A DNA stretch of 61,194 bases, counting the filler. It is 7 parts of 7 records of this genome, joined end to end, with 100 filler letters (N's around TTAATTAATTAA, not from the genome) between each part and the next. Parts side by side here need not be neighbours in the genome. Positions count along the whole stretch, not along the records: positions 1 to 13,218 come from SRR7504441_657; positions 13,319 to 26,452 come from SRR7504441_672; positions 26,553 to 36,346 come from SRR7504441_677; 4 more parts are not named here. One strand, written 5' to 3'. The position numbers were made by a program, and so were the translations under genes. Below are positions 1 through 61,194 of the stretch, piece by piece (the first letter of the stretch is position 1; each line of letters starts with the position of its first letter). Below the pieces are notes generated by a model, which was not told where the DNA came from, did not search any database, and saw only the letters and a list, made by a program, of their open reading frames with translations.

Positions 1-13
1 GCTCTTCCGATCT
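1..13 (+). other. Illumina adapter remnant (GCTCTTCCGATCT)
   Basis: Exact match to the common 3' end of TruSeq adapters, at the contig start. Confidence 0.9.
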
Positions 14-323
14 CAAGGGGGTCAATCGGACGCTCGAAAAGGCAGACGGAGTAGATGTGAGGGTTTCCCAATTAGTGCCGCTCTGGACACCCACGTGGGA
101 CCACTTTCCTCCTGGAAAGAAGATGGTGAGCCTCCTGGAAAACTCGCAGGACAGCAGCGGCAATGTGTTTGATGCAAGAGTCTTGGATCCGATTAGATTT
201 GTAGGCGTTGGCGGCGAGCAGTTTGACGCAAACTTTTGGTGCGAGCACCTAGACTTCTTGGCTGAAGAGTTCAAGTGGTTTGATCCGGCCGAGTTCTCCA
301 GCGATGACGATAGTGACGAATAG
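14..323 (+). CDS. 3' fragment of a hypothetical protein (acidic C-terminus SSDDDSDE)
   Basis: Coding-like open frame at the contig start ending TAG at 321-323, followed by an AT-rich spacer; no family recognised. Confidence 0.45.
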
Positions 324-615
324 GCACTATCGTGGCTGAAGAACCCGGCCGGGTCTAGCCCGGTCCCTAGCTAGCTGTGTTTTTATTCAAGCTTCTGTAC
401 ATGTAACTAGCTGGCCATAAGCTGGCCAGAAGTATCTAGGTTTTACACGGCTATATATTTAATTAAGTAACATCAATTGAAGTTGACGAGAGAGAAGTTT
501 CGATTATAATTGTACACGTTCATTGTACATACATGAACGAAATGTAACAATCATGATATAATTTATAGTAGTCTAGTACGGCCTAGTCCGGCTAAGTCCG
601 GCCCGGCTCAACTGG

Positions 616-3364
616 TCATGTAGGACCGCCTTGTCCGTAAGTTCCTACAGGCGGTCGGAGCTCTTGCGGAAACGTCGATACTTGCAGCCTGTTGAAAGCA
701 TACGCGCGAGTGCCCGTGTTAATCTCGCAATTCTCTAGCCGGACGCCTCTCCTGAGCATGTCGACATATTCTTGCCGTTCTTGAGAATCGAGGTGTGGCA
801 TCACCACCTGGCACGCTTCTAGCGTGAGCAGCATCGAGGTTCTGTCCTTTGCACTCTTGCACGACACCCATCGGGCGCCTCCAACAAGCCGTGCGACTCT
901 GGCCGATATTAGTAGAATCTCCACTTGCTTGCTTTCTCTCTTCTTCACTAACTTTGCAAGTCTCAATATCAGCTGGTTGACTTCAGCTGAAGCGCCATGG
1001 CAGAACCTGCCACAGCTACTCAGCCAAACAGGCAGGTCCGAGGGCACCGCTGCAGGATGTGCAGCCCCCTGTCATTGATCTCTCTCTCAAGCTCGATCTC
1101 GTCATTCAAGGGGTTGACCTGCCAGCGGTTGATTCTCTGGTTGGGCGGCAGCTCACATTGGAAATCATCTGTTGCTCATTCACACCGACTGAGAACAGTA
1201 CGGGTGTGATGTCGAGCCAGGTCCCATCAGGAAAAGCCTCACATAAATACCCGCGCCACGGCTCACAGCTAGGCGGCAACGAGAGCATGCAGTGGCTCTC
1301 TCCAGTCATCCACGCGGCCAGGCTGCTCCGAGATTGAGAGCTTTTCTTGAAGCTCACCTTGAACCCCTCGAGGGCACTGACTGCTGAGGCCATATCTTCA
1401 AGCATTCCGGTCTCGTTGCCGGCTGTGCTGAGCAAGGAGCTCACCTGCCGAACACTCACGGGCCCGGTCCAGGGATTGCCCACCATCAAAAGCATCCCCT
1501 GGTCCCGGAGTACAAGACTCTCTTGCAAGCTAGTCACAGCCTCGACCCGCTGGCACACACACGCCAGAGCAGCACTGTACGCCTGGGGCAAACACAGATC
1601 CATCCGCTGCCGCAGTGCTATCTGCAACAACTCGGCCTCGACCGCCAGTCTGATCGATTCGCCATCGAGACTGTCGCACAGCTGGGTGGCGTCCAGAGAC
1701 GTCTGAATCCCCCCCTGCAGCTTGCCCAGCCCTTGCTCCAGTCGCCAGCCGCCACCCTTCTTGAACCCAAGAATGTGGGCCGCCGGGGCCCCAACCGAGA
1801 CAGCGGCGTACTGGCCGTGCTCGGAGCTGACCTCGTAGAAGTTGAGGTTGGTTGGGGCCACGCTCACCAGCTTGTTGGCCTTTACTACAGATGGCTTGAG
1901 CCAGCAGGCTGGTGGCTCAGGCTGGTGGCTCAGCGCCAGCTCCCTGCCAGCTGCTCAGCGGCCGCAGCCAGCAAAGCGGCGCCTGTGCGCTTGATGGGTC
2001 TGCTCGAGAGTCCGGACGTGCTGCTCGTACTGGTCTACTGCTTGCTTGAGCCTGTCCTTGAGCTCGTGATGGAACGCACTCGCCTCCGCCCCACCCAACA
2101 TCGACCCCGTGCCCGGGCTGCCGCTGGCGGTGCCCACTACGAACGCACACATCCGCTCGTATTGCCCTTGAAACCGGTCGAGCAGCGCCGAGCTTTCCTT
2201 GATCCTGCCAACGGCCGATCAGCTCGTGAGTCTAGTAAATACTCACCGGTGCTCAAGAAACTGATGTGGTAACTGGGTGGTCACTTCTGAAGCAACCAAG
2301 CACTCCCTGATGGCACCGTCCGCGTGCTCGGCGCACAACGGCGGCACTTGCAGGAGCAACTGCTTCAGCTTCTGCGCCCCGTCGCCGCCTTTCCAGGAGG
2401 AGAGGTTGAGCTCAGTTTCTGAGTTAAAATGTCTCGCAAGCACTGGACTCTTGTCCGGCTCTTCGAGCAAGGGCACGGCCGCTGTACGGAGAAAGTCGCG
2501 CGACTCGGGCTCGTTGAGCACCGAAACGATGGTCGGAGACCACAGGATGAGCGCCAAGGCATATGCAGGGAGCATAACAGGCAGAAGGTAGTAGAGTGCT
2601 TCGTACTGCAGATCTGTGAGCCATATGTCGGCCATCCGGTGGTCAAACGAGTGGAGCATACAGATCAGACCGAGCGTCCAGCGCACATTGGCCCCGCCGA
2701 GCACAACGCCGGCGATCGCTATCATGAGCCATTTATGCCTCCAGGTCACTCGCGTGGTCCCGCGGAAGTGAGGGATAGCAAACAGCAGCCCTACCCACAT
2801 CAGCCCGATCGCCATACTGAACCAGAGCAGCACCCGCACGAACATATCCCATTGTGGGTCCTCGTAGCTTTCCAGGCAAGGGATGCGCGATCCAGTGCCC
2901 CCACAGTGTAAGTACAGTCCAACGTCTACCGCGTTGTAGGCTATCCAGGCCAGGTTGGCCAGCATCAGCCCCCTGCACAGCCGGTAGTCCACCTGGCGCC
3001 CGGGCTGGCTCATGTTGTAGAAGTGCTCGATCGCGCAGCTGAACATGATCGTGTCCAGAACGTAGCAGAGCCGGACCACGCAATGCGTCAGATCGTTGTA
3101 GCCAGCCACCCCGTACTGGTAATACCGCACAGCGTACCCCGCGGACAGCCCGGCGTGGGCCAGGTGGAACCACAGGCGGGAACCGGTCATCCCCCAGTGC
3201 CGGTACAGGCAGAAGCAGGAGAAGCACAGCAGCAGACCGCATATCGCTAGCCAGACTCCGTAGCACGGCCCACTAAACCACTGCAAGCCCAGGCTCAGAC
3301 CCAGCCGACCGAGCCGGCGCACCTGGCCGCTGGGGATGTACTCGTCCTCCGATCCGGCCCCCAT
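616..3364 (-). CDS. Seven-transmembrane domain fused to inositol polyphosphate 4-phosphatase (INPP4 type), spliced
   Basis: C-terminal exon has the INPP4 catalytic CKSAKDRT motif plus GVRLENC..NTG..YAFN; middle exons give KPS..K..APTNL and PVLFSVGVNEQQ. The N-terminal exon has 7 hydrophobic helices. Frames are joined by 38-42 nt introns, e.g. GC-AG 1944-1982, which contains an in-frame TGA. Confidence 0.85.
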
Positions 3365-3686
3365 GCCTCACGGCCGCCCTTGGTCAGTGCGGCCTGCCTT
3401 GGTCAGTGCGGCCTCTGTCAGGAGAGCTGTGACCAGCCGCTGGTTGCGTTCACAACTGAAACGGATACGGATCGGACACTGCAACGATCAGTCAGTAGAC
3501 TACTGAACAGACTGATTGGTACGTACGTCAGTCCTCTAGAGCTAGTACGTCCTGGCAAGCCTAGCGACGGACAGCCGAACGACTCGAAGAACCACGGCTG
3601 CTGCCGTGCATAAAACATAGCTTTACATGTAGTCATTGCTTTGTAATAATTGGTAGTTAATATTAATTTTCTTTCCTCGATCATGT

Positions 3687-5207
3687 CTAGCCTGACGTGC
3701 AGTTCTGCCGGCACGACGGGTCCTCAAAGTCGGTTGCGTTGATCCGTGTCTCATCAAAGTTCTCTGTTGCACACCGCACGACCATGCCGCCGCCGATCGA
3801 GCCCGTCTTGGAGCAGCACGAGTTAGGCTTGACGTTGACGCACTGGAAAAGGTCGTCGCACGACATGGAGTAGGTGCGCACGCCAAGCGGCCAGGCTTCG
3901 CGCTGAATGCAGTGCGTCACCCCCTGGACGCAGGTTTCGATGCCAGTTCCGGAGGATGAAAAATCGGTCGCCAGGTACGTGTTGCAGCGCAGGCCGGACG
4001 GGGCAGAAGAACGATATACTGGCGACACAGGCAAGTCCTGCCAGACGACACGCCCTGTTTGCGTGACAGCGTTGAATGTCACGAATGTGCCGCTCGCGAA
4101 CCTCCGGGTCCATGTGGCTGTCAGAGGATTGTACCGCGCGTCAGCGAGCGGTTCGCCAAGTTTCCGCCCGAAGACTCCGTCAACCCAGTGGCCGCTGAAG
4201 TTGCCAACGCCCGCAGGACTCAAGTCTTCCCAGGCCCCGAGACCGAAGTACTGGTTCGGGCCAACGCCAATCAGAAACGCGGCCACCGCATCGGAGAGGT
4301 TACCGTCGACTGGCTTGTAGTGACATTCGTAGTAGAGCGGCCTGCCCTGCTTGAGCTGCCTGGCTTGAAGGTCCCGCAGCCAGTTGATTGTGTCGTTGTG
4401 AGGCGGACAGTTCTCGTCGAGAGCGCCCGAGACATAATCGCCCACTTCATAGGGATACTTGCCCAGTAGCAGCCCGCGCCCTAGCAACGGCCAACTCAGC
4501 TCGCGCAGCGACTGCTGATGCCCCTCCCTCCACGCTGTTGCCGCAGCATCCGTCAGGCCCCAGCGCGCCCTCTGACGCTCGCCCACTGTCCCAGTTAGAT
4601 TAATCCAACTCGCGTCGGCCCCACAGCCGTCAATCACCCCAGAAGCCGTCAGATTCAGGCAAAGCTCCTGGAACGCGCGGGCGCCGGCCGGCTCGCCGGC
4701 ATTGTAGACGTGGCAGCCCATGGCCTCGTGCACCAGGCCGCCGGTTTTGTTCTTGAGCAGCAAGCCGTGGTTGGCCGGGTCGTCCAGGTACCGTGCCGCA
4801 CCCAGTTTGCCCATCGTGTTGCACTGATACCCAGCGTATGGGTTGAGCGTCAGATTCTGCTGATACACACGTACAGAGTCAAGCCAGGCGATCACGGTGA
4901 TGGCCGGATTCGCCGCTTTGATCTGCCGGGCGGCGATCACGAACGCCTGCTCCTCCCACAGCGAAGGCACCACCCCGCCGCCCTGCCACTTTTCGATGGT
5001 AACAATCGGGAAGCGCGTCAGGGTGGCCAGGGCCTCCGGCGTGAACCCGCCTCCGGCCGCCGCTCCGTCCGGGTCGCAGCCGTGGAAGAAGGCCGGGAAC
5101 CGGGCCCAGCTCCATGCAGGGGCCCGGCAGGTGCTGCATGGCTCTGTGAGATGTGAGCCGTGAGCGGCGCTCAGCCCGGCGACGACGGCCAGCGCAGTGC
5201 GGATCAT
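3687..5207 (-). CDS. Secreted glycoside hydrolase-like protein (GHL15-like) with Cys-rich C-terminal domain; apparently intronless
   Basis: Signal peptide MIRTALAVVAGLSAAHG (ATG 5207); motifs FPIVTIEKWQ, AARQIKAANP, AAFLIGVG..YFG.G.W, LGEPLADA, WTRRFASGTFV; Cys-rich tail. Confidence 0.65.
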   Translation of the reverse strand: MIRTALAVVAGLSAAHGSHLTEPCSTCRAPAWSWARFPAFFHGCDPDGAAAGGGFTPEALATLTRFPIVTIEKWQGGGVVPSLWEEQAFVIAARQIKAANPAITVIAWLDSVRVYQQNLTLNPYAGYQCNTMGKLGAARYLDDPANHGLLLKNKTGGLVHEAMGCHVYNAGEPAGARAFQELCLNLTASGVIDGCGADASWINLTGTVGERQRARWGLTDAAATAWREGHQQSLRELSWPLLGRGLLLGKYPYEVGDYVSGALDENCPPHNDTINWLRDLQARQLKQGRPLYYECHYKPVDGNLSDAVAAFLIGVGPNQYFGLGAWEDLSPAGVGNFSGHWVDGVFGRKLGEPLADARYNPLTATWTRRFASGTFVTFNAVTQTGRVVWQDLPVSPVYRSSAPSGLRCNTYLATDFSSSGTGIETCVQGVTHCIQREAWPLGVRTYSMSCDDLFQCVNVKPNSCCSKTGSIGGGMVVRCATENFDETRINATDFEDPSCRQNCTSG

Positions 5208-6038
5208 TGCAAGGCGAACTGGCGAACAATTCCGTTGGTCGCGGCCCTCACGGCACCGAGCATAACCGGGGGCCCGGCAGCCAGAGATGGGCTGCCGGGG
5301 TAGCAAGGGCGAGCGGCAGCGGTCGGACAGCCAGTGCTCGGCTCGTGACACCCGGGCCCCGCCTAATACTCCCCGCCCGACCGCTGTCCCGCAGATGGGA
5401 GGCGACCAGCCGGCACCGGAGGAAAGCCCATCCTCTGTCGACCTGCCCTGGTTCCAACGAACCCCAGCCTCGCCCCGGGCCGGCAACTGGGTGGCGCGCA
5501 AGTCGGTGTTTGCCACACCCCCTGGCGACCGTCCGCCCCCACTTCCCACAATGGGGCCAGCGAACACGGAGCCAGCCGCAGCGGACGACGGTGCGATACC
5601 AACAGACAGGGTCCGCTCGCTCTGACCTAGACTGCCGGTTCGGGGTGTGGCGGTCCTGCCCCTGTGAAAGGACAACTCTCACAACTAATAACATAGCACC
5701 ACTTTGGGTGTCTGCTTGGAGCACTGGTCACGCCACTGGTCACGCCACCTTAATCAGTTGTGCGCGAATGCTTAGTGTAATGCTTAATGTGGCCTAATGT
5801 GGCCCGTGGTGGATAGCTTAAGTCTCCGTCTAAACCTTAATTAATCACTTTAAAACTACTATCATTCATTCCAAACACAGGTATAGACTCCAGCCACACG
5901 CGGCGTATACTCAAAGAGTATTGTAGCCGAATTCCGTATGAGTACGTACGAGTACTCGTACCACCATACTAGGTAGGCACAAATGACGAGTCCACGGCAT
6001 CACTCCTGTGCAGTTGCATGCTACATGCACTGGCATGA

Positions 6039-7963
6039 TCAAATCTCGTTGCGCATGATCTTCTCTCGCATCGTCTTCATCAGATTATTCATAAAATAAA
6101 GGTTATGTATCGACGCCAGCGAGAGAAACCTGACCACCCTCTCACTCGGCACGGCCATCGGCGCACAATGGCTCGTTCTGCTTGAACAAATGGTGCAGGT
6201 AAGACCGGCTGTACGGGATTGTCTCAAGGTTTGGATCTATTGGCCCAAAGTCATCGACATGTTTCCTTTGCGTGATCCTCAGCTGGCCTTCGCTGGTGAG
6301 CAGCGTGCCGTGCCTAGCCCTGAGATCAGCCCCCAGCTGGGGCACCCATCACCGGGCGATCCGGGTCGGATTGCAAGCATCGAACGTGTCGCACCCAAAC
6401 GGCACGAGAGCCTCGATCGACCGCTCGTCAGCGATCCCCAGGATGTGGTTCGGCTTGTTATCCGGCACTTGCGGCATCAGCCAGCCGAGCATTTCGACCA
6501 TCTCCTCGCGGTCCTGCCGAGACTCAGCCCAGCGGCTGGCTCGAGAGCACCTTGCCCAAGCTGCCGCCGATTGCGAACCCGTCGAATGGGAGAGAGCTGA
6601 GATAATCCAAACTCAACTTGCGCAGCTCCTTGTCTGCCGCACGTGCTGGCCGGGCAGGCCATCGGCGAGCTACCTGTGCCGCCGTGCACTACAGCGTACA
6701 TAGCTTGCTCGCGCCTATCCTTGAGATGCTCTCTGAGCGACCTCGCCATCCAGCGATGCGACAAGAATACCGAGGCTCTCAGGCGCTCCGGCGTGACGTG
6801 ATACGGCGGGAGCTCATCCAGCGGAATTATGATATCGGCGCCGATCTTCTTTTGGGCCTGGACTGCCGCTGAGCGCCGGGTGGCACGGCGGCGTGCCTGA
6901 ACAGTAGACTCTGGCGTAAGGTCTATCTTCTTGCCATCGTAGTAAGACCGGAACTGGGTTCCCTGCTCGGACACCTTGAGCAGCGTGCCCTGACCCGCCC
7001 GCTCCATCGGCGGTCAGCGAGCTGGCTGCACCCCGCCGTTGTCGTCGGTGTTCCTCTTTTTCTTTTGCTTGAGCTCCGGCCCGTCCTCCTGGGTTATATG
7101 ATTGAGCGAGAACACCTAGCCCAGGCTGGCCCCTGGTCGAGCCATGCACGAGCCTGAAATCCGCCCGAATCGGTTATAATCGGCCCGGTGCGGTTCATGA
7201 ACTTGTGCAGGCCTCCGGCCTTCTCGATCACATCCACGCCAGGGTGCACCTGCAGCGCGTCACGCCGGCCTGCCACGCCGGCACCAGCAGGTGGTACGTG
7301 TTGGAAAACTGCAGCTGCACCCCTGTCTGGTCGGCTTGCTGCCCGTCAACAGCCTTGAGTGCCCCTGCACCTCGCATAACCGCCGACCGCTCTACAGGAC
7401 GCCACCGTTGGTCGCAACAGGCACAAATGCCGGGGTGTGGATCACGCCGTGCGGGGTGTGGATCTTGCCCACACGCGCGTTCGAGCCTGCCCGCCGGGCT
7501 GCCGCTGCTGAGCCTGCCGGGGGCACCTGGTTTGGTCGATTTGTGAACAATCTCCCACCGAAAGAAATCCGTCGGGCTCCAAGCCGGGTACTGCCGCGGC
7601 CTCAACGGCAGCCCTGGGTGAGCGCCGCACCGTCTCGGGCCCCGGAGGCGGTTCAAGTGGGTCCTGCTTTGGCCGGAACCGCGGCTTCTTGTTCCGGTGG
7701 TACTCCTCGCCTGTGGCCTGCCAACCGCTCGTGCGTCCCCCCCGCGGAGGGCGCCTGCTGGTACTCTTTACGCATCTCGGTGCACTGCGCCTGCGCCCCA
7801 GGCTCGCCTCCCCCGCCTGGCGGCCCGGCGCCTGGAGCGCCTCGATATCGGCCGGGACAGCATCCGGCGCGGCCTTTTTCTGGCGGAGCTCTGTCTCAGC
7901 CTCCCGGATCTTGCGCTTGAGCCCGGCCGACGGGTCGGACTCGCCAGCGGCAGCGGCGGACAT
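6039..7963 (-). CDS. tgt: tRNA-guanine transglycosylase (bacterial-like TGT) with N-terminal WHEP-like domain; 13 introns
   Basis: Removing 13 introns of 35-42 nt gives [78 protein letters not shown] and SIHNL, all TGT motifs in the right order. Confidence 0.93.
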
Positions 7964-8140
7964 GCGGCGGGCTGGAACCAGACGCGCCCTCAGGCAGTGG
8001 ACCCAGGCAGCTGGGCGGAGAAGCAGCGTGGAAGTGGGTACAATGTGCTGTACGCCCGAGAGGAGAAGCTGAGCTTTGCCGTTGGCGGCTTGGCGCAGTG
8101 AGCCTGGTGGCCAAAGCAGTGCTGCAGGGGGGCCAGCGCG

Positions 8141-11103
8141 ATGGGCCGGTACAGCGACTCGGACGAGGACGGGGATGCGGGGGGGTCGGATGTGGGCGCC
8201 AACCTGCAGCTGCTCCGACGCAAGACGGGGCTGGTCAAAATCTTAGAGCTGATGCAAGCCGCCGACCAGGGCACCCTGCGGCTGTTCTTCAGTGACTGGA
8301 GTGGCAACGTCAAACAGCTCAAGTGGGCCCGGCTGGAGGAGGAGAGGCACGGCCTGACCGAGGAGATCGGCCGGGTCCGCGACAGCGCTGCCGGCACCAT
8401 GGCCAGGCGGGCGCTTGCAGCCTTCACGAGCGAGCTGACGGTGGGCCGCCGCTGCTGCCGGGGTGCCAGGCGGGGCAGGTGGCAGCGTTTGGGATGTGGA
8501 AGGATGCCACAGCCGGCGGCAAGGCGGGCCGGTCGCAAGATCAGGTGACAGAGCTGAACGAGATGCTGTTCACGCTCAAAAATAAAGTGGCGGAGCAACT
8601 GCAGGGCCGGATCCAGCAGCACTCGGATGCGGAGCGGCTGCGGGTGGGCTGGAGCCAGTGGCTGGCACTCTGGCACCACGCAGCTCGTGAGCGGGCCGAT
8701 GCGGAGAGTGAGGCTATGGCAGAGGCGCTGGCCAGAGCCAGGCTTGTCGCTTCAGGTGCTGGCAGCGGCTGTCGACAGGGTGTCGACTGTGCTGCTGCAG
8801 GCTCACTAGCGCGCTCCGTTATGAACCGGATGCTGAGTGGGTTCACCTCCGAGTGTTTCTCGCACTGGAAGGTGGGCTGCCCGCTGTGAGTAGCCACTGA
8901 CGCGTGCACTACCAACAGACCGTTGCATTTGATACTAAGTTGGAAAGAGCTGCGGAACAGCAACGGAACGCTGAAGGTCGCGCGCGCGGACTAATTCGCA
9001 GGCCAAACTGTGGGCGGCAGGTAAGCTCGCCCTGTTCAAAATCTCGGCTGCGGATGCCTTTTTCAGCAAGATGAGCGAACGGTGGGTGCTGGGTTGACAT
9101 GCTGCTGACTTCTAGGGGCAGTGCCACAACAGCACTCGTAATAGAGGCCATGCAGCACTGGAAGGACATTTTGATTGCTAAAAGACAGCACGGACTGGAG
9201 GAGGAGCGCGACGAGCTCGCCCAGGAGCTCTTTATGATGCGACACACTGGTGACCTGGTCTATGGCTTTTGATTGAGATCTCCGGTGACAGCTGCTGACT
9301 CACTGTTCCGGAAATCTGTCGAACAGTGGATGCAGGGATCGGTCGCTGGGGCATTCCGCGCTTGGGTAAAGTTGATGGGGAAATCGCAAGTCAGCCGACT
9401 CAAGAAAAGAGTTTATCAGCTAGAGCAGATGATTCGTAACGCTGCGACAAAGGGTCTGGCGATTAGCCAGCCTGCCAGCCCCAGCAAGCTGATCAAAACC
9501 ACCAGACGAGTGCGCAAAGTGCGTAAGCGTTCCATGAGCCGTAAGGGACTGGGTCGATCCAAGCTGCCAATGGGACTGGGTTCAGACTCGCAGTGCAGTT
9601 TGCTCCTGAAAATGAACATGGAAACCATTGGCCCTGGGACGCCCAAGCGGACTACTTTTGAGCAACAGTTCGTTTCGGATGTGGCCGGCTCGCTGGATGT
9701 TCACGAGGCACGGATTTCACTTAAAGCAGTTGAATCTCGAGGTGTGCCGTTTGCTGAACAAGGCCTGAGCTTGACTGTAGGTAATCGAGTGAGGGTAAAA
9801 TTCTCGATCTTGGCGGGTGGCAGTGGGACAGATGCTGGGACACTGGCACAGCAGCTAGTACTTCAGTCAAAAGACTCTGGGAGTGATCTCTACTCTGGCG
9901 AGGTGTGCATGATTATCTCCTCCTCTGAGGCTGTGTAGGTTACATGGAGGAATGATAGGGCATACAATGAGGTGATGGAACTGCCTATTGATAGCGATGT
10001 ACCAGAAACGCCGGAGAGGCATCAGGGTGATAGTTCCCAGGTCCCGTGCAGCTGATATTTCGCCAGATGAGGAGGAGGAGGAGTCAGAGTACGAATCGTA
10101 TTACGAGGAAGAAGAGTATGAGGTCAATCACCACGACAAGGATGATGCAGAAACGCCGGTAGCCACGGTAGAAGACTTGTTGCAGTACATGGTTGAAGAA
10201 ATCGAACGCTCAAGGAGGACAGCGCCACCAGAAGTCAAAGCAATGTTGGTGTCCAAGTTCTCAGATGCGCTGTACTACAAGCATCACATGCAGCTGGAGT
10301 TTGCTGGATTGATGGAGGTGAGATAAGCACACATGCATCAGTGAGTTGAGTTCCTAGGTCTTCAACCGTTGGAAAGATGTGCTGTATTCAAGCAGGATTG
10401 CAGTCTGCGAGGAGCACATCCAAGAGTTACTCGAACTGAATCAGCAGCTCAAGCACCGTGCTGCTGAAGCAATGAAGCAGAAGGCAATCTCTAATCCACT
10501 TGTCTGTGGTTATGACTTTTGGCAGGTCCGGCGGAAGTGGGCCCTTGGGACCTCATCAGAGTGCTTTCATCATTGGCATAATGTGGCAGAGTCACGTCGT
10601 ACAAACATCCTAGAGGTACAGCGTGCTAAGCAGAGTAACTCATCTAAATTATGATGGCCAGACTGCACGGCAAGACGCGATGCACAAGGTCGTGGCTCTG
10701 CAACACCTTGCTGCTGAGGCAGTGGCAAAGAAGGTGCAGAGCTTCCCAAGGCTCGTGGCTCTTTTGCTTACAATGCGGCAGGCTATGACGTATTGGCTAT
10801 ACCGAGGCTACATGGAAGGCTTTAGTCTATGGTTACATTGTACTTTGACCAGCCAAGTGCAAAAGTTGAAGCTCGAGCTGGGGCAGTCGCAAGAGGAGCG
10901 TGCAATGTTAGAGCAAAAGGTGCCTAGTCATAATAGAGACGATAGGATGACTGTCGTATAGGTGGAGAGGCTCAAGAGCAAGTTAGAAAAGGCGGCAACA
11001 GAGAAGAAAGCGCTGCTGGAGGAGGTCTTGAGATAGATTGGGTCTGTTGTGCATGTGACGTGGCTGTATACAGGTGAATCACCATGTCCAGTTGCTTCTA
11101 TGA
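8141..11103 (+). CDS. Large coiled-coil protein with repeated F..W motifs (Sfi1-like periodicity), multi-intron
   Basis: Consecutive exons in changing frames separated by ~40-nt introns; recurring ECFSHWK, AFRAW, ECFHHW, EGFSLW; acidic tract; inferred stop TGA 11101-11103. Confidence 0.55.
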
Positions 11104-11440
11104 CGAGCATTGAGGAGAAGAATCATTCAATGCCTATATGTATATACTGACCTGTTCGTGAGAACTCGATATGATCTACATGTACACCTCTGCTCGGCCA
11201 CAGAAAGTTCATAGCGACTCCTATAGGCCTCAAGAATTTAGTTGTTACCGGATTGACAACATCCACGCATACGTAATCACGTTATAATTGATGCACGACG
11301 AACTAGTGCAAGACGACAAGCTGGCACATACACGTAACGAATTAAACATGTAGTGCAAGAGTGCATGAAGAATGGGTTTTAATACTTGCAATCATGACTA
11401 TTGTAATAATAATGTGAGCTTCCGATTTTTGAGCACTCCC

Positions 11441-12954
11441 TTACAAGCGATTCCTCGCACGGGCGCATGTTTCTTCCAAAAGCTTGAAGAATTGTTCCTC
11501 AGAGCCCTCGCGCTCGCCCCTCTCAGTTTTGATGTCCTCCTCCAGGGTGCCGGTGGACTCCTCGACCATACGGAGAATGTACTCCTCACTCTTTTGCCGG
11601 TCCTTTTGCTCCTGTTGCACATACTTGAAGAACTCGGCCATCTCATCTTTGATCTTCCCTTGGATGCCTTCCCTATGCCTCACTCGCTTGGTCCGATCCG
11701 AGTGCACTTCGGCGCTCAGATCTCTTATCTGCTCCATCCGCTGGGCGTGATACTGCTCGAGTCTAGTCTTCTCTGCCGTCTCCTCCTCCACCAGGACCCT
11801 CAACTCCCCGCACCGGCCCGCGATCTGCGCCGTGAACTCCTCCAAATGGCCTTGCGCCTCCTCCTCGCACGCAAGCATGTTGTGCAGCGAAACCTGCCCG
11901 AACGAATCAGCCACTCGCCCGACTTGCAGCCCTCACCGTCTTGTCTCTTATCCTTTCCAGCAACTGCTCTCCTCTGTCGTACCGCAGCATGCCTTCCTGC
12001 TCCACGTTGCCCGAGAGCGTGGGCAGCAGGGATGGGTCGAGCGAGCTGCGTGTGGCAGCATCCATCCGAGCCTGTCGCAGATTGAGCAGCGCTGCAGGCT
12101 AGGCTGCCACCTGCTGCTCCTCAATCAACTCCGCCTGGAAGATCCCGAGCTTATCGTCGATCTGTCGGGCCAGCTGCTTGTCCAAGTCCCGCCGGGCTTG
12201 CCTGCTCCCCGCTCACCCCGCGCACACACGCGCCGCACCTGTGTACGTTCAGGTCTAGCAGAACTGAAGTCTCCATTGACTGAACCTCACGGTCGTAACT
12301 GTCGTCCGGTGAGCGACCGACCGGCGGGCAGGCGCACCGCTCTTTAATCACGTCGAGCGAGCACTTTTCGATCCCGCAGTCGTCTTGCGCGCGGACCGTG
12401 AGCATTCGCAGCAACTTGTACTTCTCTGCTTCGACGCTCTGCGCTTTGGTGAATCGATTGTCGAGCGACTTGAGTCTGGTGCTCAGCTCCTCCTGCCGCG
12501 AGTCGGACGGCCCGATCTGCCCCCCGTCGGCTCAGCCCGCCCTCCCGCGCAGGCCGGGCACCTGGTTTTCGATCAGCTCTACCTTCCCGCCGGTGTGGGT
12601 CTGCACTCGCACACCCGGCTCGCGACTGGGGCCATCCTTGCCGGCCGGCGGGTCGCGGATCTTCTCGTATAGCGCCTCGACCCGCGAGGCCACCGAGTCA
12701 GTCTGGGGAACGATCGCCACTGTGGCCACCGGCCCCGGGGCCGCCTCGCCCTGCAGCACCGGTGAGCGGTACTGGTCAGGGCCAGGGGGCGGCACCGTGC
12801 CGGACTTAACTTCAGCGAGTGCCGCGGCCGCGGAGAAGCCGGCGGCTTGGTCGGCCGCTACTGGCCCGGCGGTCAGAAGGCCGGGGGGGGCGGCGAGGGC
12901 ACCACGGGCTTCTAGCCCGGCAAGCCTCTCGTCCATGGCGGTGGTATCCACCAT
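11441..12954 (-). CDS. SF-assemblin/beta-giardin-like coiled-coil cytoskeletal protein
   Basis: Pro-rich head followed by segmented coiled coil ending EREGSEEQFFKLLEETCAR, resembling the striated-fibre assemblin family; several short introns. Confidence 0.6.
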
Positions 12955-13218
12955 GCTCGGACTGCCCCGGCCGGTAAGCAGCCGGCAGCGAGCTGGGCAG
13001 GTAGGCCGGCTGACGCCAGGCCGGGGGGGGCGCGACGCACCTCACGAGCCTGTCCAGCCCCGCTTGCGGAATGGATTTGCAACGGGTTCGAGAAAACTGA
13101 ATCCGTTGCTCGAGCTGGCCTGTCGGAGTTGAAAATAACGAGGGTGTGGCTCGAGCTCAGACAAGGCGGCCATGCATGCCGACCTGGAGCGGATCGCCCG
13201 GGAGAAGATCCCGCCGAT

Positions 13219-13318
13219 NNNNNNNNNNNNNNNNNNNNNNNNNNNNNNNNNNNNNNNNNNNNTTAATTAATTAANNNNNNNNNNNNNNNNNNNNNNNNNN
13301 NNNNNNNNNNNNNNNNNN
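13219..13318. other. Artificial contig linker N44-TTAATTAATTAA-N44 (also 26453-26552, 36347-36446, 46936-47035, 51670-51769, 56612-56711)
   Basis: Six identical 100-nt N-flanked all-frame-stop spacers; genes are truncated at them. Confidence 0.98.
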
Positions 13319-13555
13319 CGCCCAAGGAAAAAGGAGAACAAATGCGCGCACGGCCGGCGCAGGAGCCGGTGCAAGGAGTGCGGGGGCGAGCCGCCGTCGA
13401 GGAAGAGGTCTGGCGGCGCGGCGGCGGGCCCGCTGGTCCGGAAGCGGACCACTGCGCCCAAGCAGACTGTGTATGTGCTCAAAGGGTGGGCGGTCGAGCG
13501 GCCGGACCACCAGAAATGCAAGTGGCAACGGGTGGCAGAAGTGCCCGCAGGGTGA
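13319..13555 (+). CDS. 3' fragment of a protein with a CxHGRxRxxCKECGG putative zinc-binding motif
   Basis: Frame from 13319 reads RPRKKENKCAHGRRRSRCKECGGEPPSRKR... to TGA 13553-13555; absent from the ORF track because it has no start codon. Confidence 0.6.
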   Translation, partial: RPRKKENKCAHGRRRSRCKECGGEPPSRKRSGGAAAGPLVRKRTTAPKQTVYVLKGWAVERPDHQKCKWQRVAEVPAG

Positions 13556-13608
13556 GCAGCTTACCCTGCGGGCAGACGGCGAGCAACTCCCAGTTGGTCC
13601 CAGTACCA

Positions 13609-13654
13609 ATTGATTAGAATCTACTCGATTCTAATCAATCAGTTGATTAGAATC
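13609..13654. repeat. 13-bp perfect inverted repeat ATTGATTAGAATC/GATTCTAATCAAT plus a third arm copy
   Basis: Arms at 13609-13621 and 13627-13639 with a 5-nt loop; TTGATTAGAATC recurs at 13643-13654. Confidence 0.8.
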
Positions 13655-14064
13655 TGATCAATCCCAAGCAGTTGGAGTACTTAGCTAACATTAGACAACT
13701 GATGGAATTGTACTTGTACCGGTATGATTTTTAGTTACATATAGTTACATACTAAATAGGTACCTTTCCAATCCTGAGGCAATCTTGAGGTCAATCAAAT
13801 GAATGTACCGGAATGTACGATGTAATTTTTAGTCCTGACTTAAGCTTACATGTATAAAAGACTTGACAACCGATAGTTGACAACCGTAGTTGTTATGATT
13901 GGTTTCACTCATACAACCGTATTAATTTAAAAAGCAAATGCTCGATGACGCTCGGCGCTTTTAGGCAATTAGTTCCATGCAGCTAGTTACAACGCGCAAG
14001 TGCACAGCAAGTCAAGTCCAACTGAATCAACTAGATGTTAGCATTGATTCCGTTGCGGCAGTCT

Positions 14065-17000
14065 TTAGCGAGTGACACTGTTGGGTGTGAGCCGGAGGAA
14101 GAACACCCACACGGTGAACACTCCGTGCATGTAAGCCTGCACCAGCACATCCACCGCAAAATTCGAGTGCTCGGAGGTGGCTTGGTGAACGTTCATATCC
14201 ATCACCCGTTCGATCACAGACTCGTTGTCCGTGTACGGCATATTGATCGGAAATCCGTGCACCTGCGCCCCATCATATCAAGCAATCGGCAACCCGTTAC
14301 CTCATGTGTGCGGAGGTACTTCTCGAGGTCGGCCGAGCCTTCCTTCTTGTCGCCCAGCCCCTCGGCGTCGCCGCAGCAGAGCTTGACAAACTCGGACGAG
14401 GTGCACCAGACCTCGTGGTCGCCCTCAAACGCCACCCAGTCCTCTATGAACGGGATCGACGAGACCAGTCGCAGCAGGTGCGCCTCGGTCTCCTGCCCGG
14501 TGCTGCTCTCCCACAGCGGCGGGGCCAGCGGCACAACAAATGCCGGCAGAAAGATCGGCTTGCCAGCCATGTCTGGGGCAGCCGCGATCACCATGTTGGG
14601 GTTGGAGCAGTGTGTGGCGCTCCGGGCGGTCCGGAGCCACTTCTGGGCATAGTAGCTGAACTCTGGCGAGCTGTGCGCCGGGATAGAGCCTTCTTGCCGG
14701 ATCCTCTCCGGTGGGAGCAAGACAGGGTTGAGTGTAAGGTAGAGCTCCAGCATCATCGGCCGGTCGGGCTGCGGCTCGTCTTTGTCAGAGTCGTTGTCGC
14801 CCGGAAGGTGGATGAGCTTGGTCGGGTCCTTCCTGTAAGCCACGTTGAACACCGGAGTCTCCACGCGCATCACGCCCTCCAATTTGGTGTTCATGTACAC
14901 TTGCGAGAACGGAATGTTGACTCCGCCCAGCCAGGCCACGTGCGGTTGCTCGGGCGAGCTCCCAGGCAACTCGTCAAAGACGTTGATCCGGATCATGTCA
15001 GTCACTTGCTCGATAGAGCCGGGCGTGAATTTGCCGTCCGGTGTGTCCACTGGCAAGAACATCGTCTCCTTCCAGACCGGATCGCTCCCACAAATCGGTC
15101 GGGTGGACCGCTCGCCGCCCTGGAACTTGACCTGCACAGAGCTCATCACGCTCCGCGCCTCCCGCTCTTGGTGCTCGGCCGCCAGCTCGGCCGCCAGTCC
15201 CGGCCGGCGGCGGCGAGTGGGCGAGCTGGGTTGGTGGCTTTCAGGCTGAGCGATTCTGCGGACAGGGAAGTCGAAGCCTTGAATGCAGAGCACCATCAGC
15301 TCGCACTGGGCGGCCGAAGTGGCCTCCGGCAGCTGGGTCTGCCGCTTGGGCTTGAGTTTGCGCTCCGGCACAAACGACTCAAAGAACTCTGTCCACGAGA
15401 AACTGCCCTTCTGGTCGAGAGGCGGCTCGCGCACCACGTCATCGTGCGATACGACCCTGCGCTGGTTGGCCCGCTGCAGCTTGGCCTGCGCCTTCACTTG
15501 GTCCAGGTACCTCCCGATCTGCGCCCTCGGCCCACTCAGCTGCTGCTTGCTCAGTCTGTCCGGCTCCACAGCCTCCAGAGGGATCTGTCTGTCCAAAAGA
15601 GGCACTGGCTTCTCGCGGATAGGCCCGAGCGAGTGCCACCGGCGGGAGAGCAGCTGGTGCCGCCGCCGGTCGGCTGGATCCCCGAGCACGTGTAGCTTAG
15701 CCTTGAAATCGTCCACACGGAATAGAGTGCCCATCTCGCTCAGTTCCTCCACCACCGCGCCTTCTGCCAGCGCCGCCCGGTTGACAGGGTTGTTAGGGTC
15801 GAGCTCGGTGAGCATGTCGCCATGCAGGTCGATACCGTGCAGCCCGGTCCCCAGCCGCGGCGCCCTCATTCGCTCCTGCTTGGGCAACGGGGGCACCTCC
15901 GGGATGCACACCTGGTCCTCGTCGTCGTCCTCGTCGCCCACCGCCTCCGCCACGCCCCATTGCACCGCCAACTCCAGCTGCGCCGCGCAAAAGTGCTCAC
16001 CAGACGGCACCACCACTGGCTTGTTCGCCTCGGCCCCCGCAGCCACCTTCTCCCTCGCCTTGGCTGCCCTCTCCTCTTCCCAGAGAGGCACAAACCCCAA
16101 CTGGCCCTGCAGCCGGTAGCGCTGCTCCGGGTCGGCAATCAGACTCTCGCCGTGCTGACCGGGGATCGCCACGTTGCAGCTGCCGACCAGCTCATCGACA
16201 AACGTGTGCTCTTGCCAGATCTCCACGATCAGGTCGCGCGGCCACGACAAGATCTTTAGGTCCATCGGCAGCCCGAATTCGACAACGAATCTGGCGCTCA
16301 TCTTGCACGGCTCAGTCCGGTGGACCAGCTGTCCGTTGCAGTGCAGCTTAGCGTAATAGCAGATGGCCTCGCACTCGCCCTGGTGCTCCAGATGCCCCCG
16401 GGCGCTCTCAGGCTCACACGAGTCGTGCACCAACGGCATCCGCCTGCATACGTCGCCCAGCGTCTCGTCGGATAGCGGCACGTTGCCCATCACAATCAGC
16501 TCCGGCACCAGCTCGCCATCATACGCGTGGGTGCCGATCTGGATGCTGGCTGGCTGGCACCGGGACTGCTGGTCGCGCACCATGGCCTTAAGCTTATCCG
16601 GGTTAAGCCCGCGCTCCTGCTTGGCCTGTAGGGTGTTCATCTGATCGATCAAGGCGTCAAGCTCCTCTTGGATATCGTTCTCTGCAGACAGCCAGTTGGC
16701 AGGGCCTCCTAGCCCGATCTCCTCCTCAGGCTCAAGCCCCTGCGCCACACGTGATTCAGCCGCCTTGGAGCGTAGCCGGCGCTTCTTCTCGGCCTCGTCC
16801 AGCTGGGCCTGTGTTAACTGATCATTTCCTTATTAGGGAGGCGAGGTTAACCTGCTTGGCCTCGACCAGCCGCCGGAGCTTGGCCATCTTGAGCTCGAGC
16901 TCCACCCAGTGCAGCCGGTCTAGCTCGTCCAGCTGCTGCTGCTCGTCCTCGCACACACTCCACACCTGTCGGCGGATTCTATCAGATCCTGTTCCAACCG

Positions 17001-18562
17001 CACGAGGTTCAGGCTGGGCTCTGCACCTGGTTGGCAGCCGGATGCTTGTGCAACCGGAGAGTGAGGTTGGTCATGTTGGCCTGCGCCTCGGCCTGCGCCT
17101 TCTTCACCAGCCCCCACCGCTCCACTATCGCCCGAAGTAGCAAGTTCTGGTCGGCCATTGCCGTTGCCATCCGGCTCCGGTTCTCCTTGAGGGTCCTGTG
17201 CGCCCTCCGGAGCATCGCAAGCGCCTGGGTCCAGCCCTTGTAGTGCTCCTCGTAGTTGGCCTTGGTCCGGTGCGAGGTGGGGTCCAGCTGCAGCTTCTCC
17301 GAGCTTAGCTCCAGGATCCGTCTGCTCGTCTCCAGCTTCTCATTCAACTCTGGCAACGCCTCCCGCAGCACCTAGGACAATTGTTATTTCAGATACAGCT
17401 CGCGGCACCGGTATCTTGAGCGCGCACGACTGGGCCTCGCGCTGCTGCTGGACTGTCCTCCAGTCCTTGTACAGCCCGATCAGCCTGACACGTCCGTCAG
17501 AATGCCATTAGGATGTCGTTGGGATGCCTGGACACGTGCCAGTGCTCTGCCCTGAACAGGTGGTGGTCTTCAAACGCCAGCCGGCCCAGCTGCAGCTTGA
17601 GCGTGTACTGTTGCGGCTCGGCCGCCGCCTCCAGCTCCGGGAGCGCCGTGTCCAGCATCGGGGCTCGGAACCTGCCCGCACCGTCAGCACGAGCTCAAGC
17701 AGCCAACGGACTTGGTCTCCAGGGCCGGGTCCTCCGGCTCGAGCCAGCGGACTGGGTGGTGGCTGGAGTGGGACATCGGGTCCGGGGCGCGGGCCAGGGC
17801 GTCCTGCGGGAGGAGCCCGAGCATTGCGCGGTCGGCCAGCCGGCGCTTGGCTAGCTTCTTGAGGTTGTCGTCTGAGACCTCGGTGGGGTAGGGCACAAAC
17901 AGGCCCTGCTCAGCGGCTCAACTGCATTTGAATGGCATTTTAACGGACCTGCTCGGCCATCTTGCCCCGCTCGAGCTGCCCGAGCTCCAGGTCCACGTCT
18001 AGCTCGTCCTCCGGCTGGCAGCAGCTAGAGCACCTGCCCTCGCTTCTCAGCCACACCAGCCCAAGCCAGCGCACCGGGCTAGCTCAAAGCACAAGCTGTC
18101 GCAGCAGCCGGGCTCCTCCTCCTCTCCCACCGGCGCCGCCCCGGCCAGCCAGACCGCTTCGCTCTGCCTCAGTTGGCTGGTGGTTGGCCGGTTCGTCCCG
18201 AGCCGCTGGCTGATTTGGGACCGTTCTCTGTCAAACTGGCGCTGCTGCTCCACACGCTCCTCGATTAGATCGAGCTCCAGGTTGTCAAACGACTCAGCTG
18301 GCGGCAGATCCGGCTTCTGGCCGGAGTTCTTGCTGTCCCGCGCACCAGGCGACCACTCCACGCTCCGTCGGTCCGGGCTGGAGCCCTCGGGCGGCTGGAA
18401 CTTTGCATGTTTGGCCCCGAACCCGCGATCTCTCTCGAGCAACGGCGTGTCCGGCGCGTCCGGGTCCGGCCGCTTGGCCCCGCATTTGCGGCAGAATTGG
18501 GAGTCATCCAAGAACTTATTCCCGCACTCCCCGCAGACTGCCTCAGGCTCTTGCTCGTCCAT
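14065..18562 (-). CDS. CC2D2A: CC2D2A/MKS6 ciliary transition-zone protein, with N-terminal zinc ribbon and an apparent internal deletion
   Basis: HLFRAEH coiled-coil region, two C2-like segments (IVEIWQ; PVWKET..INVFDE..WLGGVNIPFSQVY), LVSSIPF..WCTSSEF..GD, and C-terminus GFPINMPY..AVDVLVQAY..VFTVWVF. CGECG..FCRKCG lies at the N-terminus. Confidence 0.85.
16809..16851 (-). mobile_element. Introner-like 43-nt GT-AG intron (family copy C) in CC2D2A
   Basis: gttaacctcgcctccctaataaggaaatgatcagttaacacag; contains an in-frame TGA; 26/30 identical to the core of the intron at 58000-58039. Confidence 0.65.
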
Positions 18563-19288
18563 ATCGGGCTGCAACCAGAGCCTGAGCCGGCCAGCCAGCC
18601 TGTTGGCCGCACCTCCGGCTGGGCAACCTCCTGCAGCTCGTCCTGGGCCCGGGCGGTCAGTCGGGGGGCGGCCGGCCGGTCGCACCCGGGAGCGCAGCAC
18701 AGGCGGGGCCCCCGCGCTGACCAAATCGGTGGCGTCCCACCGGCTCTGCCCCGCAGATCGGCCCGGCCCTCGGCCCAGCCGCACCTGCCGCTCGGCCCGC
18801 GGTGAGCCCTCCATGCCGCTCGGTCAGCAGCTGCTCGCGAGGCGCATGCTCATCGCAAAGAAATCGACTTCTTCCAAATAAAGAGGGGAGCCCGAACAAA
18901 CGGCAGTCAGTTGTCGAAGCGCAGGAGCTAGAGAAGGGTGGAACGACCCAGCAACATCACACAAGGTCGACTATCGTAGAAGCATTGTGTGGAGAGGGTC
19001 TGCTGGGCAACCTGGCCAAGCTGCAAAGCTGCTCGAAGACCCCATCAATTGGTAATCAATTGGAACCATAAGCTTACATTAGGCCGGCGTACGCGGCGTA
19101 CGATAGGCAAGTGACTAATTTTGTAGTGGATTCGATTTAAGAGCACGAACCGGACAACCCTGTTGGGGACGATGAGTATGAGTGGACAACCGTGTTGGCT
19201 GCACAACGTGAGACTTTGGAAGGATTCTATAGCATGTGCGGCCCCTCTCAGACTGCCGTGAGCTCTAACGGCAACTGCAACGCAAAGA

Positions 19289-19848
19289 ATGGCGGGTCGG
19301 GCGGGGCTGAATTTGTTTCTCCGGCGGCTGGCGACGGGGGCGCGGATCACCGGTCCGGGCGGGGCTAGCGTGCAGCTTCCCCCGGCGGAGGAGGCAGTGA
19401 GCTCGACTTACCGCAAATACATCTTCGCGTCGCCAACCCGGCTGCTGACGTCCACCCACTTCGGAGCCGACCCGGACACCAACCAGATCGCCACAGGTAA
19501 CGGAACTTAACGGAAACTAACGGAACCGGGCCGGCAGGGAAGGTGGGGGAGGACGTGTCCCCGGAGGCGGCTCGGCGGCACGCGCGGGGGGCTGGTCTGC
19601 GGCTGCTGGCCACTGTGCACCGGGCGCTGGGGGGCGACCTCGGCCGGGTGGAGCAGGTAGTCAAGCTGACTGGGCTCGTGAACGGGGCCGGCGGGTTCGC
19701 GGGGCACGGGGCGGTGGTGGATGGCTGCTCGGAGGTGCTGGCCGAGGCGCTGGGGCCGGAGCGAGGGGTCGGGGTGCGAGTGTGCTCAGGGGCCGGCAGC
19801 CTGGGCTGCTCGGTCACCTGTGACCTCGAGCTGCGGGTGCGCGCCTGA
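19289..19848 (+). CDS. RidA/YjgF/UK114 family protein, one intron (19497-19537)
   Basis: Spliced product ..QIAT|GKVGEDVS..LGGDLGRVEQVVKLTGLVN..F..H..VVDGCSEVLAEALG..GVRVCSG fits the Rid1-type subfamily pattern. Confidence 0.85.
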
Positions 19849-20245
19849 GGGCGCGCCAATCGGCAACGGACCGAGTAGAGCCTTTCAATAAGAGGGAGCG
19901 CGCTATCGATCTATTTTAGTCATACTCGTACAAGTATATCGCTACATGTACTCGTATTGTACTCGTAGTCCACTCGCCACGTTACAGCAGCCGCAATGCT
20001 GTGGCTGAGTGCGTCGCCGCTGTGCAGCTGAGCACTTGGGCAGCTTGATGGCTCGACTGGTCGGCGGCTCGGTGGCATGATCGGTTCGCGGCTCGGTCGG
20101 CGGCTCGGGTACGGCTCGGGCGGCTCGGTGCACATGGCACGGCGGCACACTGGATCGATCCGGCTGCCTCCGCGACTGCAGCAGGCTTGGTTGACGGTGA
20201 GGCCTTGGTTAGGCAAGTTGTGCCCGTGTGCCCATGGAGCGCGAA

Positions 20246-22522
20246 ATGTCTGAGTTTGTGACGCGTCTGACGCCTGCAACGGCGTGCAACGCTATAACGA
20301 TGGCGTTCCCGCGGGTGGCCGGCGAGGTCTTCACGGTGGGCCGGGCGGAGCGGGGCGGGTGCGAGGCGGGGCAGGAGTACCTCGGGCTGTTGGCCGTTGA
20401 TGACCAGCTGCGGACCGGTCGGCTCGAGCTCGGGAGCACGGCGCCCCCCCCGGGCCGCTGTGGGATGATCAGGCCCAGGACTGCCTGGTGGTGATCGACA
20501 TGCAGAACGACTTCCTGTCGGCCCAGCCCAACAACCCGATCACCGCACCGCCGTTCGCGGTGCCGTTGGACCAACGGAATGTCCGTTGAGCCCGGGGCAG
20601 GCGACCGAGAGCGAGCACATCGCTGAGCCGATCTGCGAGATGATGCGAGCGGTGCACGCGGCCGGCGGGGCGGTGGTGTGCACCAAGGACTACCACCCCT
20701 GGGACCATTGCTCCTTCCTCGGGCACGCCAGCCCCGAGTGGCCGGCAGCCCCCGCCCGCCGGCCCCGCGAGCCTCTCACAGGTCCAACCCAACTACCCGC
20801 CGCACTGTGTCCAGGGCAGCGCCGGGGCCGACTTGTACGAGCCGGTGCGGGCCACACTCTGCCAGCTGATGCGAGAAGACAGTCTCCGTGCTAAGGCTTT
20901 GGGCGCCCTGGAGCAGCGGGCCAGCGAGGGCAGGTGGCCTGGAAGGGCTTCCATGAGGAAATCGACTCGTTCGGTGGGGCAATGTACCCGCCTGAGGCCG
21001 AGCACTGCCGGTTCGGTCACGCCTATGGCAAAGCGGCCGGCTGTCAGCTGTCGGTGCTATCAATGTCGTGTGGGGGGTGAGGATGGCCAGGCGTGGACCG
21101 GAAGCTTTGTAATGAAGAGCTCGATGCACAGCGAGTGGCACGGGCGGCTGGAGCCCGAGCACGTGGACGCCCCCCCGGACGTTATGGCTGTGCTGAGCAA
21201 GCAAGCGCTGCATGAGTACGTGGCCGAGCGAGGCAGCAAGAGAGTGCTGGTGTGCGGGCTGGTGCTGGACTGCTGCGTGGTGGACACCTGCCTCAACATG
21301 CAGGCGGCGGCCGCCCCGGGGGTGGAGGTGCTCATGGTGCTGGACGGCTCGCGACCGGCACACGTGTTTGGGTGGCTGCTGATTGTTGTTTATGGCTCAC
21401 TGGTTTTTTAGGTTTGGGCAGCACGGGTCTGGGTTCCTGTTCGATCCCCTGCCGGTGCCGGCTCCGTCGGCCAGCGTGTGAAGGCTCGCAGGTGGCTGGC
21501 TGGATCAAGCAGTCAAAGCTCGGGCTGGTCCTCTGCGCCCAGCTGCTCCAGGCAACAACAACAACAACAATAATAATAACAACGGCCGGTGCAGGAGGAG
21601 ACGATGGCCGCGCTCGAGCACCGCGGGGTGCCAGTGGTCGGCCCCAAGACGATCACCCCTGGGAGCCCGTCCGGGTTCTTCAGCCGCAAGGCTCGCTTCC
21701 CTGCAGTGCTCGGACTCAAATGCGTCCGCGCCGGGTGCTTGAATTAATCAGCATCAACGGCTCACCCGGGGCAGCCTGGTCTCGACGGCCATCAAGCTGG
21801 CCAACCCGCCCACCGAGCAGGCCGTGGGTCAGTACTCTATGGACTCGAGCCATCAGTGCTACGGGCTGGCGCACTTTGGGCTGGTCTCAGAGTCGTTGCT
21901 ATCCCCTCTCTCACCGGTCACGCTCGACCAAGCCAGCGAGCGCAGGATGTGCGACTTGCCTGCTGGGAGCGTGAGCTTCTGCTACGCGTATCCTGTGCCT
22001 GGGAGCCAGGCTGTTGTGGAGAAGGTGCGGCAGGAGGCGCAAGTGTCCCCGCAGGTGAACGTTTAGTCCTCGGAAGGCAGTTAGGCCGGGCAGATCTGGA
22101 ATGAGCCCAACATCGCCTTCGGGTTCTTTGGAGGATTTGTTTACTTTGACGGGACAGGCGCCGTGCTCGGGTGCACTGCCAGGTAACGCCCATCTTATAG
22201 CACTTAACAGTACCCTAACAAGGTAGCACTTAGTAATAGTACAGTGGCACAGACCGACCGGGTCCGCAGGACTCCAATCCACTCAGCAGCCGAAGTGCTC
22301 GCGCTGGCCTCGCCGGAGTGCGAAGACTACCAAGACACCCCGCTGGTGGAGAGGCTGGCAGCAGAGGGCCGGCTGCAGCCAGCGGGGCAGCCGGAGGAGC
22401 GGGCTGCGGGGGCAGAGTCTGTGGGCTGGGTGCTGCCCGGTGAAGGCTCGTACGAGCAGAACGACAAGGGCGGGTTTGTGTACACGTTTGCGGACGGCCA
22501 GCCGAGATGGTATTTCCTATGA
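20246..22522 (+). CDS. Nicotinamidase/isochorismatase-family hydrolase with long unknown C-terminal domain, multi-intron
   Basis: After removing 37-43 nt introns: LVVIDMQNDF, KDYHP..HCSF, YPPHCVQG..GA, KGFHEEIDSFG, VCGLVLDCCVVDT, giving the D-K-C triad and metal-binding His residues. Confidence 0.8.
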
Positions 22523-22715
22523 GACTGCCTGCGAGGATTGAGCACCCGTGAGACACTGAGGAGACCTACGGGTAGTACTAGTTAGAACACTGATATTGTG
22601 GAGGTATTTAATCAAAACTATTACTTGTAAGGACTAAGCTATCCAATGACCCAACGCCTCTTGAAAGCACCCAAGACCGCGCCTCATATATTGGTCATTT
22701 TGTGCTTAAAACTAA

Positions 22716-24687
22716 CTATTGCCCCTCGGCCGCAGGCTGCTGCTCCTTGGCTGCCGGCAGCTGCCCTCCAGCTCAGCCCCAGCCCATCAGCGCTGGCACC
22801 TCGTGATCCGGCAGCCCGCACTCCGCTACCACCTCCAGCCCCTGCCCCCGCTCCCGCCCGCCTACCCTATCCCCAGGCACCGTGAGCCGCTCGGTGAGCT
22901 CTTGCCCGTGCTCCGGCGTCACCCCCAGCTTGGCCTCCAGTGCGGCCACCCTCTTCTCCGCGGAGCCTCGCTCCCGATGGACTTTGCCTTCCAGTTGGAT
23001 CTCAAGGTCATTTATCCTCTTGTAGGTCTCCAAATGGCCCAAGTCCTTCTGCAGATCAGCCGCCTGTCCCAAGATCGCCAGGGCACAGCTGCTTGGCAAG
23101 ACCAGCTGGTAGTCGGCAGCGTTGACTGCCTGCACGATCTCGGACTGCAGATCGCAAATCTTTCGCTCCTCTGGCGTCAGCGCCTGCCCGCCTTCAGCTT
23201 TGGCTGAGCTTTGCATAGTGCATGACCTCTCTCTTGAGCTTCTCCTCGTCCATCTTCTTCTTCTGAGCCCCTGTCCGGCCCTCCTCCATGCAGTCCTCTA
23301 CAAACCTGCCGGCCAGTCACTCTGGCCCAGCCAGGGGGACCCACCTTCGGAACATGGCCCTCATCCGTTTCCAGAGCATCATGGCAGCGTAGTTGATCAC
23401 GTCAGCCCACGGACCCATGTCCTGAGAGAACGAACCGGTGAAGGCCGGGCTGCTGTCGTTCAGCTCGGTTGTGGTCATCTCGCGCAGCTGAGTCCCGGTC
23501 AGGGCATAATATTAAATAATATTTAATTGGTCGCCTTCACTTGAAGCGAGAGTCGCTTCTTGAGCTGGTCCCCCTGCCGGCCGGCTGAGCCGGGCCCAGC
23601 GGCGAGCGGCCTGTTTGACGAACACCCGAAGGTCGCAGTTGAGTCCGAGCTCCATCGCCACCTGAGACCGTGCTGAGACTCTGAGATCCAGCCCTCGCCA
23701 CCCTCTCGCGCCCGCGCTTTTTAATATACTTGACTATCCCGGAGAGCCCGGTGACGTTGATCACCGAGCAATGCACCTGCCCCGGATCGCCCGCTGGCCT
23801 GCTGGTCGGCTGCCTGCACGTTATCCGGGTTTGTGATTTTGCCGTCTGCAATCATCGCTGGAGTGAGCCTCACCATCCCCTCCTCGTCGTTCGGTACCAC
23901 CCTAGCCGGGGCTGGCCGGGCGGCCGGGCGGGCGGACCATTTCATCTTGTCCAGCTCGAGCAGCACGTAGTACATTACGAAGTAGTCCAGATTGGCCTCC
24001 TGCTCCTGCCGCCCAACTCTCACACCACAGCACTGAGCCTCTCAAAGCCTGCGAGAAAGTGTTTTCAAGTTTATGCCCGTCCGCCTGCCCCGACTGAGCC
24101 AGCCGGCCCCCGCCCGCCCGCCCGCCTTGGCTTTGAGCGCCGCCACTTCCTCCGCCGACAGCGGCTTGTGCTCCCCCGTGAGCACCTGCCAGCCCTCGCC
24201 CGCCACCCGGCCAGCTCCACCTCGGTGACGTTGGTGACGTCGTGCTCGATGTTGTTCTCGTCCTGCCCACGCTCCCGCCCGGCCCGCCCGGGCTCGCACC
24301 ACCCACTTGCCGTGACTCCCCAGCGACGGTGCGGCGGCCCTCTTATACACCTGTACCCGAGCTCGCCCGGCCGGAGGGTGGGAGGGTGCCCGGCCAGACT
24401 GAGTTCGGATCTCCCACTCGATCTCGCGCTGCAGCTCCTCCTTGTGCCCCGGGTTGTGCGCTGGCCCTCGATCAGCCGGGCCCGGCCGGCCAGTGCCGTG
24501 CTGGGCGAAGTGCTTACGGATCTTGTCCTCGGGCCACTCGCGGGCGTGGTCTGGGCACTGGCCGGGCTGGGGGGTGGCGGGCGGGGCGCACCTTGAGCCC
24601 GATGGACGACTCGGCCTCCAGCTGGCCGATCAGCTTGTCCATCTTGGACCGGCGGCGACGCTCGATCGGCGACGGGATCGCTGCCAT
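22716..24687 (-). CDS. Hypothetical intron-rich protein with C-terminal coiled coil
   Basis: MAAIPSPIERRRRSKMDKL start; many short exons separated by ~40-nt introns; inferred stop TAG at 22716-22718; no family recognised. Confidence 0.5.
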
Positions 24688-24915
24688 GTGCGCAATCCGT
24701 TGGGTCTCAGGTTAACTCTGATTTACCGCCTTTGGTAGCCCTTTGAACAAGCTTGATCAACTTGATGAAACAGTCGATCACTGTACAGCGCCAACTGCAT
24801 AAGCTATATAACCAAGAGATAGCACCTAGGTACCGGTACAAAGGTCACCGGACAACAATGTCATGTACAGCTTGTTATCACGTACGAGTAAATATTCATT
24901 GACACCGTGCTAGTT

Positions 24916-25828
24916 TCAATTGGAATAGGGACAAAAGTAGTAGGTCTGGCCGCCCGGTCCGCTCGAGTGCGGTACCGGCGGCCCCGGCTCGCAGCACCGG
25001 CCGCACCGGGCTGGTTGGCCCTTCCTATCATCACACTCGGCCCCTGGGTTGATGCAACCCCTCGGCTGCAGGCTCCGGAGCCGGAGGAGCGCCGACGCGA
25101 TGCTGTTGGTAGGCCCGGCCACCGGCACCTTGGGCGTGTTGTACCGGGCGAGCACAAGATTCACTCTGTCGTCGTCGAGTGTCGTGTTCTGGGCCGCTGC
25201 CATCGCCGCGAATGAATGAACCGCGTCCCCAATCACGTCCTCTGTCGGCCAAGAGCTGTTTGTGACTATGAACGGCAGCAGCAGGAAGGCGCTCTTGCGG
25301 GCAGCCAGCACGGTGCCGATGAACTGACCCTCATCCCGCTTGCCGAAGTCGTTCGGGTTGAACTCCATCGCCACCCCGTGGAGCTGCGGATGGTCCAGCA
25401 CCCGCTCCACACCGGCCCGCCACTCGCTCCCCGGCCAGAACGCCCGGGTCAGGATCACCACCGCCCGGCGCATCGCACTCGGCGGCGGCCTGGCTGATCT
25501 CGGTTCGGTTGAGCATCGTCCTTGGCACTCCGCCCGTCTCGTGGTACTGGAACGTGGCGGTCAGACGCCCCGCCTCTCGCCGGACCGCCTTGCAGTCGCG
25601 CACCGCCCCCGGGTTGTCCTCCGAGAGGAGGCTACCGTTGGTGGGGATCGCCCGGGCCCACTGGCTCGGCAGCACCCCGGGCGAGTTGTCCTGAATCAGC
25701 CAAGTGCCGTCGGCGATGAGACCGAGATCGAGCTCGGCCGAGTCGAACGTGTTGAGGTCGAGCAGGATCCGGAAGCCCAGCAGCCCCGGCGCCAGCGCCA
25801 GCACACCCAGCACCCAACGCCCCAACAT
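24916..25828 (-). CDS. Secreted protein with Cys-rich C-terminal mini-domain; frameshift near 25465 (assembly error or pseudogene)
   Basis: Signal peptide MLGRWVLGVLALAPGLLG. The coding-like frame switches from ORF 25331-25828 to ORF 24916-25473 at gat gcg ccg g|gcg gtg gtg atc, and no suitable intron was found there. Confidence 0.55.
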
Positions 25829-26430
25829 GGCAGTCGGACGAGATCACAACGGAACCGAACCCCATGTCAATGACTTCGACTCTTATGTCATACTCGTACA
25901 GTCCGTCTGATTTGGCACCTCATGAAATTGAACAATACCAGTAGTGCTCACCTCGTAGCACCTCATAGCAATACTGACGCTAAGCCGGACGAAGGGATCA
26001 TAAAAGTCGAGCCGAGAGCTGATTCGAGTTGCACGAGTTTATTCAAATCTCAGGTTCACCGATAAGCATATTAAACTGAATCACTGAATAATCAGCTACA
26101 GTAGCTCGGTGCTTTCCTCGCCCGGCACTCGGTCGCCGGCTTGTACTCGAGCAACCACTCGGCCACTCAATCATTGCGCGAGTGACCGAGCGGCAGCCCA
26201 GACACAAGCCAGCCAACAACACCCAGAGCCTGTTGGCTCTACATGTTCTTGAACAAGCCACTCTGAGCCACCCAAGGGTGGATCTTCACGAAGCTCTGGG
26301 TAACCTGCCCAAACTGAGCTGAGCCAACCGGCACCAGCCGCCTGCTCGTCGATCCCTTCGACGAATCCGTTGCCGTCGCTCATGGTCGCGTTCACAATCC
26401 CACAGATCACCTCCCTACCCCCCGCTCCCC

Positions 26431-26452
26431 AGATCGGAAGAGCGTCGTGTAG
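26431..26452 (+). other. Illumina TruSeq adapter remnant AGATCGGAAGAGCGTCGTGTAG
   Basis: Exact adapter sequence at a contig end. Confidence 0.97.
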
Positions 26453-26552
26453 NNNNNNNNNNNNNNNNNNNNNNNNNNNNNNNNNNNNNNNNNNNNTTAA
26501 TTAATTAANNNNNNNNNNNNNNNNNNNNNNNNNNNNNNNNNNNNNNNNNNNN

Positions 26553-28396
26553 CTCCCTCCCCTGCAAGGGCTGACCACCAAACCCTCTGGCAGGCTTGCC
26601 TGGTACGCCAGCCGCTCCCTCAAGTCTTCTAGCTGGTGGCTGGCGAGCTCTGCCTGCACCGACGCCGCGCTCTCGTGCATCGTTTCCAGCCCGGCGAGCC
26701 GCTCCTCGAGCACTGCCAGCCCGTGCTGCGCCGACCCCAGCGCGCTTGTGCTCCAGTCGCGCTCGCCTGTGACCGCCTGCCCCGGGTTGCCGGCCAAGCG
26801 GGCAGCCGCGTTACTTGAAGAGCTCTGTCGAGCTGCTGGTTAGCGCGGGAGAGCTGGGCGGCCTCGGCCTGCGCTTCGGTGAGATCGGCCAAGTGCTCTT
26901 CCAGTCGGGTGTGTAGCTCATCCTGCGCGGCTTGCATCTGCACTCTGTGTCCAAGGCTCAACCGAGCCCAGCCCAGCCAAGCACCGGCATCGGTCGACCC
27001 AACAATTGGCCCGCCAGCCGGCCACCCGCCCTCTCTGGTCGGCCCATACCCGCCTGAGCACTAATCGGGCCAGGAGCGCCCGCCCGACTGCGATAGGCTC
27101 AAGGCGCGCATAACCAGGCCCGCACCCTGCTTGTCAGCCTGCAGCCGGCTGGTGTGGCTATCCAGCTGCTGCCCCGCCAGCCATTCTGATAGCATCCCGG
27201 CCTGCCAGCCGCGCACGGCCGCCCCGGCTCGCATCCCGTCCCTCCAGTACTGGCATAGTCGGGCCACCAGCACAAACCCGAGCCCAACCCTGTCACCTGC
27301 CCACCCGTCACGCCCGCCAGGCCAGCCACGCACAGCCGGCCTGCTCCCGCTGCTGCTCCAGCTCCAGCTCCAGCCGCTCCGCCGCCGCCCGGTGCTCCCC
27401 AGCCGCACGCTCAGCCGCGGCACCCGCCGCTTGTTCCGCCTCGGCCAGCCGCCACTCCGCCTCCTGCAATTCGGCCTCGTGACGCTCGGCCGCCCAGGCC
27501 GCCGCCTCGGCCGCTGCCGCCTCAACCTGCTCCAACTGCCGCTCGAGCTGACCCAGCGCTGCCCGGTGCGCGCGGGCCTCAGAGTCTGCGTTGCTTGCCG
27601 CCTGAGCAGCCAACTCCTCGAGCGCCACTCTGTGCTGCTCAGCCACCCGGCGAGTGTGGGCTCCGAGCCGGTTCCGGGCCCAGCGCCAGACAGCCCGCTG
27701 GACGGTCATGAACCAGAGCTGGCAGCTCCGGGTGAGAGATATGGCGTAGAACACGCCCGGCATCAGCAGCGCCTTGGGCGGTCGGCTCTGGTCCGACAGC
27801 TGGTTGGCAGCCGCGTTCATAACGGCCGCGTGGATCGCCGCCCGGGTCTCCGGGTGCGTCTTATCTGCCCTACCGGACGACTTGGGGCTGGGCGCAACCT
27901 GTCGCACTGGCTCTGGGGTGCTCACCGGCCGGGCCGGCGGCTGAGTGCTCACTGGCCGGGCCGGCGGCTGGGACTTTGCCAGCTCAGGCAGCTGACCGCG
28001 CTTGTGCCGCTCGCGCATCAGCCGTTTGCGCGCCTCGGCCGCCTTCTTGGCCGCGGACGACTCGGCAGACGACTTTGGCTCGCTGCGCGGGGTCTGGCTG
28101 CGGGGCGTCTCTACCCTTCCGAGCTGTATGGCCACGCTGCGGTCCGGGGTGCGGGCCGGCGGCGGGAGCTTGGCGTTGATCTTGCTCACCATCTGCCGGA
28201 ATTCGTGGGGGCCCATCACCGAGCGGAGCGAGCCCATCCAACGGCTGAAGCCCGGCTTGTCCACTGGGTCTTCGCTCGGGGGCGGCAGGGCCAGCCGGCC
28301 GAGCTGGAAGGCGGCCGACAGCTCCGACCGGTCCAGGCTGCCGCTCCGGTCGGTGTCCAGCCTCTCGAAAAGGCTCCCCAGCTCGCCAGGCTCCAT
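26553..28396 (-). CDS. EF-hand plus coiled-coil protein (3' truncated at linker)
   Basis: MEPGELGSLFERLDTDRSGSLDRSEL is a canonical EF-hand loop; P/S-rich linker, then E/A/Q-rich coiled-coil exons. Confidence 0.7.
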
Positions 28397-28469
28397 GCTC
28401 CGGCACGCCTCCAGAGGAGCTGCAGGGGAGCCTCGACGAGCAACGGACAAACACACCGGCGCGAGGATC

Positions 28470-30511
28470 ATGAGCAGCGAGGAGGCTGCGGCCGCAGAGC
28501 CGGAGGCGCCCGAGTCGGAGGAAGCGGCGGTGGAGCTCCCGACGTTCGAGCTGCCGATCCTGAGCACAATCAAGGCGGCCCAGCGGGCCAACGGGCTGCT
28601 CCACTCCGAGTACGAGCGCTACAGGTACCCGCCGCCGCCCCGCCCCGCCAACCGGCCGACAGGCACTACTGCACGCGCAAGGTGCAGCGGGTGCGCCGGT
28701 CGATCCGGTTCACGCACGGCCGCGGCCGCTTCCAGAAGAAGGAGATCACCCCCGAGGTGGTCAAGGACGAAAAGTGCGCCCCCGGGGGGTTCGACCGGCG
28801 AGCGGGCGGGCAGGTTCCTCTTGCTGCCTCTGTTCTACGCTGAGAGGGCCTGGGCCTACGCCCAGCAGTGCAAGCAGCAGATCTCCAACAGGATCGAGCG
28901 CGGACAGCCCGCCCAGCGCCGGCACTCGCTCACTCGGCTGCAGAAGGTTGGGCCTCCTCACTCGGTTGGCGAGCGAGCCACCGGCAGGCCTGGAAGTGGT
29001 CCGAGCAGCTCAAGGCGCTGTGCGAACAACGGGGCACCGGCACCACCGCCCTCGAGGCGCCCCGCCGATTGGGCGGCCGCCGAGCTCCTTGGCAGGCGGC
29101 TGCGTATGCCTCCTGGATGCAAGGAAACCTGCTGCTCGAGTGGTCCGCTCCCGGCCCGGCCAGCGGCCGAGCCAGGCGGGGCAGCGACAAGTGGCGCGAG
29201 GCCCAGGAGGCCTTTGTGCGGGCCCAGGGCATCTACGCTGAGCTGGCCAAGGTGAGCGGCGCGCGCGACAAGGAATTGTTTGACCGCCAGCTGGACGAGA
29301 TCGCGCCGGTCGTCCGGTTCTGTGAGCACGAGATCAAACTGCGGGCCGGGTCGGACACCACGGACGACGCGGCCGAGATCTTGGCCATGCAGAAGCTCGA
29401 GGGCATCGATGAGAACCTGCGGAAGCGGCTGGACTCTGTTGCGATGGCAGCCAACCTCAAGCAGGCCGAGGGCATCGACGCAGTCGAATTCGACGGGTCG
29501 GCCATCCCGATATCGAGCGAGCAGATCCGCGTGGCGCTGCTGGCGGTGCAGGAGGCTGCTCAGGAGTTGGGCGAGCTCGAGGAGTACGAGCTGATCATGG
29601 AAGGGTACGACAAGCTGCTCGGCGCGTACAATGAGATGTCCCACAAGATTCAGGCGGCCGGCCGGGGCTGGCCCGACTGAGCCGGCGCTGCAGGCCGAGA
29701 TCCGGGCGCTGGCCCCCAAGCAAGCCAAGGCCGAGGCTCAGATTGCTGACCTCCGCCAACTTGATAAGTACGTGAGTGCCAAGAAGCTGGAGCGGATCAT
29801 CGAGCGGAACGAGGCGATGGCGGCCAAGCTTAAGCAGGGGCTGGCCACCCGGGAGACCCGGCCGGACGATCTTGTGAGAGTCTACCACATGCTCGCTCAG
29901 AACGCCGAGGAGCTGGCTGGGCTGCACGACAAGGGCGCAAAGCTGCTAGAGGCGCGCGGCACAGAGTTCAGGGCCCACCGATGCGCCCACCTGGCCGGTA
30001 CCCGCCCCCGCGCCCTGCCCGGCCGAGCAGTGCGACAGGCAAGTGCCGAGTGGACCAGAAATTCCCTGAGGCGGTCGCGATGTATGACCGAGCGGATGGG
30101 CTGAGCCGGATGGCTATGGCGATGCTCCGAGAGTGCGAGGCCGACACCACCGAGCCGTGCCGCTCGCTCGAGGAGCTCCAGCACTGGATCAGAGGCGTCA
30201 AGTGCGCGGTGCAAGCCGAGGCGTTCCTGCAAGAGCACGGCGACCAGCCGGAGCGGAGCGCCGAGCAGGAGGCGCTCAAAGATGAGCCGCTGATGGACCG
30301 GCTGGACAAGTGGGTCACATTCGCGCCCGGGGACACGATCAAGATCCACGACTTCCCGCCCAAAGTGCGCCCGATCCCGTGCAAGCCTGTGATGTACGAC
30401 TTGGCGCTCAACTATATCAAGTTCCCGGACCTCAGCCACAGGCTGCCGGCCGAGAAGAGCCAGGGCATGCTCGGACGGGCCAAGAACCTGCTCGGTGGGC
30501 TCTGGGGATGA
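28470..30511 (+). CDS. SRP68: Signal recognition particle subunit SRP68, 7 introns
   Basis: Spliced: AQRANGLLHSEYERYRHYCTRKVQRVRR, AERAWAYA, TALEAAAYA, IAPVVRFC, FPPKVRPIPCKPVMYDLALNYIKFP, GGLWG. Introns at 28625-62, 28774-813, 28947-87, 29057-95 (GC), 29143-84, 29654-93 (GC), 29998-30038. Confidence 0.93.
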
Positions 30512-30947
30512 CCTCCGCCGCCGACCCCGGTGGTTTCGGACATTGAACGAGTCTCCCACTAGTGCGCTTGCACTGCTTGCAGTACCAACATTAATATTTC
30601 TGCGAGCTCCGATTGCAATTGTGTCCGATTGCATTCATGTTAGCATTTAGTTGGCATTCAAGCTTGTGTAAACTGTTCTATATGTTGTAATCGCGTATAG
30701 TCATTCAAACAGTATCACCTTTGAATCCGAAGCGAGCGGGACTAAGGATTAGAGCTGGACTAAGAGCATGTAAGAGCCGTCCGGACGGAGGCAAGGTCGA
30801 CATGAACGACAGTCAACGCCTGCGCAGGCTGTCTCAAGGAAATCAATAAAAAAATAAATCCCCAGGACACTTGAACAGACGGCTTGCACGCGCCATCGCC
30901 GGTGCCAGCGCGGCTTGCAGTGGCGGTTGATTGGCGGGGCGCAGGCC

Positions 30948-32729
30948 ATGACGGACTACCCGAGGATCCCGGCGCATCTCAATGTGTGCATGGAGAGCGA
31001 GGGCGAGCTCGGCGCCGTCTGCCCTTGGAAGGCCGGGCTGATGGGCAAGAGCCCGGCCGAGGGTGGCTGCCCGCACTTGCGGGAGGATCGGAGCGAGGAA
31101 CGCCGGCTGGGCAACAGCGTGGTCAAGCAGTCGATCCTGGACTGCGTCGGCAACACCCCGATGGTCCGGTGCGACCGGATCGCCGAGAAGGACGGGGTCA
31201 AGTGTAACTTGATGGCGAAGTGCGAGTTCATGAACCCCGGCGGGGCGGTCAAGGACCGTATCGGCCGGCGGATGCTGCTGGACGCCGAGCGGCGGGGCGA
31301 GTGGGACGGGCAGCCCTTCCACCCGGGGCACGTGATCATCGAGCCCACCTCCGGCAACACAGGGATCGGGCTGAGTATGAGCGCCGCGGTCCGCAAGTAC
31401 GATATGGTGATCACCATGCCGGAGAAGATGTCGCAGGAGAAGCAGGACGCGCTCAAGGGGCTCGGGGCCACCATCGTGCGCACCCCGACCGAGTATGCCT
31501 GGGACCACGAGGGCAGCCACATCAGTGAGGCCTACAAGCTCAGGGCGAGGCTCAACAAGAAGTACGCAGACGAGGGCACCCTGACCAAGGACGGGCACCC
31601 GATGAAGGCGCATGTGCTGGACCAGTACCGCAACCCGGGCAACGGAATGGCTCACTATGAGGAGACTGGCCAGGAGATCTTTGACCAGACCGGGGGCAAG
31701 ATCGACGTCCTCATAGCAGGCGCCGGAACTGGCGGCACCGTCACCGGGATTGCCCGGCGACTTAAGGAGCTCAAGCCGGAGGTCAAGATCGTGGCGGTGG
31801 ACCCGGATGGTTCGATCCTTGCCAAGGACAACTTTGCTGGCGAAGAGATTAACAAGAACAACCCGTCGGGGCCGTGGGGGCAGCAGACCGAGGGGATTGG
31901 GTACGACTTCATCCCGCGCGTGCTCGACAGGAACGTGGTGGACGAGTGGATGAAGGGCCCCGACAAAGAGAGCTTCGTTATGGCCCGCCGGCTGCTCAGA
32001 GAGGAAGGGTTTATGTGCGGCGGCTCATCCGGGACAGCGATGGACGCAGCAGTCAAGTACTGTCTGAAGAACGAGCTGGGCGAGGACCAGACGGTGGTGG
32101 TGCTGCTGCCGGACAACATCCGCAACTACATGACCAAGCACCTGAACGCGGACTGGATGTACGAGCGGGGGTATATGACTGAGAAGGAGTGTGCAGTGGC
32201 GTTCGCGCCTCAGCACATTGAGAACATGGACTGGGGGCAAGACATGACCGTGGCCGATCTCGACATGCACCCGGCCCAGTTCCTGCGCACTGACGAGACC
32301 TGCGAGAACGCGATCAATCTGATGCGGCAGATGGGTTTCGATCAGTTTCCTGTCAAAGATGAGTCCGGCAAGATCTATGGAGTGCTCACAGCCACAAATC
32401 TACTCACACGACTGGGCAAGCAACAGCTGGATCTGAAAGATCCGATCAAGCGCGCAGTGGTGCGCGACCTGCGCAAGGTGTCCAAGAGCGTTCCTCTGAA
32501 TGAGCTCGTGCGGATCCTTGGGCGCAACTCATTTGTGCTGATCGAGGAGAAATACTTTATCACTTTCACCGACGTTTTCGACAAGATGTACCCCAAGCCG
32601 CAGTGGATGGTCACCCAGGCCGAGTTCGAGAGGGGCCAGGCGGAGGCCAACCGCAACATGGTGGTGGCTGCCTCAATCACAGCCGCGGTCGCCTTTGTGG
32701 CCGGGGCAATCATGCGGAAATTTTGGTGA
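30948..32729 (+). CDS. CBS: Cystathionine beta-synthase (heme-type N-terminus, PLP core, CBS domains, hydrophobic tail); intronless
   Basis: VGNTPMV, AKCEFMNPGGAVKDRIG, IEPTSGNTGIG, GAGTGGT, EGIGYDFIP, GGSSGT, LLPDNIRNYMTK, FDQFPV; CPW..PH putative heme ligands. Confidence 0.95.
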   Translation: MTDYPRIPAHLNVCMESEGELGAVCPWKAGLMGKSPAEGGCPHLREDRSEERRLGNSVVKQSILDCVGNTPMVRCDRIAEKDGVKCNLMAKCEFMNPGGAVKDRIGRRMLLDAERRGEWDGQPFHPGHVIIEPTSGNTGIGLSMSAAVRKYDMVITMPEKMSQEKQDALKGLGATIVRTPTEYAWDHEGSHISEAYKLRARLNKKYADEGTLTKDGHPMKAHVLDQYRNPGNGMAHYEETGQEIFDQTGGKIDVLIAGAGTGGTVTGIARRLKELKPEVKIVAVDPDGSILAKDNFAGEEINKNNPSGPWGQQTEGIGYDFIPRVLDRNVVDEWMKGPDKESFVMARRLLREEGFMCGGSSGTAMDAAVKYCLKNELGEDQTVVVLLPDNIRNYMTKHLNADWMYERGYMTEKECAVAFAPQHIENMDWGQDMTVADLDMHPAQFLRTDETCENAINLMRQMGFDQFPVKDESGKIYGVLTATNLLTRLGKQQLDLKDPIKRAVVRDLRKVSKSVPLNELVRILGRNSFVLIEEKYFITFTDVFDKMYPKPQWMVTQAEFERGQAEANRNMVVAASITAAVAFVAGAIMRKFW

Positions 32730-32951
32730 GCTTGGTACTTTGAGCTCCTTCAGTCATGTCAGGATCTTGTCGTTCCTATAGCGCCAGAAATCTCAGCACT
32801 AAGTACCATTGATCGTTTGATCGAGTCTTTCAGATTTAGGCAGTTGCTCGCCCAATCGCCAACTTACGTGTACAAGTAATCTAGATTACATGTTGTCTAT
32901 GAGTGATAAAATGATGCTCACACAGGTGATATAGCTATGATATAGCGCTAA

Positions 32952-33983
32952 CTACCAGATCTCTAACTTATCGTCTTGTGCTAACCCGAAGCTCTTTTTA
33001 TGCCGGGCGAACAGCTTTTGCAGCGCGGTCACATACTTTTGGTGGCCAGCCGCCACCTGCTCCTCCGTCGGGTGCGCGTTCTGCTCCAGCCGAATAGCCC
33101 GCCCGATCACTGTATGCAGCTTTGCCTCTCGCAGCGGGAATAGCCCGCAGAAGCCAAAGAAGAGGACAGTGGGAATGCCATAGCGATTGAGCCAGTGCCT
33201 AGTTGCCCAGCCGCCGCTTAGCGTATGGTAGCTTTCCACTTCGCCGAAAGTGTAAACAGGGTGCACACTGTACCCGTGTTGGATCGCGTACTTGATGAAT
33301 CCACACCGATTCTTCAGAAACACACGTTGCTTGCCCCACTGGCACAGCGAGGCCTCTTCGAAGCCGCCAGGGAGCAGCGCCAGCATCTCGCCGCGCTGCA
33401 TGTACCCGATGAACTCGCGCTTGGAGGCCTGTCCGAAGTTGCCCAGCCAGCGAAGCAGTAGCCCGAACAGGGGCATCTGGTAAAGCCCAGCCGCCACCAA
33501 GAACCGGATCGGTAGATCGGCCAGAGCTTCGCTGTGGACTCCGTTGAAGGAGAAGCCGCCGCACAGCACGCCGTGCGGGTGGAAGGAGAGCAGGGCCTTG
33601 CCCCGCGGCCTGGCGCCCTCCTCGATGTGCAGCTCGCACTCTCGGTACCAGCCGTACGGCCCGAGCTGCTTGATGAATCGGCCGAACGACGGCCAGGACC
33701 CGGCAAGCAGGTACTGGTAGGCCAGCAGCGCCACTAAACCGGTACTCAGCAGCGGCCAGCCCTGGTAGACGGCCCAGGGCAGCAGCGGGAGCAGCCCGAG
33801 CCCGCCCAGCCAGGGAGGGACCAGCATCAGATGGGCCAGCCAGCCGCCCAGCCGGGTGCCCTTGAGACCCTTCAGGCCGGTCCGACGGGCAAGATCCAGC
33901 GCCTGGACTAGCTCCCGGTGGGTCACGCCCACCCGCACCAGAAGAACCAGGCCCACACACGCCAGGCACGCTGCCGGTAACAT
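32952..33983 (-). CDS. Diacylglycerol/monoacylglycerol acyltransferase, DGAT2 family; apparently intronless
   Basis: FHPHG, LLPGGFEEA, GFIKYA..G..VHPVYTFGE, TVIGRAI; N-terminal TM segments. Confidence 0.9.
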   Translation of the reverse strand: MLPAACLACVGLVLLVRVGVTHRELVQALDLARRTGLKGLKGTRLGGWLAHLMLVPPWLGGLGLLPLLPWAVYQGWPLLSTGLVALLAYQYLLAGSWPSFGRFIKQLGPYGWYRECELHIEEGARPRGKALLSFHPHGVLCGGFSFNGVHSEALADLPIRFLVAAGLYQMPLFGLLLRWLGNFGQASKREFIGYMQRGEMLALLPGGFEEASLCQWGKQRVFLKNRCGFIKYAIQHGYSVHPVYTFGEVESYHTLSGGWATRHWLNRYGIPTVLFFGFCGLFPLREAKLHTVIGRAIRLEQNAHPTEEQVAAGHQKYVTALQKLFARHKKSFGLAQDDKLEIW

Positions 33984-34269
33984 CGCTGTGTCGCACTCGT
34001 TCGCTGAGATCCACAGTCTCAGAGAGTTTTCAACCGCACGGCCCCAAAAGCTCGTTGGCCTGCAACGCCTCATAGTTGTACATGTACCAGTACGTTGAAG
34101 GTCGACCGTTACCGGGTGCCGACGGTAGTGTATGTGAAGATAGTCTGATATATAATGCTCGCTCACCTGACATTTTGTTTAATATTAATTAAAAACCTCT
34201 AGCATTAATTTTATAAGCTCGTTTGCAGCATGATAATTGTGTCTATGGACTCGGGCTGCAACAATGCAT

Positions 34270-35631
34270 TTACAGGCTGCCATAGACAAGCGCTTGCTGC
34301 AACAAGGATCGCGGCGACTTGAAGGACTCGATCATTTGCTTATAGAGGGTTATCGGATTGCCACACTCATACTGAATCTTGAACTCGTTGCAGGTGTCGA
34401 TCAAGATGCGCTGGATGGCTGGGTGGTGGCAGAAGTCGGTCTTGGGGAACAGGTGATGCACCGTGTGGAAATTGAGCCACAAGAACAATCCAGATGGCAC
34501 GAACGGCCAGTCGACACACCAGTCTGCAGACGAGTTGAGCTGAGCCTCCCCCCAATCGCGCGACTTGTTACGAGCGCTGATGTCCATGCAGTGCTCGGTG
34601 TTGTGGTTCATCAGCGCCATCGTGAAGTAGTACAGCCCGAGCGTGCCCATCCAGCTGTACATTAGCATCCCGCCCCAGCACACCCCCCACCGGAGCATGA
34701 ACAGCCCAAACTGGAGGGGCAGCGCCAGCTTCCAGAGCGTGAATTTCTCCTGTCCGTTGAGCAGGAACCCGGTGTGCGCCACATAGTTACCAAACAGTCC
34801 GAATGTGAGGATGAGTGGACTCAAGTACGGTGTGACATAGCGCTGCACCCAATGCCGCGGGCGCGACGGGTCTGTTGCCAGAAAGGGGTCGGTCCCGTGG
34901 TAGTGATTATCCCACACTGTGTTGGTGTACATGTGGTGCTGCAAGTTGTGCTCCCGGAACCTGCCAGCACCAGTCAGCACGCGCTCGCTGCCAGCCCGTC
35001 ACCAGGCGTCCGATGAGAACCCTATCAGATCCAGAGACAGATACGCCCACTGCTTGTACCGCGGCTGGTGCACCCAGTTGTGCCCGAACGCGCCCACCCA
35101 CGAGGCGCACAGCCCGAGCCAGACCCCGGCCACCAGCGAGCCGCTCCACCAGGCCGCGCCCCACGCCGCGGCGTAGCACCCGAAGCAGAGCCAGAAGAGG
35201 GCCACGCAGCCCCAGGTGGGCCCGCCGTCGGGCCGCTTAACCCGCTTCAGGTGTTGGAACACCCGCCGGCGCAGCACTGAGTAGAACGAGTCGTCGGGCA
35301 GCAGGGCGGACGGCACAGAGTGCTCGCCGTGGCCACCGGCCGGCCGGCGGGCTGCGAGCGGGGGCGGGTCGGTCTTGTACTTGCTGAGCACGGCGCGGGC
35401 GCGGGTGTAGTTGGGGTGGTGCGCCTCGAAGACGAAGGTGCAGTCCTCGAACCGGTCGCGGGCCAGCTTGAGCGCATCGGCCCCGCCGGGGTGACGCTCC
35501 AGGAAAGGCTCAAGGTCGTACCACTCGCCGGCAATCCGCCAGAGCTGGCGGGACGGCGGGCGGAACTCGACCCCGCTGCTCCACACCGGGGCCGCTTCAC
35601 CCGCTTCGGGCGGAGGTAGAGGTGCGCCCAT
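34270..35631 (-). CDS. Cytochrome b5-fused fatty acid desaturase-like protein; intron 34961-35002
   Basis: HPGG cytochrome b5 motif; His boxes HNWVH, HNLQHH and HTVHHLFP; TM segments. Confidence 0.88.
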
Positions 35632-35689
35632 TCCACCACGCGCGCTGCCCAATCAAGATTCCGAGTCCTGCACGAATTGCCGTTGTGAG

Positions 35690-36346
35690 ATGGCGGCTGT
35701 GTCTGTCGGCCAGACCAATCCGCTCGGCTCGCCGCGCGAGTTCGCCGGCGGGCCCCGGGAGCCGGCGCGGACGCGGCTGGCCAACGTGTACGAGGCGGGC
35801 AAGCCGATGGCCCCGGCCGAGACTGCTGCCGTGGACCTCGGCCCGCCCCGGCCGCTGCTCAATACGCTGGGCCCTACCACCAGCCCCCAGACTGTAGCCC
35901 GGCTGTGGGACCCGCTGCACGAGCCGGGCCCGGGGGACGAGAGCGCCGACTACTTTGCGCATGCGGTCCCGATGGGCCAGGCCGAGCACGGGATGCGGGC
36001 CGCTGGGTTCAACAGGATAAAGTGGCTGCAGCGGCAGGGGCAGCCGCGACTGAGCCGGCGGTGCAGGAAGCGGAGCAACAAGGCGGAGGTGGAGTTCTAC
36101 AAGCAGCTGGTGCTGACCAACCCGGAGCTCGCCCCGGGCTTCTGCGGGGAGCACCTGAGCGACGGCAACCAGTGGCAGCACTACGTGCTGCTCGAGGACC
36201 TCACCGCAGGGTTCGGCAAGCCGCAAGTGCTCGACGTGCAAATCGGGCCGGAGCACGTGGGGAGCGAGGGGCCCGGCTCGTCGGCCACTGTGGGGCTCCG
36301 ACTCAACGGGATGCAGGTGGCTGCTCAGCGCGGGGGGGGGGGGGGG
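35690..36346 (+). CDS. Inositol polyphosphate kinase (IPK)-like protein, 3' truncated
   Basis: E..FY, P.F.G, YVLLEDLTAGFGKPQVLDVQIG, SSATVGLRLNGMQ match the IPK superfamily layout. Confidence 0.8.
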
Positions 36347-36781
36347 NNNNNNNNNNNNNNNNNNNNNNNNNNNNNNNNNNNNNNNNNNNNTTAATTAATT
36401 AANNNNNNNNNNNNNNNNNNNNNNNNNNNNNNNNNNNNNNNNNNNNGAGCGACGGTTCGACCGCCGGCACGAACAGGGTGAGCGATATGATGAAAGAATT
36501 GAAGAACCGGTATATGAACAGCCCAGCCGGCGGTTGATGCAGCGCTCGGAAGCGGCAGTGGCTCGCCAGGATAAACAGCAGGAAAAGCCAGAACACCGGC
36601 AATCCAGCCAGGAAAAAGCTCCGGCGCGCCTCGTCCATCTGGCCGGAATGTACTGTACGGGCTGATTGCCGTTGGACAACGGCCTCGGCTGCCAGGCGCA
36701 CAACTACCGCTGCTCGGTGTCGGGTCGACCTGTGCAAAAGCGCCGGTTGTGTCGGCGGATCCCGTTCGCTGAGGAGCCAAC

Positions 36782-39700
36782 ATGTGGCGGTCCGCGGTCA
36801 AGGGCGTGACGGTTATCGCCAAAGCCGCCTTCGGGGCCGAGCGGTCCCGCGGCCAGCTGGCGGCCCCTGAGCTCGCTGGGCAGCATGATCCGGGCCGCGC
36901 TGGAGCCCATCCTGCAAAAATACCTCCAGGGTTGCTCAGCCGCCCGGCCGATGGCCGAGCCGGCCGTTAGGCTTCTCCCCGGATAACCTCGTGGTGGACG
37001 ACCATGTGGTCACCCTCCGGAACTTCCAACTAGACGTCCCCCACCCCCTGGCCCGGCCCGAGCCGGGCGGCAGGAGAAGTTGCTATTCCGGCTGCTCCGG
37101 CTGCCGCTTCGGATCTCTCACTCCAACTGCGGCCAGCTCACCCTCAAGGTGCAGGCCAGTGGCCCGGTGAGCTCAGCTGTGCGGCAGATTGGCGGCCAGA
37201 ACCTGCAGGCTGCCTGGACCTCGGAGGCCACCGGGCTGACGGCAGCTGGCCGGTTAGCCGGGGGCGAGCGCGAGGCAGGTTCACGACATCACAGTGAAGG
37301 TGAGCTGCATTGACGAGGCGACCTGCCAGAGATGGTGCGCCGAGGAGGACCAAATCATGCAAGCCTCCCCGCCGGCCTCGCCCCCACCGCCGGCGCCGGA
37401 CAGCACGGACGCGGAGGATGCCGGTGCGCAGCTGCCTGGTTGGGGCACCAGCCTGTGGCCAGGGTTGTTTCACATCGCGGGTAACTTGAAGCAAGCATGC
37501 TTCGGATCGGCCGCCTCGATCGGCAAGCAATGGATTGCAATAGTGCTGCGCAACCTGGAGATCATGATCGATAACATCAACATACAGTCCGCCGCCCGCC
37601 CGCGTCGTTCAGTGCCACTGCAGGTGGGAACTGCCTGTGAGTTTGCCAGACCATGCGAACACCCAGCCGCTAGTAGCGCAAGTAATGCTCAAAGCGCTGC
37701 GCTGTCGGACCACCGACGAGCATAACAACCCTGTATTTGACTCCGGCACCACCGGCAAAGACCGGCTGGTGTATAAAGGCACCGAGGTATCCTTCACAGC
37801 CGCAAAGACGGGGCTGAGCACTCGGTCAGATCGAGGGATTATTACTCTACCTGGGCAGTCAGCCCCGGGAGAGCTCCCCGGGCAACTGCGGGCTGGTGGA
37901 GGTGTCGGCGAGCCAGCTGTGGGGCGTGGGCAAGCTGTTTGAGTGTATGGTTGACCTTAGAGACATTTATATCCCGAAACGGAGCCCGCGCCAGGCTGCT
38001 AGTCCGACCAGCCCTGAGACATCCGAGGCCGAGAAAGAAATGGAAAACCACCTTATGGATGGGCTGCCTCCGCTCAAGCTCGAGACACAGGCGCCGCGTG
38101 CGAGGGCCGGGGCCGAGCCGGGGCACAGGTGGAGTTTGTGAGGTGTCGACTGCTGAACGATGACCATCACGAGCTCGCTGTAGTGTCGATGGAGCAGATG
38201 CAGGCACGACAGGGCGCACGGATTGGGCGAGCCGGGCGCAGGTGCGGCTAGTGTCGGATCGGTTTGCCAAGTTTGAGTCGATCTTCACGTTGGATCAGCT
38301 TTATCTCAAGCAGGGACCTGCGCTGGTGCCGCCCGCTATCGGGCGCTGCAGAGCCACGGCAGGCCGACCCTGGCGGGATCTGGGTGGACACGCGCAACTG
38401 TATGATGACGCTGAGCAACCTGCCCGCCCAGTTTGCTACCGATGGCGTGGCGACTAAAGAGTTTAATTTCACTTTCCACACGCTGCACATCTTGTGGTTC
38501 CCTCTCACTGTTAGAGAACTGGTGCGGGGCTTGCAGCTGCGGCCGGCTCACCAGAGCGTAGGTCCGGATCGTCAATGTTGCCAAGGGCGTGGCAGACTGT
38601 GGTTATAAACCTCTAAACAAGGCCAAATCCAGGCTGACTGAGCAGCTCCGGCGGTCGATGGTCCGCGAGTCGAGTGCAGACATGCTCCCGGCGAGCCCAG
38701 AGCTGGTGGGCAGTGCGGCTGAGCTGCCAGACCTGCCTGTGCTCGAGGTGGGAAGCTGGTTGCCCGCTGTGACGGTGTCGACAGGTCAAGTATGAAGTTA
38801 CGCGTGCAATCTTCAAGTTCCGACTGATCAAGTCCGTTCAAATCACGCTGCACCAGGCAACTGTCCACTGATCGCCCGCTGACGGCTATCACAGGAGACG
38901 CTTGTCGACAGAGAGCTGGTCTCTGGCAAGCTTACAGTGACTCGACACGAGCTTGGGGCGGCGACTGTGACTGCCATGAACATCTGCGCGCTGATTACTC
39001 TGGGGAGATGCGATGTGATGGAGGCGCTGGGCGCGAGGGAGCAATGCACTGAGTTGGTCGAGACTGCTGTGGCGATGGAGTCGCAGCGAAAGCAGTACTG
39101 CGCCGAGAAGAGTACTCTGAGTGGGAAGCGGGGGCTGCTCACGGCGGAGTACGGGATGCTTGGCATGGGCACGTCGACAGTATATTACGTCAATTTGATG
39201 GGCTCGCTGGGCAACATGCAGGTCGAGTATCTCGGCCGGGGTGAGGTGCTGCAACTGATCGGGGTCCATGGCACCCCTGCTGAGTTTGAGGAATGGTCCG
39301 AGGATGGGCACTATGGTGCTAGCCACTTCCGGGCATTTGTGCACTCGATCGACATTGTCTATCTGCACTGGCCATTCTTCGAGCTGCTCCGGTGCAGATA
39401 GGACCAGCTGGCAGGGGTCACTGGCGGGATAGGTATGCAAACACGCAAGGCTTCTCGGACATTCTGGCTGAGAAGGAAAGCTCCAAGACGATGGAGCATG
39501 CGGGGACCACAAGCATGCTCAAGGGCGTGCTCGCTTCAGGTTATGCCTACGCTGCTTCGGCCGCTCAGAGCATCATTCACACCGCCACTGCCGATGCCGA
39601 GGGACTCCAGGTGCCTGGCACCATCCAGGCTGGGCTAGATGTGGCTGGCAGGCTGCACGGGCTCGTCGGATCGCCAAGAGGGACTTTAGTGTGCTAGTGC

Positions 39701-42700
39701 GGATCCACACTCCCGTTGTCACAGTCCCTGGCGAGTTTGCTGGCGCAGAGGCCAACCAATCGTCACCAGACAACTCGCCGCCTAGCCCAGCCGCTGGCTC
39801 GGGGCGTGGCGGGGTTAAATACGAGAGCCATGAGCGCTATGAAGTGTGTCCTGGCACAATCTCGGTGGACTTCGACTCGGGCAAGGCCATGCTGATCCGG
39901 CTAACCGATACTTCGATCCTGGCCTACCTGAGGGTTGTTGTGGAGGGCGCACCTAACGACAGGGTCTCTGTGGCGGTGCCAGAATTCATCACTTCGAGGT
40001 CTTCTCTTGTGTGCAACGACATCCTGCCAAGGTGCTCGCTGATGCTTGAGGTGGATCAAGGTCAGAACGAGACGGTCATCAATTTTGACCAGGTCTGCTG
40101 CTGCTGGCGCCGGTCTGATCACAAATTGACAGGAGGATAACAACTTCCAGGCGATTGTCACAAGATCGCGGGGCGGGCTCCTCCGTCGTGTGTTGCGGCA
40201 CCAGTTGCAGGTGCAGGCCCGCTCTAGGTCTGCTCGAGCGGTTGGCGTAAGGTGTGCTTGGGAGACATCGAGGTGGACCAGCAGCTGCTGGACAGCCCGA
40301 ACCGCGAGAGCAATCCCTCAGGCAAGCGTGATCCAGGGATGGCAAGGCAAACCCCTCCAAGCAAGCAAGACCAGCGCACGCCTCCGGGCAAGTCGCCAGC
40401 AGGAGCGGAGACAGCACGAACCATGCAGGCCTTGTTCATTGTGGCCCGCAGTGAGGCCAATATAACTGAATGGAACGTGGAAGTCGGCTCAGAGGTGCCA
40501 ACAGCCAGGCTGCCTGGGCAGCTCTGAAGTGGGAGGGCAGGTTCGGCTTATTAAGGAGGGCTATGTGCTCGAAAACATGCCAAACATCGCAATCAACGGC
40601 AAGAGATGGTGTGCATTTTCATATCTGCTTCAGGATGTGACTGTGGTGGGGCGTAGGTGCGAAGATGGCGCCCTTGAGATCTCGCTCTGTGTGCCAGTAG
40701 CTGCACTGCGCACAGCGATTCAGGCTAAGGGACGTACAAAATGGGGCATGTCTTTTGTTAGCCTGCCCTCACTAGCGCTGTCGAAGGAAAGGGATTCCCA
40801 GCTGCGGGAATCCTTTGCCAACCTGCCCATGTCGCCGCCACACTCAGGTGCATCAATGGCCGATCGGTCTTTCAATAACCTTACGTCACCTACATCTCCC
40901 AGTCCCCAACCAGCCCCTGATTCCGGGCATAAGCCAGCGCGTAAGTTTATAATCAAAGTGAAGAAGCCGCTGGTGTGCATTCTGCGGAGCCATGGCGAGC
41001 TGGACGCGGCCCAGTTCTCAGCAGATAGCTTGGATCGCGAGGAGCTAAATCAGTGGGACTTGAGTGTGGAGAACGACTTCTGCAAAATGACTGTGACGAA
41101 CCTGGAGATCGAGTACTGCGGGGGCACTGGCGAGGCGATCATGGACGGGGTGGTCCTGGAAGACATGCGTCCAGCCTCTCAGCGCCCGATGATCCCCGTG
41201 CCCCAGGATGTGAATAAACTGACTGAGGACACAATCCAGGCCATGCTGGTAAGCCCCCTGCCTGCCTGCCTAGTAGTCATCCTACACAGAGCAAAATAAT
41301 TGACCACAGACAACTTTAGCTAGCATTGATGCTTCGCACAGCAAATTAACTAGTTGCCACAAAACTCGTGGCACGAGCTAATTTGTGTGTAAATCGTCAG
41401 TGTGAGCTTAAAGACACCCCCAAGCTGCTGACTACCATGACGCATGTGCACAAAGGCCGACAGCTCAGCAACCGAGACAAGCTCAAGGTTGTGTTTAAGT
41501 CTAAGACAAACTCTGCGGATGACCCGTCAGTGCTTGTGCTGATTCCTGGGCTCAAGCTCGACTGGGATCATCACACTGTGGCAGCAATCCGTCACTTTCT
41601 CGAGGGATATCAAAAGGCGGTGCAAGAGGCTGCCAATCACGCCAATCTTGGACGCCGACAGGGCCGGCTGGTTGCATTCCGCGTGCAGGTCAGACATTTA
41701 GTACCCATGCGACTGATGAGTTCTGTACGCAGACTGGTGCAACCATGAGCTTCACAGGAAGCGGCGAGCGTCTTGTGATGGTGAGTTGACGATGTATGAC
41801 CAGCTTAGGTGTCTGCAGGTGAAAGCTGAGCGGTTCAAAGGAATTCAAGGGGCGAGCTATCGCTCCCCGTCGTCTATACTCGATGCGATGGAGCTTAAGG
41901 TCTGGAGCGGTGGGCACCAGCTCAAGACGCAGTGCTTGTTTGGGACTCTGTCCATCTTGCGGGCGCTGCCTAACGTCAACACGAACTTCCAGCTGCCAGG
42001 GAGCGGTGGCATGGTCAAAATGCTCGACACCGCACTGTTCCAGATCGAGGTCATAGTCACACAGCAGGCAGACGCGGCTCGCAGGCAGGAATACTCAAAG
42101 CAAGTGAGGATGGTGGCTGGAAACTGGGCTGAAGACCAGGCCACTAGCATGATCTACCATCACGACCTCTGGACAGACTTCACAGATTATTGTGCCGGCT
42201 ATGGTGTGCTAGGTGCCATGTTCCCAACACACGCTCGCCGTGCACACATGGCATGCAGCATGATCCGAAGGGGTGTCGAGGATTGGTGGGCACCACTTCG
42301 CAACTGCACCTGTGCCGAATTGTGGTACGTGGTCTGTGCAGCCCAGGAGCTGCGCAACAGGCGGCTCAGAGCCGAATTCCCACTCAAGTCGTGGGGAGAC
42401 ATGACCAGGCTCTACACCTCAGAGAATGTAGCGAACGCTGCAAATGAGGAGGTGGTACGGTTCCCTGAGTTGCAACAGCTGCGTGAGTACGAGCGCGAGC
42501 GGCGGCTCGAAGAGATCAACAACTCGTGGCACAAGCTGTGGCTCGTGAGCAAGTCACCCGACTGCAACCGGCGGAGCATGATTGCTGAGCTGGAACACTC
42601 CGGGCTGTGTGGTGTCCAGGTGCGTATCAGTTGGTTGGCGATGTGAGTGTGCGCAATGGCAGGTGGGCACTATGCTGCGACAGGCGGATAACCTGAGTGA

Positions 42701-45587
42701 AGTCAATCAAATGCTTGAGGCTGCAAACGTGTGCAGCAGGGAGCAGGGGGACCGCTTTACATCTCTGGAGATGCAACTCGCTCAACAGGTGCGCTGCGTA
42801 AGGATAGAGCTGATAGTTGGGCAGGTGCTGGTCGATTATACACGGGCATGCGGTACGACAATCGACGTGGCTTTCAAGGGGCCCACTGTGATGACATTGC
42901 CTACCTCTCGATCCCCGCAGAGGCCTCACCGTATTGAGATCAAGTTCATGGAAGGGCTGACTGTCCATGTGGACCGCGCCGTCTGCACTCGACCCAACGG
43001 CAAAGCCAGCGACACGTTCGATAAAATGGACGTCACAATGCTGCTTGGGGTAGCACGACACGCTACTAAAGATCTGGCCGTTTAGCGGTGTTTAATATGC
43101 GTGGCGACAGGTAGACCCTGAGATTGACTCCAAGTTTGGCCTAGAGATGCACGATCAAGTATCTTACAAGCCACCAGATAGCCTTCGCATGCCCCAGCTG
43201 GAAGTGGGGAGGCTTGGCAAGCCTTATGATTCGAAATGCTGGTACACTTTCTTGACACTCACCTGCAGCCAGGTGGCGGCGCGCCTTGCCGTGTCAGACT
43301 GAATGCCCGGTGCAGAGCTATAATGATGTTGTGTTTCGTTACTGGCAAGAGTCCACAAAAAACCATCTGCACATGTCTGTCAACGGCTACGTGCAGCTGG
43401 AAACCTGTCTGTCCAGCGGGGCTCGAGTAGAATTCGGGCGGATTTACGCCAACTTTGCTAAGGCCAACAACTGGCGGTGGTACCCCTGGAGTCACCAGTC
43501 ATCCGAACCAAATGAGCGAGATCAGCTACAGACCCGGCAAAGCATGGTGCTTGACCGGTCGCTGGATGTTCGATTCCAATCGCTGGAGGTGATCGAGGAC
43601 GACTCAGATAATTACAACGCAGTGTACGATGCTCGTGGGCAGCAATGCGACTCGGTGCTTGGTGCTGGTGGGGAAGTCAAGGATGTTGGCAACCCGAACT
43701 ATTACTTTGCCTCTGGGATGACGCGATTGCAGTGCGTGCTGGCCATGCTCTGCCCAAACGAGTGAATCGTGGGCTTGGCAGGCTAAACGTGACCAATATC
43801 TGGCCTACCCTGGGCCTTTTCAACCGGACATGTTCAGTGGCGCCATTCGATAGCTGCGGCTGGCTTCCTGAGGGCCATGATTCCGACTCATTGCGAACTT
43901 TCTGGCTGCTCGTATGGTACTTGCTCTCAGTCGACATGCTTGCTGGTGAGTACACAGCAGCTGGCTGGTGCTCATCCGGTGGCCTGGGGCAGTATGGTTA
44001 GCTGCAGGAGTTTACATCGCCTCCTTACTGGTCTGCCCTGAGAACGTATCCTGTTCAGGTCAAGTCAGGCCTAACCTGGTTCACTAGGTGAACGAGAGTC
44101 GCTGTCAGACCTTCGTGCCAACTCTGCAGGTGGCATGCCAGCACAGAGTATGGCTTGGCTGAGGACTTCGGGGCAGGGCATCGTGCATGCGCTGCTGTTG
44201 GTGATCTTCACACCCGTTCTAGGGCACTCTGTACACTCACGATGGTAATACGCTGCCCTTAACGATTAAGGTCTAATCAGTGTGCTATCAAGTATATGTA
44301 TTCCGTGGCTCGTGGCAGCAGCTGACGTGATTCTCAGGTCGCGGGCATATTCCGCTGTATCAGCCTGGTGTTGCTACTTGATGATCGTGATGACCCTAGA
44401 TGACGCATGGGCCACTCACTACAATGTCTCGATCCAAACCTCCGTCATTGCGGTTCTGCTAATCAATGTTTGGTGCACAATGGTTGTGCCCATCACTACT
44501 TGCTCAAGCTGGTCTCAAAGCTTCCAATTCTCCAGACTCGTCCGGATTGGTGTCAATACCAATCATGTCGAGAAGGTGCCCGTCAGAACTGACTGTAGAG
44601 CAACCAAAATGCAGTCACCTCGATAACAAATTTTACATTTCTGTGAGATTTGTCATCCAGGTTACTTCAATCTGGGCTATACTGATTGGGTTTCTTGGTG
44701 TTTTCCTCTTTACTGTCGGTATCACTGACGACCTTACCCTATGAGTACTCACCATGCCAACAGGGGCTGTGTACTACGACGAGGAGCGCAAGCTTAGTCT
44801 AGTCCAGAATGAAGATTACAGCGATAAGCACGATGTCTCCATCAAGTCTGTGTGCCAGCTCCTGTTGCTAGCCGGATCGACCAAGATCCTGATTTTGTTG
44901 GTGATTCGTTACCGGAACCAGTGCTGCCCTAAGAATCGGTTCCTCAAAGATGTGAATGAGGATGAGGCTCAAGCTGAGCTGCGGCGCTTGAAAGAGGAAG
45001 ACGACGAGGAGGTTGAAGCGGACGAGTTCGAGGAGTGACCAAGCCTGACAGGAGAGCCACTGACTGGTGGCTGCAGGCTGGACCAGGAGACCAAGGACAG
45101 TCTAGAAGTTTCTGACATGGTCAAGTTCAGGCTGGCACTGGGGGGGCTAGTGGTTGTTGACTTTTCAATCTGGATTGCAACTGGGATCACGCTGGGCAGC
45201 TTCGCCCCGGGCCCTGCAGCCGACTATGAGGTGCCCTCAAAGCGCACCGAGTCAGCTTACGGCTGAGGCGCTTGCAGGTATCATACCAGGTGCTTCGCAA
45301 CAGCGTAATTTTTGGCTGGGTGTCGGCCATTTGGGCACTTATCTTTTTATGCACCCTGTGGTAAGCCCTGACGCTGCGCTGTGGCTGTTTGATCGCTGCT
45401 GTCCTCAAGGTTTTACGAGAAGCGTGTGACCGCGCATCTTTTCGAGTTTGGAGCTGGTCTTAAGCAGTGGATGCAAGCCAAGCTGATCCGAAAATATTCC
45501 GCATATCCGCATGCGATGCACAGCACTGCAACGACGGGCACGACCCCTCTACTAGACGACGATGCGGTCTCATACGTGCCTATTTAA
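36782..45587 (+). CDS. Giant chorein-N (VPS13/ATG2/BLTP-like) protein with C-terminal multipass membrane domain, about 30+ introns
   Basis: Spliced N-terminus ILQKYLQGFSPDNL..VTLRNFQLDEKLL..LPLRI..CGQLTLKI; IAIVLRNLEIMIDNINI; LRCRTTDEHNNPVF..LVYKGTEIEGLLLYL; RBG-like VRIHTPVVTVP and LKLDWDHHTVAAIRHFL. About 8 hydrophobic helices after 43890; stop TAA 45585-45587. Confidence 0.72.
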
Positions 45588-45884
45588 TTCACCCATCACA
45601 TGGAATGACAATCAATTATCTGTCATACATGATTGTACAGTACGAGTAGTGAACCTCTAATTTAATAATTAATATCAGTTACATGACGGCTATTGTATGA
45701 TAGGGTCCAAATACGAAATCAGAACTACTAGATTGGTTGTGACCAATCGACTTATTTTAGTTACAGTGTATAGGTACTGTATATAGGTAGCTCGGTAACC
45801 GCGAGAGTATCACACTCACCCAACACCGAGTCTTCCTATCCTATGACGATGATACTAGTAGGCAACCCTCATGAGACTTGACAC

Positions 45885-46935
45885 TCAATCCATGTACGCC
45901 TTCTTTTCAGCAGGCGTTGCGCTATTCTGGAACTCCGCAAACAGAGTTTGAAAATCCTTGTATTTCATTTTGGCAAGTTTGTTCCCACTGGCGTTATTCA
46001 GTTTCCATTTTTTCGAAAAGCCATCACTGGCAACGTCCTTAATTTTGAGCAAAGCGTCCTTCATCGCAGCGCCTGGTGTAGGTACTTCCAATTGGAGATC
46101 CTCCATGGCTGCTGTCACATCTTTGGATTTGTTTGCTTCCTCCTTTTCAGCAGCTTCGGCAGCTGCCAAAGACACGTCAGCCGACTGAGCGTCACACATC
46201 ACGCACCTTCAGCCTCCGCCTTCTTGGCTGCAGCCGCTGCCTCCCGACGCTTCCTGACCTCTGCGAGCCGTGCCATATCTGCTTTCGCTTCGTCCTGCAC
46301 AGCCGCAGCTCAGCAACACAGCCTCCACCAGTGCCGCCACCGTCTCCCCTGCAGCGTGCTTCTTGGCGTAGGCCTGCTGGGCCCGGCGCTTCTCCAGCTC
46401 CTCCCTGGACAGACAGTGGTAAGCATCACAATCCCGGGCTAGCAGGGCACCTCTCGCGTCGGCTGAGCTCTGGCTTGCCTGCAGCGCTTAAGTCGAGGTC
46501 TTTCGCTTTGACACTAGAGACTTTGGTCTTGTTGACATTTCCGACGCCATCGAAGTCGATCAGATCGGCTACCCCTTTGGTCTTCTGGACCTTCTCCTCG
46601 ACTTCCTCCTCCTCATCGGACTCCTCATCCGCCTCCTCGGCTTTGTCAAAGAAGTCGTCGGAATCAGAATCCGACCCACCCTTCTTGCCGCCCTTTTTGT
46701 CGTCCTCATCGTCGGAGCCTCGCCCTGTAGACGCGACGGTCAGCCGCGCCCTCAGCCTCAGGGGCACGCACTGGCTTTCCGCTCCTGCTTTTTCTTATCC
46801 TCGAGGGCCTCTCGTTTGGCAATCTCCTCGGCGTTCTGAGCCTGGGGCAGACGCGAGTTCTTTCGCCGCCCCTTTCCCGACGGCATCCCGCCGCGCAGTC
46901 GTAGCACCAGGTGCAGGGTGGACTCCTTCTGGATG
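45885..46935 (-). CDS. PDAP1: Ubiquitin-PDAP1 (PP28/HASPP28) fusion, 5' truncated at linker
   Basis: Reverse strand reads IQKESTLHLVLRLRGG-MPSGKGRRK..NAEEI..; later KGVADLI, ELSRRER|EELEKRRAQQAY.K.HAAGET, AKADMARLAEVRKRREAAA, the PP28 domain pattern. Confidence 0.85.
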
Positions 46936-47228
46936 NNNNNNNNNNNNNNNNNNNNNNNNNNNNNNNNNNNNNNNNNNNNTTAATTAATTAANNNNNNNNN
47001 NNNNNNNNNNNNNNNNNNNNNNNNNNNNNNNNNNNCAAGACGCGCTCAGCGCAAGACACACGGGATATCACCGAAATTCTCTTTATATAAAACTAGATGG
47101 CCCGGTCTCGCCGGCGACACTCTTCCTTAGACTCTCCCTATATATTCAAAGAACTATCAGACTGGAGAGTAGGGTACAAGCAGAAACGCAGATTCGGCTG
47201 GCGGTTGGCTTTTTTCACATCATCTACG

Positions 47229-50200
47229 ATGCCAGGGTGTCTGGATCGGCGAGTGCGAGCGGTGGCGGTGATGGCGGTGATGGCGCTGGCGGCGATGGCA
47301 ATTCAAGAGGACGAGACTGTGTCGCTCGACAGCACCGATGACTACCCCGAGTATCACCTCGAAATGGAGCGCGGGCGTGGTGCCGCCCCCCCCGCCTGGC
47401 CGCCGCAATCGAGGGTGGGACCAGTCGAGGCGGTCGCAGCCCGGGTCAGACTGGGCGACGTGCTGAACGCTCGGACGGCCGCACGCGATGAGGCTGATAA
47501 CGCCGGCGAGCAACAGGCCGGCGCCCAAACGGCCCAGCCGAAGGGTGAGCCACCGCTCGCTGCGGGAGGAGGGAGCCGCCGGGCAGGGGTGGTGGCGGTG
47601 GACCCCATGGTTGACAGCATAGTGATGACTAGACTCCGCGGGGCCATTGATCAGATCCGGTCCGCAGCCGATGGGGCCATCGCCAAGACCGAGCGGCGGG
47701 CGCGAGCTTCCAAGCTGGCGGTACATCACGCGGTGGCGGCGGCCAAGCGCGATGCCGGAGCCAAGGCACTCGGCCGGGGCGGGGGTAGGGGGCGAACATC
47801 TGGGGGTAGGTGGCCAGCATTAGGCGATGGTCTGTTGAGCAGATCCGCGATGCCAAGGAACGAGTTGCTCAGGACAACATCGCTATCGAGGCTGAGTCAC
47901 AGCAGGAGCGGAGGATGGTAGAGGCCGGCGACAAGGAGACGCGGGATGGTATCGCCACGGTGGTCAAGGACGAGGCGGCTTGGGCTCGCACCGGGATAGA
48001 CGAGGCAAAGGTCGAGTCCGAACATCAAGCGAGGATAGGGTACGCCAGGATGATGATGATGCAGAAGCAGGAAAATGAAAGGATCGAGAAGCACAGGCGA
48101 CGGGAAGAAAAGGCACGGATGAAAGCGGCACAGGACGCGGTGCTGGCGGCGGTAAAGGAGGAGATCGTGCGGAACATGGAGATCGAGGACAGGATGGACC
48201 AACTCAAAGAGCAGGCTGAGCAGGAGCAGAAGGCCACCGCCAAGAAACTGGAGGCCGAGCGGGCAAAGGTGGCCGCGCTCGAGCGACGGGCGGACGAGGT
48301 TCGGAATAAGCAAGCCAACGCCGAGGCCAAGTCGAGAGAGAGCTCCACGAAGGCCCAGCGCCGCGCCGATGTTGCGATTGCACGGGCGCGCGAGAAATCG
48401 GCGGAGGACACCTCCAAGCAGCGCGCTAAGGAAGCCCGAGCCAAGGCGGTCCAACAGGACCGGTCCGAGCGCGAAGGCAAGGCCAAGGTGAAGGCGCTGA
48501 GCCTCTCATTTGCCGAGGAGCAAAGGATGCTCCAAGAGCTCGATGCAAGCATCGCTGCAGCCACCGCCACGCATGAGGCTCAAGCAAAGCAGGAGCACAC
48601 CGCGCGGATGGCTGCCGAGCAGGCTAATGAGGCAGCTAAGAAGTCAGCGCTTCAGGCTACGCTGCAGAGGGCCAGTGAGGAGCTTGCTGTGCTGCGCCAG
48701 GCTGAGGACACAATGAGACTGGACCAACCGCGCAGCACTGTGGATGGCCGTCCGTGTGTAACACCGTACTACTATCAGGGCGCCCAACATTCAGGATGTT
48801 TAGCTGATCCCAACTATTACGGTGCGCAGGGGCAAGGATGGTGTCCAGTTGGAGTGATTGGCAGCAAGTGCTTTGCCCAGGCCCCAACGCACAGTGAGCA
48901 GGGTAGCTGCACCGAATGGACCAAAGATGCCGCCGGCAATCCAACTGGGAAGTGGGCTGCTTGTGCACTTGGGCCTGTGCAGCACATGTTCTCTCAAGCT
49001 CCAGGCCGGCCAGTGGGCGCCTGTGGCCGTGAGGACGCGATAGTGAGCGCACCAGCCACCAGCAGCAGTCAGGCAGCTGCCGTGTGCTCGGGGATCCCAG
49101 CCTGTGTGAGCTACGCGTGGGATGCAACGTCACTGGTTGTACATGCGTGCGGTGTGGACACTGCAGGTCAGAACGGTGTAATCCAATCGCTGGAGCCAGT
49201 GAACGGATGGGAATCCGGCGACAAGCAAGGGGAGATGACCAAGGAGAAGATCGCCGAAGCGATAGGTCGTGCCAAAATCAAGGCCAACGATGCAGAGACG
49301 GCTCTGCTTGTTGCTCAGAGCGAGGCCAGCTTGCATGAGGACCAGGTCAATGCACAACTCGGAGACTCAGGTGCTGTGTCGGTGCCCGAGAAATTGTCTC
49401 AGAACCGGGAGGCACAGAAACAGAAGGTTCAGAAAGAGTTGTTCGAACTGAACCAAGCTGAGCAGCTAGAAGTTCGGGCAGAGCAGGCTGCAGCCGCTGC
49501 ATACGAGACTGAGAGAAAGGCTGAAGACGAGGCAGTGAAGGCGGCACACTTTCAGACTCAAGAACTTCAGCGGTCAGAGAAGCTAGTCTCCTCTGCTGAG
49601 GAAGAAGCAGAAAAAGACCAGGAGGCCCTGAATTCCATTGCAGAGGATTTGGTTGCCCTCGAAACTGAAAAGAAAGTGAGTAAGCATACTATCCAAGGCA
49701 CTAAAGCAGAGCTCAGCGATCAGAAACAGTTGGAAGCGCAGGAGAAGTCGGCTGCAAAGGAGGCCAAGAAAGTAGTCGAAAATGCAGAGGAGAAGCTTGT
49801 GCCCGAAGGAAGCTACGCACATGCAGTGACACTTGCTAAAGAGGCGCACAAGAAGCTTGAGCAGGCGGAGGGCAGAGAAAATTTAGCCAGGGCTGTTATG
49901 TTTGATAGCATGAGGGTCTTTGACAGGAAGCAGAGGGCAGCAAAGATGATGCAGCTCAAGCTGGGTGAGCTGAGGGATGCTGCAGAGAATGAGGCCGCCA
50001 ACGGAGAGGCCCCTCAGCTCGTAGATGTTGTGACTGTGGATCTAACTCTGAATGTTTCTGTTGAACGCATTGACAAGGGTTCAATAGAAGCTGGAGCAGC
50101 TAGCTTGGTCGGAGTTTTGCCAGATCAGATTTCTGTCATCAAGATGACTGGACTAGCCAAGCCAAAAAGCGAGGTGACCATCCAATTGGTAGATCCGCTT

Positions 50201-51669
50201 GATAGCGACCAAAGTCAATCATCAGCTTTCAGAGAAATCACAGCAGAGGTCTTCACTGGCAAGATTCTTGGTGACACCCAAGTTGCAGCATCCCGCTTTG
50301 TTAGTCGCAGGAAACAGCAGGTAGTTCCAGCAAAGCTAATTCATTGTTCGCTCACACTAGACACCCCAGCCTTTGCGCTAGACCGTACCCTAGTCAAGGA
50401 ACAAGCAGCAGGGATCTTGAGGATCCTTCCAAATCAGGTCTCCATTGTCAACGAGACAGCCGCCAATCCGAGCAACGACAAGTCAATCAAGCCAGCTCTG
50501 GTCAACCTGGAGCTAGTCGACAAGTCTGGGACAGATCCAAAAGAGACACCAGTACTGGAGCGACTGCAGGGTCAACCATTTGACGGCAGGGTTGTGGGGG
50601 GAGTCAAAGTTAAGAGCTTTGGTGAGCCTGTTGTGCAAAAGCGTGCTGTCTTACAAGCGCTTGATCCAAACTCCCCTCAAGCACAACTCGATAAATATGA
50701 GAACGAGGTTGAGACTGCTGTTGCCAAAATGAAGCAAACTGCAAGCCATTCTGAGCATGCAAAGGCTGAGTATGACCGCCGGACGTTGGACAGAAAGGTG
50801 GCAAGTGACGAGGCGAAGCGATTGGAGAGCAAGGCTGAGGATATATTAGAAGCTGAGAATGCGAAACAAGAAGCTGAGAAAGCTGCTATGCGAGAGGCAG
50901 CAGCAAACGCAGCAAAGATAGCAGTTGAAGCTCTTGATAAAGCCACACTCAAGTATCAACTTGGGAAAAGCCAGTTGAGTGAAGCGAAGCTGAGGTCTGA
51001 AGAGACACAGGATGAGGCCATCTTTGTAATGAAAGCATTTGAGCAGGATGACTCAGAGACTGCGGAAAGGGAAATCAAGGAAGACGCACTCGTTGAGCAA
51101 GTATCTGCCAAGTTGGAGTCAATGGATCTCAAGGAGACCCAGTGTAAGCTCGAGTCTCTGAAGATTAAGCATGAGCGGAAGCACATGCTTACTGTTCAGC
51201 TTGAGGTGAACCAGTGGGAGCAGCAGATGCATACCTACCAGCAGGCGCTGGCTACAAGCCACAGAAGCGTGGACAGCCAGAACAAGGACAGTTTGTATGA
51301 TGGCGTCTCGCTTGGAATATCTCAAGATAGTAATGTCCCAAGTGTCTCACTTCAGGCCCTAGCATATCAGGAGCTGCGAGACAAAATGAAGCAATCGAAT
51401 GACCTCTTCAGTGTAAACAGAAGATTGTTGCAGAGCAATGAGAGCAATGATGAATTAACGGTGTCACCCACTGCGTCTCTCACAAAAGAGCGGACTAAAC
51501 AGCCAACGAAACAGCCAACAGAGACTCCAACAAAAGAGCCAACGAATCAGCCAACTCAAGGTCCCACGACATTTCCAACACATGACCCAACTAAAGCGTC
51601 AACACTCACGCCAACTGAGCAACCTACAGGTGCTCCTAGCGCAGCTCCATCAGATGCTCCAAGCTCTGC
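47229..51669 (+). CDS. Large secreted/surface protein: signal peptide, coiled coils, fibronectin type II-like and Cys-rich modules, PT-repeat stalk (3' truncated)
   Basis: AVAVMAVMALAAMA signal; TVDGRPCVTPYYYQG..GC..WC (FN2-like); two similar beta-rich modules; PTKQPTETPTKEPT repeats; a few introns near the 5' end. Confidence 0.65.
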
Positions 51670-52021
51670 NNNNNNNNNNNNNNNNNNNNNNNNNNNNNNN
51701 NNNNNNNNNNNNNTTAATTAATTAANNNNNNNNNNNNNNNNNNNNNNNNNNNNNNNNNNNNNNNNNNNNGCTCCCGAAGCTCCTGCTCCCGAAGCTCCTC
51801 CGGTGGAGGGTGCTGCCGAAATGGCTGCTCCTGAGACTCCGTGAACACTATTTACTATACAAGTAACTTATAATTAATGCGAGTTACATTAAACAAGATT
51901 TATTTCAACCCGAGCCTATCTAAACGAGCAACTGTGTACACAATCATAAAGTCGTCACATAAATAATTGTAGACTACGTCACGTGGACTTGGAAAGCTCG
52001 CAAGCGTACGTAGTCAGAGTG

Positions 52022-55000
52022 TCAGACATTTAGATCATCCATCTCCACAGTGGGCTGTGCGCGCTCCTTGGCAGTGATCAGCCGGTCCCTGCATCCATTG
52101 TTATACGGTACTCAAGTGGAATGATTGCGCTTGCCTATCAGGCTCCAGTCCAACAGGCTCGTCGAGTTTTGCAATGCACCTGTTGGAGTATGCTGGAGTC
52201 ATTTCAAATAGAAGCATCAAGCGCACCGGTATGTGACTGTTTTGCCCAGTAACATGCCCAAAATGAGGCAGCAGCAGCTGGCCTGGCCCACCCTTCTGCC
52301 CGGGCCCAAATACCGGATGCGTACAAAGAATAGCACGGTGACAGTCGAAGTGTTAGAGCTGCTGTACTGCGCCTGGCCCAGCATAATGCAAATACAGTTT
52401 CAATGCACCTGGACCACCACCGCCAGAATGCTTGCTGCAAAGAAGCTTGCCCCTGCAATTATCTGCGAAGGAGGCACTGTTCAGTTGCATTCTACCAGAC
52501 AGAGGAGACCGCAAGGCTCTGAACTGCCTCAGCTGTATAGCCAGCAGCCAGACCGAGGAAGAGGCAGGCTGCCAAAAGCATAATATAGAGGAGTACCCAG
52601 TCATCCTCATTGTCAAGGCATGCTGCAATGAACCTGCACAGTTGTCTGACCAGCACTGCTAGTCTCTCTAGCGGCAATCACCCGCATAAATTGACCCATG
52701 TAGCTGCGACATAACCGCATCCCATCGCCTGGCTTTCACTGATGAGGTCTAGCTTGCACAGACTATTGCCTGATTTACTACTGGGATGCTGAATGGCTCT
52801 TCCCATCCTACATATACAGCCAGCACACCTGCCCCAAGTCTAGCCCTGGCACCCTAGAGAGCTAGCACCAGTGGCCAGACAGCTGAGCCCCGTAGACACC
52901 TGCGGCGTGTCGGACAGCAACACCTGTGACCTTGGCTAGCTCTGCTGGGCACAACCACGGTATACAGCGGTAGCAGCTAGTGGGAGGCGCATGATGTTGG
53001 CCAGCATCAAGTAGAGAGGCCGAGCGAGCAAGTCCACCCCTGGATCGGGGAAGAATGAGGCGTACCTGCTCACAGCTCGCATCATGCCGCGGCCGGGAAC
53101 AAACGTGGTGAGCGTTGCGTGAGGCAGGTAGAGTGAGAATCCAAGCAGCGACAATACAGTCCACGCCTGACACAGATTAGCCGAATGAGGTGCGTGCAAA
53201 CCTGATGCAGCGGATCCTTGAAGCACTGCACTGTGCCTTTCGTCTCGATTAGCGTCACTTCAGGGTGTTGCCGATACCTGTCACATGACTGTCAGGACTG
53301 CTGTATTTTGCAGATGGAGAGACACCGACAGTGCAGTGCTTTGCAGAGCCAAGAGACGTACACGAAGTATCCAGCAGAGGCAAGCGCTGGCATCACCCAT
53401 TTGCTCACCAGCGTGACAGTCTGCCATCCCGGTTTCAAGCCCACGCCTTTCTTGCCCATGCCTTCTCTCTGCAACCACGCGGGTCGTCCAGGGTCTCCAG
53501 ATTAATGTTGGCAGTAATGTGCACCTGCCAAAAGCATCACTATGCCATCACTATGGTCATATATACTCCAACAAGCCAGAGAACCAGTAGCGTGGCGGTC
53601 AGCGCAAAACCCACTTCCATACTGTCTAGCCAGCTGCCAAAGTCGATCCAAAGAAACCGGCACATCCCACCCAGCGAGTCGGACGCCTGACATGGGACTC
53701 ACAAAGCAACAGGTCGAGTTACCTGGTCAGGCCAGCCAACAGAGGTGCTGAACGACGCGGTAATAAATTGGAACAAGCCCAGCACCAGCAGAACTACCTC
53801 CAGCCAGTTCTGCCAATTATTGCGCATCGTGCTTGACATCGGGCGGGTCGAGTCCAGTGTGTACCTAGAGTATTCAGTCAACCCAAGTGCAAGCGAAAGG
53901 TTTGGCACTCGTTCAGCCCCTGGCCAAGCAGCGACCGTCTAACAAACGCGCTTGCGCAGAGCAGCCAATAAAGCCCAAGTTGGATGGAAACCAGCAGTGG
54001 ACCAAGCCAGCTATTGTCCCGACCATAAACTATCAGCAGGACGGCGGTGAGAGCTGGGAGCAGGCAGAGTCCAATGCAGAGTCCAAATGCCGCCTCTCGC
54101 CCAAACAAGCCCGAGAGCGCCTGCAAGCCAACACAGTTAGTCTGGCCCCAAAAGAAGGCAGCTACCTGCCGACCAACCGAGTCCAGTACCGCTGTGGCAA
54201 CTCTTGAGAGTGCGCGCAGAGCCACCACACGCCATGAAAAGCTGCGGCCGTTGGGTGTCGAAGCTGGCTCTGGCTGCCAGGGTCGGCGCCAGTCTCGGAC
54301 TAGCCACGGGAGCCCAACCAATGAGATACACACCACAAACAGGCAGAGCCCAGCCAGCAGTCCACCGCACACAGGATGCTGTATAGGCATGCGTTCAGCA
54401 AGCGCAGGCTGTTTATGCAACCTGCTCCACCCATCTCTCCAGCCCTGGTCGGGCGTGTGTGGCAGGGTCGCACTTGTCAAAGCACAACTCCAGCTCTACC
54501 CGGTGCTGAGCCGCGCTCAGCGCCAGCCTGGGAGCTCAGTATGCCTGATCTTCACTCATCCAACGGAGTGCCTGGCTCATTTTGCGCCGCAGCTCGGCTG
54601 CCTCTGGTGTCGAGCCAATGGTCCGTTCAGTCTGAGGTCCAGTCTGCCTGAACTCAGCCGCCGCCACGCAGCTGGAAAACCTGGTGGCAGAGCTGCTCGA
54701 TGAACTCGAGCAGCTCGTCAGGCAGCCGCCGGCCCAACTGGAGTTGCACCCGCCGCCGAAGCTCACTCGGACTGGGCGCTTGCAGCTTTTGCGCAGCCTG
54801 CTTGGCGGCCTGCTGCATCACCTGACCGAATGTGACGACTAGTTGCTTGCACGGCAGACCTGCAGTTGGAGCATCTGCTTGGCTGCTGGCTCCAGGACTT
54901 GACCCACCACCACCTGGCCCACAAAAATCACGCTGACTGACTATGGGCAGCAGCATGCATTCGTGACCAACCAGGCATCTCACCTGCACTCGCTTCCGGA

Positions 55001-56546
55001 GCTCGTTGGTGATCTCTGGCAGGCTCTCCGCGCTGATGACTCGGCCCTGGCTCACCTTCTGTATCAGTTCCGGCAAATCGACCCTGCTCCAAGGTGTCAG
55101 ACAGTCATCAGCTGCTAGGCGCACTGGGCCTCTATCTGATGGATCTGTTGTCTGGCTGCACTGGGCTGCTCGCGCTTGGCTGCAGGCTTGAAATTTTTCA
55201 TGTGCTCGCCATGCTCTTTAAGAAGCAGCAGCAGCAGCAGCAGCAAGCTGCATTGGATTCCGTCCACCCAGACCTGCTTTCCACGTCAGCCTGCACGCTA
55301 CAAACATTGATCCCACCTGTACCAACCTGTGTCTGGCTGCATACTCAAAGAACGGCTCGTTGGCCCGCAGTGCCTGCCCTGCCGGATCGAGCAAGCCCCA
55401 GCTGAACTACCCTCCCCTAGCCCTAATCCAGCCCTAACAGCTGCCTGCTTCATGTCCTTCAGACCGTCGTCCTGATACCGTAGCAGCACCTATCCCGGGC
55501 TGACCGCCCCCCCGCCTGTGCTCGCTACCCCGTCACAGACGTCTTCGAACCGAACCGGTCCCTCATCACAGACCCATCCGAAACCCGGTTTGGCCAGCCG
55601 TTCGGCGCAATCTCGCAGCTGCCTCAGCTGCTCCCTCGTCCCGAATATCGCCTAGCCGCTTGGTTACGCCGGTCTGACTATGTGCCTGACCTCGATTTGG
55701 CTGGCTGGGATCAGCTCCGCTGCCGCGGTAAGCTTCTGCACCCGCCGTCAGAGAAGGGATCAACCGCCGCTGCCTGATGCAGGTGGTCCATGTGGCTCAG
55801 CACCAGGTTCAGCCGGTGCTCCTGCCCGGGCTAGACCAGCCCCCCCGGCCGGCCGGCCCACCGAGTCCCGCTCGTCCCGGCTGGCAGGGTTGAGCTTGAT
55901 CCGCTCCGTGGCCCACCTAGCCCGGGCTCGCACCCCAGCCCAGCCCGCCGTGGCACCATCTGATCTTGTCCAGCAGCCGACTCAGCTCCGGTTGCAGCGC
56001 CAGGAAGCCCACCTGCCCCTGTTCAGCCCCCGACCGAGCCGGTCCAGACGCCTGGCTGACGAACAGCAGCTGGGTGCCCCGCGGCTCCAGTACGGCTAGC
56101 TTGCCCGGATCGTAGGTGTTGCCCTTGCGCCCGACCTGCTGGTGGGTCTCCTGCTGGGTGGCGATATAGTTGGTCAGGCTCAGCTGCCCCCCCGGCTCGG
56201 CCCGTCTCGGCACCCGGCGCACGTTCATCTCGAGCGCCCGGCCCAGCCGCTCTATCGCCAGCTCGCCCGCCCAGACCGCCGCAGGCAGCTCCTGGATCAC
56301 TGCGCGCACCACCGCCGGCACTACGTCTTCCAGCCGGCCGCTCAGGCTGGCCCGCAGCTCGGCCTCGGCGCTCAGCTCAGCCCGCGGTGCCGGGGCGGCA
56401 GCCGAGCTCGGCCGCGTCGGCACTCGGAGGTCGGGCCGGCACTGGCGGCAGCCGTGGCCCCGGCAGTGCAAGCAGGCGTCGGCGGGCCTGTCTCGATGCG
56501 GCCAGGTCCTGACCGAGTCGACGAGCTCGAGCAGGCCGCCGGACAT
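52022..56546 (-). CDS. Hypothetical large multipass membrane protein, intron-rich
   Basis: MSGGLLELVDS start with CLHC..CRQC motif; exons joined by ~40-nt introns; many hydrophobic segments between 52300 and 54400; 3' end approximate. Confidence 0.45.
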
Positions 56547-57143
56547 TGCCCTCAAGAGCCGCCTCGGCGCCTTGTGGCCAACGTCCGTATGATTTTCGTT
56601 TATTGTATTACNNNNNNNNNNNNNNNNNNNNNNNNNNNNNNNNNNNNNNNNNNNNTTAATTAATTAANNNNNNNNNNNNNNNNNNNNNNNNNNNNNNNNN
56701 NNNNNNNNNNNCGATTCTTTTTAAAATTTATGTGCACATGCCCACTCAGCATCTTCTCTGACCGCCCTGGTCGGAGATCGGTCGTGCTGTTAGACCTCTG
56801 CCTTGGGGCTGCCGGCCTCCGCTGGTTTATGGGAATTTTCAATATGTCCCCCCCTCTCAGATGCAAGTATCCCCTATGATACCTTGAGTCAGTCAGTACA
56901 GATCTTCACTGAGTCAGTTGCAGAAAACCCCATGCAACTGCTGACCCGAATGGAGGATTGTATGTTTCAATGTGTACCCCTATGATTCTAAAACAAAGGT
57001 GTATTTAGTGAGTTGATTGGATGTAAGTATTGTAATTTTGAAAAAGTGTGCTCGTGAACTTGAAGCGGCAGAACGGTAGCGCTCACCCATCGGCCAGCGC
57101 AGTGAAGAATTAAATAACGGAAACCTTCGGCCTTGTGTCAGCG

Positions 57144-60100
57144 ATGGTGCGGACAGTTGGCAAGGAGACGAGCCTGTCCGGGATGACGCCGATGACCGGG
57201 AAGGAGCCGGCCCGGGGCCGGGCCCTGCCCACGATGGGCTCCGACCAGCGCCTGGCGGACCACGTGCTCGCCGATGACGACAGGCCACAACGGCACGAGC
57301 CGTCCGACCAGCAAATCTTCAGCGACGGCCGGCCGCAGAAAACAGTGTTAGACAAGGCGCTCGAGTCGGTTGGCGTGACCCCCAGCTGGGTGTTTGAGTG
57401 GTCCCCCACGGTCGAGTACCCGCACTTCCAGGTGTGTGCCGCGTCGGCCAGAGGGCCAGCCGAGGATAGGTACCGTGCGACCAAAACTTCTTCCGTTCGC
57501 CGTGGTACCTGCGCTTCTTCGACGTGATCAACATCCTGCTGTGCCTGGACCAGATCTCCGGAACCTTCCGGTCCGTTCCGCGGCCCGCCGTTGTTGACCG
57601 GCGGCCAGCTCGATGACCATGGCCTATATCTCGTACGGCGCCATCATCCTGTTCGTGGTCGCGGTATACTCCCGTTACTACGGTGTCCCCTACCGCCCCA
57701 AACGCTTCACCGCCGGGGGAGCAGATCCGCCGGATGTTCCGGAGCCTTGGGACAATCTGACGGTGCGGGGCGACCCCCAGGGAGATCTGACAGCGTTGAC
57801 AGGACACGCTGATTCTAGTGGTTTACTTCACAATTCTGACCTGCATCGCACTGCCAGCCAACGGCGGCCAGCACTCGCGGTCCCGGAGGTGGACCCACGT
57901 CATCGGGCTGGGCGGCTGTGCGGTTGGCTGATGCTCGACGGCTCACTTTTGAGTGGCAGGTGTGCTGCTGATGCTTCTGGTTGTGACGAGCGATCTCTGG
58001 TGCGGTTACCTTCCTAATAAGGGAATAACCAGTTAACAGGGACGACGTCTTCAAGCTCAACACGCTCGGCCAAGGCACCCCCCCCCCCCCCTCTAATCAG
58101 GCTGCGTACGAGCCTAGCCCAGGCGCCATCACGGTTTGCTTCATCCTGCTCTGCTTTCTCAGTCTCGCAAACCTGCTTGCACTCGCCGAGATCTTCTGCC
58201 CGTGGATCCCCAGCCTCTCCCGCCACGGGTTTACCACAGCTTCGCTGGCTGAGGTACACTCGTACATGTATGTGCGCGACTTGCTGCTCCCGGTCCCACC
58301 GGCCCCCGCCCGGCCTCGAGTGCTCAGCCGATCATACAACTACATGGACCTCGAATGGTGCGGTTACCTTCCAAATAAGGCAATAACCGGTTAACAGGGA
58401 GTCGCCGCGGTCGCTCAACGGCAACGTGGTGAGCTATCAAGTGCTGGTGCAGGCCTCAGACGTCGGATGGAACGGACCGTTCAAGGAGATCATCGCAGAC
58501 GCCCGGGAGCGGCCCAAGCCCGACAGCAAGGATAAGACGCCGGACGACATGCCGTACAAGCACAACTACGAGGAGGACGAGCCAATGCTTTCTCAGGACG
58601 ACGGGGTGAGAGGCGCGATTCCGTGCCTGATGGTGGAGGAGTCGACCCGCAAAGTGCGCTGCCGGGTGTCTGGGCTGGACCCGAGCACGAGGTACGCGTT
58701 CAAGATCCGAGCGGTCACGCCCAAGCCTGCCATACCGGTCAAGCGGGACGGCGATTGGGTTGTGCCGGCCCAGAAGACGCCCGACGGTGAGTGGGAGCTG
58801 CTGCCAGAGTTCGCAGACGAGCAAAGCTGGTCGGACGACTGGAACCCGGACTCGTTTCTCGACTCGGCGGGCGGGCTGTTCTACGGAGGCGGCCGGTACG
58901 GGCGGCAGAGCCAGGCCTCTTGGGCTATCCCGACCCTGCCACAGCCGCCTAGCAAAGGCTGTTTCGACTCGCCGGTTGCGGCGGAGGATGTGGCGATGGA
59001 TGTGCCGCTGCCGCCGGACTGGAAGCACGACAAGAAGGAATTCATGTCTGTGGCAGAGTTCCCTACTCCGGACGATTGGTGCCGGTATATGATGTCCGAG
59101 AAAGGGATGAACTGCACCACCGAGGAGACGCTAGACACGCTGCTGACAGAGCTGAGCGAGCAACAGTGCACAAAAGTCGCACTGCTCCCAGACAGGCGAG
59201 CAGACTACAGTATAATAGTACACCCTAACCCTAACCCTAACCCTCTCCCAGATAGGCGAGCAGACCATAGTATAGTATAATAGTACACAGTCGTAGTGCA
59301 GCATAGTCTAGTCATCTGGACTAGGCACCGCCACCAGTTCTTGCTCAGCGTGAATGTGTGGCAGGCGGGATTACCGAGGGTTCATCGACTTGTGCCTAGC
59401 CTTCTACTGGCCACAGCCAGACACTGAGAGCCCATTCTGTCGAATGAAGTTCAAATATTTCATCCAGTAAGCCCCGGCTGAAGCTACAGGCTGACTCTGT
59501 GGGCGCAGCACGCTGCCTCCTAAGATCCGGGGCACGATCCTGCTCGGAATTGGGATCTTCATCGTCCTAATTGCACTCGCTGTTTACAGTCAGAAAGAGA
59601 CACTCGACTATATCGCCGAGCAGCGAGACGAGAACTATGATGCGTGGAAGGTACTAAGCGCGATTGAGTCAGAGCTGGTGTACACAATAACCACCTATAG
59701 CTCAGTGGTTGCGTCGCTTAGCACGAATGCGGTCTCGCAGCCTGGTGGGACCTACATTCAGAGTATGGTTCGGGCGGCATATAATTCGATTTCTTCCGCT
59801 GAAGACATGCTGTGGGAGAACTATGTGACCTGGCTCCACATGTACGATCCAACAGCAAGTGACCTTTTGGCTGGGTGCTGCGGCGCTGACCCATGTGCTT
59901 CAGTTGCGTTCTCTTGCGCCATTGGTATTGCAGGGACAATGACCTTCATCTCGCTGCCATGCTCCATACTGGTGCGTGTCTTGCCCCTGAGTGCTTGCCG
60001 ATCCAGTGGGTTAGGCCTACAAGAAGAAGCTTCAGGATTTCAGGATTGGCCAGCAGACCTTCTACGTGGACCATGAGCTGTATGAGGGCTACCACTGCAC

Positions 60101-61170
60101 ATGCTTCTACGGCGCCTACCTGTCGTTTCTGGCTCTCGGCTATATCCTCGTGTTCCTTGTAGTGCTAATCGTGGTGTTTACGATCGGTTGGGGTCCGACC
60201 TGGAGGAATTTGTGGCAGCCGTGAGCTGCCCACCCGAGGCTGACTTGACTGTGTGGCCGGTGCAGTATCATCAAGTGGTTTGTGTGGTGGTTCATTGCAT
60301 ATATCTTGGACTTGATTTGGCTCCGAACTCAGCTCTTCAACAACATCTGCTGCTGGTAAATCCGCATAATCCCACGTGACTGGCTGCGCAGGGGGGATTA
60401 TAACCAATGGCTCAAACACCCGACCGTATATTACTTTGTGGACTCGGTCATGACTTGCTACTATGTCCCGCAGCAAGGAATGGCCGCTGCTTACCGAACT
60501 ATTTACCTAGTCTGCTTTGCCATTCTCTCCTGCTTCCGAATGGACGTCAGTTGCGTGCCAAGAGCTGTTTGACGTGTCGGTAGGTGGACATGATGCCGCA
60601 TGGCGGCGAGACTTACGACACCGGCTTCACCTGCTTCACAGCCGTCTTGCTCATGTGTCACTAGACCTACACTCATACTGACATGCGTGCCAGGGCTGAA
60701 AGGCAACGGAACCCTGTACTCATGTACTTTTTCGGTGGCTCAGCTGGGCTGCAGGCCGTTAGCTCTCGGGGGCAGAGAGCTTCTCACTGCCATATCCGGA
60801 GCCTCGGGTGAGCAAGAGAGCGCAGATCCGTTGGAGGCTGGCCCTGCTCTTGCTCAAGAACCCATCGCTTCGGCAGTATCGTCGGCATGGGCAGAAGTGT
60901 ATGGAGAAGCAGTTGGAACTGGAGAAGAACATGTTTGCGAAGATCCACGAGCTAGACAAGAATGAGACCACAGTCGCTGAGAACCCGCTTCGAGCGAATG
61001 CAATGGGCTCGACCGAAGAGAAAGTGGTTGAGAATTTCAACGCTTTGCAGATAGATGTGTCGGACTCTCCGGTCGCCTCAAAGCAGGACGAGGCCGATGA
61101 TTTAGACGCCGCACAGGTGAAATCAGATGAGGATGAACCCTTGCCGGAGCATGACACCATCGTCGTTTGA
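57144..61170 (+). CDS. Multipass membrane protein with a fibronectin type III domain
   Basis: Several TM helices, then PPAPARPRVLSRSYNYMDLEW|ESPRSLNGNVVSYQV..VSGLDPSTRYAFKIRAV (FN3), further TM exons and an acidic tail ending TGA at 61168-61170. Confidence 0.65.
58000..58039 (+). mobile_element. Introner-like 40-nt GT-AG intron (family copy A)
   Basis: gtgcggttaccttcctaataagggaataaccagttaacag; splits a Trp codon TG|G; contains an in-frame TAA; 37/40 identical to copy B. Confidence 0.8.
58358..58397 (+). mobile_element. Introner-like 40-nt GT-AG intron (family copy B)
   Basis: gtgcggttaccttccaaataaggcaataaccggttaacag; splits the conserved FN3 Trp codon TG|G; removal restores LEWESP..NG..VSYQV. 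Confidence 0.8.
59223..59244 (+). repeat. Interstitial telomeric repeat (CCCTAA)3 CCCT inside an intron
   Basis: ccctaaccctaaccctaaccct lies between two copies of a duplicated exon-intron junction. Confidence 0.85.
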
Positions 61171-61194
61171 ATTTAATTATTTAGCAGACCAATG

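Follow-up and report, generated by a model that had tools for sequence, protein, structure and literature searches.

Genes in the DNA analysed here are interrupted by introns of 35–42 nt that begin with GT or GC and end with AG, and these are probably U2-type introns that, in an uncultured marine protist under G+C pressure, have shrunk to a nearly minimal spacing. The window, meaning the whole 61,194-nt stretch of DNA that was analysed, consists of seven spacer-joined draft contigs, taken from a bin or a single-cell assembly, with ~60% G+C (C+G background 0.598), and the contigs were assumed to derive from a single organism because they share one intron style. Twenty-two introns were verified (Table 1), with a mean length of 39.4 nt (sd 1.9) and 77% G+C; all of them start with G-T or G-C and finish with A-G, and five were found removed from mRNA.

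Table 1. Located genes and verified introns, with positions along the window.
Feature	Ends and length	Positions	Strand	Basis or remark
TGT gene	14 exons, 13 introns	6039..7963	−	
TGT intron 1	GC-AG, 41 nt	7791..7831	−	weakest GC call; score drop 5–13
TGT intron 2	GC-AG, 37 nt	7718..7754	−	spliced alignment
TGT intron 3	GT-AG, 40 nt	7591..7630	−	spliced alignment
TGT intron 4	GT-AG, 40 nt	7487..7526	−	spliced alignment
TGT intron 5	GT-AG, 41 nt	7365..7405	−	spliced alignment
TGT intron 6	GT-AG, 35 nt	7250..7284	−	spliced alignment
TGT intron 7	GC-AG, 38 nt	7116..7153	−	spliced alignment; score drop 71–83
TGT intron 8	GT-AG, 42 nt	6990..7031	−	spliced alignment; in-frame stop inside
TGT intron 9	GC-AG, 39 nt	6858..6896	−	spliced alignment; in frame, stop-free
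TGT intron 10	GT-AG, 40 nt	6634..6673	−	spliced alignment
TGT intron 11	GT-AG, 37 nt	6514..6550	−	spliced alignment
TGT intron 12	GT-AG, 39 nt	6314..6352	−	spliced alignment; in-frame stop inside
TGT intron 13	GT-AG, 37 nt	6130..6166	−	spliced alignment
Nicotinamidase (isochorismatase) gene		~20234–21411		
EF-hand gene intron	GT-AG, 38 nt	27088..27125	−	RNA only: X4 contig joint, shorter side 25 nt
SRP68 gene	7 introns	28470..30511	+	Pfam PF16969 on four ORF pieces
SRP68 intron 1	GT-AG, 38 nt	28625..28662	+	spliced alignment
SRP68 intron 2	GT-AG, 40 nt	28774..28813	+	spliced alignment
SRP68 intron 3	GT-AG, 41 nt	28947..28987	+	spliced alignment; X4 RNA contig joint
SRP68 intron 4	GC-AG, 39 nt	29057..29095	+	spliced alignment; X4 RNA joint; in frame, stop-free
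SRP68 intron 5	GT-AG, 42 nt	29143..29184	+	spliced alignment; X4 RNA joint
SRP68 intron 6	GC-AG, 40 nt	29654..29693	+	in-frame TGA, no internal GT, frame change
SRP68 intron 7	GT-AG, 41 nt	29998..30038	+	spliced alignment
Cytochrome-b5 / fatty-acid desaturase gene intron	GT-AG, 42 nt	34961..35002	−	X3 contig joint, sides 125 + 130 nt

The queuine tRNA-ribosyltransferase (TGT) gene, identified by Pfam PF01702 on three ORF pieces, encodes a spliced product with 82% identity to P0122. Alignment to the homologues P0002, P0004, P0005 and P0003 without any splice-site rule (intron anywhere, any ends, any length of at least 18 nt) returned 12 introns of 35–42 nt, from 7757 to 6129, with each of the three full-length homologues, and the partial homologue recovered the last eight of those 12. 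Requiring GY..AG ends gave 13 introns, four of them with GC donors, and restricting the model to GT donors lowered the score by 151 (1889 to 1738) and 155 (1882 to 1727) units. The support for each GC call was measured by barring GC donors within 45 nt and recording the drop in score. By this measure the best supported TGT call was intron 7, which has no workable GT option and whose length shifts the reading frame, making its removal obligatory. It was followed by intron 9, which corresponds to a 13-residue gap relative to mouse QTRT1 and whose GT alternative at 6902–6858 loses the conserved VQ and scores 25 units lower, and by intron 2, for which the best GT alternative (7764–7728) costs 19 units with four of four homologues. 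Intron 1, at the bottom of this ranking, was predicted by a gene finder trained without TGT.

The SRP68 gene, for which the ab initio model supplied the start (the homologue alignment starts at 28473), was aligned to P0001, P0251 and other homologues and carries two GC donors. With splice-site rules switched off, 10 of 13 homologues still gave the exact coordinates of intron 4, and forbidding its GC donor cost 60–62 units. The donor of intron 6 was GC with eight of eight homologues (42–46 units lost), and its ends varied by homologue: 29654–29693 (40 nt) with three of the eight, 29667–29724 (58 nt) with four that form one 90%-identity cluster, and 29654–29681 (28 nt) with one. The 40-nt version matches the acceptor and branch signals described below and was chosen by the finder trained without SRP68; the GC donor is certain, and 29693 is the likeliest of the three options for the 3′ end. 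Spliced alignment recovered what had originally been noted for the two genes, namely 20 introns of 35–42 nt with six GC donors, including the four GC introns singled out individually (TGT introns 7 and 9, SRP68 introns 4 and 6); the six can be read solely as GC-AG.

Metatranscriptome contigs were compared over positions 26553–36346, where the SRP68 stretches lacking contig cover are uninformative. They joined across five of the 22 introns and one of the six GC donors, the other 17 introns being placed by homology, and every joint came from one contig at depth 2–5 in one run. A single X4 contig joined across SRP68 introns 3, 4 and 5; two further joints lie in the EF-hand gene and in the cytochrome-b5 / fatty-acid desaturase gene, the latter assigned by Pfam matches. 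All five fit GY..AG cuts only. The 39-nt skip at SRP68 intron 4 allows six possible cuts; GT starts none of them, and the sole cut with an AG end is GC..AG. Joints skipping 83, 101, 109, 737 and 2953 nt had short sides (21–27 nt) and non-canonical ends and were rejected as chimeras or products of other organisms. At SRP68 intron 7, RNA contigs end or begin at the two boundaries.

The exact loss of 39 nt from RNA at a place where a GT..AG cut is impossible also speaks against a modelling artefact, in which misplaced boundaries, in-frame coding insertions or assembly errors would conceal true GT donors. Read-through is indeed conceivable for three of the 20 introns (two with GC donors), which keep the frame and lack a stop, but TGT intron 7 and SRP68 intron 6 change the frame and offer no workable GT option, and GT-only models of TGT and SRP68 were 115–155 units worse. 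No depletion of lengths divisible by three was evident among the 20 introns (5 of 20). The composition of this G+C-rich protist DNA, where the GC dinucleotide reaches 0.104 and is twice as frequent as GT (0.052), favours spurious GC calls, and so does the excess of GC donors called by an earlier Markov finder that lacked signal matrices. A codon log-odds finder had skipped exons. Yet when any donor dinucleotide was allowed in window-wide prediction, the 33–47-nt class (n = 69) comprised 33 GT and 14 GC donors, with every other dinucleotide occurring at most three times. Adapter and poly-G sequence at two contig ends of the draft assembly leaves some room for assembly error. On balance the artefact is largely refuted and we regard it as highly improbable.

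These window-wide counts are predictions of our own ab initio finder, which, trained on either gene, found every intron of the other at its exact position (13 of 13 and seven of seven) and made no false call at penalties of 8–10. Run without a length prior, it predicted 87 further introns, 59 of which measured 33–47 nt (mode 37–40) and 15 of these 59 had GC donors. The GC share in TGT and SRP68 (6 of 20) far exceeds a 1% rate (p = 3e-8) and is not significantly different from 15%, the pelagophyte level (p = 0.07), so that the originally quoted 30% is an imprecise figure.

The 22 verified introns shared the donor consensus (C)AG/G-Y-R-C, the slash marking the exon boundary, with G at exon −1 in 20 and G at +1 in all. 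A purine occupied +3 in 19 (G in 15, A in four) and C occupied +4 in 16, whereas +5 and +6 were merely C or G; the original impression of little consensus from +3 to +6 was thus accurate for the last two positions and wrong for the first two. Position +2 was T in 16 and C in six, against 300 C and 104 T in the introns as a whole, giving odds of ~7.7 for T. The predicted dependence of GC donors on the exon end was borne out by exon AG preceding six of six GC donors versus five of 14 GT donors (Fisher p = 0.012). The acceptor consensus was GGCAG/G (C at −3 in 20 introns, G at exon +1 in 18), and, as anticipated, there was no polypyrimidine tract, the pyrimidine share at −15 to −4 being 0.25–0.58. 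Such a tract is missing in other short-intron lineages as well.

An A was present at −11 to −14 in all 22 verified introns, compared to 0.29 expected, and in 54 of the 59 predicted introns, compared to 0.33 expected; the latter count is not circular because the predictive acceptor matrix spanned only −10 to +2. This A lies 24–31 nt from the 5′ end and 11–14 nt from the 3′ end of the intron, within an enriched YGAGC / CTGAS motif (CGAGC occurred in nine introns versus 1.3 expected). Counted from the A, the neighbouring positions in the 22 introns are mostly Y (−2, 19 introns), G (−1, 15), G (+1, 16) and C (+2, 14). The motif resembles CURAY, and the conserved A is probably a branch point held at fixed distance. 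The original prediction that splice sites are defined largely by length overlooked this A, its YGAGC-like motif and the GGCAG/G acceptor; since the intronic signals are clear, length is not the chief definer.

In the explanation that we favour, the major spliceosome would excise these as ordinary GY-AG introns in a marine protist that is rich in G+C and carries introns densely in some of its genes. Their compact layout would run from an exon ending in (C)AG through the G-Y-R-C donor and a likely branch A in the YGAGC-like motif to GGCAG/G, and the total length would be narrow because it is the sum of two narrow spacings. The C at +2 in one quarter to one third of donors would most likely stem from mutation or gene conversion biased towards G+C, at a site with only a moderate preference for T (~8-fold over the pyrimidine mix of the intron itself), and C would be tolerated only after AG at exon −2/−1, so that U1/U5 pairing is kept.

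The donor leaves room for re-tuned machinery, since C at +4 (16 of 22) followed by C or G at +5 and +6 is unlike GTRAGT and would allow a canonical U1 only a short duplex. The mechanism put forward originally, a length ruler combined with exon-end pairing, with an altered U1 5′ end, U5 loop or U6 ACAGAGA box and with U2AF lost or replaced, would also suit the absent polypyrimidine tract, the tight spacing on both sides of the conserved A and the need of GC donors for exon AG, and SPF45 is described as replacing U2AF in a subset of human short introns with truncated pyrimidine tracts (PMC8363638). The clear signals inside the introns count against it, and so does the canonical U1 5′ 11-mer of two published GC-AG-rich species (PMC3033335); we consider this mechanism unlikely. 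An equally doubtful version is a re-tuned spliceosome that would act as a ruler across the intron, independently of a polypyrimidine tract and U2AF65, with the branch at set distances from both splice sites, with G-Y-R-C co-evolved with changed pairing bases of U1 and/or U6, and with C at +2 nearly neutral. If true, the ciliate tiny-intron systems would have an equivalent in G+C-rich DNA, within genes that hold introns as densely as TGT does. Rfam gave no hit in the window, snRNAs included, either with the gathering threshold or with E values of up to 0.1, and ARAGORN detected no tRNA.

U12-type introns carry the donor RTATCCTT and the branch motif TCCTTAAC. These motifs are given as ATATCC and CCTTAAC in PMC3033335. 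The minor class was rejected for the introns described here, in which donors read G-Y-R-C followed by C or G and none has TATCC. Intron density is very uneven among neighbouring genes, with 13 introns in TGT and none in CBS, which could hint at non-classical introns, either mobile introner copies or the structure-dependent kind of euglenids, diplonemids and Amoebophrya, which has variable non-canonical borders and a stable fold that pairs the two intron ends. However, interior similarity among 81 introns was close to that of shuffles (mean −2.87 versus −3.58, maximum 11 versus 10), revealing no repeated family, and introner elements were rejected. Predicted folds were slightly stabler than shuffles (mean z = −0.40, t = −2.0, n = 22), too weak an effect for the structure-dependent types, and all introns had canonical GY..AG borders and the conserved A, unlike the variable borders reported for Amoebophrya (PMC7789003); a non-classical origin is hardly credible.

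A FastTree phylogeny of TGT was built from 102 rows, with rows <370 aa and P0003 dropped. The window sequence fell in its own five-row clade, loosely placed in a 60-row clade with haptophytes and pelagophytes, and lay within neither the pelagophyte nor the haptophyte clades. Metagenome contigs were searched, by way of CBS, for genomic loci of relatives; of the four loci, three were on transcript-sized contigs of ~2 kb and one was a distant match (34% identity), which gave no comparative intron data. Among the further genes for which GC donors had been proposed, nicotinamidase was located, but the names INPP4 and chorein had no Pfam match among the 232 ORFs or exons searched (60 + 73 + 99).

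Each trait described here, and the kind of intron, is known from other organisms; the combination appears to be new. The literature searched held no account of G+C-rich introns of ~40 nt in which GC donors are abundant. Many standard settings of gene finders and read mappers impose a minimum intron of at least 40 nt and expect GT-AG, and genomes of this type would be mis-annotated under them. As an example of such limits, the Amoebophrya study retained only introns of 40–1000 bp (PMC7789003). Abundant GC-AG introns were called an "enigma" by Iwata and Gotoh (PMC3033335), and the present introns allow a test of whether G+C pressure alone accounts for them. An uncultured marine lineage that unites two extremes, genes densely packed with introns of ~39 nt and abundant GC donors, also provides a natural test of how much 5′ splice site, pyrimidine tract and spacing the spliceosome needs.

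Ultrashort introns of narrow length range occur in ciliates (Paramecium ~25 nt, Stentor), nucleomorphs and some parasites, where they are generally A+T-rich. The introns found here resemble them in their narrow lengths near the lower limit and a lack of room for a pyrimidine tract, would share recognition across the intron and a branch point near the 3′ end, and differ from them in their 77% G+C, length of ~39 nt, G-Y-R-C donor and many GC donors. Short length and a truncated or missing pyrimidine tract are shared with the subset of human short introns that use SPF45/RBM17 instead of U2AF (PMC8363638), a route that serves a minority of introns in a long-intron genome. Another close setting is that of the marine picoplankton Aureococcus anophagefferens, Micromonas pusilla and Pelagomonas, where G+C is high and GC-AG forms a large minority of ordinary introns. 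GC-AG accounts for 39.6% of introns in Aureococcus and 22.2% in M. pusilla, both with a canonical U1 5′ end, which was ascribed to high G+C (PMC3033335), and newer annotation gives 14–17% for pelagophytes, Aureococcus included, and ~14% for Pelagomonas (bioRxiv 10.1101/2024.10.30.620910). These genomes are intron-poor, with 0.14–0.9 introns per gene in pelagophytes and mean intron lengths of 103–177 nt, in contrast to the 13 introns, all of 35–42 nt, in the 1.4-kb TGT coding sequence described here.

We aligned homologues to the TGT (queuine tRNA-ribosyltransferase) and SRP68 genes with a purpose-built protein-to-genome aligner, in which introns of at least 18 nt could open anywhere and with any ends. 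Under no splice rule, each of three full-length TGT homologues gave 12 introns of 35–42 nt between 7757 and 6129, and a partial homologue returned the last eight of these. Limiting the ends to GT or GC..AG gave 13 TGT introns of 35–42 nt, four of them with GC donors; a GT-only model lost 151–155 score units and forced odd solutions. An independent PDB comparison revealed a 13-residue gap at 6858–6896. Support for the TGT GC sites, labelled by donor base, was uneven: strong at 7153, fair at 6896 and 7754, and weak at 7831. The same procedure placed seven introns of 38–42 nt in SRP68, two with GC donors (29057 and 29654), both strongly supported. A 39-nt intron mapped to exactly 29057–29095 with 10 of 13 homologues and no splice rule, and the donor of intron 6 was GC with all eight homologues. 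The 3′ end of intron 6 varied: three of the eight homologues put its length at 40 nt, four that belong to a single 90% cluster at 58 nt, and the last at 28 nt. Of these, it is the 40-nt form that matches the acceptor and branch signals, and a gene finder trained without SRP68 also chose it. Spliced alignment thereby bore out the original prediction that TGT and SRP68 introns are 35–42 nt long and that 6 of these 20 donors (four in TGT, two in SRP68) are GC.

RNA contigs were compared with the N-free third contig of the window, which contains SRP68 and not TGT. One contig from the metatranscriptome run X4 had the exons joined across SRP68 introns 3, 4 and 5. A 39-nt skip in SRP68 could be cut in six equivalent ways, of which only 29057–29095 (GC..AG) ended in AG and none began with GT. 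With two further joints in other genes (Table), removal from RNA was observed directly for one GC-AG and four GT-AG introns, on thin coverage (single contigs, depth 2–5). An artifact, in which true GT donors were misplaced or coding insertions were taken for introns, is ruled out for the RNA-tested and the frame-shifting introns, and is unlikely for the others. The intron feature is real.

The 22 verified introns, comprising those of TGT and SRP68 and the two RNA-joined ones, were 39.4 ± 1.9 nt long with 77% G+C. The upstream exon ended in (C/A)AG, with G at −1 in 20/22. At the donor, +1 was always G (22/22), +2 was T in 16 and C in 6, +3 was G in 15 and A in 4, and +4 was C in 16, followed by C or G only. 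The acceptor read GGCAG|G, with C at −3 in 20/22 and G as the first exon base in 18/22; the 22 introns had no polypyrimidine tract. Adenine was scarce (8% of interior bases) but concentrated 11–14 nt upstream of the 3′ end, a feature missed by the original prediction: an A was present there in all 22 verified introns (29% expected) and in 54 of the 59 that were predicted independently (33% expected). The context of this A was Y-G-A-G-C, with CGAGC in nine introns compared to 1.3 expected, and GCTGA, TGAGC and CTGAG were enriched in the predicted introns. The A lay 24–31 nt from the 5′ end of the intron, and in 18/22 introns positions −10 to −2 were free of AG apart from the terminal one. Judged by sequence, the conserved A looks like a putative CURAY branch site shifted towards G+C and set at a constant distance, with the first usable AG mostly coming next. 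The two tight spacings, from the 5′ end to the A and from the A to the 3′ end, yield the narrow total length as their sum, rather than as a free-standing ruler.

Introner copies or structure-dependent introns were not supported as an explanation: the intron interiors were no more similar to each other than shuffles, the ends were canonical, and the fold z was only −0.40.

As weaker, ab initio evidence, we used a small gene finder in which a 3-periodic Markov coding model was combined with matrices for donors and acceptors. With a length prior and training on one gene, it recovered the other exactly (13/13 and 7/7), with zero false calls at penalties of 8–10; the same cross-gene training without the length prior gave 11/11 and 6/7. 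Without the prior, the finder predicted 87 further introns in the window, of which 59 were 33–47 nt long (mode 37–40), 15 of these with GC donors; the remaining 28 were scattered in length and are probably errors. When every dinucleotide was permitted and +1/+2 were dropped from the matrix, the 33–47-nt class (n = 69) had 33 GT and 14 GC donors, and every other dinucleotide occurred at most three times; GG and CC are about as frequent as GC in the window DNA.

Intron density was highly uneven, with 13 in the 1.43 kb of TGT coding sequence and seven in SRP68, and none in the adjoining 1.78-kb cystathionine beta-synthase (CBS) gene or the 2.6-kb open CC2D2A exon. In two predicted genes with no Pfam match, 16 and 11 introns were predicted, about 34–43 nt long, and 6/11 in the second gene had GC donors; these two could be the genes originally named chorein or INPP4. 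Three introns predicted ab initio in a PP28-like gene (PF10252 on two exons) were 46–47 nt, slightly above the 35–42 nt elsewhere.

Coordinates of introns, genes and assembly features in the window
Feature	Position	Strand	Evidence or remark
GT-AG intron, 38 nt	27088–27125	minus	RNA joint
GT-AG intron, 42 nt	34961–35002	minus	RNA joint
TGT gene	6039–7963	minus	13 introns
CC2D2A open exon	14217–16829
Predicted gene	23523–24687	minus	11 predicted introns
CBS gene	30948–32729
Predicted gene	36782–40140	plus	16 predicted introns
PP28-like gene	46199–46934	minus	PF10252
1303-residue open frame	47810–51718	plus	PF04886
Lower-G+C stretch	9900–11400
Lower-G+C stretch	44000–46000
Lower-G+C stretch	50000–52000
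First contig	1–13218
Spacer	13219–13318
Second contig	13319–26452
Spacer	26453–26552
Third contig	26553–36346
Spacer	36347–36446
Fourth contig	36447–46935
Spacer	46936–47035
Fifth contig	47036–51669
Spacer	51670–51769
Sixth contig	51770–56611
Spacer	56612–56711
Seventh contig	56712–61194

Exon AG preceded all six verified GC donors (five CAG, one GAG) compared to 5 of 14 GT donors (p = 0.012), and the predicted set showed the same, weaker trend (9/15 GC versus 15/44 GT, p = 0.07). Intron C exceeded T by 300:104, yet +2 was T in 16/22, so T is still preferred about 8-fold at this position. The usual T:C preference at +2 elsewhere, roughly 99:1, is far higher. An altered spliceosome, as originally proposed, may be at work; the window contained no snRNA, and against this idea stands the canonical U1 5′ end of the two published GC-AG-rich species (PMC3033335).

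The window is an assembly of seven contigs rather than one molecule, as shown by six identical spacers (44 N, the 12-mer TTAATTAATTAA with stops in all six frames, and 44 N), and genes flanking a spacer are not neighbors. An Illumina adapter at the end of the second contig and poly-G at the end of the third mark this as a draft assembly, single-cell or binned. G+C was ~60% overall; lower-G+C stretches (46–50%) between the G+C-rich genes contained no Pfam match and no confident gene model. The 1303-residue open frame had PT-repeat matches near its end and strong A-over-T and G-over-C skew. Pfam identified TGT, SRP68, CBS, DGAT2, cytochrome-b5 desaturase and isochorismatase/nicotinamidase as eukaryotic genes, and the further matches to CC2D2A and an SF-assemblin-like protein suggest a flagellate. 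The closest TGT, SRP68 and CBS proteins were environmental transcripts (50–82% identity) and the third contig was partly present in marine metatranscriptomes of four studies, indicating an uncultured marine protist as the source. RNA contigs on the third contig fell into two groups, at least 99% and 90–95% identical, so the sampled waters contain both the source organism and close relatives. In a single-gene TGT tree (FastTree, 102 rows), the window fell in its own 5-row clade, whose other members were all environmental transcripts apart from one EukProt transcriptome, within a well-supported 60-row clade that also included haptophytes and pelagophytes. The TGT itself had the long, bacterial-like form, and its N-terminus was a coiled region, the place where many relatives have a WHEP-TRS domain (PF00458).

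Ultrashort introns with a narrow length distribution occur in ciliates, nucleomorphs and some parasites. The study of Iwata and Gotoh (PMC3033335) reports GC-AG shares of 39.6% in Aureococcus anophagefferens, 22.2% in Micromonas pusilla and 7.7% in a Chlorella, links high G+C to GC-AG abundance and terms its origin an enigma. For pelagophytes, a 2024 preprint (10.1101/2024.10.30.620910) gives 14–17% GC-AG introns, lengths of 103–177 nt and <1 intron per gene. In the literature searched, supplements apart, we found no description of intron-dense genes with ~39-nt, 77% G+C introns, a constant spacing of the branch site, and GC at a quarter to a third of donors. Tiny introns and abundant GC donors thus each have a precedent, and their combination, together with the putative branch motif at a fixed distance, is the new detail.

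Follow-up and report, generated by a model that had tools for sequence, protein, structure and literature searches.

It is still unsettled how lipids pass from the end of a bridge protein into both leaflets of the acceptor membrane, and current models invoke separate scramblase partners. A locus in the window analysed here (61,194 nucleotides, filler included) raises the question whether bridge and membrane module can be encoded as one polypeptide. The window is a chain of eukaryotic contigs separated by spacers of the form N44-TTAATTAATTAA-N44, and because it is a concatenation, only positions 36447-46935 are genuine context of the gene. A natural fusion, if true, would hold bridge and membrane module in one polypeptide with a fixed geometry and stoichiometry, and would offer scrambling or insertion assays a new membrane-domain family, besides a tractable structural target. 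Our preferred reading, to which we give slightly less than an even chance, is that one intron-dense gene of a flagellate protist (36885-45587, about 34 exons, about 2,300 amino acids) encodes a membrane-anchored VPS13-like bridge protein.

Gene bounds and the conserved rear half

The gene lies on the + strand of contig 36447-46935 and is interrupted by very short GT..AG introns of 36-152 nt. Its first in-frame ATG is found at 36885-36887, with a stop in the same frame upstream at 36807-36809; the start was corrected to this ATG, as position 36782, from which the initial annotation had begun the gene, lies in another frame. From here a full spliced frame of 34 exons and about 2,300 amino acids runs to the TAA stop at 45585-45587 (+), with this terminal stop only. 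The continuous frame claimed by the initial annotation can thus be drawn, and its rear 60% or so is confirmed by a relative (P0001), while the join between front and rear halves is a proposal discussed below. The downstream neighbour gene is convergent, with about 300 nt separating the two stops, and a divergent ORF upstream, which is without Pfam support, would leave a gap of about 245 nt.

P0001 is an uninterrupted 1428-aa ORF on a 4363-nt contig (E 2.2e-111), which begins with Met and leaves at most 76 nt of the contig outside. The ORF runs colinear with 40423-45548 through 19 short introns, with 54.8% identity in 1,373 columns, and its significant alignment starts no earlier than about residue 75, the counterpart of 40423. 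A candidate 60-nt intron at 40392-40451 was rejected because the P0001 alignment runs across it. The rear of the gene is laid out as follows.

40541-40608, 40657-41248 (or to 41272), 41401-41688, 41733-41780, 41819-42619, + strand: rear soluble region, first exons, by colinearity with P0001
42663-42788, 42825-43049, 43111-43272, 43316-43731, + strand: rear soluble region, remaining exons, by colinearity with P0001
43782-43945, 43993-44045, 44088-44129, 44177-44244, 44338-44581, + strand: membrane domain, first exons, by colinearity with P0001
44661-44718, 44764-45034, 45077-45230, 45278-45360, + strand: membrane domain, remaining exons, by colinearity with P0001
45410..45587, + strand: terminal exon with TAA stop; P0001 ends at the equivalent position
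45588..45750, + strand: AT-rich 3' region (GC 0.29-0.36), the sole such stretch on the contig

The rear soluble region (40541..43731) is 53-62% identical to P0001 per block, the best-conserved block being 41819-42619. The membrane domain (43782..45360), which encodes about eight helices and an acidic loop, is 58% identical (197/338 aligned residues). The junctions that had been regarded as doubtful at 41200-41450, 43700-44000, and 44220-44590 are settled by colinearity with the uninterrupted P0001, and because this colinearity continues through them into the helices, the fusion of soluble and membrane parts is genuine over the last ~1,380 residues. The comparison shows that the soluble region and the predicted ~8-helix membrane domain form one reading frame in two organisms.

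Seven hydrophobic segments with a 19-residue Kyte-Doolittle mean of at least 1.5, one of them 37 residues long, and one weaker segment all fall within residues 1909-2253; no segment in residues 1-1900 reaches 1.5 (19-residue maximum 1.38). Seven to eight hydrophobic segments occupy matching positions in P0001 and the gene studied, and two intrahelical Asp residues are conserved between them (..DMLA.. and ..DF..W). The helices IWAILIGFLGVFLFTVG, LALGGLVVVDFSIWIATGI, and VIFGWVSAIWALIFLCTLW were found exactly as first described, while the first one quoted is present with a different join, being spliced as ..SVDMLA|VWLAAGVYIASLLV... When the membrane part of P0001 was modelled with AlphaFold, DSSP assigned long helices, at a pLDDT of only 46.7.

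The rear half belongs to a conserved, unannotated family of ~1,400-aa proteins with an ~8-helix domain. P0001 matched no Pfam family at E<=10 and only one PDB entry, at chance level (CaBP4, E = 1). No sequence similarity of the membrane domain to XK/XKR, ATG9, VTT/DedA-type TMEM41B/VMP1, or TMEM16 was found in Pfam or PDB, and the suggestion of a built-in scramblase receives no sequence match to any known scramblase family in these databases. The rear soluble region likewise fell into no family in Pfam, PDB, or the ESM Atlas, and P0001 gave no usable match in the Atlas. Among 7,171 candidate proteins of 785-2499 aa P0001 retrieved only itself, and no relatives were found in JGI metagenome contigs or GTDB genome contigs. 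The family is rare, comprising one long relative (P0001) and six fragments in three clusters.

Front-half exons and their link to the rear

The front half (36885-40092) was assembled from the following exons, partly with a splice dynamic-programming (DP) run.

36885..36930, + strand: exon 1 with the start codon, encoding MIRAALEPILQKYLQ and the first base of Gly
36971..37035, + strand: exon 2, encoding (G)FSPDNLVVDDHVVTLRNFQLD, after a 40-nt GT..AG intron
37074..37166, + strand: exon 3, encoding EKLLFRLLRLPLRISHSNCGQLTLKVQASGP, after a 38-nt intron
37279..37586, + strand: exon 4, encoding VHDITVKVSCIDEA.., a Pro-rich loop, then ..KQWIAIVLRNLEIMIDNINI, in a frame open over 37258-37725
37624..37786, + strand: exon 5, encoding (Q)WELPVSLPDHANTQPLVAQVMLKALRCRTTDEHNNPV.., as chosen by the DP run
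37863-38097, 38204-38325, 38363-38521, 38562-38747, 38785-38835, + strand: middle exons, ab initio (DP) only, boundaries approximate
38895..39391, + strand: conserved exon of 165 codons
39433..39610, + strand: exon after a 41-nt intron, joined as ..FFELLR|YANTQG..
39652..40092, + strand: last large exon of the front half, ending ..NFDQ at a CAG|GT donor

Exon boundaries in the front half are approximate because the DP method, when applied to the rear half on which it had also been trained, recovered only 10-11 of the 16 homology-supported introns. Exon 1 was picked under both settings of the run. The internal structure of exon 4 is uncertain, as the run splits it in some cases; it fits the model with a single terminal stop. 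Codon log-odds are clearly frame-dependent in exon 5 (0.097 in frame vs -0.27 and -0.40 out of frame) and in exon 39652-40092 (0.086 vs -0.25 and -0.31), and the codon bias of the middle exons (37863..38835) is frame-specific as well. Conservation was detected further along: the exon at 38895-39391 retrieved three proteins among 1.84 billion cluster representatives, all at E<=1e-13, and together with 39433-39610 it shows 58-69% tblastn identity to six environmental fragments (P0002-P0007), four of which (P0003, P0005, P0006, and P0007) read contiguously across the 39391/39433 join. These conserved fragments show that the front half is, as predicted, coding. No homologue of ORF 39472-40140 was obtained among 1,870 candidates for longer proteins, and exon 38895-39389 gave no usable match in the ESM Atlas.

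Between the halves, the following link is proposed.

40093-40132, + strand: proposed intron (40 nt)
40133-40210, + strand: proposed exon (26 codons)
40211-40251, + strand: proposed intron (41 nt)
40252..40494, + strand: linker exon, holding ATG 40340 and ATG 40423

Both donors read CAG|GT, with ACAG|G and TAAG|G as their acceptors, and the 40- and 41-nt lengths match the commonest intron size. The in-frame codon-score excess is 0.295 for exon 40133-40210, a value reached by 2.8% of non-coding windows, and 0.19 for the linker, reached by only 1.9%. The two introns, this codon bias, and a junction without an AT-rich end suggest that the front half is joined to the rear half in one transcript. 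The single-chain claim of the initial annotation accordingly holds for the rear soluble and membrane parts, as fused in P0001, whereas the chorein-like front is only proposed to be carried on the same mRNA.

The main rival, which we consider unlikely, is that two tandem genes are present: one for a chorein-like soluble protein of ~890 aa (36885 to a stop at 40140), the other for a multi-pass protein of ~1,380-1,410 aa starting from ATG 40423 or 40340. Conservation with P0001 sets in exactly at a shared Met (ATG 40423, M75 of P0001), as for a separate start, and the 74 residues before it are not significantly similar to the linker (p = 0.41). Against two genes, other disordered loops of the confirmed rear half are as unconserved as the linker, and the frame upstream of the conserved Met is open in two diverged organisms, for 74 codons in P0001 and for 65 in the gene studied. 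P0001 itself begins with Met, with those few nucleotides of contig outside its ORF, and the frame of exon 39652-40092, if left unspliced, ends at 40138-40140, as expected for two genes. The codon bias at the junction nevertheless sits in precisely those frames that would be connected by the two short introns (40 and 41 nt), at the level that 1.9% of non-coding windows reach, even if it is weak immediately upstream of 40423 (delta 0.142). The genome is compact (~300 nt between convergent stops and ~245 nt to the divergent ORF), which would accommodate a gene boundary here, but the GC content of the junction is exon-like (0.55-0.68), unlike the AT-rich stretch that follows the true stop. No homologue spanning the boundary was found in the homologue searches, which also leaves room for two genes. 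If there are two, their products may cooperate as VPS13 does with XK, unfused, and as neighbours the two would become a new candidate partner pair.

Chorein-like motifs and the soluble body

Under the preferred reading of one membrane-anchored bridge protein, the N-terminus would be a chorein-N domain. From Met1 onwards it presents the motifs ..L.KYLQ.., V.LRN.QL, LPLRI...G.LTLKV, and ..NL.I.I.NI.I.WE.., a series that we take to resemble the cap pattern of VPS13 and ATG2, presumably in the correct order and over several consecutive motifs from residue 1 to about 170 residues in. Exon 1 would contribute the putative N-terminal helix of this cap; its helical moment of 0.40 exceeds the shuffle mean of 0.26, a difference that is not significant, as 14% of shuffles reach it. 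Profile searches did not add to the resemblance. No chorein or VPS13_N match was returned by Pfam for exon or ORF pieces (10, 3, and 6 pieces), which is a weak test on single exons because the PF12624 model in the Pfam copy used spans 1317 positions and has its cut-off at 80 bits. Exon 2 alone hit no family at E<=10, exons 3 and 5 had no matches in Pfam or PDB, and exon 4 had nothing relevant in either; the PDB searches, which covered three exons, gave 0 hits. A PF12624 search for reference VPS13 loci, run via E. coli, gave a match in 0 of 14 control genomes. Astro_p19 and PEX11 came up at chance level (E 0.15-0.19) and were set aside. The chorein-N start first proposed keeps a putative, motif-level likeness, and none of the exons searched singly, in what is a weak test, matched a profile or a PDB entry.

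The beta-rich repeats that had been described for the middle of the protein found no confirmation. AlphaFold modelled exon 41819-42619 mostly as helices, with low confidence (pLDDT 39.3), and alternating hydrophobic residues were not enriched in a crude test without positive control (z 0.3 in the front half and -1.7 in the rear half). A repeating beta-groove fold is something we infer for this region; it is not demonstrated by the models because both are poor (pLDDT 46.7 and 39.3).

These results also bear on an improbable alternative, in which one gene encodes no bridge but a lineage-restricted multi-pass transporter, channel, or receptor with a huge cytosolic N-terminal region and chorein-like motifs that arose by chance: the failure of every part to match a profile, PDB chain, or Atlas entry, the lack of excess alternation, the largely helical low-confidence model of the conserved core, the missing VAB, ATG2_C, and PH domains, and the rarity of the family all agree with it, but the negative tests have little power because they were run on single exons or shallow alignments, and several consecutive motifs of the chorein type appear to run in the right order from residue 1 to ~170 residues in.

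For the preferred membrane-anchored bridge, a mechanism can be sketched. The chorein-like cap, without a transmembrane helix, would dock peripherally on the donor membrane, and the soluble body of about 1,900 residues would reach across the gap as a lipid carrier. The ~8-helix domain at the C-terminus would sit within the partner membrane and hold the bridge's exit in place there, and it might also allow delivered lipids to equilibrate between leaflets. The whole of this lipid-transfer function is what we infer. It is possible, if rather doubtful, that the full proposal holds, namely a chorein-capped bridge and its own multi-pass domain in a single polypeptide that performs the work of the VPS13-XK or ATG2-ATG9 pair, in a small lineage-restricted family, of a protist and its environmental relatives, whose membrane domain would have a fold absent from Pfam and PDB.

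Comparison with known bridge proteins and scramblases

Like VPS13, ATG2, and BLTP3, the candidate protein would start with a helix at Met1, followed by strands of the LRN.QL and LPLRI...G.LTLKV type and later by NL.I.I.NI.I.WE. It also resembles them in its very long soluble body and in lacking any transmembrane helix or signal-like segment at the N-terminus. It differs in giving no significant profile match when single exons and ORFs are submitted, in being shorter, at ~2,300 aa, than a typical VPS13, and in ending in about eight predicted transmembrane helices, whereas those are peripheral proteins that bind to separate partners in the membrane. The C-terminal VAB, ATG2_C, and PH modules of canonical VPS13 are not detectable, in agreement with the initial annotation (no Pfam family on P0001 at E<=10, and none on the rear-half exons).

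In the literature consulted, bridge-protein partners such as XK and ATG9 are described as separate proteins. An amphipathic helix opens the chorein-N domain at the extreme N-terminus, and BLTP1 (Tweek/Csf1) and BLTP2 (Hobbit/Fmp27) each have just one helix in the ER, at the N-terminus, according to Levine 2022 (PMC7613979); the same arrangement is described for plant VPS13Y in PMC10683392. The candidate shares with BLTP1, BLTP2, and VPS13Y that the bridge protein itself would be membrane-integrated, but its anchor would be a C-terminal multi-pass domain instead of a single N-terminal helix. In the literature searches, only the N-terminal single helices of Hobbit, Tweek, and plant VPS13Y were found and no bridge protein that ends in a multi-pass domain, so that the statement that no equivalent has been described stands to that extent.

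Compared with XK/XKR, ATG9, TMEM41B/VMP1, Any1, and Mcp1, the candidate membrane domain is distinct in lacking sequence similarity to a Pfam family or PDB chain, its fold model has a pLDDT of 46.7, and scrambling by it would be pure conjecture. It is similar to these scramblase partners in carrying conserved acidic residues within its helices and in placing a multi-pass domain where the far end of the bridge would meet the bilayer.

The rear half and its membrane domain

The rear half of the gene (40423-45587) was modelled on P0001, the single longer protein, among 1,306 candidates, that the 308-aa open frame at 41720-42646 matched (E 2.2e-111). P0001 (1428 aa, a singleton cluster) comes from a contig of 4363 nt, which its ORF of 4,287 nt fills, so that it is uninterrupted. 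It is colinear by tblastn with positions 40429-45548 in alternating frames, and the homology-guided exon chain contains 19 introns of 36-152 nt, with donors mostly GTG or GTA and acceptors mostly CAG/G. A junction-by-junction GT/GC..AG pair search delivered exact joins such as ..GLCGVQ/VGTMLRQAD.., ..SVDMLA/VWLAAGVYIASLLVCPEN.. and ..TIQAML/CELKD.. (the slash marks the junction), and the P0001-guided chain settled the junctions at 41200-41450, 43700-44000 and 44220-44590 that the initial annotation had flagged. Over 1,373 columns the chain and P0001 share 54.8% identity, and both proteins have the same end point; the TAA at 45585-45587 is followed by an AT-rich stretch (GC 0.29-0.36).

Intron density over 36885-45587 is extreme, at ~1 intron per 200-250 nt. 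These introns are mostly 36-61 nt long, with GTG/GTA donors and CAG-then-G acceptors and no pyrimidine tract; the AT-richer ones are the three long introns at 41249-41400, 44245-44337 and 44582-44660.

All hydrophobic segments lie within residues 1909-2253 of the one-gene model. Seven reach a 19-residue hydropathy of >= 1.5, one of them spanning 37 residues, with an eighth, weaker segment among them, whereas the maximum over residues 1-1900 is 1.38, with none >= 1.5. Each segment is position-matched in P0001, to which the membrane domain is 58% identical (197/338 aligned residues), and an Asp inside the first and seventh segments as well as a GHS.H motif are conserved. P0001 matched no Pfam family at E<=10 and nothing in the ESM Atlas, and its one PDB match was at chance level (E = 1). 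The AlphaFold model of its membrane part shows long helices, but at a pLDDT of 46.7 and a pTM of 0.30.

Of the chorein-N lipid bridge protein with a membrane domain that had been proposed at 36782-45587, the fusion stands: a ~950-residue soluble region is joined to an ~8-helix domain, and this arrangement is conserved in a small family found in environmental or transcript data only. A bridge protein with a chorein cap, of which this fusion would be the rear part, is no more than a plausible reading.

The front half and its connection to the rear

The front half (36885-40092) is coding, with an approximate exon model. The start proposed at 36782 lies in another frame, the first in-frame ATG being at 36885. 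The two settings of the splice DP, an ab initio dynamic-programming exon finder that recovers 10-11 of 16 known introns, agree on the first exons, which are separated by introns of 40, 38 and 112 nt.

First exons of the front half
36885-36930, plus strand, exon 1
36971-37035, plus strand, exon 2
37074-37166, plus strand, exon 3
37279, plus strand, start of exon 4

The spliced N-terminus reads MIRAALEPILQKYLQGFSPDNLVVDDHVVTLRNFQLDEKLLFRLLRLPLRISHSNCGQLTLKVQASGPVHDITVKV..., with ..IAIVLRNLEIMIDNINIQWELPV..PLVAQVMLKALRCRTTDE.. further on, a motif order that we take to follow the N-termini of VPS13 and ATG2, as a lead and not as a test. Single exon or ORF pieces gave no relevant Pfam family (in 10, 3 and 6 pieces), negatives that have little power because the PF12624 (Chorein_N / VPS13_N) model comprises 1317 positions with an 80-bit cut-off; three front-half exons had 0 matches in the PDB. 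Conservation was found for exon 38895-39391, which matched three fragments (E 8e-16 to 1.8e-13) when 1.84 billion cluster representatives were searched exhaustively, one of the matching clusters holding three further members. The front-half fragments are 58-69% identical by tblastn, and 4 of them run continuously over the 41-nt intron (..FFE.LR/YANTQG..). The basis of the remaining front-half exons is codon bias and splice signals only.

Front and rear halves probably form one gene, which would comprise 34 exons and 2,309 aa (~2,301 aa if the better-supported donor 41249 is used) and whose only stop would be the terminal one. The question turns on the span 40092-40423. A CAG/GT donor at 40093 is followed by an acceptor 40 nt later and a 26-codon exon, after which a second CAG/GT donor has its acceptor 41 nt on, landing in the P0001-supported exon frame; introns of this size are the most frequent on the contig. 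An open frame precedes the conserved block in both organisms (65 codons here, 74 in P0001). Two adjacent genes are the less likely arrangement, which would agree with the Met lying exactly at the conservation start in both (ATG 40423; P0001 M75), with a stop at 40140 in the unspliced frame, with the non-significant similarity between P0001 residues 1-74 and the linker (p = 0.41 against shuffles), and with the finding of no homologue spanning 40092-40423. However, the linker shows a frame-specific codon bias, its 83 codons having an in-frame codon-score excess of 0.19 that is reached by only 1.9% of non-coding windows, with 10% of coding windows at or below it, and GC stays at 0.55-0.68 over the span, with no AT-rich region like that after the real stop.

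Comparison with bridge lipid-transfer proteins

The single gene may encode a chorein-capped bridge protein with an ~8-helix membrane tail, a reading of the sequence that we offer tentatively. When exon 41819-42619 was modelled by AlphaFold from a two-row alignment with P0001, a few strands were predicted and then mostly helices (pLDDT 39.3). Alternating hydrophobic 7-mers, compared with locally shuffled sequence in a crude test, gave z values of 0.3 (front), -1.7 (rear) and -1.1 (P0001), which neither support nor exclude a beta-groove because the test had no positive control. One gene encoding something other than a bridge protein is the least likely of the readings.

According to Levine 2022 (PMC7613979), all repeating beta-groove (RBG) proteins have a chorein-N homologue at their start, and ER transmembrane helices open Hobbit and Tweek, whereas the hydrophobic segments of the window protein are C-terminal. 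VPS13Y is reported to have a predicted N-terminal helix (an Archaeplastida VPS13 study, PMC10683392), and 'TM' in the Plasmodium VPS13L1 paper (PMC13036008) stands for transfer proteins of the shuttle type and for candidate partners rather than for the bridge protein. Full-text literature searches listed no bridge protein whose C-terminus is a multi-pass domain; supplementary files may list domain variants.

Neighbouring genes and window make-up

The window consists of seven contigs parted by six spacers (each 44 N, TTAATTAATTAA, 44 N), and since these separate contigs were concatenated, two features can be neighbours only if they share a contig. The big gene is on the contig at 36447-46935. 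GC of the source DNA is ~60%. The genes listed below, all on other contigs, indicate a flagellate eukaryote.

Spacers, and genes on other contigs
13219-13318, spacer
26453-26552, spacer
36347-36446, spacer
46936-47035, spacer
51670-51769, spacer
56612-56711, spacer
3687-5678, minus strand, GHL15 glycosyl hydrolase-like ORF
14214-16829, minus strand, CC2D2A N-terminal C2 domain (ciliary transition-zone protein)
27065-28843, plus strand, SRP68
30858-32729, plus strand, PALP+CBS enzyme (cystathionine beta-synthase-like)
32952-34178, minus strand, DGAT

Downstream of the big gene lies a convergent, intron-split gene (45885-46794, minus strand), whose 3' end and the stop of the big gene are ~300 nt apart; the ORF at 46209-46487 matches PP28 (casein kinase substrate phosphoprotein) weakly (E 3.7e-4), its 21 bits falling short of the 25-bit Pfam cut-off. 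On the upstream side, a hydrophobic minus-strand open frame at 36447-36797, without a Pfam match, starts near 36640 (MDEARRSFFLAGLPVFWLFLLFIL..) and extends past the contig start; it would be a divergent neighbour ~245 nt from the ATG at 36885. A plus-strand stop-free frame of 1,303 codons (47810-51721) reaches its contig end and probably encodes a long low-complexity protein, its sole Pfam match being the PT disordered repeat (E 3.6e-9) and its AT skew being strongly positive (0.31).

Follow-up and report, generated by a model that had tools for sequence, protein, structure and literature searches.

Three short introns in the 61,194-nt stretch of DNA analysed here (hereafter the window) probably constitute an introner-like family of low or unknown copy number, in which two members, A and B, reflect a recent re-insertion within one gene. 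According to the reading that we prefer, with a probability of roughly 0.55, A, B and a more diverged copy, C, belong to one family of minimal spliceosomal introns (40-43 nt) that spread by RNA-mediated copying into G|G sites of coding sequence, C being older and A and B a recent within-gene pair. The three copies are as follows.

58000-58039, + strand: intron copy A; GT..AG, 40 nt, 42% GC, splitting Trp in phase 2 at TG|GGA
58358-58397, + strand: intron copy B; GT..AG, 40 nt, 45% GC, splitting Trp in phase 2 at TG|GGA
16809-16851, - strand: intron copy C; 43 nt, GT..AG, phase 0 (CAG|G...CAG|G), in a CC2D2A-like gene on another contig

A and B are identical at 37 of 40 positions and differ only at element positions 16, 24 and 32 (58015/58373, 58023/58381 and 58031/58389). 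No A/B-like match appeared in any of 100 dinucleotide-shuffled versions of the window. When the TG before and the GGA after each intron are included, the block common to the two loci is 45 nt long (57998-58042 and 58356-58400), and it is the strongest repeat of the window (self-BLAST, E = 5e-11, five hits in total). By the same search the exons flanking A are unrelated to those flanking B, and the two copies are spaced 358 nt apart with 318 exon bases between them. The original prediction had described just such a pair, in a common phase and splitting Trp at both sites, and its coordinates proved exact. It was also correct that A and B are richer in AT than other introns, the GC content of 13 other short introns (comparators picked by eye) being 49-84%, yet three further AT-rich candidate introns of unrelated sequence occur in the window, at 10920, 17372 and 23488. 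As it had noted too, there is no clear target-site duplication (TSD) at A or B, where we found nothing beyond the 2-nt GG ambiguity inherent to any G|GT..AG|G intron.

Neither A nor B has a terminal inverted repeat (TIR), and in self-BLAST of the window neither an ORF of transposase type nor a longer parental element akin to the repeat came to light. Self-BLAST and profile searches found no near-identical copy other than A and B elsewhere in the 61 kb. In Rfam, nothing in the window reached the gathering score, and 57900-58500 had no match at E <= 1. For cystathionine beta-synthase, identity is 63-77% to sequences on unnamed contigs and about 40-51% to those from named sources, which are animals and one MMETSP entry. 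Copy B is in place in an independent DNA contig (run X2, 58311-58548), in which it carries A>C at 58378.

A and B interrupt a gene with the following parts, P0145 being an orthologue.

57144-59195, + strand: host gene, first seven exons; multi-pass membrane protein with an FN3-like domain
57432-57469, + strand: ordinary intron used as comparator; 38 nt, GC-rich, spliced in RNA
57918-57959, + strand: ordinary intron, 42 nt; starts with GTGCGGTT, remainder unrelated to A and B
57960-57999, + strand: exon upstream of A; 40 nt, colinear with P0145
58040-58357, + strand: 106-codon exon (318 nt) separating A from B, with a TM helix and the first FN3-like strands

After excision of 57432-57469, 57571-57608, 57763-57802, 57918-57959, A and B, the frame stays open for 604 codons without a stop, and the gene resumes past a further intron at 59196-59364. 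If A is retained, an in-frame TAA ends the frame at codon 244; retention of B, for which the original prediction had not claimed a stop as it had for A, likewise brings a TAA into frame and ends it at codon 350. In a full HMMER search, residues 48-616 of the gene model aligned to P0145 (969 aa) with 47.5% identity (E = 2e-177), and all seven junctions are free of gaps in this alignment. In the orthologous proteins, junction A corresponds to an uninterrupted Trp-Asp in P0145 and junction B to an uninterrupted Trp-Glu in both P0121 and P0145; P0145 is encoded on an ENA contig of 5,894 nt and P0121 on a JGI contig of 2,238 nt. The exon between the two copies is open (GC1/2/3 = 0.62/0.48/0.77) and its C-terminal half can be aligned to P0145; a word-based homologue search with the exon after B gave no match. 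The idea that removal of B rebuilds an FN3 motif stands insofar as the orthologue upholds the junction, but fn3 itself remains under the Pfam cut-off of 25 bits (18.7 bits, E = 0.0021).

Fifteen sequencing runs had small word shares with the DNA (0.05-0.09), and contigs of four of them, three RNA and one DNA, were compared with the window. Contigs from the three RNA runs lie on the host gene at 57149-57541 and 59149-59198 only. The contig from run X3 omits 57432-57469 (38 nt, GT..AG), that from X1 has a matching loose end, and RNA contigs support the intron at 59196-59364. The host gene is thus expressed, and the open frame together with colinearity to the orthologue leads to a firm prediction that A and B are true introns. 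The first 8 nt of A and B, GTGCGGTT, also begin the ordinary intron at 57918-57959 and probably represent the 5' splice site that the host prefers, rather than a sequence specific to the element.

The spliced coding sequence (~1.8 kb) contains four TGGGA sites, two of which are the A and B junctions. Because Trp followed by Asp or Glu can be encoded only as TGG-GAN, TGGGA was probably coding sequence that existed beforehand and was not brought by the intron. Copying of the entire 45-nt block, flanks included, was rejected, since the flanks encode the conserved Trp-Asp/Glu and a 45-nt insert would shift the frame. We also rejected a tandem duplication of a 358-nt unit, because the exon after A is unrelated to the exon after B, and a single 398-nt intron, because its middle 318 nt are conserved coding sequence.

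The claim that other introns are unlike A and B is true within the host gene but fails for the window as a whole, since C matches A at 28 of 40 positions whereas the best unrelated matches on either strand reach at most 24/40 in an ungapped scan. The same scan gave no comparable antisense score, and an antisense C match was therefore rejected. Within a 27-nt core of C, 21 of 27 positions match, against a background maximum of 17. An nhmmer model built from A and B alone recovered C at E = 2e-4, the next best hit in the window having an E-value of 7.8, and blastn-short aligned C at 23/26 positions (E = 0.006). The match has the orientation of A and B, and, within a GT..AG intron needed to keep the frame, its register is off by at most one base. 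The similarity begins at about intron position 9-10 and stops less than 4 nt short of the 3' end; the first ~9 nt differ, and the aligned splice sites are offset by 1 nt (5') and 2 nt (3'). Copying exactly from GT to AG applies to A and B and is not shown for C, given these offsets.

Retention of C would introduce a TGA, and its 43 nt would break the frame; GC3 of the flanking exons is 0.95 and 0.77. It is by frame and codon periodicity only that C is predicted to be an intron. Like A and B, it carries stops in all three frames, the TAA having changed to TGA, which is still a stop. Such three-frame stops occur in 3/3 of A, B and C and in 0/13 of the other short introns, and 14-18% of composition-matched shuffles reach them. 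Motifs common to A, B and C are absent from the same 13 introns. The gene of C has a CC2D2A N-terminal C2 domain and that of A and B is TM/FN3-like, and self-BLAST found no other mutual similarity between them; a further search recovered no homologue for the 300 residues directly downstream of C. At 2 informative sites among the 3 that distinguish A from B, A has the state of C. All three copies are in sense orientation, and their 40-43 nt compare with 36-47 nt for most other short introns. At the level of sequence, these comparisons firmly indicate that A, B and C are related, and the location of C in an unrelated gene points to a small family of AT-rich introns and not merely to a same-gene duplicate.

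Each end of C carries GTTAAC, and each flank CAGG. One might take these for a short TIR and a TSD, but a single copy is too few to call them. A TTAA duplication of the piggyBac type was rejected because the number of nucleotides that excision would leave behind cannot be divided by three.

We calculated folding energies for the three copies and compared them with those of shuffled sequences. A folds at -8.9 kcal/mol (z = -1.4; 21 of 200 shuffles equal or better) and B at -8.7 kcal/mol (z = -1.6; 14 of 200), and neither hairpin is significant by this comparison. The nested inverted repeats originally described in A and B are thus present, but the fold that they support is weak. C folds end to end at -7.8 kcal/mol (z = -2.8), and seven other short introns fold at -7.1 to -15.5 kcal/mol. 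The level of joint pairing observed over A, B and C was reached in 116 of 500 shuffles, with three sequences in the comparison. The hairpin register is partly retained in C, one pair being changed on both sides, and the natural variant at 58378 in the X2 DNA contig disrupts a stem pair in B.

If the preferred reading is right, a donor intron would have been copied into a new G|G site of coding sequence. C would be an older, diverged member residing in an unrelated gene, and the A/B pair would stem from a very recent re-insertion into the same gene or transcript, the target of the new copy being a second, pre-existing TGG-GA site (Trp, then Asp or Glu). The excised intron would probably have been reverse-spliced, with reverse transcription and recombination following; alternatively, short templated DNA repair primed on TG/GGA microhomology could have made the copy. 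We infer the direction and mechanism of copying. Copying was probably RNA-mediated, because the unit runs exactly from GT to AG, A and B are without TSD or TIR and all copies are in the sense orientation, and the mere 358 nt between two copies in one gene argue for within-gene re-insertion rather than random transposition. A cut-and-paste transposon is a less likely route. A bolder version, which we regard as speculative and rather doubtful, is that this is a 40-nt RNA-propagated introner outside fungi, combining optimal host splice signals, a hairpin and three-frame stops, and reverse-spliced into G|G sites mostly of its own transcript. Were this so, the three-frame stops would make insertions harmless in any phase by causing unspliced mRNA to be destroyed, and the window would have caught a fresh within-gene re-insertion.

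The copies might instead belong to a MITE-like DNA-transposon introner with many copies, G|G or TG|GGA targets and splice signals of its own, A and B being independent insertions from a master copy. Three copies across two genes in 61 kb, the identical 5-nt target at A and B, and an element GC below that of the host, as for introners in general (PMC9860276), would suit such an element, as would the palindromic GTTAAC ends, CAGG flanks and end-to-end fold (z = -2.8) of C; among 130 published families, 59.2% are reported to have TSDs, TIRs or both (PMC9860276). However, A and B lack a TIR and show no 'TSD' other than the GG ambiguity, none of the three copies is antisense, and the window contains no transposase-like ORF or longer parent element. 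Moreover, for two insertions to fall independently at a distance of only 358 nt, while the 61 kb has no further near-identical copy, would be improbable unless there were many thousands of copies, and we consider this explanation unlikely. The original proposal of a recently active intron-generating element accordingly fares well as regards recent, true intron duplicates and spread to an unrelated gene, but not as regards the marks of a transposon (TIR, TSD or transposase). A still less probable alternative is that an intron was duplicated once within its gene into a second TGGGA site and that the likeness of C does not come from common descent. A and B are indeed the sole near-identical pair and lie in a single gene, and events of this class are documented: in fungi they make up 82 of 1,610 duplicated introns, with the exons left single in about half, and C. 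elegans has three examples (PMC3609843). Chance, however, is a poor explanation for a match to C that lies in register, in the same orientation and inside an intron. A model built without C recovers it at E = 2e-4, its core reaches 21/27 against a background maximum of 17, and the motifs common to A, B and C are not present in the 13 other short introns.

It is more improbable again that the three introns are ancient and have stayed alike through function (a hairpin, a regulator site or a stop cassette triggering mRNA decay) or through gene conversion. The three-frame stops in 3/3 copies, with the altered TAA of C being a TGA, are consistent with such constraint, as is the partly kept hairpin register of C with its one pair changed on both sides. 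Selection nevertheless leaves unexplained why the 37/40 identity extends to positions in the loop and bulge, the statistical case for a hairpin is weak, and a natural variant (58378) breaks a stem pair; conversion confined to a 40-nt intron between unrelated exons would have had no homology from which to start. We give next to no credence to the suggestion that A and B are not introns at all, whether through an assembly artefact or because A, the 318-nt exon and B form one long intron. The frame is also open when 58000-58397 is skipped (498 codons), but the 318 nt have coding periodicity, their product aligns to P0145 up to just before the B junction, and B is in place in the independent DNA contig. 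Set against these alternatives, the family of copied minimal introns remains our preferred reading.

The known members of this family are thus three in 61 kb, in two genes, and profile searches of the window found no further ones. Scans of metagenomes with the central 25-nt pattern and with the termini around a free middle gave 0 matches, these patterns fitting only A/B-like copies and leaving the locus itself also unmatched; a family-wide pattern gave 0 matches over viral contigs and prokaryote genomes. Frame-based intron screens returned 646 and 46 candidates, too noisy for a census, and a stricter screen returned 37 candidate loci, one of them an antisense artefact over A, so that these numbers serve as rough background only. 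We infer that more copies are present elsewhere in the genome.

Clean recent intron gains in which donor and copy are both visible are rare, and they are raw material for the question of intron origin. What was copied in A and B corresponds exactly to a minimal intron, and the TGG-GA target was probably in place as conserved coding sequence; the presence of C in another gene suggests that the sequence moved more than once. If there are many genomic copies, the element, hosted by a lineage whose introns measure ~40 nt, would rank among the smallest that generate introns, and it would be a candidate for spread through RNA in a non-fungal organism. If only these three copies exist, it would be a tidy case of low-copy intron duplication.

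Repeated introns in a marine picoeukaryote-type genome recall the introner elements of Micromonas and Aureococcus. Those elements are larger, well above 100 nt, and present in thousands of copies. They are described as DNA elements with TSDs, TIRs and nucleosome-linker bias (PMC9860276). In contrast, neither that size, nor DNA-transposon signatures in A and B, nor thousands of copies were seen here.

More broadly, the introners surveyed by Gozashti et al. 2022 share with the present copies a similarity that ends at exon borders, unrelated host genes, a GC content below that of the host and an aquatic host (PMC9860276). Introners are there recognised by similarity whose limits lie no more than 5 exonic or 10 intronic bases from each intron end, and by non-paralogous host genes (PMC9860276). 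The A/B block takes in 2 + 3 exonic bases, the similarity of C runs from about position 9-10 to 3 nt short of the 3' end, and the CC2D2A-like gene is not paralogous to the TM/FN3-like gene. The borders are those of U2-type GT-AG introns: excision of A, B or C restores the frame, retention leads to a stop, and the junctions of A and B are gap-free against P0145. Reported family median lengths extend from 30 to 654 nt (PMC9860276), a range that includes A, B and C, and the original description of the element as very small for an introner was overstated. Families in that survey were retained at at least 4 members and had sizes from 5 to more than 2,000 (PMC9860276). Here, by contrast, 3 copies are known, A and B bear neither the TSD nor the TIR of a DNA transposon, and one gene houses two of the three copies side by side.

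The introner-like elements (ILEs) of fungi, as described in PMC3609843, resemble A, B and C in having no TSD or TIR, a sense orientation and a predicted hairpin. RNA-based spread of fungal elements without TSD or TIR is discussed in both sources (PMC3609843; PMC9860276), and for ILEs reverse splicing or spliceosomal retrohoming has been proposed (PMC3609843). ILEs are, however, longer than regular introns and more stable in structure, whereas A, B and C have the length of host introns and fold more weakly than their GC-rich neighbours; ILEs also have hundreds of copies, against 3 known from the 61 kb here.

Non-segmental same-gene intron duplications have been reported in fungi (PMC3609843), and the copying of introns to new places is a known kind of event. 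In these duplications (van der Burgt et al. 2012, via Collemare et al. 2013, PMC3609843), near-identical introns likewise occur in one gene whose exons are not duplicated, and possible intron transposition within one transcript was suggested (PMC3609843). Unlike those cases, this one concerns not a fungus but a marine protist that is uncultured and whose introns measure ~40 nt, and the sequence is not confined to one gene, its diverged relative C (28/40) lying in an unrelated gene; C as a third copy is what is new here.

Two copies of a 40-nt GT..AG sequence, A (58000-58039, plus strand) and B (58358-58397, plus strand), lie 358 nt apart in one gene and differ at only three positions. TG upstream and GGA downstream are common to both, so the shared block amounts to 45 nt, which is by far the strongest repeat when the window is compared with itself; no further near-identical copy occurs elsewhere in the 61 kb. 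Both copies interrupt a TGG codon in phase 2 and both carry an in-frame TAA, and the near-identical pair splitting a Trp codon is thus as originally predicted.

The 61,194 bases of the window derive from seven separate contigs, with the A/B locus on the last (56712-61194). Genes on either side of a spacer are therefore not necessarily genomic neighbours.

Spacers, each consisting of 44 N, TTAATTAATTAA and 44 N
13219-13318, spacer
26453-26552, spacer
36347-36446, spacer
46936-47035, spacer
51670-51769, spacer
56612-56711, spacer

The DNA has a G+C content of ~60% and encodes eukaryotic genes, including a CC2D2A-type C2 domain, SRP68 and a cystathionine beta-synthase with CBS domains (63-77% identity to its nearest sequences). 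The gene hosting A and B is partly matched by contigs from four runs labelled seawater or marine metagenome (three RNA, one DNA); of the seven contigs, five match at ≥99% and two at 95-99%. Elsewhere, a single open frame of 1,303 codons (47810-51721, plus strand) has a disordered PT repeat near its end and lies in a stretch of lower G+C with a strong A-over-T skew, and near-perfect palindromes of 33 nt (13542-13574) and 31 nt (13609-13639) are found near the start of the second contig.

The host gene, predicted to encode a multi-pass membrane protein, was modelled by eye from the three-frame translation and then checked by script.

Host gene model
57144, plus strand, start codon
57432-57469, plus strand, intron removed
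57571-57608, plus strand, intron removed
57763-57802, plus strand, intron removed
57918-57959, plus strand, intron removed
58000-58039, plus strand, intron removed (A)
58358-58397, plus strand, intron removed (B)

Without these six introns, 604 codons are open to 59195, with GC3 of 0.75-0.89 in every exon. Keeping A produces a stop at codon 244 and keeping B one at codon 350. RNA contigs have the 38-nt intron 57432-57469 spliced out (a joint in run X3 with a shorter side of 74 nt, with which a loose end in X1 agrees), and a contig from run X14 jumps from 59198 to 59368, which, with a 6-nt ambiguity, indicates a 169-nt GC..AG intron at 59196-59364. This last intron, backed by the loose end of that one RNA contig and by orthologue colinearity, contains ~3.5 copies of a telomere-type CCCTAA repeat between two 33-nt direct repeats (59185-59217 and 59245-59277, 88% identical), the first of which crosses the exon/intron border; the region 59185-59364 appears to be a local duplication that captured telomere repeat.

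When the exon that follows B was used in a full HMMER search, one strong relative was returned, P0121 (E = 8e-69), whose cluster mate P0145 has 969 aa. The spliced model aligns to P0145 over model residues 48-616 at 47.5% identity (E = 2e-177) with no gap at any of seven junctions; P0145 reads across the A junction as Trp-Asp and across the B junction as Trp-Glu, and the N-terminus of P0121, MDIEWESP, spans the B junction uninterrupted. Because these orthologues are colinear across the junctions, both A and B must, as judged from sequence, be removed if the conserved protein is to be made. The same colinearity identifies the 318 nt between A and B as a conserved exon rather than the middle of one long intron running from A to B. 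The original prediction had read the B junction from a rebuilt FN3 motif; the Pfam fn3 match, at E = 0.0021, is weak and falls short of the cut-off, but the junction itself is upheld by P0145 and P0121. An independent DNA contig from run X2 (58311-58548) contains B at the same position and differs by A>C at 58378, so B is not an assembly artefact. P0145 lies on an ENA contig of 5,894 nt and P0121 on a JGI contig of 2,238 nt, and the 969 codons of this only clear orthologue are encoded uninterrupted. Either these contigs are transcripts or the gene of the relative has none of the introns seen here.

A third, more divergent copy, C, lies in a CC2D2A-like gene.

Third copy
16851 to 16809, minus strand, intron C, 43 nt, GT..AG

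An ungapped scan of the window with A matched 16811-16850 (minus strand) at 28/40, and a 27-nt core matched there at 21/27, the maximum elsewhere in the window being 17. An nhmmer model built from A and B alone found C at E = 2e-4 (next match 7.8), and blastn-short aligned it at 23/26 (E = 0.006). No fourth copy was found in the window. C sits between a 114-nt exon (GC3 0.95) and an 871-codon frame holding the CC2D2A C2 domain; by frame logic it is an intron, since reading through it meets a TGA and its 43 nt shift the frame. Its phase is 0 and its flanks read CAG|G...CAG|G, and it is in the same orientation and nearly the same register as A and B in an unrelated gene on a different contig.

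Part of the likeness between A and B could reflect splice signals. The sequence GTGCGGTT occurs seven times in the window against 2.0 expected, a count reached in none of 100 shuffles.

Occurrences of GTGCGGTT
7188
14940
17003, minus strand, start of a likely short intron
34039, minus strand, start of a likely short intron
57918, start of a likely short intron
58000, start of A
58358, start of B

Given this enrichment, and since five of the seven sites begin GT..AG segments 36-42 nt long, A and B probably open with the host's favoured 8-nt 5' splice site. Most host introns measure 36-47 nt and carry a CTGAC-type motif that lies 11-13 nt before the 3' end; the predicted branch adenine of a TRAY-type motif lies at this distance in other short introns, and A, B and C each have a putative branch motif of this type there. 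Outside this 8-nt splice site and the terminal CAG, A and B still agree at 26/29 positions, which splice signals cannot explain.

The G+C content of A, B and C is 42-45%, against 49-84% in 13 other short introns chosen by eye; among these, orthologue support is limited to the four in the host gene. Low G+C is not unique to the family, because three unrelated candidate introns from heuristic predictions (23488-23540, minus strand, which holds an AT-rich near-palindrome; 10920-10961, plus strand; and 17372-17408, minus strand) have 40-46% and do not resemble A, B or C in sequence. All three reading frames contain stop codons in 3/3 members, against 0/13 other short introns and 14-18% of composition-matched shuffles; these stops are suggestive only, because the three members are related. 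Hairpin energies are −8.9 and −8.7 kcal/mol for A and B (z = −1.4 and −1.6) and −7.8 kcal/mol for C (z = −2.8), whose ends pair through GTTAAC...GTTAAC. In the three-way alignment 83% of cells pair and one change occurs on both sides of a pair, values equalled by 116 of 500 shuffles; a hairpin is thus a possible family trait.

How A and B came to share one gene is suggested by their target sites. Both junctions read TGG-GA in the window and the orthologue has Trp-Asp or Trp-Glu there, so TGGGA was probably coding sequence that predated the intron and was not brought in with it. The spliced coding sequence contains TGGGA just four times, two of which are at the A and B junctions; the second insertion site therefore matched the donor junction. 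As originally noted, A and B have no clear target-site duplication (TSD), none extending past the GG ambiguity that G|GT..AG|G introns always have, and neither has terminal inverted repeats (TIRs). This site match, the absence of TSDs and TIRs, the 358-nt spacing and the lack of other near-identical copies point to copying within the gene. An excised intron might have reverse-spliced into its own transcript at a site resembling a junction, the product then being reverse-transcribed and recombined, or short templated repair might have been primed on TG/GGA microhomology; the two routes cannot be told apart here. C shows that the same sequence reached another gene at an earlier time. Of the three positions where A and B differ, two are informative, and at both A has the base of C; A may thus be nearer the ancestral form than B, two sites not being significant.

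Collemare et al. (PMC3609843) assign duplicated fungal introns to three classes. Same-gene duplications, 82 of 1,610, involve no exon duplication in about half of the cases and are read as possible transposition inside a single transcript; another 302 are low-copy introns found in unrelated genes; and 1,226 are high-copy introner-like elements, which exceed regular introns in length and in folding stability. Unlike the last class as described there, A, B and C exceed host introns neither in length nor in stability. Gozashti et al. (PMC9860276) report 5 to >2,000 introner copies per genome, median lengths of 30-654 nt, GC below that of the host, TSDs in 49/130 families and TIRs in 72/177, with families kept at no fewer than four introns. 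A, B and C resemble these introners in their mutual similarity and in the non-paralogy of their host genes; the three copies come from the 61 kb window, where that threshold counts introns over a whole genome. At 40 nt, A and B lie inside the published range, and their original description as very small for an introner is overstated against these values. The introner interpretation itself is partly supported: the sequence is also present in a second, unrelated gene, but A and B lack DNA-transposon marks. Given this similarity and non-paralogy, the missing transposon marks and a length and stability like those of host introns, A, B and C are best filed as an introner-like intron family of low or unknown copy number that includes a fresh same-gene duplication.
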